A stretch of DNA of 36,019 nucleotides, from contig JAGGZD010000127.1 in NCBI GenBank assembly GCA_021162245.1, forward strand, positions 1 to 36,019, given 5' to 3'. Positions within the stretch are counted from its first letter, which is position 1. Each line of letters begins with the position of its first letter. Source of the stretch: Dehalococcoidia bacterium. GTDB lineage: Bacteria; Chloroflexota; Dehalococcoidia; GIF9; AB-539-J10. The translations under genes and the position numbers were made by a program. The notes under the pieces were generated by a model, which worked only from the letters and a program-made list of their open reading frames with translations, made no database searches and was not told the origin of the DNA. Below, piece by piece: positions 1 through 36,019 of this stretch.

Positions 1-155
1 ATTTTCACTCCCTCATTAAGCCTACAAACAGTGTCAAACCTCCTAAACCCACCCTGCCTTTCCTTCATTTTCTCCCGACCCACGGATTAAGGCTAACGCA
101 GATAGATTGCATGAGTAATAGCTTTGTGCTAAAGTTACACTCTAATTGGAGTGTC

Positions 156-380
156 ATGCAGAATAAAGTTACCATCAAGATACCACGGGAGCTTTATCAC
201 AAGCTGGGACAACTAATAGAAGGAACTGGTTTTTCCAGCGTCACGGAATTCGTTGTCTTTGTCATGCGAAGTTTGACCTCCGACAGCGAAATAAGGGTAA
301 ATGATAAGCTAACCGCAGAGGAAGTGCGTGCTGTGAGGGAGAGGTTAAAAATACTCAGCTATCTAAAGGAGGAAAAGTGA
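156..380 (+). CDS. CopG/ribbon-helix-helix family protein
   Basis: Beta-strand VTIKIP followed by helices (RELYHKL, FSSVTEFVVFVMR); ATG at 156 preceded by GGAG (ORF track starts at 111); C-terminus RERLKILSYL. Confidence 0.75.
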   Translation: MQNKVTIKIPRELYHKLGQLIEGTGFSSVTEFVVFVMRSLTSDSEIRVNDKLTAEEVRAVRERLKILSYLKEEK

Positions 381-595
381 ACAAGGGAAAGGAACCCACA
401 AAGGCTGTATTGTTATCTAATGACCTCTATGAGAAGATACAGGAAAGGGTGACTAATACAGAATTTAACTCGGTAGATGAATATGTGATATTCGTCATGG
501 AGGAAGTCCTCAAGGATGAAGAGGACCAGGCCTTGAGTAAAGAGGATGAAGAGGAGATAAAGAAAAAGCTCAAGGCTTTTGGTTATTTGGAATAA
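377..595 (+). CDS. CopG/ribbon-helix-helix family protein (paralog of upstream gene)
   Basis: GTGA overlap with previous gene, AAGGAGG RBS; FNSVDEYVIFVME aligns with FSSVTEFVVFVMR; C-terminus EEEIKKKLKAFGYLE. Confidence 0.8.
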   Translation: MNKGKEPTKAVLLSNDLYEKIQERVTNTEFNSVDEYVIFVMEEVLKDEEDQALSKEDEEEIKKKLKAFGYLE

Positions 596-923
596 ATGGT
601 ATGAGATTTTCTGAATGGTCTATAGAGAATCTAGAGAACACAAAAGAGAAGAGGGAGCAATAGAGACGCTGGTGGTTACATCTTCTTCGGCTATTGTGAC
701 GGAATTTGTTATGCTTCCCATTCTCATGCCACAAGCAGCTGTAAATGAAATAGGGGCTACAACACATCATAGTGACAATCATCCAATTCTAAAGGATGGA
801 TAAGATATAAAATGAACATGCGCAAACTTAGAGATATTATTGCAATACTTGCGATCATATCTGGAGGTTGGAGCATAACAAATACATTTGTTTTTTGATA
901 CGAAATCTTAGGAGGTAATTATT

Positions 924-1724
924 GTGCCTGAGCTAAAGGATCTGGAAGATAGAACCCTGTATATAATAAGAGAGGCTTATGCTAAATTTAAGAAACCAGC
1001 AGTGCTATGGAGCACCGGCAAAGACAGCACCACCATGCTATGGCTCTGCCGTAAAGCTTTCCTGGGTAAAATTCCTTTCCCCGTGATTCATATAGACACA
1101 GGTTATAAATTCAGACAGATGTATGAGTTCAGAGATAGAATTGCTACAGAGTGGGGCTTAGATTTAGTGGTGGCTAAAAACGAAGAGGCGATGAAAGAAG
1201 GGGTGGGTCCTCAGAATGGCAAATTTGAATGCTGCACCAGATTAAAAACACAGGCACTGATGGAATGTTTAGAGAAAAATGGATTCGACGCCTTGATTCT
1301 GGCTATAAGGAGGGATGAGCATGGCATAAGAGCCAAAGAAAGATATTTCTCTCCACGAGATGAATCCTTCAAATGGAATTACAAAGACCAGCCCCTGGAG
1401 ATGTGGGACCAGTACCAGAGCGTAACCGAAGATAGAACTCACACCCGAGTTCACCCAATTCTTCATTGGAGAGAGCTGGATGTATGGGAATACTTCAAGC
1501 AGGAGAACCTCCCGGTAAATCCGATGTATTTTGCTAAAAACGGGAAAAGGTACAGAAGCCTTGGTTGTGAACCCTGCACCAACACTATAGATTCCAACGC
1601 CAGCAATATTGATGAGATAATAGAGGAGTTAAGGACCACCCGAATTGCAGAGAGATCTGGTAGGGCACAGGACAAGGAGAAAGCTTTCACCATGCAAAAA
1701 CTCCGTGCACTGGGGTACATGTAA
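924..1724 (+). CDS. cysD: Sulfate adenylyltransferase subunit 2
   Basis: PP-loop WSTGKDS, IHIDTG, RRDE, RAKERYFS, RVHPILHW, YRSLGCEPCT; GGAGGT RBS before GTG; adjacent to cysN. Confidence 0.92.
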   Translation: MPELKDLEDRTLYIIREAYAKFKKPAVLWSTGKDSTTMLWLCRKAFLGKIPFPVIHIDTGYKFRQMYEFRDRIATEWGLDLVVAKNEEAMKEGVGPQNGKFECCTRLKTQALMECLEKNGFDALILAIRRDEHGIRAKERYFSPRDESFKWNYKDQPLEMWDQYQSVTEDRTHTRVHPILHWRELDVWEYFKQENLPVNPMYFAKNGKRYRSLGCEPCTNTIDSNASNIDEIIEELRTTRIAERSGRAQDKEKAFTMQKLRALGYM

Positions 1725-1732
1725 GGAGAATT

Positions 1733-2947
1733 ATGAAGATAAATGTAGTTATCGTAGGACATGTCGACCATGGTAAATCCACACTCATCGGCAGGCTTCT
1801 CTATGATTCCGAGAGCATCAATGAGGGCCGTGTAGAAGAAATACAGAAACTGGCAGAGGAATACAAGCGAAGATTCGAGTTCGCCTATTTCCTCGATTCC
1901 TTTGACGATGAGCTGAAAGAGGAACGCACCATAGATACCACAGGAGTAATGTTTAAGAGCCGGAAGAACCTCTACTCCATCACCGACGTTCCTGGCCATA
2001 AGGAATTCATCAAGAATATGCTCACAGGTGCGTCCCATTCTGATGTGGCAGTTCTGGTAGTCGCGGCCAACGAGGGTATACAGGAACAAACAGGGAGGCA
2101 CGCCTTTCTGGTCCACATGCTCGGGATAAAGAAACTCTTCGTCGTGATTAACAAAATGGACATCGTCGACTATAGCAAGAAAGTTTTCCAGGACACCAGG
2201 AACAAAATGTCGCATCTACTGGCCTCTTTCGGTTATCACGATGTGCCTTTTATTCCTGGTTCGGCTATGGAAGGAGATAACATCTACAAACCATCACAAC
2301 ACATGAAATGGTATAACGGAACCACCTTGATTGACACCCTTGATAATGTGTCGGTAGAAAGAGTGGTGAAACCGCTTCGATTTGTCGTCCAGGATACCTA
2401 TTCAGTTGATTCCGAAAAGGTCGTTGTGGGCAGGGTCGAATCCGGCACTCTACATGTTGGCGACGAGGTGATTTTTCAGCCTTCGAACGTCATAGCCAAA
2501 GTGCAGAAGATAGTAGTTTACCAGCATGACCTGGCAGAGGCGAACAGGGGAGATAGCATCGGGATCGTTGTAAACAAGGAAGTGGAAAGAGGGGATGTTT
2601 GTGGATTGCCGAAATTGCCACCGATAGCTGTAACGGAGTTCCTGGGAGAGGCTGTGCTTCTTGACAAGAAGCTTCAAGAAGGAGACGAGGTAGAGTTGAG
2701 GTGTGCAACCAGATGGGTCAAGTGCAGAATACAACGCATCAGGGAAAAGATAAACTCGGAGACCGGCGAGGTCATTGAAAATAACCCTGCCGAGATAAGC
2801 GAAAATGAGGCGGCACTCATTGAATTTTCCTGCGAACCGGTGGTGGTAGAAAAGTTCTCTGAGATACCCGAGCTTGGCAGGTTTGTCCTGGTAAGAAACA
2901 AAAACATCGGAGCAGGGATAGTACTGGAAACAACCAGTCAAAAATAA
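1733..2947 (+). CDS. cysN: Sulfate adenylyltransferase subunit 1 (EF-Tu-like GTPase), no fused APS kinase domain
   Basis: GHVDHGKSTLIGRLL, DVPGH, NMLTGAS, INKMD, C-terminal LGRFVL...GAGIV; 404 aa; directly after cysD. Confidence 0.88.
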   Translation: MKINVVIVGHVDHGKSTLIGRLLYDSESINEGRVEEIQKLAEEYKRRFEFAYFLDSFDDELKEERTIDTTGVMFKSRKNLYSITDVPGHKEFIKNMLTGASHSDVAVLVVAANEGIQEQTGRHAFLVHMLGIKKLFVVINKMDIVDYSKKVFQDTRNKMSHLLASFGYHDVPFIPGSAMEGDNIYKPSQHMKWYNGTTLIDTLDNVSVERVVKPLRFVVQDTYSVDSEKVVVGRVESGTLHVGDEVIFQPSNVIAKVQKIVVYQHDLAEANRGDSIGIVVNKEVERGDVCGLPKLPPIAVTEFLGEAVLLDKKLQEGDEVELRCATRWVKCRIQRIREKINSETGEVIENNPAEISENEAALIEFSCEPVVVEKFSEIPELGRFVLVRNKNIGAGIVLETTSQK

Positions 2948-3074
2948 ACACTAAACAAGAAATATAAAATATTGAATAAATACAAATGCCTAAATCTAAA
3001 GACCGTTTCAGTTACTCGTATTTTGAATTTATTAAGAGATCAAGAGTTGGAATTTTCCTTATTGGAGGTTTGCG

Positions 3075-3851
3075 ATGTTTTTTGTACTTGGAATAGATGC
3101 AGCAACATGGACAGTAATCAGGCCAAACCTTGATAGTCTGCCTAATTTTAGAAAACTCATCCAGATTGGAAAGAGCAAGGAGATGGTGCTCACCGAAAAA
3201 CCTATCTCCCCTTCAGTCTGGTGTAGCATGTTCTGCGGGAAAATGCCGCAGGAACATGATCATCACGCCTTCGTTTCTGGAGGCAACCTGGTCAAGCGCG
3301 AGGATATAGCAGTTAAATTCATCTGGGATATACTGCAACAAAAAGGGAAAAAGGTCAGGGTTTTAAATGTCCCTTTTATAGTGCCACCATACTGCTTCAA
3401 TACCTACTTCAAGCCTATCGGCTTTGGGCTTCCTTCCAATGAGAAGGAATGGCAACAAGAACTGGAAAAAGTAACCGAATATACAAAACAATTCATATTG
3501 GAGAAACCAGACCTGCTCATCTCGGTGTATACCCTGTTGGATAGAATCCAGCACTTTCACTGGGGAGAAAGCTGTGTCCTGGAATGGTACCAGAAACTGG
3601 ACGCCAAGCTTGCCGAGTTGCTGTTTGATAACGGTTTTCTGAAAGACCAGCAGAACCAGCTTATCGTAATTTCCGACCATGGTTTCTGTTCATTCGGCGA
3701 GGCAAAAGTACAAACCCTGCCACAAAAAACAGCCGAGGGTATTCTGAAAGGAGACCACCACGAAAACGCCTTCCTGGTAACCGTAAATTTGGATTATGCA
3801 ATAAATAAACCGCAGGATGTATTTAATGCCATCAAACAGGATCTGGGATAA
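3075..3851 (+). CDS. Alkaline phosphatase superfamily protein (short type I phosphodiesterase/NPP-like)
   Basis: VLGIDAA, ISPSVWCSMFCG, DRIQH, ISDHGF, GDHH motifs; GGAGG RBS. Confidence 0.8.
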   Translation: MFFVLGIDAATWTVIRPNLDSLPNFRKLIQIGKSKEMVLTEKPISPSVWCSMFCGKMPQEHDHHAFVSGGNLVKREDIAVKFIWDILQQKGKKVRVLNVPFIVPPYCFNTYFKPIGFGLPSNEKEWQQELEKVTEYTKQFILEKPDLLISVYTLLDRIQHFHWGESCVLEWYQKLDAKLAELLFDNGFLKDQQNQLIVISDHGFCSFGEAKVQTLPQKTAEGILKGDHHENAFLVTVNLDYAINKPQDVFNAIKQDLG

Positions 3852-4123
3852 TGACAACCTTCTCAACTCAAAAGAAAGCCTTATTTTTACAGACATGCTT
3901 GCGCAAAGATTACTGCAATTTATAGATAGTCACGAAAGGTAATGCGGGGCACGCCTATACTTTTTCCAAACCCTAACCTGACATAGAAAACATAGATGAC
4001 CTGGTGCAATAGTATAGTTTGACGTACACGGTGGCACTTCCCCAAAAAATATAAAATACGAACCTGGTTCCTTGAGCCTACTGAAAATATGCGCTATCCT
4101 AGTACGGATTCGGTTTAAGAACA

Positions 4124-5437
4124 TTGATGAAATCTAACCTTCCTTTCTTTGGTATAATCCGCGAAGTCATCGATATAATGACCTCCAGGCAGAAACTGGT
4201 GCAGTTTGCCACCACGCCTCTCTACAGAAATGCCTCTTACCTGATGCTCAATACGGCGATTATGGCTCTTATGGGTTTCTTCTTCTGGATGATAGTTGCC
4301 CGGTTTTACTCCGAAGCTGAGGTAGGCTATAGCTCAGCCATAATATCAGCCCTCAATCTCCTCGCGATCATAAGCCTGGCTGGTTTAAATACATCCCTGA
4401 TCCGCTTCCTGCCCCGAAGTGATAAACCCCAGGAACTGATAAATACTTCTTATACACTGAGTAGTCTTATCAGCCTGGTGATAGCCAGTATTTTTATCGC
4501 TGGCCTGAGCCTATGGTCTCCATCTCTGGACTTCATCAAACAGAATCCTATATTTACTCTGGTTTTTATCATCTTAACCTTATTGTGGACACTATCAAGA
4601 ATGCTGGGAGCTACATTCATTGCCAGGAGGCATGCGGGCTTTGTATTATCCAAGAACACCATACAATCGACACTTAAAATACCCTTCGCCATCCTCCTTG
4701 TCTCGCTTTTTCACACATTTGGTGTAGTTGCTTCATGGGGTATCGCCAATATCATAGCCATAACTATTTCCATTTTTCTGTTTCTGCCCAGCGTCCAGAA
4801 TAATTATAAGCCAGTGCCTGCTTTTAATCTGAATTTAATTAAAGATATGTGGCGATATTCAGCGGGTAACTACTCCAGCAACCTTTTATCAGGCTCACTG
4901 AGGTTCATACTGCCACTTATGGTTGTTAACCTGCTGGGAGCCAGGCAAAACGCCTATTTCTATGTTGCATGGCTGATCGCCAACTTTCTTTTCGCTATCC
5001 CCACCGCAATCTCCCAATCCCTGTTCGCAGAGGGCTCACACTTTGAAGATAAATTACGGAAAAATGCAATGAAATCCCTTAAATTAACCTTCCTGCTGTT
5101 AGTTCCGGCAGTCGTGGTAATCATTCTGGCAGGCAAATGGTTGCTCCTTGCCTTCGGGCAAGGCTATTCCCTGAATGCCATAAGCCTGCTCTGGATTCTC
5201 AGTCTATCCAGTTTCCCACTGACAGTCAACCGTATCTATAGCAGTATACTGCGGGTTAAAGGCAGATTGAAGAAGCTTATAGCAATCTGGGCATTTATTG
5301 CTGTTTCCGTATTTCTATCCAGTTACTTGCTTATGCCAGCGTTCGGTATTATGGGAATTGGCTATGCCTGGTTCGGAGCCCATGCCGTAGCGGCCATATA
5401 CATTCTCACCTCAAGGAAACTTCTGCCACCCAAATAG
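4124..5437 (+). CDS. Oligosaccharide flippase (Wzx/MOP family); start may be ATG 4178
   Basis: Many hydrophobic segments; LYRNASYLM, GFFFWMIVAR, GLNTSLIRFLP, FGIMGIGYAW are typical of polysaccharide exporters. Confidence 0.85.
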   Translation: MMKSNLPFFGIIREVIDIMTSRQKLVQFATTPLYRNASYLMLNTAIMALMGFFFWMIVARFYSEAEVGYSSAIISALNLLAIISLAGLNTSLIRFLPRSDKPQELINTSYTLSSLISLVIASIFIAGLSLWSPSLDFIKQNPIFTLVFIILTLLWTLSRMLGATFIARRHAGFVLSKNTIQSTLKIPFAILLVSLFHTFGVVASWGIANIIAITISIFLFLPSVQNNYKPVPAFNLNLIKDMWRYSAGNYSSNLLSGSLRFILPLMVVNLLGARQNAYFYVAWLIANFLFAIPTAISQSLFAEGSHFEDKLRKNAMKSLKLTFLLLVPAVVVIILAGKWLLLAFGQGYSLNAISLLWILSLSSFPLTVNRIYSSILRVKGRLKKLIAIWAFIAVSVFLSSYLLMPAFGIMGIGYAWFGAHAVAAIYILTSRKLLPPK

Positions 5438-5568
5438 CTATGGCCTAATTGAGAAATATAAGTAGTATAAACCTTCAGAATCATCGTAGCAATCAGCGCA
5501 CCGGCCATGCTAGCTTGATACCCACCTAAGCAAAAACAGGTGATATTTAGTGTCCTCATTTTTATATT

Positions 5569-6978
5569 TTATATTCTGCCAGACTTTTTTAAACTCTTCA
5601 TTTTTGCCTTTACTGCCGCTTTTTCGTAATCAGTTTTTCCTTCCGCCTTAAGATGTTTAAACTGGGCTATCTTTTTTCTTGCTTCCAGCTCAAATTTATC
5701 CGCTTCGTCATTATTTACGCCATATAAATTATTTGTTTCCCCGGGGTCACCCCTTAAATCATATACTTCTTCGCCTAATAGACATCCATCATTAAGGCTC
5801 TCGGTGCAAATATATTTCCAACCAGGTATACGATAGGAAATCCTTCTTTGTCTCAACCTATCATTGACAACTGTACTAATAACTCCTTCTTCACCTATTG
5901 CTTGACCAGAGCATATGGAAGGCCACAAGCTTTTCCCCAAAAATGTCCCTGGTTTTTTTATTCCAACCATCTCCAGTATGGTTGGTGATAAATCAATAAG
6001 ACCCGCCTGCCCTTTTACCATTATCCCCATATTAATACCAGGTCCCGTTACAATCAATGGTACTCTTAGGAGGTTATCATAAACGGTTTTATGCCCAAAA
6101 ACGCCATGCTCACCAAACTCATCTCCATGGTCAGCTGTAATAATCACTATTGTATTTTCCAAACGCTTCCCCATCCTCTCAAGAAGAACGCCAATCTGCT
6201 CATCGGCATAGTTTATATCCGCATCGTACAGGTCAATAATTGTTTTTATATCATCCGCCGACAGCTTACCAGGACTTTTTTGCCTCTTTTCACCTAGAGA
6301 TGTCATCAGTTTTTGTTTGACCGGTTTATCTGAAAACCGGCGCAGATATTTTTTAGTTGGCAAGTAGGGTTCATGCACATCCATATAATGAAGCCATAGG
6401 AAAAAATTACCCGAATTAGAGCCAAGCCACTGCAATGATTTATCGGTTATTTCTTCAGCGCTGACAATCGGCCGGGGCAATGCACGAGAAAGCAATGGCT
6501 GCATTATTAAGCTTGCAATATGTACTATCCTAGCCATTGACCTGCCAAGCAAATGTGCCTTGCGTCTTATCCACATCCTTACCCGCCAGCGATTGAGCCT
6601 CTGAAAACTATCATCGAATGCATCAAATCCTTTCTGATATCCATAGAAATGTGAAAGGAGTGGGTTGCAATGAAAAGCGGCTGTGTGGTAACCAGCTTCT
6701 TTAAATATCTCAGCTATAGTGATATTGTTCTCCAGGATAGTTTTACCTCCAAATTTTTCAATTGGAGGCAGAGCTGACGCCATAATGGCAGGGAATGACG
6801 AGGCAGTAAAACCTCCATTAGATATCGCTTCCATGAATTGCACCCCTCTGCTGGCAAGTGCATCAATATTGGGACTGGTATTTCTATTATAACCGTAGCA
6901 CCCCAGGTGGTCACGGCGAAGGGCATCTATGGTGATAAGAAGTATATTTGGAGCATCTGCCTTTGTGGTATATTTCAT
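5569..6978 (-). CDS. Sulfatase-like hydrolase/transferase (AP superfamily), copy 2
   Basis: PNILLITIDALRRDH, WLHYMDVHEPY, ITADHGDEFGEHG, EVYDLRGDPGE; start ATG 6978 overlaps the upstream stop as ATGA. Confidence 0.88.
   Translation of the reverse strand: MKYTTKADAPNILLITIDALRRDHLGCYGYNRNTSPNIDALASRGVQFMEAISNGGFTASSFPAIMASALPPIEKFGGKTILENNITIAEIFKEAGYHTAAFHCNPLLSHFYGYQKGFDAFDDSFQRLNRWRVRMWIRRKAHLLGRSMARIVHIASLIMQPLLSRALPRPIVSAEEITDKSLQWLGSNSGNFFLWLHYMDVHEPYLPTKKYLRRFSDKPVKQKLMTSLGEKRQKSPGKLSADDIKTIIDLYDADINYADEQIGVLLERMGKRLENTIVIITADHGDEFGEHGVFGHKTVYDNLLRVPLIVTGPGINMGIMVKGQAGLIDLSPTILEMVGIKKPGTFLGKSLWPSICSGQAIGEEGVISTVVNDRLRQRRISYRIPGWKYICTESLNDGCLLGEEVYDLRGDPGETNNLYGVNNDEADKFELEARKKIAQFKHLKAEGKTDYEKAAVKAKMKSLKKSGRI
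5758..5837. repeat. 80-bp exact direct repeat, copy A (within a ~270-bp near-identical block, 5569..5837)
   Basis: atcatatacttcttcgcc...ggtatacgatagg is identical to 8131..8210 by eye. Confidence 0.9.
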
Positions 6979-7945
6979 ATTAATCCTTTTTCCTTGAACT
7001 TCATAATCCAATTCTGAATTTTATCTTTCTGTCTCGTATCTGACTTTTTTACCACTACTTTACCTGACTTGGAATCGGTTTTAAATATTTCGGTAAGTAC
7101 CCTGCCATCTATATCATCAGGGACTGGCAAGCCAAACATGTGTAGAACGGCTGGAATAATATCATATATACTCAAATTTACCAGCTTCTCACCGCTCTCC
7201 TTTATACGTGGTCCACTGACCATGAAAATACCCTGCCTGGCATGCCAGAGTACGATGGTTCAGTCCACCCAGAATCCTGATTTCCATATGTCACGGGAGT
7301 GCATCTATCAATAAGGAAAGCAATATCATGTCCCTAGTTAGCATAAACCTCATGATATATCTCATCTCCCGTGAACACTGTAATATCAAGGCTTTTACCT
7401 GTTTCATGGTTAGTTATATTCCTTAGCCTATGCACAATATCGTTCACAAGTTTTTCATATTCTTCTCCATGTTCAACTACGCCTTTCGGCTCCCTGCCTT
7501 TCAAATTTATACGTATCATATTTGTGCCTCCCTCCGGGGTAGGCTCTAGCTCTAGCCCTGGCCCAGTCAATGTTGCGATAAATTTCAGCCACTCTGTAGC
7601 CTGATTTCTCACGGCTGGGTAGCTTTATCAAGAGTCGTTCGGGGAGCATCTTTGCTATGAAACAGGTTACTCTGGCACTATGAACCGATAGCAGAAAATC
7701 CCTTATACGCCATAACCAAGGAGGCTCTCCATTATTACCTGCTGGCTGAGAGAAGACCAGTAACCCCTCTTTTTCCAACCATCTACTAACCACAAAACTT
7801 CTACGGCAGGTAGCGAAACCGTGATCAGAAACAATCAGCATATTCGTTTCTCTTGGAAGTTCCTTGATTAACTTATCTATGGCAGCATCGATTTCCTTAT
7901 AGCAACCTTTAGTTAAGCTATGATATTCCCGTCTTTATACCTCAT
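6975..7945 (-). pseudogene. Degraded paralog of the NPP-like gene at 9348..10973
   Basis: Three ORF fragments are colinear with the C-terminal ~320 aa of the intact paralog (VSDHGF, RINLKGREP, HAR.G.F, LHMFGLPVPDD.DGRVL); 5' part missing, frameshifts near 7927, 7537 and 7245, TAG at 7334-7336. Confidence 0.9.
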
Positions 7946-9351
7946 ATCCTGTCAGACTTTTTTAAACTCCTCATTTTTGCCTTTACTGTCGCTTTTTCGT
8001 AATCAGTTTTTCCTTCCGCCTTAAGATGTTTAAATTGAGCTATCTTTTTTCTTGCTTCCAGTTCAAATCTATTCGCTCCCTCATTCCCTACACCGTGCAA
8101 ATTATTTGTTTCCCCTGGGTCACTCCTTAGATCATATACTTCTTCGCCTAATAGACATCCATCATTAAGGCTCTCGGTGCAAATATATTTCCAACCAGGT
8201 ATACGATAGGCTATATTTCTCTGTCGCAATCCCAATGAGCATATATATGTACTTATAGTCCCTACTTCTCCATTATCTTGATCCTCTATTGTTGGCAACA
8301 AACTTTCTCCCTTAAAACTTCGAGGATTTTCAATTCCCAAAAGGTCAGTCACTGTCGGCGCCAAATCAATGAGGCTAACCTGATTTTCAACCACCACATC
8401 GCTTTCTACACCAGGTCCTGCTATTATCAATGGGACATGGAGTAATTCATCATATACAGTGTTATGTCCAAACCTTCCATGTTCCCCAAATTCATCACCA
8501 TGGTCAGCGGTGACAATTACAATAGTGTTATCCAGGCGATTTCCCAATTTACTCAGCAGTGAGCCTATAACTTCATCAGTATATTTTATTTCAGCATCAT
8601 ATAGGTCAACTAGAATTTTCTTTTCTGTAATAGATATTTCCTCGGGTTTGTGTAACATCTTACGCCATAGAATATTCATTTGACGGCGGCTGACCGATTT
8701 GTGGTAGAACTGGCTAAGGTATTTAGCTGTTGGCATATAAGGGTGATGTACATCCATATAATGAAGCCACAAAAAACAACTACCACCATGGCTCTTATGC
8801 CAAGACAGAGCTTTATCAGTTATTTCTTCAGCGCTAATAATGGGGCGACTGAGCACGCGTGAAAAGACAGGTTTCAATAGGATGCTTGCCCTATCCGCTA
8901 CCTTGGCCACAAAACCACCCGCAGATTTTGCCTTGTTTCTTACCCATAACCGTAATCCTTTGGGAGTGGATTGCCACAAGCTATCATCAAATAGGTCAAA
9001 CCCACGATTATAATTAAGGAAGTGAGATAAATTAGGATTAGAATGAAAAGCAGCAGTATGATAGCTATACTTTTTAAATATCTGAGCCAACGTGACACTC
9101 CGACGGAGTATCGCTTTCCCCCCATTCAACTCTATCGGCGGCAACGCCGATGCTATAATAGAAGGAAAAGCTTGCGGCGTTTGCCCACCATTCGATATCG
9201 CCTGCATAAATTTTACCCCTCTGGTAGCAAGGGCATCTATATTAGGACTGGTATTCCTATGATAACCATAGCAGCCCAGGTGGTCATATCGCAGGCTGTC
9301 TATGGTTATCAGGATTACATTTGGTGCGTCTAATTTTACATTGTTCGTCAT
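7942..9351 (-). CDS. Sulfatase-like hydrolase/transferase (AP superfamily), copy 1
   Basis: PNVILITIDSLRYDH, WLHYMDVHHPY, VTADHGDEFGEHG, EVYDLRSDPGE; ATGA coupling to upstream gene. Confidence 0.9.
   Translation of the reverse strand: MTNNVKLDAPNVILITIDSLRYDHLGCYGYHRNTSPNIDALATRGVKFMQAISNGGQTPQAFPSIIASALPPIELNGGKAILRRSVTLAQIFKKYSYHTAAFHSNPNLSHFLNYNRGFDLFDDSLWQSTPKGLRLWVRNKAKSAGGFVAKVADRASILLKPVFSRVLSRPIISAEEITDKALSWHKSHGGSCFLWLHYMDVHHPYMPTAKYLSQFYHKSVSRRQMNILWRKMLHKPEEISITEKKILVDLYDAEIKYTDEVIGSLLSKLGNRLDNTIVIVTADHGDEFGEHGRFGHNTVYDELLHVPLIIAGPGVESDVVVENQVSLIDLAPTVTDLLGIENPRSFKGESLLPTIEDQDNGEVGTISTYICSLGLRQRNIAYRIPGWKYICTESLNDGCLLGEEVYDLRSDPGETNNLHGVGNEGANRFELEARKKIAQFKHLKAEGKTDYEKATVKAKMRSLKKSDRI
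8131..8210. repeat. 80-bp exact direct repeat, copy B (within a ~270-bp near-identical block, 7942..8210)
   Basis: Identical to 5758..5837; both lie in the 3' ends of the sulfatase-like paralogs. Confidence 0.9.
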
Positions 9352-10973
9352 ATCTTCCGTGACTCCTTCAGTTTACTTATTTTACCTTTCGTCTTATATT
9401 TCTCTCCTGTTGGTTTAATAATAACTTTCCTTTTAGCCGGTTCAGAATCCGGTCTTAATATTTCGGTAAGCACCCTGCCGTCCATATCATCAGGAACTGG
9501 CAACCCAAACATGTGCAAAAGCGTAGGCGTGATGTCGTATATTTTCAGGTTCTCTAGTTTCTCGCTAGTGCTTTTAACATCGGGGCCGTAAGCCATAAAT
9601 GTGCCGTTCCTGGCATGCCATCCTGACCTGGAAGGTGTACGCCATTCAGAAGATTCGTCCCTTCCCCCTCCTACGGGCATATATTTATCAAAGTAGAAAA
9701 CAATATCCGGGCCCTCATCAGCATATTCGCCGCTGTATATTTCTCTACCCTCAAAAACACTAATATTTATCTTCTCCCCTGATTCAGGGTCATTAATTTC
9801 CCGAAGTTTACAGATTATTTTATCCAGCAATTTCTCATAATCTTTACCTGGTTCAACAATTCCTGCCGGCTCTCGTCCTTTAAGATTGATACGTATCGCT
9901 CCAGTACCGCCCTGGCAATAAGCCAGTGTTTTTGACCAGTCAATACTTCGATAAAACTGCGCTATAAGATAACCTTCCTTTTTACGTGTCGACAGTTTCA
10001 TCATTAACCATTCAGGAAGTATACTGGCTATAAACTTTACCATCCATGGATTTAGCGTAGATAAAAGAGAGCCTCTGATCCGCCACAACAGCGAACTACC
10101 TGAGCTATGTTTTGCCTGTGGTAGTAAGGTGAGAAGCCCCTGCTTCTCCAGCCACCTGTTTACCACAAAATCACGATGACAAGTTTGAAATCCATGATCA
10201 GACACAACGATAATATTAGTTTTTTCAGGCAACTTATTTATCAGCTCACCGATAGCACAATCAACTTTCATATAAAGATGTTTTATTACATCTTTATATT
10301 TCTCTCCTTTATGTCCCGGATGACTATCATCCATGTGCTTCCAGAAATAATGTTGAGCGCTGTCAACTGCAAAAAACACACTTACAAAAAGCTCCCAGGA
10401 GAAGGGATCCATCAGATATTTGGCCGCTTTACACCTGTTATCTACCTCTCGCTCCAGGATTTTACTATACTCTGCTTCCTTACCGGGAATAGTCATATCT
10501 GCCGGAGTAAACGGCTCGTACCCCGGGACAGCTTTCTCCAGTTCATGTTTTAACCACGAAGGATATGTATATTCTGACCTACCACTTGCCGGAGCTCCTA
10601 TACCACAAACGACAAAACCATCCACCTTATGAGGGGGAAATGTCATAGCCAGATTAAGAATACCTACAGGGATTCCTGCATCATTCAGCATCTTCCACAG
10701 AGACCACTGTTGGTAGTTCTGAGAAGAGCTAATTTTTATATGGTAATCATCATTAACATCTACGCTAATGAAACCATACATGCCAATTTTACCCGGGTTC
10801 TTGCCGGTAAACATGCACGGCCAGGCTGGGCATGTTACCGGAGGGATAGTGGATTCCAATTCACCATACACCCCTCCTTCCATAATTCGCTTCAAATTCG
10901 GCAGCTCATCTCTCCACTGCTCAATCAGTTTTGGTGAAGCCCCATCTATCCCCAAAATAGCAACCTTATTCAT
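9348..10973 (-). CDS. Alkaline phosphatase superfamily protein (type I phosphodiesterase/nucleotide pyrophosphatase-like)
   Basis: ILGIDGA, STIPPVTCPAW..MFTGKNPGK, DSAQHYFW, VSDHGF, RINLKGREP, SGWHARNG, DITPTLL. Confidence 0.9.
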   Translation of the reverse strand: MNKVAILGIDGASPKLIEQWRDELPNLKRIMEGGVYGELESTIPPVTCPAWPCMFTGKNPGKIGMYGFISVDVNDDYHIKISSSQNYQQWSLWKMLNDAGIPVGILNLAMTFPPHKVDGFVVCGIGAPASGRSEYTYPSWLKHELEKAVPGYEPFTPADMTIPGKEAEYSKILEREVDNRCKAAKYLMDPFSWELFVSVFFAVDSAQHYFWKHMDDSHPGHKGEKYKDVIKHLYMKVDCAIGELINKLPEKTNIIVVSDHGFQTCHRDFVVNRWLEKQGLLTLLPQAKHSSGSSLLWRIRGSLLSTLNPWMVKFIASILPEWLMMKLSTRKKEGYLIAQFYRSIDWSKTLAYCQGGTGAIRINLKGREPAGIVEPGKDYEKLLDKIICKLREINDPESGEKINISVFEGREIYSGEYADEGPDIVFYFDKYMPVGGGRDESSEWRTPSRSGWHARNGTFMAYGPDVKSTSEKLENLKIYDITPTLLHMFGLPVPDDMDGRVLTEILRPDSEPAKRKVIIKPTGEKYKTKGKISKLKESRKI

Positions 10974-11214
10974 AGCTTAACTTCTGCCCATGTTGAGCCC
11001 TTGTCAACGAGTTCAACTGACCTTTCTGCATAATATAACAGCTGATTTACGTACTGGTGAAGAAGTATCCCCTGGCAGTGATGACTTGCCGGCCACACAT
11101 CTACACATCAATTCTATCCAGAAGAGATATTCATTATAGATATTCGTAGCTATTATCTACAGTTTACATACCCTCTTGTATTATTATATCCTACGGGGTA
11201 CCAACTAACAATAA

Positions 11215-11632
11215 AGTGACAGGATAACTGCCGATGAACTACGGGTAATACTTAAAGAGCAACTTTGTTTAGCAACGATAACTTCTTCATTGAACTGGCC
11301 TAAATACAAATCTACTATGGACATCTCCGGTACAAAAGGCAATATGCATATAGATATCAGAAATTTGGCTATTACATTGTCTGGCACCTATGGTAATTCC
11401 CTTAGTTCACGAGCTATGGAAAACCAGCCAACAGAGTTACTCTCTGCTGGCTGGTACTGCCAGCTCAACAATAAAGATGCTGGTCGGTAAATGCCACACA
11501 GGGCATTACAACTTGATTGAGCGATTTTTCAAAGCGATACTGGATGATACCAGGCTCCAGGTGACTGCTGATGAAGGGAGAGAAGTCATGAGAGTTTATG
11601 AAAAAATAGTATCTGGGTTAAACAGTTGCTAA
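11215..11632 (+). pseudogene. C-terminal remnant of a Gfo/Idh/MocA-family oxidoreductase
   Basis: DELRVIL...MDISGTKGNMHIDI then, after a frameshift near 11424, GHYNLIERFFKAILDD...VTADEGREVMRV; no N-terminal Rossmann domain, stop codons upstream of 11215. Confidence 0.65.
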
Positions 11633-11675
11633 TACTCATTTATCCAAGCTGAATATTTATTGCTGTATAGTTCAT

Positions 11676-12725
11676 TCATTCCATATATAACCTGCCAATC
11701 CGCTGTACCACTTCATCCCAGTCCCATAGTTTTACAGCAGATACTTTTTTGCCGACCACATTATTTATTAGCCGTGCTAGCTCCTCATTGTTTATTGGAT
11801 AGTCAATTCCAAAACAATTTTTATTATCAATCCATTCTGATAATGCTGATGTGTTGGCCACAACGCATGGCGTCTTAGCTGCCAGAGCCTCGGCAATAAC
11901 AATAGAAAAGGCTTCGCGTTGAGATAGCAGAACGAATACACCAGCTTTAGCATACATTTTTAAAAGTTCTTGCCCGGACAGGCCTTGATAAAACTTTATT
12001 CGATTATTTAATCCAAGTTTGCTTACCAATCTCACAAGTTTGGCTTTATATGGCCCCTTGCCAACTATTTCCAGACAGAAATCCTTATCTAATAAAGGCA
12101 GCGTTTGGATTATATATTGTGCTCCTTTGTATTCTTCCAGCCTGCCAACATATAAGATAGTTTTTAACTCTCTTGACACTTCTTGCAATTTACTAAACTC
12201 TGATAGATCAACTCCATTAGGGATAATGCTTACTCTATTTTCATCTATAACGAAGTCATTGAGCAAAAGATGCTTCTCATATTTCGAAACAGCGATAATG
12301 CTTTTCGCATTGTCAAATATTTTCCTGCCGAAGGATTTATACAGCCTGATGAGAAAGTTTCGGACTGGGGTATGACCGTGTCCATGATAATGAGGAGTTA
12401 CAACGAATTTCTTTGCATTAGCATTCCTGGCAAAATATAAAGGCAAAGCGTGATAGTTATGGCCATGAACTATATCAAATTCAGATTTCTTGAGTTCCCT
12501 TGCCATCTCAAATGATATATGGTAAGCATCATCTGGAGCGAAAGTCTTGAACCTCCTGACCAGGACCCCATTTATTTCCTCTTGCTTTGGCAACTTTCCT
12601 GTGGGGTCACCGGTGAAAACAGTGACTTGATGTTCTTTAGATAAGCGCTCGCTTATATTCCTGACATGTTCCTCAATGCCACCAATACTAGGGTAATATT
12701 TCGGACATACTTGAAGAATTCTCAT
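11676..12725 (-). CDS. Glycosyltransferase family 4 (GT-B)
   Basis: MRILQVCPKYYPSIGGIEEHV, DIVHGH, IIPNGVD, YVGRLEEYKG, EAFSIVIAEALA. Confidence 0.93.
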   Translation of the reverse strand: MRILQVCPKYYPSIGGIEEHVRNISERLSKEHQVTVFTGDPTGKLPKQEEINGVLVRRFKTFAPDDAYHISFEMARELKKSEFDIVHGHNYHALPLYFARNANAKKFVVTPHYHGHGHTPVRNFLIRLYKSFGRKIFDNAKSIIAVSKYEKHLLLNDFVIDENRVSIIPNGVDLSEFSKLQEVSRELKTILYVGRLEEYKGAQYIIQTLPLLDKDFCLEIVGKGPYKAKLVRLVSKLGLNNRIKFYQGLSGQELLKMYAKAGVFVLLSQREAFSIVIAEALAAKTPCVVANTSALSEWIDNKNCFGIDYPINNEELARLINNVVGKKVSAVKLWDWDEVVQRIGRLYME

Positions 12726-12731
12726 TTGATT

Positions 12732-12854
12732 TTACAAACCTGAAGTAATAATAGGTATGCTACGAGCCATAGCGATTTTGATCATGCCACTGCCAGCAGC
12801 CTTGAGATAAGACAGTACCAATACATCAATGTCAGAGAGATATTTTGGGATCAT
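12732..12854 (-). pseudogene. 40-aa internal remnant of a GT4 glycosyltransferase
   Basis: Manual translation MIPKYLSDIDVLVLSYLKAAGSGMIKIAMARSIPIITSGL* resembles the GT-B nucleotide-binding segment D.LVLPY...SG....AMA.G.P.ITS. Confidence 0.6.
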
Positions 12855-12855
12855 C

Positions 12856-13851
12856 TCAAGTGTTCCTTCTACCAGGACGAAGGTTACGCAAGTTATAACT
12901 CAGATACCCGACAGCAACACAGGCCAGCACTAATTTGGTGACCCATAGCTGGCGCAGGGCAATTTTAGGCTGGCTGAAAAGAAGTTTTATAGAGCTGGGT
13001 ATCAGCTTAGAAAAGATGCGATGGAGAAGCTCATGCTCGGTGGATAATACCTTCTTGCCTCTGCCACCAGAACGATATAGCTTATTAAATATAGCTTTAG
13101 CATAGCCTTCCCAGTAAGCCCTTTTCCTGATAAAGCTGCCGCTAAGCCTGTAGCTATAAACCTTATGTTTTACCCTGATGTGGGGATGATAAACTATACG
13201 CTTACCTGTTTGGCGTTTGACTCTGATGGAGAATTCCGTTTCTTCTCCTCCAGGCTGCTGCCAGTCGCTTTTGCCGCTCTTTTCATCTTCCAGGCTGACT
13301 TTGAAGAATCCACATTGGGCAAAGGCTTCCCTTTTGAATGAAATATTAACCCCATAGCCATTCCTGACCTCGGTGGGTTCAGTCCAGTCCCAGTAGGTAC
13401 AGGAAAATATCCAGTAAAATTCCCTGGGGAACCAGTTCATTGCTTCATCTTCCCACAACGGGAGAATGGGTCCGGTAAGGCCAATAATCGAGCTATCTTC
13501 GGCATAGGCTCTGACTGTTTCCTCCGCCCAACCAGGTAAAAGAAGGGCATCATCATCAACAAAAGCTATGATTTCGCCGCTTGCTTCATTGATCCCGAGA
13601 TTCCGGGATGGATAGGAACCCCTTTTACCCTGGTTGTATAACACCAGAACATTGGGATAATCCTTTTCCTGGGCATAGTTTCTGATGCTTTCCACAAATT
13701 CCGGCGACCTTTCAGCTACAATTATGGTCTCAGTGTTCTTATAATTCTGAGCCTGGATACTATCGAGCAACTCAGTGACATCTTTAAACCTATCCATAGT
13801 GTAGAAAGGCGTGATTATGGATATTTTAGCCAGTTTAGTAGCTGCTGCCAT
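12856..13851 (-). CDS. Glycosyltransferase family 2, archaeal AglG-like
   Basis: SRNLGI, IAFVDDDA, WFPREFYW, EVRNGYGVNISFKRE, GGEETE, VKHKVYSYRL, RAYWEGYAK. Confidence 0.85.
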   Translation of the reverse strand: MAAATKLAKISIITPFYTMDRFKDVTELLDSIQAQNYKNTETIIVAERSPEFVESIRNYAQEKDYPNVLVLYNQGKRGSYPSRNLGINEASGEIIAFVDDDALLLPGWAEETVRAYAEDSSIIGLTGPILPLWEDEAMNWFPREFYWIFSCTYWDWTEPTEVRNGYGVNISFKREAFAQCGFFKVSLEDEKSGKSDWQQPGGEETEFSIRVKRQTGKRIVYHPHIRVKHKVYSYRLSGSFIRKRAYWEGYAKAIFNKLYRSGGRGKKVLSTEHELLHRIFSKLIPSSIKLLFSQPKIALRQLWVTKLVLACVAVGYLSYNLRNLRPGRRNT

Positions 13852-13997
13852 TTTATCTACTTGAAATGCCCCTTACCGCTCGTCTGGCTATTTCGCCACG
13901 CCATAGAGTAATGTGAAAGTATAACAAATTGCTGATTCGAACATCCGATCAACAAGACAGTTCCAGGCAAAGCCAGTATCTCAGGTGGCAAATGTCT

Positions 13998-14678
13998 TCA
14001 CCTTCCTCCAAACTTCTCCCTGAGAATCATCTTCAGTATTTGCCAGCCATGTTTTATCCTGCCAAGTTTTTGTTTCCCCAGTCGGGGGCTGTATTCTATA
14101 GGGAACTCGGCTATCTCCAATTTCATTCTGGCGGCTTTTATAGCTATCTCTGTTTCGACAGTGAAACCTTTTGAATTAAGCTGCATCTGCTCGAACTGGG
14201 CTTTCTTAAGCCCGTAGAGGCCGGTCAGAGGGTCTTTGACCTTGCAGCCGTGGAGATGCCTCAACAGGCACCTGAAAATAAAGTTGCCGATGCGGTTGAG
14301 GCGCGGGATATTCTCTCTCCCTTTTACCCTGGAAGCAACCACCATATCGAAGTGTTCCAGGAATTTTGCTATGTCTGGAATAGCTTCTACAGGATAGGTA
14401 TTATCGGCGTCTGTGAAAATAACGTTCTCGCCCTGGGCTTCCTTTACACCTGCCTTCATTGCCCCACCCTTGCCATGATTTTGCCCTCGCTTTATTAATT
14501 TGCAGGGGAAAGAAGAGGCTCTTTCAGCTGTTTTATCCGTGGAGCCATCATCAACAACAATCACTTCATAACTATCATCTATGATTTTATAAACCTTCTC
14601 CAATACTACAGGTAAACCTTCTTGCTCTTTATATGCTGGAATGATGATGGTATTCTTCATTTTTGTAGATAGCACCAC
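13998..14678 (-). CDS. Glycosyltransferase family 2, polyprenol-phosphate glycosyltransferase (DPM1/AglJ-like); start may be ATG 14660
   Basis: IIPAYKE, VVDDGSTDKT, NHGKGGA, FTDADNTY, RLNRIGN, GFTVETEI, PIEYSPRLG. Confidence 0.88.
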   Translation of the reverse strand: MVLSTKMKNTIIIPAYKEQEGLPVVLEKVYKIIDDSYEVIVVDDGSTDKTAERASSFPCKLIKRGQNHGKGGAMKAGVKEAQGENVIFTDADNTYPVEAIPDIAKFLEHFDMVVASRVKGRENIPRLNRIGNFIFRCLLRHLHGCKVKDPLTGLYGLKKAQFEQMQLNSKGFTVETEIAIKAARMKLEIAEFPIEYSPRLGKQKLGRIKHGWQILKMILREKFGGR

Positions 14679-14933
14679 ATTTCCCTTTGCCTCATTTTCC
14701 TAATCGCCTGCTTTCGTAGCGTCCATATACGATTCCCCAATTTACTCTAGCGATATAATATACTGTGCAGCAAACCCAATGCAACAGGCTCGGCAGGCGA
14801 AGCCCTCCCTGAGAGCGATCCTCTGAACTGCTAACCATGTCAACTCTTCACGACGCTTATAAATCCTTCCTGCCTGTTATTGAAATGAAAGGCATAGACA
14901 CATTGGTGTATAATGGGTTTTAGAGGTGCACAT

Positions 14934-15539
14934 ATGATATCAAACTCACTAGTTCATCCCGTAGGAAAAACCAGAGGGGATAGGGTTGCTATTTTTATAG
15001 ACGGGAGCAATTTATATCACTCTCTACAAACCAATTTTAAGCGCCATAACCTTAACTATGCAGAGTTTACCGCCAAGATTGTCGGGTCAAGACAACTATT
15101 TCGAACATATTATTACAACATCCTGCAGGACTCAGCTCAATGGCCAGGTACATCTCATGAACAACAGGATTTCCTCGATATCCTCCGTAAGACACCATAT
15201 CTGGAGATTCGGCTGGGGACCACCAAAATGGCACAAGGTGGACCTGTTGAAAGAGGCATAGACATAATGTTAGCCACAGATATGCTACGCTTTGCATGGA
15301 ATGACCTCTACGACATAGCAGTCCTGGTGAGCGGAGATTCTGACTTTACTTATGCCCTCCAGGCTGTGAAAGATTTTGGCAAGTACGTGGAGATAGCCTA
15401 CTTCGAAAGAAACACTTCTAAAGACCTCCTGGATATAGCAGATTATCAACACCTGCTCAACCGAAGTTTTTTCAACGGCCTATGGTCAGGCAGACGTCGC
15501 ACAAAACGCAAACGAACAAATACAACAAAGGCAGCATAA
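14934..15539 (+). CDS. NYN domain protein (LabA/DUF88 family)
   Basis: IFIDGSNLY, ERGIDIMLATDM, LVSGDSDF; ATG 14934 follows AGAGGTG RBS. Confidence 0.9.
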   Translation: MISNSLVHPVGKTRGDRVAIFIDGSNLYHSLQTNFKRHNLNYAEFTAKIVGSRQLFRTYYYNILQDSAQWPGTSHEQQDFLDILRKTPYLEIRLGTTKMAQGGPVERGIDIMLATDMLRFAWNDLYDIAVLVSGDSDFTYALQAVKDFGKYVEIAYFERNTSKDLLDIADYQHLLNRSFFNGLWSGRRRTKRKRTNTTKAA

Positions 15540-15639
15540 ATTACTCCCACGATTACATGTCTGGCATACACCTGGTAATTTGAAATCAATTTGATGAGTA
15601 GGCCAGGCGTAGTCAAGAGTAATTAATTAAAACATAGAA

Positions 15640-16308
15640 ATGGCTAAAGACTACTACCAGATTCTGGGCATACCAAGAAACGCTTCGGATAAAGAAATCA
15701 AAAAAGCCTACAGAAAGTTGGCTATGCAATATCACCCAGACCGTAATCCAGGGAAAGGGAAATGGGCTAATGAAAAATTCAAGGAAATAAACGCAGCCTA
15801 CGCAACACTCGGAGACCCCCAAAAAAGAAAACAATATGACCAATATGGCACAGTGGGTAATATCGGCGATATCTTTGGGAGCCCCTTTACCAGAGCGACA
15901 TTCGAGGATACTATAAAGGACTTTGGCGGAGCTGGCCTTGGATTTGACTTTTTAGACAATATATTCGGTGACTTCTTAAAGGGTCAAAAAACTTCATTCT
16001 CCTTTGGAAATTCTACCGCGCCAAGAGGGACAAGGTTTGAAGCTTGGCCAGGAAAAAAATTTAACCTGGACGAAATATTCGGCCAAACTCAAAGAGACCG
16101 CAAAAAACGACATGTCCACTATGAACTTTCAGTTACCCCACAAGAGGCTTTGCACGGGACAGTAAAACTATTGAAACGGAGAGGGAGACGGTTGCAGATA
16201 AAAATCCCCCCGGGAGTAAAAACGGGCAGTATGGTTAGGTTAACCAATGCCCGCCAGGCAACCGATAATCAACCTGGAGACATTTTGATTCGAATTAGAG
16301 TAAAATGA
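15640..16308 (+). CDS. DnaJ-class chaperone (J domain plus short C-terminal domain, no zinc finger; CbpA-like)
   Basis: [48 protein letters not shown]. Confidence 0.88.
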
Positions 16309-16312
16309 ACTC

Positions 16313-16882
16313 TCACCTCCTTTTCAACAAAGGCGAGACAAGTTTAAATTCAACAGTCCCTGCTCGTTCAAGCAGTTGGAAAATTACGGTTTCAGCGCTG
16401 GTTATCAGACCTCCCGCTTGTTCAACCATCCTTACCCCAACCTCCCAATTGGATTTCTGGCGCGAACAAACAGCATCTCTTACCAGGCTGACTTCGTAAC
16501 CATCGGCCAGTAAATCCAAGGCTGTTTGCAAGACACACACATGTGCTTCCACCCCAGTCAAAACGAGATGCCTAACCCCAAGGTTTTTAATTTTTTCCCG
16601 AAATGAAGGATGCGCATAGCAACTAAAACTGAGCTTCTCAACAGGTTGATATGAAGCACCTAATTTCTGTACTAATTCACTGCTCGTTTGGCCAAGTCCA
16701 CGAGGATACTGCTCCGTTACTACAATGGGGATATGCATGAGCCGAGCTACATCAATCAGAAGTCCAATGTTCTCAGCAACTTTCCTGCGAACATCCTCTC
16801 CCATCACCACCACCAGCTTTTCCTGAAAATCTATCACCAGGAAAGCTACATTACCCTTACGAAAATGAAATCGGCTCTTCAG
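16313..16882 (-). CDS. Isochorismatase-family cysteine hydrolase; start uncertain (CTG 16882 or GTG 16837)
   Basis: LVIDFQEKL, VTEQYPRGLG, KLSFSC, GVEAHVCVLQTALDLL, DAVCSR. Confidence 0.88.
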   Translation of the reverse strand: MKSRFHFRKGNVAFLVIDFQEKLVVVMGEDVRRKVAENIGLLIDVARLMHIPIVVTEQYPRGLGQTSSELVQKLGASYQPVEKLSFSCYAHPSFREKIKNLGVRHLVLTGVEAHVCVLQTALDLLADGYEVSLVRDAVCSRQKSNWEVGVRMVEQAGGLITSAETVIFQLLERAGTVEFKLVSPLLKRR

Positions 16883-16916
16883 TGTCTTATTCTCTTACAC
16901 AGATAAGAATCTGAAT

Positions 16917-17312
16917 TTAGCGTTTAGTAAATTGCTGCGCCTTGCGAGCTCGTTTAAGGCCATACTTCTTTCTCTCTTTAACCCTCGCATCTCGGGTAAG
17001 CAAACCTTCTTTACGCAACGCAGACCTGAATAACTCGTTTTCCTTAACCAGAGCTCTAGCAATGCCATGCCGGATTGCCCCTGCCTGACCACTCATTCCT
17101 CCACCCGTCGCTTTTACCGTAACTCTAAATTTACCCACAGTATCGGTGACCTCAAAAGGTATTTCAATCATGCGGCGATATTTAAGACGGGGAAAAGCCT
17201 CATCATATGGTTTCCCATTAACCGTTATTCCCCCATCCCCAGCGAAAAGCCTAACCTGTGCTATAGCACACTTCCGCTTACCTGTTCCCCAAATATACCT
17301 TTCCTCGCTCAT
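16917..17312 (-). CDS. rpsI: 30S ribosomal protein S9
   Basis: [48 protein letters not shown]. Confidence 0.98.
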
Positions 17313-17743
17313 GGATTATCGTTCTCCCTTTCTCTAGTTTGGGCATGGTGAGGGTGTTCGCTACCAGCATAAATCTTAAGCTTCTTGAGCATGGCTCTGC
17401 CTAAGCGATTGTGAGGCACCATACCCTTGACGGCATATTCAACGACGCGAGTAGGATGCTTACTGCGTAATTCTTTCAAAGTTAAGCTTTTCAACCCCCC
17501 TGGGTAGCCACTATGTCTATAATAGGTTTTCTGTTCAGCTTTCTTCCCTGACACTTTTATCTTAGCTGCGTTAATTATCACAACATAGTCACCAGTATCG
17601 ATGTTAGTGGAATACATCGACTTATGCTTACCCATAAGTAATCTGGCTACCTGAGATGCCAACCGCCCCAGGGTTTTCTCTGAAGCATCAATTATATGCC
17701 ACTCCCGTCTAATTTCTTTAGCTTTAGGACTATAAGTTTTCAC
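17309..17743 (-). CDS. rplM: 50S ribosomal protein L13
   Basis: GTG start at 17743 after GGAG; [33 protein letters not shown]. Confidence 0.97.
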
Positions 17744-18503
17744 TATATTCTCCAAGAGGCCTAGGGTAATTAACTTTAGTAAGCCACAAACCACGAGCAG
17801 AAGCCATGGGAGTAGCCAAACCCAACCTCTTTGCCTCCATAATATCATAAAAATCGTCAACCTCTATTTTACCCATGCCTAACCGGGTCAGGAGCCCCAC
17901 CGTATTACGTACCTGATGAGGCAAAAAAGAGCTAGCTTCCACATGAAAAGTAGCAAAATCCTCTATTTTGTTAATTCCTGCCTGATAAACATTGCGCACA
18001 GTACTTCTTACATTATCTAAAGAAGTGGCAAAAGAGATAAAATCATGCTCACCCTGCATCAATTCGCATGCCTTATTCATCACTTCAATATTCAGCATCT
18101 GGGGCATAAATTGAGCAAACATTTTACTAAACGGAGACCTAACCTTACTATTCAAAATATAATAGCAGTATTCTCGACTCACAGCATCGCGCCTGACATT
18201 GAAATCATCATTCACTCTGTAAGCCTCTTTGACCGCAATATCGTGGGGTAAATAATAATTCAATGCTCTAATAAACGTCATCGTACTAAATTTAGACTTC
18301 GTCCAAAAGCTTACCACCTGATACTTAGCATGCACGCCAGTATCAGTCCTGCTAGCTGCTCCAATTCTACTTTTTTGCTCACAAAGCCTCTCTATAGCTT
18401 GTTCCAGTTCATCCTGAACAGTAGGCAAACCAACCTGCCACTGAAAACCATGATACCGGGTACCATCATATTCTACAACTAAAACAACTTGAGCAAGTTT
18501 CAC
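17730..18503 (-). CDS. truA: tRNA pseudouridine(38-40) synthase
   Basis: [43 protein letters not shown]. Confidence 0.96.
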
Positions 18504-18856
18504 TACTTAATTAACTCAATCTGAGCTATAGGAGCATTATCGCCACGACGATGTCCTAATTTCACCAACCGCGTATAGCCCCCTGCCCTGTCAGAATACC
18601 CCGGAGCAATTTCCTCAAAGAGCTTTCTAACAACCTCTTCATCAGTAATAAAAGCCAGAGCTCGCCGCCTTGAGGCAAGGCTACCATCTTTCCCCAGTGT
18701 AATCATCTTATCAGCTAAGCTCTTAATTTCCTTCGCCTTAGCCTCAGTAGTAACAATTCGCGCATTAGCCAAAAGAGCAGTTACCTGATTACGATATAAA
18801 GACCATCGATGATAACTTGGTCTGCCCAATTTCCGTCCAGCTATCCGATGCCTCAT
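18503..18856 (-). CDS. rplQ: 50S ribosomal protein L17
   Basis: MRHRIAGRKLGR, TTEAKAKE, GGYTRLVK, RRGDNA. Confidence 0.98.
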   Translation of the reverse strand: MRHRIAGRKLGRPSYHRWSLYRNQVTALLANARIVTTEAKAKEIKSLADKMITLGKDGSLASRRRALAFITDEEVVRKLFEEIAPGYSDRAGGYTRLVKLGHRRGDNAPIAQIELIK

Positions 18857-19803
18857 TTCTTTTTTGCCTTACCCTCATCAAAAATAATAGGGAAACCTAA
18901 TTTCGTCATTAATTCCTCTAGCTCTTCTTGAGATTTTTTCCCAAAACCAACTAGTGGCGGCAAACCCTCTTTGCCTTTCTCTATAAGCTGCCCTAAATTC
19001 AAAATGCCACCTCTTCTCAAACTATTGCGAGCTCGAGTGGACAAACCCAACTCTTCCAGAGAAGCATTATATTGTTCAGGAGACACTAACACGTCTTCAG
19101 ATGGACCTGCTTGTCCTGACACCAGAATCTCAAGCTCCTTAAAAGAAGTGAGTTGATCAACTGCAATACTAGCACTTTGCCTGATCGCTTCCCATGGCTC
19201 AATGGTTCCATCAGTCCATAGTTCTACTACCAATCTCTCAAGGCTTTTTTCTTCACCAGGCCTAATAAACTCTACGGAGAAATTTACCTTCCGTGTCGGA
19301 GAAAAAATAGCATCCACTGGCAACGCCCCCACAGGCAAGCCAGCAGCCGACTTAGCAGGCTCATAGCCCTTTCCTAATTCTACATTGAATCCAACATAAA
19401 GCTTAGCCTCCGCAGAATCCAAGGTGGCCAAATGAAGTTCAGGGTTGGCAATTTGAAAATCCACCGTTGGTTTAATGTCAGCGGCAGAAACTTCGCCTTC
19501 CCCTTCTACCTCCAGAACTAATTTTCCTGGCCGACGTGAAAGTGGCCGGAGCCTTAGCTCTTTCACATTCAGCAGGAACTCAAGAACATCCTCTTTAACA
19601 TAAGGAATCGTGGAAAACTCATGCTGAATCCCCTCGATTTCAAGCCACGTTACGGCAGCACCAGGCAAAAACCCAAGAAGCAGGCGACGCATAGCATTAC
19701 CCAAGATAACGCCCAATCCCCTCTCTAAAGGCTCAGCAACGAAACGCCCATAATTACCAGCACTTTCAACACACTTTACACTTGGTATAGATAAATCTGT
19801 CAA
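18853..19803 (-). CDS. rpoA: RNA polymerase subunit alpha
   Basis: EPLERGLG..LGNAMRR, HEFSTIP.VKEDV, VDAIFSP, LGLSTRARNSL. Confidence 0.98.
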   Translation of the reverse strand: MTDLSIPSVKCVESAGNYGRFVAEPLERGLGVILGNAMRRLLLGFLPGAAVTWLEIEGIQHEFSTIPYVKEDVLEFLLNVKELRLRPLSRRPGKLVLEVEGEGEVSAADIKPTVDFQIANPELHLATLDSAEAKLYVGFNVELGKGYEPAKSAAGLPVGALPVDAIFSPTRKVNFSVEFIRPGEEKSLERLVVELWTDGTIEPWEAIRQSASIAVDQLTSFKELEILVSGQAGPSEDVLVSPEQYNASLEELGLSTRARNSLRRGGILNLGQLIEKGKEGLPPLVGFGKKSQEELEELMTKLGFPIIFDEGKAKKK

Positions 19804-19820
19804 TAAAAATCTCCTGTGCT

Positions 19821-20468
19821 TTACTTCGAATAATACTCAACGATGCTCTTCCCATTAAATATAGGGGCTATGTCTTCTTTGCCAGGCAAAGCTAAAACCT
19901 TACCTGTCATCTTCTCTTCGTCCAAGCTTAGCCAACCAGGGGTAGATCTTCCCTTAATTTTCTCCGCTAAGCTGCGATAGTATTTGGTTTTCTTGCTACC
20001 TCCCCGCCATTCGATAACATCTCCCAATTTTACTAGGCAGGAAGGTATATTCACTCGTCTCCCATTCACTAATATATGGCCATGGTTTACTACCTGCCTG
20101 GACTGAGCACGTGAGTCAGCAAAAGCTAAACAGTAAACCACATTATCCAATCGCCTCTCAAGTAGCATCAACAAGTTATCTCCACTTACTCCAGAGACTT
20201 TCGTTGCCTCTTTGAAAAAACGACGAAATTGCCGTTCTAGAACACCATAACTAAAGCGCACTTTTTGCTTCTCCTGCAGCTGAAGCCCATGAAGCGAAAC
20301 TTTGCGCCGCCGCGCCACACGCGCCCCAAGGCGCCCTCCAGGACGTCCCGGACGGGAATTCCTCCTCTCTAGAGGACATTTAGGCGTAGCACACTTCTCG
20401 CCTTTAAGCATCAATTTCTCGCCCAGATAGCGACATAAACGACAGGAAGCTCCCGTATATCTTGCCAT
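19821..20468 (-). CDS. rpsD: 30S ribosomal protein S4 (Cys-rich N-terminus)
   Basis: MARYTGASCRLCR, EKQKVR..YG, LERRLDNVV, IVEYYSK; ATG at 20468. Confidence 0.97.
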   Translation of the reverse strand: MARYTGASCRLCRYLGEKLMLKGEKCATPKCPLERRNSRPGRPGGRLGARVARRRKVSLHGLQLQEKQKVRFSYGVLERQFRRFFKEATKVSGVSGDNLLMLLERRLDNVVYCLAFADSRAQSRQVVNHGHILVNGRRVNIPSCLVKLGDVIEWRGGSKKTKYYRSLAEKIKGRSTPGWLSLDEEKMTGKVLALPGKEDIAPIFNGKSIVEYYSK

Positions 20469-20469
20469 A

Positions 20470-20862
20470 TTATACTCTTCTCCTACCTCGAGCGCGGCAA
20501 CCATTATGAGGGATAGGGGTTACATCTCTAATAGAGGTCACGGTAAGTCCACTAGCCTGCAATGCACGGATAGCCGCTTCACGTCCGCTACCAGGACCTT
20601 TAACATAAACTTCAACCTGACGTAACCCATCATTTACTGCCTGCCTCGCTGTCTCCCGAGCAGCTAACTGCGCAGCGTATGGAGTGCCCTTTCTGGAACC
20701 CTTAAATCCAGCGCTCCCTGAGCTTCCCCAAGATATAACATTGCCTCCCATATCGGCAATAGTAACAATGGTATTATTAAAAGTAGCTTGTATATAAACC
20801 CTACCTTCGCTAACCTTCCTGCGCGTTCTCTTTCCTTTTTTACTTCCTTTTCTCTTTGGCAT
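20470..20862 (-). CDS. rpsK: 30S ribosomal protein S11
   Basis: [42 protein letters not shown]. Confidence 0.98.
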
Positions 20863-20880
20863 CCCTTAAATACAACCTCC

Positions 20881-21270
20881 CTATTTCTTAGTTACACCAC
20901 GTCTCTGGCCTCTGCCAGCTACTGTCTTCCTTGCTCCTTTTTTACTGCGTGCATTAGTACGCGTCCTCTGCCCATGAACCGGCAGGCCCATGCGATGCCT
21001 CACCCCTCGCGTGCAACCAATATCAATAAGCCGCTTTATATTAAATTGAATTTCCCGTCTCAGATCGCCCTCTACTTTAAACTCCTTGTCAATAATACTA
21101 CGTAATTGACCAACCTGCTCTTCAGTAAGGTCTTTAACTCTGATATCGGGAGCAATGCCAGTGGCAGTTAGAGCTTTCTGGCTCAGCGACGGACCAATGC
21201 CATAAATATATTGCAACGCTACTTTAATCGGTTTACCTTTAGGGAGGTCTACACTAGCTATACGTGCCAC
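20881..21270 (-). CDS. rpsM: 30S ribosomal protein S13
   Basis: [36 protein letters not shown]. Confidence 0.98.
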
Positions 21271-21322
21271 TACTTAATCTCCATGATTCTCAAAAAGATA
21301 CCTTGCATTTTCATTGGAAGAG

Positions 21323-21436
21323 TTAACCCTGCCTCTGTTTATGCCTTGGGTTCTCACAGATAACCCTGACAACACCTTCCCTTCTAATAATTTTACACTT
21401 TTTACAGCGACGTTTAACCGAAGCACTTACTTTCAT
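21323..21436 (-). CDS. rpmJ: 50S ribosomal protein L36 (not in ORF track)
   Basis: Manual translation [37 protein letters not shown]. Confidence 0.97.
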
Positions 21437-21501
21437 TCCTAATCACCCCAAGTAAAACCCTATCATCATAAACTTTCCTGAGCGCCTTGTCAAAGGTAGC
21501 A

Positions 21502-21720
21502 CTACTTAAGCCGATAGGTAATCCTACCACGCCCCAAATCATAAGGAGAAAGTTCCACTAAAACTCTATCCCCTGGCAAAATCTTAATGTAATGCTTTCT
21601 CATCTTCCCTGAAATATGTGCCAATACTGTGTGTCCGTTAGCTAACTCCACACGAAACACAGTGTTAGGTAAACATACAGCGACTTTGCCCTCGACTTCT
21701 ATCTTCTCTTTCTTAGCCAT
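21502..21720 (-). CDS. infA: Translation initiation factor IF-1
   Basis: [40 protein letters not shown]. Confidence 0.98.
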
Positions 21721-21728
21721 ACTTTCCC

Positions 21729-21911
21729 TTAAATAAGCATTTCACCTTTGTTATCAATACTGACAACACTATGCTCAAAATATATTGAATCCAGTCCACA
21801 AGCCTTGGGCCCAGGGGCCACCCCCTTACTTAGTTTACCTGACATGACTGCTAGAACCTTGCCGCTTCGTTCCATAATTGCCATTACCTCAGGATATTTT
21901 GTAATTATCAT
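21729..21911 (-). pseudogene. map: Internally deleted methionine aminopeptidase remnant
   Basis: Lies at the canonical map position between adk and infA; N-terminal MIITK...IMERSGKVLA...VAPG....LD joined to C-terminal FEHSV.....G.E.L. Confidence 0.8.
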
Positions 21912-21912
21912 C

Positions 21913-22587
21913 TTAATCAGAATTTTTTACATCTGCTATCATGAAAGGTTTAAGCGCAGAGATTATTTCCTCAGCTACGTCTTGTATTCCAAGATTGCCG
22001 TTGATTTCAATCAGCTTCCCCTGCTTCTTATAATAATCAACTATAGGCAAAGTTTGCTCAAAGAAAACTTTCAGCCTCTCTATCACCGTTTCCTCTTTAT
22101 CATCGGTACGCTGATATAATTCGCCACCACACTTATCACATTTCCCCGCTACTCTAGGTGGAGCAGCCACCAGATGATAAGGCGTCTGGCAATTCCGACA
22201 AATCCAGCGCCCGCTAAGGCGCTTTATAAGTTCTTCCTGCGGTACACGTATATATACTGATTTATCTATGCTTTTACCCTCTTCCATGAGAGCTTTATCT
22301 AGAGCCTCAGCCTGTTCTAAAGTCCGTGGAAACCCATCAAAAACACAGCCTGAGGCACAATCTGCCAGACCAATCCTCTCCAGAATCATATTGATCGCTA
22401 TCTCGCTGGGACCCAACTCGCCTCTTTCCATGTAAGATTTAGCCAGGAGTCCCAGCTCAGTTTTTTTCTCCAATGCCTGCCGAAATAAATCTCCAGAGGC
22501 CACGTGAGGTAAATTCAATTTCCGGCAAAGGATATCCGCTTGAGTTCCCTTGCCAGCCCCCGGAGCTCCCAATACAACGATGTACAT
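21913..22587 (-). CDS. adk: Adenylate kinase (zinc-lid type)
   Basis: LGAPGAGKGTQA, SGDLFR, DGFPRT, CRNC...CDKCGGELYQRTDD; ATG 22587 after GGAGGTG. Confidence 0.97.
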   Translation of the reverse strand: MYIVVLGAPGAGKGTQADILCRKLNLPHVASGDLFRQALEKKTELGLLAKSYMERGELGPSEIAINMILERIGLADCASGCVFDGFPRTLEQAEALDKALMEEGKSIDKSVYIRVPQEELIKRLSGRWICRNCQTPYHLVAAPPRVAGKCDKCGGELYQRTDDKEETVIERLKVFFEQTLPIVDYYKKQGKLIEINGNLGIQDVAEEIISALKPFMIADVKNSD

Positions 22588-22598
22588 TTCACCTCCGT

Positions 22599-23915
22599 TC
22601 ATTTCAGGAAACCCTCATAGCGGCGCATTGTTAGCTGAGATTCCAGTTGCTTCATAGTATCCAAAGCAACGCCAACAGCTATCAACATAGCAGTGCTTCG
22701 AATTGTTAATGCGGTAATACCTGTAATATCTCTGACAAGAAAAGGTATAAGCGCCACCACCGCCAGAAATAGAGCACCTCCAAAGGTAAGATGCTTTATG
22801 ACTCGATTCAAATACTCAGCGGTAGCTTTTCCTGGACGAACCCCAGGTATAAAACCACCCTGTTGTTTCAAACTCTGCGGCAGATTCATTTGTTCAAATA
22901 TGACCATGGTGTAAAAGAATGCAAAGCCGATTACCAGGGTAAAATATAAACTTCGATAAATCAAGCCCAGAGGTAGAGCTACCTGAGGATTGAAAATTCG
23001 CATAATATTGCTAGCCAGATTAGGATCATGGCCTACCGGACTGGCAAAGTAGCTCGCTATTGTTCCTGGAAACGTCATTAGGGCTATAGCAAAAATAAGA
23101 GGAATCATTCCTGCTGTGTTTACACGCAACGGAATATAAGTTGAGCCTGATTGTCGATACATACGGCCACCGCGAATAGTGCCACGCGCATATTGCACAG
23201 GAATGCGACGGTGAGCCTCGGTAAATACGACGATGAGCACCAGTGTAGCCACAGCAACAATAATGAAAACAGCCAACCCTATAGGATCTTCCTTAATCAG
23301 AAAACCACGCCCGATCATATCTGGCAAGCTAGCTATGATACCAGCAAAAATAATCATCGATATTCCATTGCCAATGCCACGTTCAGTAATTAACTCGCCT
23401 AGCCAAACAAGGAATACCGTGCCCGCGGTCAGCGATGTCACTATAACCACCACTGTTAACGGCTCAACTTGTCCAATAGCCATCTGGCTTCGCAACAAAG
23501 CGATCTGGCCATAGCCCGATACAGTTGCTAAGGGCACGGTTAGCAAATGAGTGATACGATTGATTCTACGCTGGCCAGATTCCCCCTCACGAGCAATGTT
23601 TTGAAGGGCAGGAATAACAGGAACTAACAATTGCATAATTATCGAGGCAGTTATATAAGGATATACACCTAAGGCAGCCACGCTAAATCTTTTCATGGCA
23701 CCACCACTGAAGAGATCAAGCATACCTAAAATTTGATTCTGCTCAAATAATTGCTGTAATGCATCAATATCTACTCCAGGTAAAGGAATATGGGCTATAA
23801 AACGAAAAACCACTAGCACGCCAAGGGTAAAAAGAATCTTTTGCCTTAAATCCGGCAGGCTAAACACGTCTTTCATCGCCTGGACAAGGCGAGATTGGTT
23901 TTCTTTACGCTGCAC
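22599..23915 (-). CDS. secY: Preprotein translocase SecY
   Basis: FSGGA, ALGVYPYITASIIMQLL, WLGELITERGIGNGISMIIF, GGFIPGVRPG. Confidence 0.98.
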   Translation of the reverse strand: MQRKENQSRLVQAMKDVFSLPDLRQKILFTLGVLVVFRFIAHIPLPGVDIDALQQLFEQNQILGMLDLFSGGAMKRFSVAALGVYPYITASIIMQLLVPVIPALQNIAREGESGQRRINRITHLLTVPLATVSGYGQIALLRSQMAIGQVEPLTVVVIVTSLTAGTVFLVWLGELITERGIGNGISMIIFAGIIASLPDMIGRGFLIKEDPIGLAVFIIVAVATLVLIVVFTEAHRRIPVQYARGTIRGGRMYRQSGSTYIPLRVNTAGMIPLIFAIALMTFPGTIASYFASPVGHDPNLASNIMRIFNPQVALPLGLIYRSLYFTLVIGFAFFYTMVIFEQMNLPQSLKQQGGFIPGVRPGKATAEYLNRVIKHLTFGGALFLAVVALIPFLVRDITGITALTIRSTAMLIAVGVALDTMKQLESQLTMRRYEGFLK

Positions 23916-24359
23916 TTATATCCTCTCCACTTTCCCCCCAGCGGCGACGATCTTCCTTTCTGCCGCTGCAGAGAACTTGTTAGCTCTAACTACCAAAGAG
24001 TGTTGAACATCACCACCACCAAGAATTTTAGTGGGGCGGTTAAGAGAATTAATCGATCCCGTTTTCAGTAGCTCTTCCGCGTTTACCTCACTACCTGAAG
24101 GGAAACTATTGAGCTCACCTACATTAACAATATTATATTCAGTCTTAAAAATATTATTAAAACCCCTTTTCCTTGGCAAACGCCTTATAAGGGGCAATTG
24201 GCCCCCTTCGAATCCAATGCGCACACCACCACCAGAGCGGGATTTCTGCCCTTTACACCCACGCCCTGAATAAGTGCCATGCCCACTGCCATCACCCCTA
24301 CCCACACGTTTTCTATTGTGCTTAGCACCCAAAGGAGGTTTTAATTCATTCTGTTTCAT
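23916..24359 (-). CDS. rplO: 50S ribosomal protein L15
   Basis: RVGRGDGSGHG, KGQKSRSGG, GFEGGQLPL.RRLP..RGF. Confidence 0.98.
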   Translation of the reverse strand: MKQNELKPPLGAKHNRKRVGRGDGSGHGTYSGRGCKGQKSRSGGGVRIGFEGGQLPLIRRLPRKRGFNNIFKTEYNIVNVGELNSFPSGSEVNAEELLKTGSINSLNRPTKILGGGDVQHSLVVRANKFSAAAERKIVAAGGKVERI

Positions 24360-24894
24360 TCACATCCTCCTCTTGAATTTCAGGGGGAAGCTCACCCTCA
24401 GTCTCAACTTGCCCAGCTTGCCTTAGATTTGACAAGGCAAGCATGGTTGCCTTAATTACATTAACCTGATTGCGACTACCCAGAGATTTACTAATAATAT
24501 CCTTTATGCCTGCCAATTCAAGCACTGCTCGAACAGCATTACTAGCAACTATACCAGTACCCGGCGCCGCCGGCTTGAGCAAAACCTTAGATGCCCCAAA
24601 CTTGGCTAAAATCTCATGGGGAATAGAGGTGTCAGCGACAGGTACTTCAATCAATTTTTTCCGCCCTGCAGCACTTGCTTTATGAATTGCATCAGGAACA
24701 CCAGCAGCTTTAGCTACACCAATCCCCACATGTTTTTTGCCATCGCCAACCACCATTAAAGCCCTGAAACGAAGTCTTTTCCCGCCCTTAACTACTTTAG
24801 TTACGCGGCTAAGTTTTATTAACTTCTCTTCCAACTCCAGCTCTGGAATTTCAATTCTAGCTCTCCTGCCAACCACTTTAGTAACTGCTTTCAT
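24346..24894 (-). CDS. rpsE: 30S ribosomal protein S5
   Basis: RVTKVVKGGKR, VVGDG, KPAAPGTG, RAVLELAG, KSLGS.N. Confidence 0.97.
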   Translation of the reverse strand: MKAVTKVVGRRARIEIPELELEEKLIKLSRVTKVVKGGKRLRFRALMVVGDGKKHVGIGVAKAAGVPDAIHKASAAGRKKLIEVPVADTSIPHEILAKFGASKVLLKPAAPGTGIVASNAVRAVLELAGIKDIISKSLGSRNQVNVIKATMLALSNLRQAGQVETEGELPPEIQEEDVNETE

Positions 24895-24947
24895 AAATAG
24901 ACCTCTTACGTTTTGCTTAACTCAACAAAACTATAAATTACACCACC

Positions 24948-25313
24948 TCAAAACAAAAGCCCAACTTGCCTAGTAGCCTCAGCGAAAGCTCTAACTCTGC
25001 CATGATATTTATAACCACCACGATCAAAAACTACGCTACTGACTCCTTTATCTAACGCCCTTCGCGCAAGTAATGAGCCCACAAGTTCAGCCTTCTTAGT
25101 TTTCGGTATTTTCCTAGTCTCATTCTTTATCTCAGCATCAAGAGTACCCGCTGCAACTAGGGTTCGCCCCGTAGAATCATCTATAATTTGGGCATAGAAA
25201 TGATTCAAGCTTCGAAAGACACATAATCGAGGGCGCAAAGCCGTGCCAGTCACCTTTTTCCTTACCCTCTTATGTCGTATCTTCCGAATCAATCTTGCAT
25301 CTGTTTTAGCCAT
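24948..25313 (-). CDS. rplR: 50S ribosomal protein L18
   Basis: [29 protein letters not shown]. Confidence 0.98.
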
Positions 25314-25319
25314 ACTACA

Positions 25320-25871
25320 TTACTCTCCAGTCGCCCTACCAGCTTTACCAGGTTTAAGACGCAGTTTCTCTCCATCCAATTTGATTCCCTTCCCTTTATA
25401 ATGGTCGACAGGACGTATAGCTCGAATCCTGGCTGCTACGTCACCGACAGCTTCTCTATCGATGCCGCTAATACAAATGCGGTTCGTTCCCTCAACAGTC
25501 ACATCAACATTAAGCGGAGGAGAAAATCCCACAGGATGGCTATATCCAACCTGAAACTCCAACTTATCGCCAGTTCTCTGGGCTTTGTAGCCTATGCCAT
25601 TCACTTCCAAAACTTGCTTAAAACCCTTGCTCACTCCCTCAACCATGTTAGCTAAAAGACTGCGACTAAGGCCATGTAGGGAACGATCCATTTTGCTATC
25701 GCTAGTCCGCGTCACAAGCAACTTCCCTTCCTTCAAAACAATCGAAATACCTATGGGGAAACAACGGCGCAATTCCCCTTTTCCCCCTTTTACCATTACC
25801 TCATTGTTATCCCCTATCTTTACCTCAACACCCTGAGGCACAAGAATGGGGAATGAACCAATTCTAGACAT
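25320..25871 (-). CDS. rplF: 50S ribosomal protein L6
   Basis: MSRIG, HGLSRSLLANMVEGVS, GYSHPV, YKGKGI. Confidence 0.98.
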   Translation of the reverse strand: MSRIGSFPILVPQGVEVKIGDNNEVMVKGGKGELRRCFPIGISIVLKEGKLLVTRTSDSKMDRSLHGLSRSLLANMVEGVSKGFKQVLEVNGIGYKAQRTGDKLEFQVGYSHPVGFSPPLNVDVTVEGTNRICISGIDREAVGDVAARIRAIRPVDHYKGKGIKLDGEKLRLKPGKAGRATGE

Positions 25872-25890
25872 CCATTCCTCCTAGATCAAC

Positions 25891-26286
25891 TTACCATATG
25901 TAACACAGAACTTCACCACCAAGGTGGCGTCGCCACGCCCCCTGGCCAGTCATAATGCCATTAGATGTTGACAAAATAGCAATGCCCAAGCCTCCGTACA
26001 CACGTGGAATTTCACGCCTTCCCACGTAAATCCTTAAGCCAGGTTTGCTCACTCGCTCTAAACCCGATACAGCCGGCTGGTTATCTACATACTTAAGTTG
26101 AATTTTTATCATTGGCTGTGGTTTATCTTTAGTAACCTCATAGCCTTTAATAAAACTCTCTTCCTTAAGGATTTTGGCAATAGAAAGTTTTGTTCGCGAG
26201 GCAGGCACCAGCACATCACTATGACGCACCATGATAGCATTGCGAATTCGAGTTAACATATCAGCGATTGAATCAGTAACTGCCAT
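25891..26286 (-). CDS. rpsH: 30S ribosomal protein S8
   Basis: [33 protein letters not shown]. Confidence 0.98.
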
Positions 26287-26295
26287 AGAAACTCC

Positions 26296-26481
26296 TTACC
26301 AACTTGATTTCCTTACCCCAGGAATTTCGCCTGTCACAGCGAGTTCCCGGAAGCAAATACGACATAAACCAAATTTGCGCATATAAGCACGTGGCCTACC
26401 ACACAATTGACAGCGGTTGCGCTGCTGTACTTTGTATTTCGGGGTTCTCTTTGATTTTACAATTTTAGATGTTTTAGCCAT
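26296..26481 (-). CDS. rpsN: 30S ribosomal protein S14, zinc-binding type Z
   Basis: 61 aa, [25 protein letters not shown]. Confidence 0.98.
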
Positions 26482-26482
26482 T

Positions 26483-27028
26483 TTAATCCTTCCTAAAAGG
26501 CATACCCATAAGTTTCAGAAAACTTTTGGATTCATCATCATTCCTAGCTGTAGTAACTATTGTCACTTGGAGGCCACGGATTTTATCCACCTTAGCATAA
26601 TCTATCTCAGGGAAGACTATTTGCTCTCTTATGCCTATATTGTAATTACCCTGGCCATCAAAAGAGTCCACTGTTATTCCACGAAAATCACGAAAACGCG
26701 GCAGGATCACATCAACTAATTTAGAGAAAAAATCGTACATCCGCTTGCCTCTTAGTGTCACCATCATCCCGATAGGCATACCAGCTCTTACCTTAAAGGC
26801 AGCAACAGATTTTTTAGCACGCGTGATTACAGGATGCTGTCCCGAGATCACAGTTAAATCTCTCTCCGCCGCTTCAATAACTTTAGGATTTTGTGTTGCT
26901 TCGCCTAAACCCATGCTAAGCACAATCTTCTCCAGCCTAGGCAACTGCATCACATTATCATAGCCAAGGCTAGCCCTGAGCTGAGGAACTACTTCTGTCA
27001 AATATCTCTCTTTCAACGCAGATGTCAT
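26483..27028 (-). CDS. rplE: 50S ribosomal protein L5
   Basis: PRLEKIV..MG.GEA, ISGQHP, VTLRG.RMY, RDFRG, FDG.GNY, FPEIDY. Confidence 0.98.
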
Positions 27029-27030
27029 AT

Positions 27031-27342
27031 TCAGTCAATCACCTCCCCACAGGAATGGCAAACCCGAACCTTCCGCCCATTATCAAGAAACCGAAAGCCT
27101 ACACGAGTAGGTTTACCACATTTATCACACACTAACATCACATCAGATACATGGAGTGGAGCTTCAAGCTCAATTATGCCGCTTTGCCGAGCTTTACCAC
27201 GAGTTCGCGAATGACGCTTAATCATGTTAACTCCTTCCACTACTACTCTCTCACTCTTTGTAAAAACCTGACGTACTTTCCCTTTTTTCCCTTTATTCTT
27301 ACCAGCGATACAGATAACTGTATCCTCTTTTCTAATCTTCAT
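27031..27342 (-). CDS. rplX: 50S ribosomal protein L24
   Basis: MKIRK.D.V..IAGK.KGK.GKV, VEGVN, EAPLH.S. Confidence 0.97.
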
Positions 27343-27344
27343 TA

Positions 27345-27713
27345 TCAAAGAACCTCTGGGGCCAAGGATATCACCTTGGCAAAATTCTTATCCCTGAGTT
27401 CCCGCGCAACAGGTCCCAAAATACGGCTGCCTTTAGGGTTGCTTTTCTCACTCAGGATGACCGCAGCATTTTCATCAAACCTGATATAGGAACCATCAAC
27501 GCGGCAATAAGGTTTAGCTACACGTACAATTACAGCTCTCACAACATCCCCTTTCTTGACCATCCCGCGCGGCACAGCTCGTTTTACTGTAGCTACAATA
27601 ATATCACCAACAGACGCATACCTTCTCCTGGTACCCCCTAGCACGTTAATACACATAATTTCCTTGGCTCCAGTATTGTCAGCTACCTTAAGCATAGTAT
27701 AAGATTGAATCAT
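27345..27713 (-). CDS. rplN: 50S ribosomal protein L14
   Basis: [37 protein letters not shown]. Confidence 0.98.
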
Positions 27714-28003
27714 TTCTCTCCACTCCCCACTGATTCTATCTCAGATGACTCCCCCCTAGATATTATCTCTACCATCTGCCATCTCTTTTCCTTAGATAAG
27801 GGACGTGTCTCCACAATTTTCACTTTGTCTCCAACTTTACACACGTTGCCTGCATCATTAACTTTATATCTCTTGGTGCGCTTGACAGCTTTCTTATAAA
27901 GCGGGTGTCGCCTCACGGTTTCTACTACTACCACCACAGTTTTATCCATCTTATCGCTCACCACCTGCCCTATTCTAACTTTTCTCTTTCCTATGTATTT
28001 CAT
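27710..28003 (-). CDS. rpsQ: 30S ribosomal protein S17
   Basis: [30 protein letters not shown]. Confidence 0.98.
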
Positions 28004-28197
28004 TCTGCACCAAGCTCTCTTTCTCTCAAAATAGCCTCCATTCTGGCGATATCCTTCTTAACTCTGGGAATCTCACGATGATTAACCAGCTGTCGAGTTG
28101 CCAAGCGAAAGCGAAGATTGAGAAACTCCTCACGAGAATCTTCTAGTTTTTTTAATAATTCCTCATCACTGAAAGCGCGAATTTGATCAGTTTTCAC
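28000..28197 (-). CDS. rpmC: 50S ribosomal protein L29
   Basis: EF.NLRF..AT.QL.N, VKKDIAR; operon position. Confidence 0.97.
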
Positions 28198-28607
28198 CCC
28201 TCATTCTCCTTCGTTACAAAACTAGCGGCAATAGGAAGTTTATAACAAGCAAGGCGCACTGCCTCCCGAGCCATATCCTTAGTTACATCACCTAACTCAA
28301 ACATAATTCTACCGCGTTTAACCACAGCCACCCAATGATCAGGAGCACCTTTACCACTACCCATCCTCGTTTCCGCTGGTTTTTTAGTTATGCTCTTATC
28401 AGGGAAAATGCGTATCCATAGCTGGCCTCTATGCATTAAACACCGTACCAGAACACGCCGCACTGCCTCAATTTGCCTCTCGGTGATCCATGCCGACTCA
28501 TCAGCTCTTAAACCAAAATCACCAAATGCAATAGTGGCCCCCCTGTGCGCTGCCCCCTTCATTCGCCCTCTATGAATTTTCCGATACTTCACTCGTTTCG
28601 GCTGCAA
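28194..28607 (-). CDS. rplP: 50S ribosomal protein L16
   Basis: [36 protein letters not shown]. Confidence 0.98.
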
Positions 28608-29253
28608 CGTTTTTCTCCCTTACTTTACTAGGAACAAAATCACCCCTGTAAATCCAGACTTTGACTCCAATACATCCCATCATGGTACTAGCTTCAGCAA
28701 AACCATAACTTATATCAGCACGCAATTTATGCAATGGCATTTGTCCTTGGTGAGACATCTCAGCTCTAGCGATTTCACGTCCACCAAGTCTTCCTGCACA
28801 TCTTATCTTTACCCCTTTAGCACCCGCTTGCATAGTTCTAAAAGCGGCCTGCTTCATAGCACGACGAAAAGGTATCCTACCTTCGATTCTGTCAGCTATA
28901 CTTCGAGCCACCAGACAAGCCTCCAGTTCAGGCCGTTCAATTTCTCTGATAGTTAATCTAACTCTTTCCCCGCTGATTTTTTCCAATTTCGCTCTCAGCG
29001 CTTCTACATTCTGTCCTCTCTTACCAATCAAAACACCGGGACGGCCAGAGTAAAGGGTTAAACATAACTCTCCGCCCGGCCGTTCAATTTCCAGCCGAGC
29101 AATATCCCCACTATCACACTCCTGCTTAACAACTCTCCGTAGCTTCAGATCATCCTGTAAAAACTGCGCATAATGCTTCCCAGCATACCACTTAGCACGC
29201 CAATCACACGTAATACCTAACCTGAAACCATAAGGATGAACTTTCTGTCCCAA
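28570..29253 (-). CDS. rpsC: 30S ribosomal protein S3
   Basis: [46 protein letters not shown]. Confidence 0.98.
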
Positions 29254-29254
29254 A

Positions 29255-29587
29255 CTATCCCTCCTCCACTAAAACTGTAATATGGCTGGCACGCTTCAAG
29301 ATAGGGCTTATTCTTCCTCGAGATTTAGGGCGGAACCTCTTTAAAGTCCGCGCCTCACCAGCGAAAATAGCTGCAATCCTGAGGTCAGCAGGCGACATTT
29401 GGAGGTTATTCTCTGCATTAGCAGATGCTGACTTGATCACTTTGGCTACAGCTTTAGCTGATGGGGTAGTCAAAAAATTCAACATAGTTAAAGCCTCATC
29501 AACTTTCTTACCTCTAACTCTATTTATCACCAAGCGGACCTTCCGAGGAGAAACCCCAACATCTTTAGCTACAGCTTTTACTTTCAC
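29255..29587 (-). CDS. rplV: 50S ribosomal protein L22
   Basis: SPRKVRLV, SA.ANAENN, KRFRP, SHITV. Confidence 0.98.
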   Translation of the reverse strand: MKVKAVAKDVGVSPRKVRLVINRVRGKKVDEALTMLNFLTTPSAKAVAKVIKSASANAENNLQMSPADLRIAAIFAGEARTLKRFRPKSRGRISPILKRASHITVLVEEG

Positions 29588-29593
29588 CGTAAT

Positions 29594-29881
29594 TTATCTC
29601 CCTGCCTGCGCAGTAATTTTAGCCTTAGTAACATGCCCTCTAAATGTTCGAGTGGGCACAAACTCAGCCAGTTTATATCCTACCATATTTTCAGTAATGA
29701 AAATTGGTATATGTTTCCTGCCATTGTGCACAGCAATGGTATGCCCTATCATCTGCGGCAAAATAGTGGAGGCACGAGACCAAGTCATTATCACTGTCTT
29801 CTCTCTTGAACTATTAAGTCTCTCTATCTTCTTGAGCAACTTGGCGTCACAATAAGGACCTTTCTTGCGCGATCGAGACAT
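29594..29881 (-). CDS. rpsS: 30S ribosomal protein S19
   Basis: [36 protein letters not shown]. Confidence 0.98.
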
Positions 29882-29882
29882 T

Positions 29883-30707
29883 CTATTTCCTCCGCCTGAC
29901 AATCATTTTATCTGATACTTTACGACGCCGCGTTTTGTACCCCAATGCTGGCTTTGCCCACGGCGTTTTAGGATGTTTTAACCCTATCGGTGATCTACCT
30001 TCACCACCCCCATGAGGATGATCTCGAGGGGTCATAGCAGAACCTCGCACCGTAGGGCGTATACCCAACCACCTTTTACTTCCGGCCTTGCCGAGTTTCA
30101 TGTCTCCGTGGTTAATATTCCCTATCTGCCCTATAGTAGCACGACATCTCTCGTGAAATTTACGCAACTCACCTGAAGGCAACCGAAGCACTACATATCC
30201 ACCTTCTTTGCTCATAACCTGAGCAGCTGCTCCAGCACTGCGAACAAGCTGTCCTCGTTTGCCAGGAACAAACTCAATATTGTGAACCAGCGTCCCTGGA
30301 GGAATTGCACCTAGCGGTAAGGTGTTCCCAGGTTTTATCTCAACTTCGTCGCCAGCTATTATAACATCACCTACCCCGAGACCCAAAGGAGCAAGAATAT
30401 AACGTTTTTCACCATCCACATAGTAAATTAAGGCAATCCGAGCTGACCTATTAGGGTCATATTCAATGGTAGCTACCTTGCCAGGAATGCCAATCTTATC
30501 CCTCCTAAAATCAATAATACGAAGCTTACGCTTACTTCCTCCACCATGATGACGCACTGTTATTACACCACGATTATTGCGCCCCGCTTTCTTTTTCAGG
30601 CGAACAAGCAGGGATTTCTCAGGAGCTACCTTGCTTAGCTCTCCAAAATCCATCGCAACCTTACCCCTCCTGCCAGGAGAAGTTGGTTTATAAGTCTTTA
30701 ATGCCAT
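29883..30707 (-). CDS. rplB: 50S ribosomal protein L2
   Basis: [28 protein letters not shown]...DHPHGGGEG; ATG 30707. Confidence 0.98.
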
Positions 30708-30709
30708 TT

Positions 30710-30805
30710 TTATTGATGCTTCCTTTGCCAACGTGTTTTCTTGAGGAGTTTCTTATGACGATGCTTTGACATCATCTTCTTTCTCCATTTAACTACTGAA
30801 CCCAA
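30710..30805 (-). CDS. bS22 / mS38-like (AURKAIP1/COX24 domain) small basic ribosomal protein (not in ORF track)
   Basis: TTG start with AGAGGTG RBS; translation [31 protein letters not shown] resembles actinobacterial bS22 ([25 protein letters not shown]..., recalled); stop is 2 nt before the rplB ATG. Confidence 0.85.
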
Positions 30806-30828
30806 AATTCCACCTCTATAATAATAAT

Positions 30829-31113
30829 TTAAACACCTTCAAAAAGAGTAATCTTATTTCCCGGCTCCAACCCAACTATAGCTTTTTTCCAGGATGGACC
30901 TGTCACCTCTCGTCTGCCCATTCGCTTCGTCTTCCCACGAACAATTATCACATTAACCTTGGTCACCTTCACGTTAAAAGTCTTTTCTACCGCCTCTTTA
31001 ATCTGATGTTTTGTAGCTCCATTAGCTACCTTGAAGACATATTTGTCCTCTTCCTTAAGCAAAGTAGTTTTTTCTGTAACCAAAGGGCGTCTCAACACTT
31101 CATAAAGATGCAC
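30829..31113 (-). CDS. rplW: 50S ribosomal protein L23
   Basis: RPLVTEK, Y.FKV...ATK.QIKEAVE..F.VKV..VN, WKKAIV. Confidence 0.98.
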   Translation of the reverse strand: MHLYEVLRRPLVTEKTTLLKEEDKYVFKVANGATKHQIKEAVEKTFNVKVTKVNVIIVRGKTKRMGRREVTGPSWKKAIVGLEPGNKITLFEGV

Positions 31114-31115
31114 TT

Positions 31116-31748
31116 CTAATTACTCCTTGATCCCCAAATTCTATCTATATTATATAAGGCTGGGACAGAGATGACTAACGCTTTATAAGAAAGCAAGTCC
31201 AGTACATTCACCAGAGATGAAGGCAGAGTTTTAACATTGGCTAAATTGCGAGCTGACTTAATCATATTGGGATTGGAATGCTCGCTAACAATCAAGGCAG
31301 TAGAATCAACACCAACTGCCGCTAGCATATCAACTACATCCTTCGTTCTCGGTTCTTCAAAGGCGAATTTTTCTATCACCTTCAGGTTTTCCTCTCTAAT
31401 TTTAGAGGAGAGAACACACTTTAAAGCTAACCGCCTCATCCCCTTGGGCATAGATTGACGATATAAACGCGGCTTGGGGCCAAAAGCTACTCCACCCCCT
31501 CTGAGAAGTGGTGATTTAATATCACCCCGCCTTGCCCTTCCAGTATGTTTCTGAGCATAAAGCTTTCTCGTACTACCTCTAACCTCACTTCTCGACTTAG
31601 TAGATGCAGTCCCTTGGCGCCTGTTCGCCATCTGCATCACCATTGCCTGATGCACCACAGCCTCATTAAAAGGAACTCCAAAGACTTCCTCACTAAGCTC
31701 TACTTGGTTAATAACTTCACCTGCTAAACCATAAACAGGAACTTGCAC
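31116..31748 (-). CDS. rplD: 50S ribosomal protein L4
   Basis: RQGTASTK.RSEV.G, QKHTGRAR.G, GGGVAFGPKPR, SARNL. Confidence 0.98.
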   Translation of the reverse strand: MQVPVYGLAGEVINQVELSEEVFGVPFNEAVVHQAMVMQMANRRQGTASTKSRSEVRGSTRKLYAQKHTGRARRGDIKSPLLRGGGVAFGPKPRLYRQSMPKGMRRLALKCVLSSKIREENLKVIEKFAFEEPRTKDVVDMLAAVGVDSTALIVSEHSNPNMIKSARNLANVKTLPSSLVNVLDLLSYKALVISVPALYNIDRIWGSRSN

Positions 31749-31751
31749 TTT

Positions 31752-32369
31752 CTACTTCCTCACCTTTTTAATAATTAGTAATCCATTTCTGGCCCCTGGC
31801 GCAGACCCTTCAACCAGCAACAAACCACGATCCGCATCAACTTTAACTACCCTGACGTTGCGCACAGTTGTTTTCTTGCCCCCCATGCGCCCTGCCATAC
31901 GCTTCCCCTTCAACACCCGACCTGGAGATGTAGTGGCACCAATTGAGCCAGGAGCACGGTGACGATCGCTTTGCCCATGAGTTTTTGGTCCACCAGCAAA
32001 ATGATAGCGCTTCACCACCCCTGCGAAACCCCTGCCCTTTGATAAGCCACTTACATTCACAAAATCACCTGGGTTCAAAAAACCCACATCCACCTTGTCT
32101 CCACGCTTAACCGACATTACATCTACATCCCTGAATTCGTGTAGATGTCTAACCTCATTTATATCCTTAAGATGCCCTTTTTGTGAAGCATTGAGACGCT
32201 TAGCTTGCCCAAAGCCCAGCTGGACAGCTTGATAACCATCTTTGTCCATGTCCTTTACCTGAGTAACAAAACAAGGACCTGCTTCAATAGCAGTTACCCC
32301 TACCATTTCTCCATTTTCCAGGACAATCCTGGTCATACCTATCTTCTTACCAATAATAGCTGTCAACAT
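31752..32369 (-). CDS. rplC: 50S ribosomal protein L3
   Basis: GKKIGMT, DGYQAVQLG, SKGRGFAG..KRY, HRAPGSIG, GKRMAG.MG. Confidence 0.98.
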   Translation of the reverse strand: MLTAIIGKKIGMTRIVLENGEMVGVTAIEAGPCFVTQVKDMDKDGYQAVQLGFGQAKRLNASQKGHLKDINEVRHLHEFRDVDVMSVKRGDKVDVGFLNPGDFVNVSGLSKGRGFAGVVKRYHFAGGPKTHGQSDRHRAPGSIGATTSPGRVLKGKRMAGRMGGKKTTVRNVRVVKVDADRGLLLVEGSAPGARNGLLIIKKVRK

Positions 32370-32376
32370 AGATTTG

Positions 32377-32685
32377 TTATAACCTGATATCTATTTCCAC
32401 TCCAGAAGCCAAATTAATTTGGGTCAAAGCGTCTATAGTTTTAGAAGTTGGTTGTAAAATATCAATAAGCCGTTTATGAGTGCGAATTTCAAATTGCTCT
32501 CTCGAATCCTTATCAATATTCGGAGAGCGGATGACACAAAATTTTTCTATATGCGTAGGCAAAGGTACCGGCCCAACAATCGTAGCTCCAGTACGTTCCA
32601 CCGCTTCTGCTATTTGCATCGTCGCTTGATCAACTAATCTGTGATCGAAACCTTTAATTTTAACACGGACTTTCTGAGCGCTCAT
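32377..32685 (-). CDS. rpsJ: 30S ribosomal protein S10
   Basis: [28 protein letters not shown]. Confidence 0.98.
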
Positions 32686-34767
32686 TTATTTATTCACCCT
32701 GGTGCTAGCCATAATCTGCTCGCTTAAATTAGCAGGTACTTCTTCATAACGATAAAATGCCATAGTGTAAGTTGCTCTACCCTGGCTGAGTGACCTCAAA
32801 TCGCCAACGAAGCCAAAAGTTCTTACTAGAGGGACAAAGCAACGAACAACGCTGGAATCTTTGTAAGATTCAACCACCTCAATACGAGCCCTTCGGGAAT
32901 TCAAATCACCGATGACGTCTCCCAAAAATTGAGCTGGTGTCATTATTTCCGCTTTCATAATTGGCTCCAGGATAACAGGCTTAGCCCTAGCTACAGCCTT
33001 CTTTGTAGCCATCGAGCCTGCTATTTTAAAAGCCAGGGCCGAAGAGTCAACATCGTGGAAGCTGCCATCATACAAAATCGCCTTAATATCCACCACAGGA
33101 TAACCCGCCAGGCGCCCGCTTTGCAAAGCCTCTTTAACCCCAGTTTCCACAGCTGGAATAAATTCCTTCGGCACGACACCATTGCGAGTTTGGTCACAAA
33201 ACCCGAAGCCACTACCTCGTTCTCCAGGTTCAAGCTTAATCCAGACATGTCCATACTGCCCTTTACCACCCGACTGTCGAACAAATTTTCCCTCCGCTTC
33301 TACAGGTACAGTGATTGTCTCTTTATAAGCTACTTGAGGCTTGCCAGTTGTCACTTTTACCCCGAATTCATGAGCTACACGCTCTATCAACACTTCAAGA
33401 TGCAATTCACCCATTCCTGAGATAAGCATCTGCCCTGTCTCCGCGTCGCTATGAACTTTGAAGGTGGGATCCTCCTCGGCAAGCTTAGTTAAGGCACTAC
33501 CCAATTTCTCCTGATCAACTTTACTTTTAGGTTCTATTGCCATTGAAAGTACGGTATCAGAAAAATGTATTGCCTCAAAAAGCATCGGGGTAGCAGCATT
33601 ACAAAGAGTATCCCCTGTCGACGTCTTCCTGAGCCCCACAGTAGCAACAATACTACCCGATTCAGCCTCCCCAATCTCCTCACGATGATTAGCATGCATA
33701 AGGTATAGCCTACCCAAATGCTCTTTTACCCCTTTTGTCGCATTAAAAATTTGCGCTCCAGTTTTCACATTACCCGAATATACACGCAGGTAGGTTAATC
33801 TACCCATAAACGGATCAGAAACAACCTTAAAAGCCAAAGCTGAAAGAAGATTTTCATCGTCTGCTCGGCAAAAGATTTCCTTCCCATTTTTAGAATTGAT
33901 AGCGCAAACAGGAGGAACATCCAAAGGCGAAGGAAGATAATCTACAATAGCATCAAGTAACGGTCTGATTCCTTTACCTTTTAGCGCACTACCACAAAGA
34001 ACAGGCACCACACGGTTAGCTGCAGTCAATCTCCTTATAGCTGCTTTAAGCTGAGAAGTAGAAATTTCCTCACCCTCAAGATAGCTAAGCATGATCTGGT
34101 CATCATCTTCAGCTAGTTTCTCAATAAGCGCTCGACGATAGCTGGCCACGGTATCCTTATCACTTTCCTGTATAGCACTTTCTATCGGCATCAGCTGAGG
34201 ATCATCTGCGAAATGAACTGCCCTATTCTCCACGAGATCAACAATTCCTTTGAATGACCTCTCAGCACCTAATGGAATTTGCACTGGCAAGACTCTGGCT
34301 CGCAGTCGCTCCTCAATCATGGATATTGTACCAGGGAAATCAGCACCGGTCCGATCCATCTTATTAATAAAACAAATCCTCGCCACATTATACTTATCTG
34401 CTTGACGCCACACAGCCTCCGATTGAGCTTCCACACCAGCTACAGCATCAAGCACTACAACACCACCATCCAATACCCTCAGGCTGCGTTCCACCTCAGC
34501 AGCGAAATCCACATGTCCAGGCGTATCAATAATATTGATGCGATGTTCTTTCCAATAACAAGTAGTAGCTGCCGCCGTGATGGTAATACCACGCTCTCGC
34601 TCCTGCTGCATCCAATCCATCACAGTGGTTCCCACATCCACTTCACCAATTTTGTAAGTACGCCCTGTATGGTAAAGAATTCTCTCAGTAGTCGTGGTTT
34701 TACCAGCGTCTATGTGAGCAATAATTCCTATATTTCGTATATCCTCTAAAGGGAAAATCCGCGACAT
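32686..34767 (-). CDS. fusA: Elongation factor G (start ATG 34767 or up to 13 codons upstream)
   Basis: [60 protein letters not shown]. Confidence 0.98.
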
Positions 34768-34812
34768 AATCTTACTCTTTACCTCAACCATTGTTTTAAC
34801 CGTCATGCTGCC

Positions 34813-35286
34813 TCACCAACGATAATGGGCAAAGGCTTTATTAGCCTCAGCCATCCTGTGAACATTATCACGCCTTTTAATCGTCGCCCCCTGTCCCTGA
34901 ATTATATCTACCAGCTCAAGGGCCAATTTCTCCGCCATGGATTTTCCACTACGCGCCCTCGCTGATACGATAATCCAGCGCATTGCTAAAGTGCGCCCAC
35001 GCTCTTTCTCTACTTCTACAGGGATCTGGTAGGTAGCACCTCCAACACGACGTGGCTTCACCATGAGAAGCGGTGTGGCGTCACTAATTGCTTGTTCTAA
35101 AGTTTTCACAGGGTCATTATTAAGACGTTGACCAGCAATTTGCATTGCGGTGTAGATAATACGCTCAGCCGTAGCTTTTTGCCCTCTTAACATAACTTTA
35201 TTAATAAATTTGGCTACAACGACATTGCCATATTTAGCATCCGGAGGCGTTACCCTCTTCGCTACTCTCTTAGCTCTTCTTGGCAT
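34813..35286 (-). CDS. rpsG: 30S ribosomal protein S7
   Basis: MPRR, RRVGGATYQIP, HRMAEANKAFAHYRW. Confidence 0.98.
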   Translation of the reverse strand: MPRRAKRVAKRVTPPDAKYGNVVVAKFINKVMLRGQKATAERIIYTAMQIAGQRLNNDPVKTLEQAISDATPLLMVKPRRVGGATYQIPVEVEKERGRTLAMRWIIVSARARSGKSMAEKLALELVDIIQGQGATIKRRDNVHRMAEANKAFAHYRW

Positions 35287-35298
35287 TCAACACCTTCA

Positions 35299-35715
35299 TC
35301 ATTCTTTAGGTTGTTTAGAACCATATTTACTGCGGCCCTGCTTTCGGTCAACTACCCCTTCAGTATCCAGCGTACCACGAATAATATGGTAGCGGATACC
35401 AGGAACATCCTTGACTCTGCCACCATGAATCAAAGCCACCGAGTGTTCCTGTAAATTATGTCCTTCGCCAGGAATATAAGCATTCACCTCCAATCCATTA
35501 GTTAACCTAACACGAGCAACTTTGCGCAACGCTGAGTTCGGTTTCTTGGGGGTGACAGTCTTAACTTGAATGCAAACACCCCGCATCTGCGGTGACCCTT
35601 CAGTCTGTTTCGTCTTACCTTTCACTGCATTATAAGCAAAATGCAACGCAGGAGACTTAGTTCGCTTGGAAAACTTCCGCCGCCCCTTGCGAACAAGCTG
35701 ATTAACTGTTGGCAT
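35299..35715 (-). CDS. rpsL: 30S ribosomal protein S12
   Basis: [40 protein letters not shown]; AGGAGG RBS. Confidence 0.98.
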
Positions 35716-35859
35716 TTCCGTAACCTCCTATATCTCTGGACAATCAAAAAACCGCCTAGTCATGCGCCGGTCTACTTTCTCCCAAGATTAGCACCACGCT
35801 CGGCCCAAACTAGCCAGCTCTGTAACCCTTATACTTCAGTAGGTAGACAGCAAGTCTGC

Positions 35860-35888
35860 AGCCTAACACAAGCAAGTAGAAAAGTCAA
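35860..35888 (-). promoter_or_regulatory. Putative sigma70 promoter of the ribosomal supercluster
   Basis: Minus strand TTGACT-N17-TAGGCT with TG extended -10, about 145 bp upstream of rpsL. Confidence 0.5.
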
Positions 35889-35973
35889 ACAAACGAATTG
35901 AATCATCTAAAATCGAACCGAAGGTATTTAAGATATGCTCTGGCTAGCGCTATAAAGGAGGTTAAGCCAGGCA

Positions 35974-36019
35974 ATGGAGAGAATGGACATGCACGCGAGG
36001 GATGAATATCTAAAGGTAA
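35974..36019 (+). mobile_element. 5' end of a probable integrase/transposase gene (truncated by window edge)
   Basis: AAAGGAGG RBS; MERMDMHARDEYLKV resembles the MDMH.R..YL N-terminus recalled from IS-type integrase-core proteins; RBS lies within a hairpin; only 15 codons visible. Confidence 0.35.

Follow-up and report, generated by a model that had tools for sequence, protein, structure and literature searches.

How might a bacterium sulfate a glycan when it can activate sulfate but has neither an APS kinase nor a classical sulfotransferase? The question is raised by a contig of a Dehalococcoidia bacterium (JAGGZD010000127.1), the whole of which was analysed and is called the window here (36,019 nucleotides). 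An earlier note, made from the letters alone, had listed cysD, a cysN lacking the CysC domain, five alkaline-phosphatase (AP) superfamily genes, one of them broken, a flippase and three glycosyltransferases. It proposed that the AP enzymes move sulfate, or a phospho-group, from APS or PAPS onto a lipid-linked glycan, in place of classical sulfotransferases. Our analyses support this interpretation. With a probability of about 0.6, we consider the AP-fold proteins to be sulfotransferases that are fed by the dedicated CysDN module and probably use APS directly.

Gene content of the locus

All of the listed genes are present, and the gene cluster is thus confirmed. Two small ribbon-helix-helix (RHH) genes (111-595), which were absent from that list, are also part of the module. 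Positions 111-14678 hold the following features.

111..380, +: RHH1, small RHH protein, 89 aa from ATG, C-terminus ...RLKILSYLKEEK (ORF)
377..595, +: RHH2, small RHH-like protein, 72 aa, C-terminus ...KKLKAFGYLE (homologues in short-CysD loci)
924..1724, +: short-form CysD, ATP sulfurylase PP-loop subunit, 266 aa, C-terminus ...KLRALGYM (NF003587)
1733..2947, +: CysN-like GTPase, 404 aa, EF-1alpha-like clade (Pfam GTP_EFTU, D2 and C-terminal domain)
3075..3851, +: short NPP-like AP protein, 258 aa (Phosphodiest, E 1.3e-15)
4124..5437, +: polysaccharide or lipid-linked-oligosaccharide flippase, 437 aa (Polysacc_synt_3, Polysacc_synt)
5569..7011, -: sulfatase-fold AP enzyme, 480 aa, Thr type (NGGFTASSFPAI) (Sulfatase, E 8.5e-44)
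about 6990..7931, -: broken NPP-like (Phosphodiest) copy (tblastn with the 541-aa paralogue)
7942..9351, -: sulfatase-fold AP enzyme, 469 aa, Thr type (NGGQT58PQAFPSI), soluble (Sulfatase, E 1.9e-47)
9348..10973, -: NPP-like AP enzyme, 541 aa (Phosphodiest, E 4.5e-41)
11676..12725, -: GT4 glycosyltransferase (best NCBIfam model archaeal Agl16, far under cut-off)
12856..13851, -: GT2 glycosyltransferase (best NCBIfam model haloarchaeal AglG, 216 bits, cut-off 440)
13998..14678, -: GT2, polyprenyl-phosphate hexose synthase-like (best models AglJ and dolichyl-phosphate hexose transferase, both under cut-off)

As previously reported, the window contains no cysC, cysH, sulfite reductase or P-loop sulfotransferase gene. 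The window is the entire contig (C50), so the locus may continue leftward, as the earlier note had allowed. Searches of the whole assembly (1.49 Mb, 132 contigs, 92.87% complete) also found no APS kinase (cysC), Sulfotransfer_1/3, sulfite reductase (NIR_SIR) or FGE gene, with the proviso that at about 93% completeness one gene may have been missed. The genome has no CysH-type reductase with the usual C-terminal motif, and its second PP-loop protein has a CysD-like end. The PAPS route is absent: since there is no APS kinase, the activation path ends at APS, and since there is no sulfite reductase, APS has no assimilatory sink.

Two sulfate-activating loci are found in this genome, and all of its sulfatase-like and NPP-like genes fall within them. 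A local phmmer search of all ORFs placed the other members of both AP families on contig C60 only, where they adjoin a CysD-like gene; a twin of that gene on contig C83 stands before Sat. This clustering of AP genes with sulfate-activation genes exceeds chance.

The sulfate-activation module

CysD scored 337 bits against NF003587 (cut-off 195) and matched PDB 1ZUN_A with an E-value of 1.6e-66, leaving about 31 chain residues unmatched between two aligned stretches. The GTPase has three EF-Tu-type domains, and a Pfam search of the 404-aa protein found no APS-kinase (CysC) domain. Its scores were higher for EF-1alpha (383 bits) than for CysN TIGR02034 (293 bits), each under its own cut-off, and higher for archaeal EF-1alpha 3WY9 (314 bits) than for CysN 1ZUN_B (189 bits).

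RHH1 matched RHH_1 only weakly (E 0.0037, under cut-off); many relatives have two small RHH-type genes in a row ahead of cysD. In an alignment of 45 RHH2 sequences, F30, L65, G69 and Y70 were invariant. RHH2 likely regulates the module locally or serves it as an adaptor.

The AP-superfamily enzymes

The 469-aa and 480-aa sulfatase-fold proteins share 63% identity. In their family alignment, where the 480-aa protein is row 2, D18, T58, H197, H202, D283 and H284 are invariant, and T58 of the 469-aa protein aligns with the mutated catalytic residue of 6pt6 and 6ptk. The 480-aa protein has neither a TM segment nor a signal-like N-terminus and is predicted to be soluble. The earlier note had invoked a Thr or Ser nucleophile, and across 128 sulfatase-like proteins this position is Thr in 120, Ser in 6, a gap in 2 and Cys in none. 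D18 is kept in 125 of the 128, and H202, D283 and H284 are each kept in all of them. A formylglycine sulfatase identity is ruled out by the same column, where Thr or Ser replaces Cys in 126/128 members.

The 541-aa NPP-like enzyme has an intact catalytic set (GIDG, PPVT46CPAW, SDHG, GWH), and the end of its gene overlaps the start of the next by 4 nt. Its matches to ENPP3/ENPP4 are weak, with TCPAW aligned onto TFPNH. The 258-aa NPP-like protein lacks the C-terminal half of the fold; in the alignment it carries Ser at the nucleophile position and keeps SDHG. Its homologue lies directly 3′ of cysN in most Chloroflexota loci. The broken copy matches residues 224-356, 354-455 and 452-537 of the 541-aa paralogue in frames -1, -2 and -1. 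With these two frame changes and the loss of the N-terminal 223 residues, including the nucleophile, it is the remnant of a tandem duplication with a repeat unit of 2373 nt.

Among the five AP proteins, the 469-aa and 480-aa enzymes are candidate sulfotransferases. In the proposed mechanism, a metal-activated Thr alkoxide would attack sulfur, giving a putative sulfo-Thr intermediate.

Co-occurrence across genomes

We compared 80 short-CysD loci from Chloroflexota, DPANN archaea, Omnitrophota and Streptomyces with 80 canonical CysD loci, mostly from Bacteroidota and Verrucomicrobiota. AP genes were present in 52/80 short-CysD loci and cysC in 1/80, whereas the canonical loci had AP genes in 0/80 and cysC in 44/80; many short-CysD loci are related to each other, so these counts are not independent events. 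The association with ATP sulfurylase that the earlier note anticipated is therefore borne out. RHH2 homologues were found in 51/80 short-CysD loci and 0/80 canonical ones, and a CysN-like gene follows the short CysD in 72/80. In 44 of the 76 mappable short-CysD loci, an AP gene lies near cysD, at most three genes before it or four after it. The linkage can be tighter: in L086, from an unclassified bacterium, cysN shares 4 nt with a sulfatase-like gene, and in two archaeal loci (L023, L066), one of them from Promethearchaeota, Sat and an NPP-like gene are immediate neighbours. Sulfatase-fold and NPP-fold genes interchange beside cysN between lineages.

Whole-genome searches covered 50 genomes, from 50 of the 80 short-CysD loci. 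APS kinase was absent from 41/50, including all 15 Chloroflexota, and Sulfotransfer_1/3 from 45/50. Sulfotransfer_3 occurred in five genomes and Sulfotransfer_1 in three, all among the nine having cysC. Each computational check suggested in the earlier note agreed with its proposal.

Recurrent neighbours across loci were a flippase, carbamoyl- and methyltransferases, an epimerase and STT3, the last lying within 10 kb in 16/79 sulfatase-anchored and 5/80 CysD-anchored loci. The window's flippase has 11 hydrophobic segments, and its genome holds two STT3 genes.

Archaeal relatives

In Halobacterium salinarum, the AP-superfamily proteins Agl30 (VNG1056C) and Agl31 (VNG1057C) were shown by deletion and heterologous expression to sulfate an N-glycan (Zaretsky et al. 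2025, PMC11980604). They act on the DolP-linked N-glycan in the cytoplasm (PMC11980604; PMC12624080). The sulfate donor is not addressed in these two papers, in which PAPS and APS go unmentioned. Read from cloning primers (PMC11980604), their C-termini are ...HLEDLGYL and ...LEELGYT, a tail type common to CysD, RHH proteins and many family members. The motif was found in 75/81 CysD, 62/64 RHH2 homologues and 62/109 sulfatase-like proteins of sulfatase-anchored loci, as against 0/3547 control ORFs. It occurs in 5/6036 ORFs of the window's own genome, all five within the two sulfur loci. The LGY motif is unmatched in the window's own sulfatase-like and NPP-like proteins, which have diverged basic tails (...SLKKSDRI, ...KLKESRKI).

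We checked 19 haloarchaeal genomes in which this sulfatase-like family occurs: all lacked Sat, a CysD match above cut-off and a separate CysN-like GTPase, and only one had a clear APS kinase. The donor there cannot derive from the known activation enzymes, which argues against APS as a universal donor. The family also occurs in Asgard and Thermoplasmata genomes, many of which encode both Sat and CysC; in those, the donor could be PAPS.

Alternative explanations

It is unlikely, though worth weighing, that the AP proteins decorate the glycan, or trim it, as hydrolases or as transferases of phosphoryl or phosphodiester groups, in the manner of EptA and LtaS, which add phospho-groups, while CysDN feeds an unrecognised sulfotransferase or another use of APS. 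Their active-site set of Thr, Asp, Asp-His and His is typical of AP members that transfer phosphoryl groups, among them EptA and LtaS, weak local NCBIfam matches to EptA, CptA, MCR and LtaS were seen, and haloarchaea have the family without known sulfate-activation genes; sequence alone cannot discriminate sulfuryl from phosphoryl transfer. However, phosphoryl chemistry leaves unexplained why AP genes replace cysC beside CysDN, why one overlaps cysN in L086 and why Sat adjoins NPP-like genes in archaea. The membrane domain of EptA and LtaS is missing from the AP proteins, and no other recurrent sulfotransferase candidate was seen among the neighbour genes of the loci surveyed. In addition, genetics has shown sulfotransferase function for two superfamily members that carry the LGY-type tail (PMC11980604).

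A second alternative makes the AP proteins helpers of sulfate activation rather than transferases: by hydrolysis of APS, pyrophosphate or AMP they would draw forward or control the unfavourable sulfurylase reaction, and something else would carry out the acceptor step. We regard this role as improbable. NPP enzymes cleave nucleotide anhydrides, the short NPP-like gene follows cysN in most Chloroflexota loci, and the catalytic residues are gone from one NPP-like paralogue (contig C60), suggesting a structural or regulatory role. On the other hand, hydrolysing APS just after its GTP-costing synthesis would be futile, the neighbours are glycan genes, and the interchange of the two folds beside cysN fits varied acceptor specificity better than a single housekeeping step. 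More doubtful still is that the CysD/CysN-like pair activates another substrate, such as selenate or molybdate, or serves ordinary sulfur assimilation beside glycan genes whose proximity has no functional meaning. The GTPase does resemble EF-1alpha more than CysN, and the TauE-family and PBP_like_2/ABC-type transporters neighbouring the loci are not sulfate-specific. Yet CysD is far over its family cut-off, the genome lacks both sulfite reductase and a CysH-type reductase with the usual motif, and the AP linkage recurs across phyla while missing from canonical loci.

Proposed pathway and comparison with known systems

Based on these observations, we favour AP-fold sulfotransferases and predict that the locus builds and sulfates an archaeal-type lipid-linked glycan in this Dehalococcoidales bacterium, whose genome is small. 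Sulfate would be converted to APS by the short CysD and the EF-1alpha-like CysN GTPase, whose genes the two small RHH genes precede. In the place that cysC has in canonical operons would stand soluble cytoplasmic AP enzymes: two sulfatase-fold proteins of Thr type, one full NPP-like protein of Thr type and one short NPP-like protein of Ser type. These are most likely sulfotransferases of the Agl30/Agl31 kind, transferring sulfuryl from APS onto the hydroxyl groups of sugars. The AglJ-, AglG- and Agl16-like glycosyltransferases would supply the acceptor, a polyprenyl-phosphate-linked glycan. The flippase would carry this glycan across the membrane; for its attachment to protein, the genome has two STT3/AglB-type oligosaccharyltransferases, one of which could serve.

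NodPQ and NodH of rhizobia combine canonical CysDN(C) activation with a PAPS-dependent carbohydrate sulfotransferase. There, as in the window, CysD PP-loop and GTPase subunits make activated sulfate for a glycan. In contrast, our locus has a short CysD, a GTPase closer to archaeal EF-1alpha than to CysN and AP genes at the place of cysC; an APS kinase, whether as domain or gene, and a P-loop sulfotransferase (Sulfotransfer_1/3) are both lacking. EptA/MCR-1 and LtaS are Thr-nucleophile AP transferases that act on envelope glycoconjugates via a covalent enzyme intermediate. The window proteins share their sulfatase-type fold, Thr nucleophile and Asp-His metal site; however, EptA/MCR-1 and LtaS have an N-terminal membrane domain and transfer phospho-groups from lipid donors, whereas the window proteins are soluble and linked to APS synthesis. 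Type I (S1, formylglycine) sulfatases have Pfam PF00884 in common with them and gave the best PDB matches (E down to 3e-23), but the window proteins lack the C/S-x-P-x-R motif and a signal peptide, and the genome lacks FGE. ASST performs PAPS-independent sulfuryl transfer from aryl sulfate donors via a covalent enzyme intermediate, and its beta-propeller fold is unrelated to that of the AP proteins. ASST-family genes adjoin Sat in the same genome, a point that weighs against the AP reading; an ASST query had no match in the 79 sulfatase-anchored or 80 CysD-anchored loci.

The closest parallel is Agl30/Agl31, a likeness judged from C-termini in primers and from published descriptions. Both systems have sulfatase-like AP-superfamily proteins in a glycosylation cluster with glycosyltransferases and a flippase, joined by AglB in the Agl30/Agl31 cluster. 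Agl30/Agl31 act on a lipid-linked glycan at the cytoplasmic side, and Agl31 is described as soluble, as are the window AP proteins. The idea of an AP-fold sulfotransferase thus has a precedent and is less unprecedented than the earlier note held. The tail of the window AP proteins has diverged from that of Agl30/Agl31. The window also differs in its bacterial host, in a dedicated CysD/CysN-like module adjoining the AP genes, a module missing from the 19 haloarchaeal genomes checked, and in the participation of NPP-fold paralogues.

Gene content and order of the window

The window comprises contig C50 in full, one of 132 contigs in an assembly of 1.49 Mb (92.87% complete, 1.35% contamination). 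Its genes have their nearest relatives, within the species collection, in Dehalococcoidales MAGs. The right half is taken up by a ribosomal-protein region of bacterial character that includes EF-G, a bacterial-type L3, SecY, RpoA, L17, TruA, L13 and S9. At 32377-34806, S10 follows EF-G directly with no EF-Tu gene between them; a 402-aa ORF of EF-Tu size on contig C93 was matched when the CysN-like protein served as a phmmer query. The left 14.7 kb contains every gene that the earlier note had listed, and the clustering it described is real. The genes are as follows.

111-380 and 377-595, +, two small ribbon-helix-helix genes (RHH1 and RHH2)
924-1724, +, cysD
1733-2947, +, 404-aa GTPase (CysN-like)
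3075-3851, +, 258-aa Phosphodiest-family gene (NPP-like)
4124-5437, +, flippase
5569-7011, -, first Sulfatase-family gene (sulfatase-like)
between the two Sulfatase-family genes, -, broken Phosphodiest gene
7942-9351, -, second Sulfatase-family gene
9348-10973, -, intact 541-aa Phosphodiest gene (NPP-like)
end of the left 14.7 kb, -, one GT4 and two GT2 glycosyltransferases

Archaeal Agl16, AglG and AglJ are the top NCBIfam models for these glycosyltransferases, with every score below cut-off. The NPP-like and sulfatase-like pairs are a tandem duplication with a unit of 2373 nt, in which the second NPP-like copy retains residues 224-537 only and carries two frame changes. The 3′ ends of the sulfatase-like genes (5561-5856 versus 7934-8229) are 90% identical across 296 nt, compared with about 69% for the whole duplicated units, which suggests recent gene conversion inside the duplication. 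The closest related locus, L090, encodes a CysD 94% identical to that of the window and has STT3 (oligosaccharyltransferase) directly upstream of RHH2-cysD; another locus in the same assembly, L009, encodes a sulfatase-like protein 62% identical to the window's. In 16 related loci the RHH genes and cysD are separated by the gene for a 272-aa TauE permease. The window has a 330-nt gap at this place, and a tblastn search of 596-923 for a TauE remnant found none. Three genes (14913-16837) stand between the glycan cluster and the ribosomal region: one encodes an NYN domain, one belongs to the isochorismatase family, and one is short and DnaJ-like, its 222-aa product having a J domain and part of a C-terminal domain. 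None of them showed a link to the glycan cluster.

Catalytic sites of the AP-superfamily proteins

Both Sulfatase-family proteins match PF00884 (E 1.9e-47 and 8.5e-44), which places them among the sulfatase-like sequences with an alkaline-phosphatase (AP)-like core. Their best PDB matches are S1 sulfatases (top E 3e-23), with alignments that stop at the catalytic motif, and Thr58 aligns with the mutated catalytic residue of 6pt6 and 6ptk. Six residues (D18, T58, H197, H202, D283, H284) do not vary across an alignment of 28 sulfatase-like sequences (A1), in which the motif is NGGxT(P/A)x(A/S)FP(S/A)I. We counted catalytic residues in 128 sulfatase-like members of at least 330 aa from both locus sets. 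The nucleophile position held Thr in 120, Ser in six, a gap in two and Cys in none; the Arg of the C/S-x-P-x-R motif was absent, and H202, D283 and H284 were kept in 128/128. Since this position carries Thr or Ser and never Cys, the sulfatase-like proteins are not formylglycine sulfatases; the assembly also gave no FGE-family match. Judged by these residues, they are Thr-type AP enzymes, the kind seen in EptA and LtaS. Both of these form covalent intermediates and act as transferases. EptA and LtaS differ, however, in having an N-terminal multi-span membrane domain, which the AP proteins of the window lack. No hydrophobic 19-residue segment reaches 1.6 in any of them and none has a signal-like N-terminus; they are therefore predicted to be soluble and cytoplasmic.

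The 541-aa NPP-like protein matches PF01663 (E 4.5e-41); its top PDB match reaches only E 5.5e-5 and no NCBIfam model fits. Aligned with its relatives and ENPP3, it retains GIDG, PPVT46CPAW, SDHG and GWH (the C-terminal His), and thus has the Thr nucleophile in a T-x-P motif and the Asp/His metal ligands of NPP/ENPP enzymes. In the 258-aa protein the nucleophile position is occupied by Ser, and the C-terminal half is missing. A 493-aa NPP-like paralogue on contig C60 of the same genome (L008:1657-3138, -) has Ala at the nucleophile position, SPYG for SDHG and GN for GH, with its LGY tail kept, and is probably catalytically dead.

Sulfate activation in the window and in the genome

The window CysD scores 337 bits against NF003587 (cut-off 195) and matches 1ZUN_A at E 1.6e-66. 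It is a short form, leaving about 31 residues of 1ZUN_A unmatched between two aligned stretches. The neighbouring GTPase reaches 293 bits against TIGR02034 (cut-off 336); EF-1alpha models score above that, and the G motifs are present. Against the PDB it scores 314 bits with archaeal EF-1alpha (3WY9) and 189 bits with CysN (1ZUN_B). Both NCBIfam and PDB scores of this CysN-like protein (1733-2947) thus favour archaeal EF-1alpha over bacterial CysN, and its clade, widespread in DPANN archaea, may stand near the origin of CysN from EF-1alpha.

The genome-wide search for CysC and Sulfotransfer_1/3 that the earlier note had proposed gave no match to APS kinase, Sulfotransfer_1 or Sulfotransfer_3 in the 92.87% complete assembly, and searches of the same assembly for NIR_SIR sulfite reductase and the FGE-sulfatase family were likewise without a match. 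Matches to the PAPS_reduct family led to a second sulfur locus, split across two contigs.

Contig C83 (L007), 275-6407: two ASST-family genes, a 288-aa CysD-like PP-loop gene, Sat, DUF6955 and a TauE permease
Contig C60 (L008), 1-4610: an ASST-family gene, the 493-aa NPP-like gene, a 403-aa sulfatase-like gene and the start of a CysD-like copy

The Sat on C83 scores 503 bits against NF003166. The CysD-like copy on C60 comprises the first 105 codons at the contig end, with 97% nucleotide identity to the C83 copy, and the assembly break between the contigs was probably caused by a repeat. A phmmer search of all ORFs confined the genome's three sulfatase-like genes and its NPP-like genes, of which two are intact, one is short and one is broken, to the two loci, and every gene of both AP families adjoins a sulfate-activating system. 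Together with the null searches, this distribution describes a 1.5-Mb genome in which sulfate is activated by two systems and neither an assimilatory nor a PAPS route is visible. Assimilatory use of APS was considered as well; it is ruled out by the absence of NIR_SIR, and the second PP-loop gene is CysD-like rather than CysH-like.

Loci anchored on CysD

The best 80 short-CysD loci in the species collection come from Chloroflexota, at 78-94% identity, and at 55-71% from Micrarchaeota, Woesearchaeota, Pacearchaeota, Altiarchaeota, Methanosarcinales, Omnitrophota, Streptomyces and others. A CysN-like gene is adjacent in 72/80. The control was a canonical CysD of 303 aa, encoded in a Thermoplasmatales operon that consists of CysD, CysN, DHH, CysC and a sulfate symporter; the best 80 loci for this control CysD are mostly from Bacteroidota and Verrucomicrobiota.

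Table. Genes found in short-CysD and canonical-CysD loci. Loci within each set are interrelated, and the sets are unlike in taxonomy.
Gene in locus; short CysD; canonical CysD
AP-family gene; 52/80; 0/80
cysC; 1/80; 44/80
RHH2 homologue; 51/80; 0/80

These counts of AP-family genes and cysC indicate that AP genes occupy the place that cysC has in canonical loci. An AP gene lies no more than three genes upstream or four downstream of cysD in 44 of the 76 mappable short-CysD loci, and a further Phosphodiest type of 233 aa occurs in eight loci. Among the other recurrent neighbours, the TauE permease immediately precedes cysD in 16 loci. Flippases recur in 15, carbamoyltransferases in eight, methyltransferases in seven, epimerases in six, STT3 in four and an ABC-transporter ATPase in five, accompanied in 2-3 of these five by a permease and a PBP_like_2 binding protein. 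Neither APS kinase, CysH nor a P-loop sulfotransferase recurs among the neighbours in these loci.

Whole-genome co-occurrence was determined for 50 of the 80 short-CysD loci, chosen mainly for length. APS kinase was present in 9/50 genomes (0/15 Chloroflexota), Sulfotransfer_3 in five and Sulfotransfer_1 in three. All sulfotransferase-positive genomes fall within the nine that have cysC, so that 41/50 are without the kinase and without Sulfotransfer_1/3, although these are MAGs, in which absence from a single genome is weak evidence. The co-occurrence of AP genes with CysDN where sulfotransferases are missing, which the earlier note had put forward as a cross-genome check, is therefore borne out by the locus and genome counts alike.

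Loci anchored on the sulfatase-like gene

The sulfatase-like family comprised 5826 proteins at E <= 1e-10 among 7999 scored candidates, and 574 stretches in the species collection encode relatives. The best 79 loci belong to Dehalococcoidales, followed by Halobacteria, Promethearchaeota, Thermoplasmata, Bathyarchaeia and a few other bacteria. Within 10 kb of the gene, glycosyltransferases are found in most of these 79 loci, an NPP-like gene in 20, STT3/AglB in 16 (15 haloarchaea, one Thermoplasmatota), cysD with cysN in three and Sat in two. The few cases linked to activation are telling: in L086 cysN and the sulfatase-like gene overlap by 4 nt, and in the archaeal loci L023 and L066 an NPP-like gene abuts Sat.

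Genome content, surveyed for the first 50 loci, gave a mixed picture. The seven Dehalococcoid genomes are all without APS kinase; five have short CysD, one of them together with Sat. In most of the Asgard, Thermoplasmata and Bathyarchaeia genomes both Sat and CysC are present. An APS kinase match (G006:C10:219946-220392) is found immediately outside the sulfatase-like locus of Candidatus Mnemosynella biddleae (L014), and the two probably share a contig. The family thus sits near cysC in some archaea, where PAPS could be the donor.

Haloarchaea make sulfated glycans, as published work shows. All 19 haloarchaeal genomes with AglB-linked family members (within G008-G050, loci within L016-L058) are without Sat and gave no CysD match above cut-off, and only one has a clear APS kinase. 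A search of these genomes with the CysN-like query found ordinary EF-1alpha only and no separate CysN-like protein. This gene content is the main result against one universal donor; the known genes do not explain sulfate activation in haloarchaea, where activated sulfate must come from a source not yet recognised.

A shared C-terminal tail

The window CysD ends in ...KLRALGYM (1683-1724) and RHH2 in ...KKLKAFGYLE (554-595). We searched for such tails with a marker of our own, [LIMV]xx[LIMF]GY with no more than three further residues before the C-terminus. The ORFs searched had a minimum length of 70 aa for the loci and 50 aa for the own genome.

Table. Carriers of the C-terminal tail pattern.
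Set; carriers
CysD; 75/81
RHH2 homologues; 62/64
Sulfatase-like, sulfatase-anchored loci; 62/109
NPP-like, sulfatase-anchored loci; 8/18
Sulfatase-like, CysD-anchored loci; 5/19
NPP-like, CysD-anchored loci; 2/34
Unlabelled ORFs, CysD-anchored loci; 4/2845
Unlabelled ORFs, sulfatase-anchored loci; 29/3744
Control ORFs, canonical-CysD loci; 0/3547
Own-genome ORFs; 5/6036

The five carriers in the own genome all lie in the two sulfur loci: RHH2 and CysD of the window, the C60 NPP-like protein (L008:1657-3138), one ASST and the CysD-like protein (the last two among L007:1498-2670 and L007:2725-3591). A Pfam scan of 24 of the 29 unlabelled carriers from sulfatase-anchored loci left twelve without a family (nine of 286-319 aa, three of 70-79 aa). 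AP-superfamily matches, mostly weak (Sulfatase, Phosphodiest, PglZ), came from nine others and a weak RHH match from one; the remaining two, an epimerase and a Sulfotransfer_3 protein, look like chance. The full-length AP proteins of the window end in ...SLKKSDRI, ...SLKKSGRI and ...KLKESRKI, a diverged basic tail without L-x-x-L-G-Y. The last seven to eight residues of Agl30 (...HLEDLGYL) and Agl31 (...LEELGYT), the N-glycan sulfotransferases of Halobacterium salinarum, are encoded by the reverse primers in Table 1 of PMC11980604. Both C-termini, as read from these primers, fit the pattern.

In its general form, +L+xLGY(x0-3), the tail is similar to the L-S-A-L-F-G end by which the ribosomal stalk protein binds archaeal EF-1alpha. 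The structure 3WY9 contains EF-1alpha with the C-terminal helix of the stalk protein aP1 (L100, L103, S104, A105, L106, F107, G108). The EF-1alpha contact residue Phe129 aligns with a Phe of the window GTPase, in the conserved RHAFL stretch of alignment A3. That the tails might dock on the CysN-like GTPase in the manner of the stalk helix is an attractive idea. The haloarchaea, in which the tail is present without a CysN-like protein, are a misfit with its simple form.

Discussion

In textbook sulfation, sulfate is converted to APS and then to PAPS, which serves a P-loop sulfotransferase. To our knowledge, aryl-sulfate sulfotransferases are the sole accepted exception to the PAPS route. The earlier note proposed that AP-superfamily enzymes may transfer sulfate (or a phospho-group) from APS or PAPS to a lipid-linked glycan in place of classical sulfotransferases, and our results support this interpretation as far as sequence and comparative genomics can carry it. 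We give a probability of about 0.6 to the reading that the AP genes encode AP-fold sulfotransferases fed by the CysDN module. APS is indicated as the donor by AP genes in the place of cysC beside a special CysDN (Chloroflexota, DPANN, Omnitrophota, Streptomyces), mostly in kinase-less genomes; we consider its direct use somewhat less probable than the reading as a whole, and a sulfo-Thr intermediate less probable again.

Other readings deserve weight. The AP proteins may transfer phosphoryl groups, or may have a helper or hydrolase role, and the module may activate an anion other than sulfate. Beside these stand the confinement of both AP families to sulfate-activating loci in this genome and the archaeal precedent described below. 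With AP-fold sulfotransferases as the preferred reading, a bolder and rather unlikely extension is a widespread, undescribed and PAPS-independent pathway. Here the EF-1alpha-derived CysN-like GTPase would act as a hub, on which CysD, the small RHH proteins and the AP-fold sulfotransferases would dock by their common C-terminal L-x-x-L-G-Y helix, mimicking the ribosomal stalk tail in the cleft of archaeal EF-1alpha. APS would then pass directly from sulfurylase to transferase, with no release and no phosphorylation.

If AP-fold sulfation is true, many genes annotated as "sulfatase" or "phosphodiesterase" would be biosynthetic transferases, sulfated surface glycans would be predicted in uncultured Dehalococcoidales and DPANN lineages, and PAPS-free sulfation catalysts might become possible. 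The locus is also of high practical interest, as it yields small soluble bacterial proteins for direct tests of donor and mechanism.

The central idea of AP-fold sulfation has experimental precedent in archaea. Zaretsky et al. (2025; PMC11980604) described Agl30 (VNG1056C, membrane-associated) and Agl31 (VNG1057C, soluble) as members of the AP-like core superfamily with sulfatases as best matches. Each is required for sulfating one sugar of the DolP-linked N-glycan of H. salinarum, and each gives sulfation upon expression in Haloferax volcanii. The terms PAPS, APS, donor, nucleophile and formylglycine do not occur in that text. According to a later paper (PMC12624080), sulfation takes place on the cytoplasmic face, ahead of the flippase and AglB, and a role in DolP-hexose sulfation was given to Agl7 by Kaminski et al. 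(2013; PMC3892788). Our literature search brought up no account of a kinase-less module of this kind, nor of AP-fold sulfotransferases that depend on APS. The present analysis adds three new things: a bacterial host, a dedicated activation module that has no kinase and is joined to AP genes in many phyla, and an indication that APS is the donor. Like Agl30 and Agl31, the AP genes of the window belong to a glycan-assembly cluster, with three glycosyltransferases and a flippase beside them and two STT3 genes elsewhere in the genome. The Halobacterium work of 2025 showed AP-fold sulfotransferases and left donor and mechanism open; the window locus and its relatives provide the missing genomic link.

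Follow-up and report, generated by a model that had tools for sequence, protein, structure and literature searches.

The stretch of DNA analysed here, which we call the window, comprises 36,019 nucleotides of contig JAGGZD010000127.1 (assembly GCA_021162245.1) from a Dehalococcoidia bacterium of the phylum Chloroflexota, and it has a GC content of 43.7%. According to Pfam matches, it holds a complete str-S10-spc-alpha run of genes on the minus strand, in the order rpsL, rpsG, fusA, rpsJ, rplC, rplD, rplW, ORF, rplB, rpsS, rplV, rpsC, rplP, rpmC, rpsQ, followed by rplN through rpsI. The ORF between rplW and rplB has 31 codons and codes for the protein called bS22 below. The features of this junction are listed in the direction of transcription.

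30829..31113, minus strand: rplW (uL23), the upstream neighbour (Pfam Ribosomal_L23, 108 bits)
30806..30828, minus strand: 23-nt spacer between the rplW stop and the bS22 start, devoid of terminator-like or promoter-like sites on this strand
30811..30816, minus strand: Shine-Dalgarno-like GAGGTG, which ends 5 nt before the TTG of bS22
30710..30805, minus strand: bS22 coding sequence, 31 codons plus TAA (TTG start at 30805-30803, TAA stop at 30712-30710)
30708..30709, minus strand: 2-nt spacer between the bS22 stop and the rplB ATG, as read from the sequence
29883..30707, minus strand: rplB (uL2), the downstream neighbour, with its ATG at 30707 (Pfam Ribosomal_L2_N and Ribosomal_L2_C; TIGR01171, 411 bits)

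An earlier note on this DNA had described a basic 31-codon ORF between rplW and rplB, preceded by a strong ribosome-binding site and ending 2 nt from the start of rplB. Translation of the minus strand from 30710 to 30805 gave an identical protein, in which 13 of the 31 residues are Lys or Arg and three others are His; GAGGTG was found 5 nt upstream of the TTG codon, and two bases were counted between the stop and the ATG of rplB. The gap given in that note as 120 bp measures 121 nt when counted between the stop of rplW and the start of rplB. The gene had also been called unannotated, which is incorrect since the exact 31-residue protein is already recorded in NCBI nr. The sole Shine-Dalgarno-like stretch of rplB, AAGGAAG, lies within the bS22 coding sequence (30725-30719), 11 nt from the rplB ATG. 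In a consensus scan, the coding strand of the rplW-rplB interval showed no promoter-like or terminator-like site. Over the window, the scan detected 12 promoter-like sites for 12.8 expected from shuffled sequences and 10 terminator-like sites for 6.5 expected (sd 2.5), counts that are not above those of the shuffles. The window annotation contains no signal peptide or export gene beside bS22.

Elsewhere in the window, fusA is followed by rpsJ with a 1-nt junction (32377-34806), and the str and S10 operons are not separated by a tuf gene. The rpsE (S5) and rplO (L15) genes overlap (23916-24894), with no rpmD (L30) between them. A 60-codon ORF is located between adk and infA on the minus strand (21729-21911), and its product has no Pfam or NCBIfam match. 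That position is often occupied by map in other bacteria.

Judged by its sequence, the ORF is bS22, a member of a known family. It matched the NCBIfam equivalog NF047430 (ribo_bS22) with 56.4 bits (E 2.3e-15) over positions 1-31 of 31, the curated cut-off of this profile being 34 bits. The earlier note had proposed a search with the AURKAIP1/COX24 family as a check; the corresponding Pfam profile, PF08213 (COX24_C), matched at 32.6 bits (E 7.4e-8) over profile positions 1-30 of 33, above its gathering threshold of 23 bits, and the bS22 equivalog scored higher. A six-frame scan of the window's own genome (1.49 Mb in 132 contigs, 92.9% complete) returned bS22 at 51.9 bits as the sole match, and hence as a single copy. 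Most relatives score higher than this, with a maximum of 66 bits. We also scanned 14 control genomes with NF047430. Only Corynebacterium glutamicum had a match over the cut-off, which fits the known distribution of the family, and the match in Bacteroides thetaiotaomicron was below the cut-off.

Solved ribosome structures gave concordant results. Among their chains, the window protein on its own matched bS22 of Cutibacterium acnes (8crx_X) with an E value of 7.6e-6 and the mycobacterial bS22 chains (5o5j/5o61 set) with an E value of 1.5e-5. With a profile built from 24 Chloroflexota bS22 copies, these values became 5.4e-12 and 2e-10, respectively, and mitochondrial mS38 chains were matched at 3e-6 to 1e-4. 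With two HMM libraries over cut-off and solved bS22 chains matched, the bS22/mS38-like identity suggested in the earlier note holds. Nine positions are invariant in the 24 Chloroflexota copies, namely M1, V4, K6, R8, H15, K19, K22, W26 and R28, and the N-terminal MGSV motif of the window protein aligns to residues 1-4 of the solved chains. Position 16 is Arg in the window protein, Lys in most relatives and Gln in the closest ones. It aligns with Lys16 of the Mycobacterium smegmatis protein, and the charge is kept in the window protein; the position is not invariant.

We determined whether the ORF is maintained among relatives. In a set composed of the window's genome and 40 relatives, bS22 was found over the cut-off in 40 of the 41 genomes, the lone genome without a match being 67% complete. 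In the best-scoring 20 of the 39 matches in relatives, the order rplD-rplW-bS22-rplB-rpsS on one strand was present at all 20 loci, and in three further relatives (G011, G021 and G025) bS22 adjoins rplB by coordinates. The ORF is thus kept in the rplW-rplB spacer of related genomes, which the earlier note had named as a test of its proposal.

Selection on bS22 is strongly purifying. For 21 copies embedded between rplW and rplB (19 distinct coding sequences, 171 pairs), pN was 0.103 and pS 0.892, giving a pN/pS ratio of 0.116. The variable codon positions of the embedded copies were third positions in 27 of 29 codons, first positions in 11 of 29 and second positions in 10 of 29. For codons 2-10 alone, pN/pS was 0.125, which indicates that the conserved protein begins at the TTG codon and not at internal methionines. 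The start codons of the 21 copies are TTG in 13 cases and GTG or ATG in four cases each, and 19 of them have a Shine-Dalgarno-like purine motif whose first base lies at -10 to -12. Sequencing data from elsewhere also contain the locus: a 282-nt contig from an independent DNA run of another study (X3) spans 30578-30859 with zero differences. Runs X1-X3, from vent-type samples in which the organism is present, are DNA only. None of the RNA runs contained this organism's stretch, six RNA runs matching only 0.07 of the sampled words. A 323-nt contig from RNA run X15 covers 30517-30839 with 19 differences; it stems from a relative and its library may contain DNA, and we take it as a weak hint of expression.

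We then looked at the genomic location of bS22 genes more broadly. In a sample of 301 Chloroflexota genomes, 63 had a bS22 match, over the cut-off in 55 of them, a tally that includes one genome flagged as unpublished (G209). Outside the window's class there are 52 bS22-positive genomes, and the comparison of gene positions rests on the 32 for which the place of rplB is known; the phylum tally of rplB includes G078, G209, G181, G305 and G261, all flagged as unpublished. In none of these 32 comparable genomes is bS22 beside rplB, the two genes being separated by more than 200 kb or found on different contigs. The bS22 match at G242:C1:17044-17130, from a different class of Chloroflexota, has an in-frame TAG.

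Within the class, 44 of 141 sampled genomes had a bS22 match, 38 of them over the cut-off, and the profile search detected none in the other 97. The gene is directly upstream of rplB in 14 of the 44 positive genomes and elsewhere in 30. The 14 genomes belong to the window's own family, a second family of its order and four families of other orders (f9, f78, f80 and f100). No bS22 was found in the nine genomes of the Dehalococcoides-like cultivated family, which are complete and of 1.4-1.9 Mb.

A bS22 profile scan with one genome per species yielded at least 50 loci. Among those listed, eight have the order rplW-bS22-rplB, two of them duplicating loci already counted, and all eight come from metagenome-assembled genomes (MAGs) recorded as Dehalococcoidia, Dehalococcoidales, Dehalococcoides sp. 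or Chloroflexota. The other 42 listed loci have no S10 gene within 1.6 kb of bS22; they include Anaerolineae, Nitrospirota, Desulfobacterota-type bacteria, Acidimicrobiia and other Actinomycetota, and Acidobacteriota. Clear bS22 homologues were seen in MAGs recorded as Nitrospirota/Thermodesulfovibrionales, Syntrophus/Syntrophorhabdaceae, delta proteobacterium NaphS2 and Acidobacteriota (L042-L044, L047, L048, L076 and others), phyla that go unmentioned for bS22 in the available portions of PMC10618245, PMC7797042, PMC10085706 and PMC10081302.

We inspected 100 S10 loci directly, leaving out L088, in which rplW is cut by the contig end. With bS22 present (27 loci), the gap between rplW and rplB measures 116-404 nt, with a median of 133 nt; in the 73 Chloroflexota loci that lack it, the gap is -10 to 424 nt with a median of 10 nt, 61 of these loci having gaps of at most 50 nt. 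Embedded copies of bS22 end 2 to 298 nt before rplB. We also analysed 14 loci with non-embedded Chloroflexota bS22 genes: proB and proA flank three of them, gap adjoins two and rpsU is near one, and the remaining ones have unrelated neighbour genes. The proB-bS22-proA order occurs in L022, L030 and L034 (genomes G420, G352 and G403) and bS22 is beside gap in L028 and L029 (G378 and G415), all of class Dehalococcoidia. The proB/proA and gap sites are recurrent alternative homes of bS22 in Dehalococcoidia, and its position within the S10 operon is peculiar to one Dehalococcoidia group.

Altogether, we consider it very probable that the ORF encodes bS22 as a single-copy gene of the S10 operon, with a ribosomal role deduced by homology. 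In the accessible parts of PMC10618245, PMC7797042 and PMC10085706, bS22 is described as a helical, highly basic protein buried among helices h2, h27, h44 and h45 of the 16S rRNA, with contacts to H67, H68 or H70 of the 23S rRNA, depending on the paper, that add an intersubunit bridge. By homology with these ribosomes, the 31-residue basic helix of the window would insert in the h2/h27/h44/h45 pocket beside the decoding centre, and it would also touch the 23S rRNA near H67-H70 to form an extra intersubunit bridge. According to the available text of a preprint (PMC10081302), Lys16 of M. smegmatis bS22 contacts the h44 backbone and shapes the aminoglycoside pocket of h44, and bS22 is dispensable for growth of that organism.

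The earlier note had called the product a real ribosomal component recruited into the core operon. Homology to solved bS22 chains supports the first part, its presence in the ribosome being predicted from that homology. In view of its dispensability in M. smegmatis and its lack of detection in 97 of the 141 class genomes, 'core component' is too strong a term. As for recruitment into the operon, it applies to part of the class, and the other Chloroflexota carry bS22 elsewhere or have no detectable copy.

The anatomy of the locus suggests how the gene might be expressed. As there is no terminator-like or promoter-like site between rplW and rplB on the coding strand, bS22 is likely to be co-transcribed with core ribosomal proteins and to share the transcriptional control of uL23 and uL2. 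Since its TTG start is weak and rplB follows after 2 nt, its translation is probably in step with that of the neighbouring genes. The position of the TTG codon, 23 nt after the rplW stop, and that of the stop codon, 2 nt before the rplB ATG, would allow translational coupling on both sides, and independent initiation at TTG may be weak. Translational coupling, proposed from gene anatomy, is the weakest step of the explanation, the distance to rplB varying from 2 to 298 nt among relatives.

That arrangement also brings up the idea that the ORF is a cis-acting upstream frame that sets rplB translation by termination-reinitiation, its peptide having no ribosomal role. The stop 2 nt from the rplB ATG, the distant Shine-Dalgarno-like stretch of rplB and the non-ATG starts of 17 of the 21 embedded copies would agree with such a device. 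However, an equally conserved peptide is encoded far from rplB in 30 of the 44 positive class genomes and in other phyla; the presence of the same peptide at unrelated loci in other Chloroflexota indicates that it is the protein, rather than the spacer, that carries the function. Moreover, the 2-298 nt range of distances means that tight coupling is not conserved, and selection acts on the amino-acid sequence, beyond the length of the frame. We therefore regard this possibility as very improbable.

We give equally little credence to the proposal that the peptide acts mainly outside the ribosome, for instance as a free basic peptide that binds RNA or has antimicrobial-like activity. Free C. acnes bS22 peptide inhibited bacterial growth and cell-free translation, as reported in the available part of PMC10085706. 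However, all solved homologues occupy the same 30S pocket in the portions of PMC10618245, PMC7797042, PMC10085706 and PMC10081302 that we could consult, the placement in the S10 operon argues for an output matched to that of ribosomes, and no signal peptide or export gene adjoins bS22. Finally, the short length of the ORF, its TTG start and the ease with which lysine-rich frames arise in A-rich DNA (window GC 43.7%) might suggest that a frame happens to be open in a somewhat long spacer and yields no protein, but this is refuted for practical purposes by the pattern of conservation, with two curated HMM cut-offs exceeded, an intact ORF in all 27 embedded loci extracted and in six further named MAGs, a pN/pS of 0.116 with synonymous sites near saturation, and a median rplW-rplB gap of 10 nt without the ORF versus 133 nt with it.

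We return to the very probable reading that the ORF is a bS22 gene, and to how it came to lie in the S10 operon. The embedded position is derived. In other Chloroflexota, bS22 either lies at a locus unrelated to this one or is not detectable. A quick maximum-likelihood tree was computed from the concatenated uL23, uL2 and uS19 sequences (100 rows, 461 columns, with SH-aLRT support only). All 27 embedded rows fell within one 63-row clade with a support of 95. Twenty-three of them, from the window's order and family f78, grouped together at 89, under the star threshold, and the other four lay in an unresolved comb. The 'embedded' label requires four changes at the fewest on this tree, and the well-supported branches force only one.

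The rplW-rplB junction has other occupants as well. Two f17 loci without a bS22 match, L120 and L159 (genomes G278 and G293), have rplW-rplB spacers of 83 and 98 nt. That of L120 contains a 20-codon ORF (1262-1321) that looks like the N-terminal half of bS22 over its first 14 residues, with no NCBIfam match at E values up to 10, and that of L159 contains a similar bS22-like stretch broken by a stop. By visual resemblance, the f17 spacer ORF may be a decayed bS22 copy. In a genome of family f112 without bS22 (G408), a 132-codon ORF at L137:895-1290 lies in a 424-nt rplW-rplB spacer, and its product has no Pfam match. The 152-nt spacer of L089 (G374) is largely a long inverted repeat. In L017 (G024), a further 298 bases separate bS22 from rplB, and they contain A/T-rich repeats as well as a GC-rich palindrome. 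These sequences suggest that the junction is also used by small mobile or structured elements.

A joint reading of these observations is possible, and we put it forward tentatively, as something rather less than probable. A single ancient insertion would mark a clade of several Dehalococcoidia orders, and the weak TTG or GTG start and the position of the gene would tie bS22 to the synthesis of uL23 and uL2, making it a constitutive and stoichiometric ribosomal protein in these small genomes. Sister lineages, including the Dehalococcoides-like family, would have lost or moved the gene, with a remnant in L120 and L159, and the junction would be a recurrent insertion site, as for the ORF of L137. 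If this is true, ribosomes that have bS22, that lack it and that lost it recently would form a natural series among close relatives.

This is not a new kind of protein: the family is already curated and the exact sequence is in NCBI nr. It is a member of a known family in a lineage-specific gene order. A search of article texts, mostly from outside subscription journals, found among the matches listed no mention of bS22 for Chloroflexota or Dehalococcoidia or inside an S10 operon; the papers listed for Chloroflexota use BS22 as a strain name. In the available portions of PMC10618245, PMC7797042, PMC10085706 and PMC10081302, bS22 is described structurally in Actinomycetota, Bacteroidota and Borrelia only. 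Our analyses indicate that it is widespread yet patchy in Chloroflexota (63 of 301 sampled genomes), with a gene that moves between loci. Its incorporation into the most conserved ribosomal operon in one Dehalococcoidia clade represents genomic-context evidence for a true ribosomal protein. The rplW-bS22-rplB order can serve as a simple marker of synteny in that clade, and the presence or absence of the gene forms a natural series. More generally, genes of 30 codons with non-ATG starts imply that 'empty' spacers merit a look. The understanding of how bS22 works is unchanged, and nothing mechanistically unexpected was found.

The closest characterized relatives of the window protein are the bS22 proteins of Actinomycetota, i.e. 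those of M. smegmatis (MSMEG_0945), M. tuberculosis and C. acnes (5o5j/5o61 and 8crx). They share with it an MGSV N terminus followed by a helix rich in Lys and Arg, and they belong to the same NCBIfam equivalog and Pfam family. With 33 residues against 31, they are also in the same length class. The window protein, from the phylum Chloroflexota, differs from them by W7, W26 and a His-rich centre (KHRHKK) in place of Lys/Arg, and by Arg instead of Lys at position 16. In addition, the Actinomycetota loci among the 42 listed without embedding all lack S10 genes within 1.6 kb.

The bS22 proteins of Flavobacterium johnsoniae (Fjoh_1533) and Borrelia burgdorferi (bb0822) are, in the consulted parts of their reports, similarly short, basic, single-helix proteins in the same 30S pocket, and bb0822 starts with GUG, its start being non-ATG like that of the window gene. 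Such small bS22 genes are easily missed, as stated in the available text of PMC7797042 and PMC10618245. In contrast, Fjoh_1533 and bb0822 are far more divergent in sequence from the window protein than Actinomycetota bS22, and embedding in an operon is not described for them in the available text of the same two papers.

For mitochondrial mS38 (AURKAIP1/yeast Cox24, PF08213), the C-terminal ~30 residues align with the whole bacterial protein (3j9m_A3, 6nu2_A3 and others), and mS38 and bS22 occupy the same rRNA pocket according to the accessible portions of PMC10618245 and PMC10081302. However, mS38 has an N-terminal extension, its solved full-length chains having 128-200 residues, and it is nuclear-encoded and imported. 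As for the operon itself, all eleven genes of the canonical S10 series, rpsJ-rplC-rplD-rplW-rplB-rpsS-rplV-rpsC-rplP-rpmC-rpsQ, are present in the window in this order and on one strand according to Pfam, and the single departure from the canonical arrangement is the bS22 gene between rplW and rplB.
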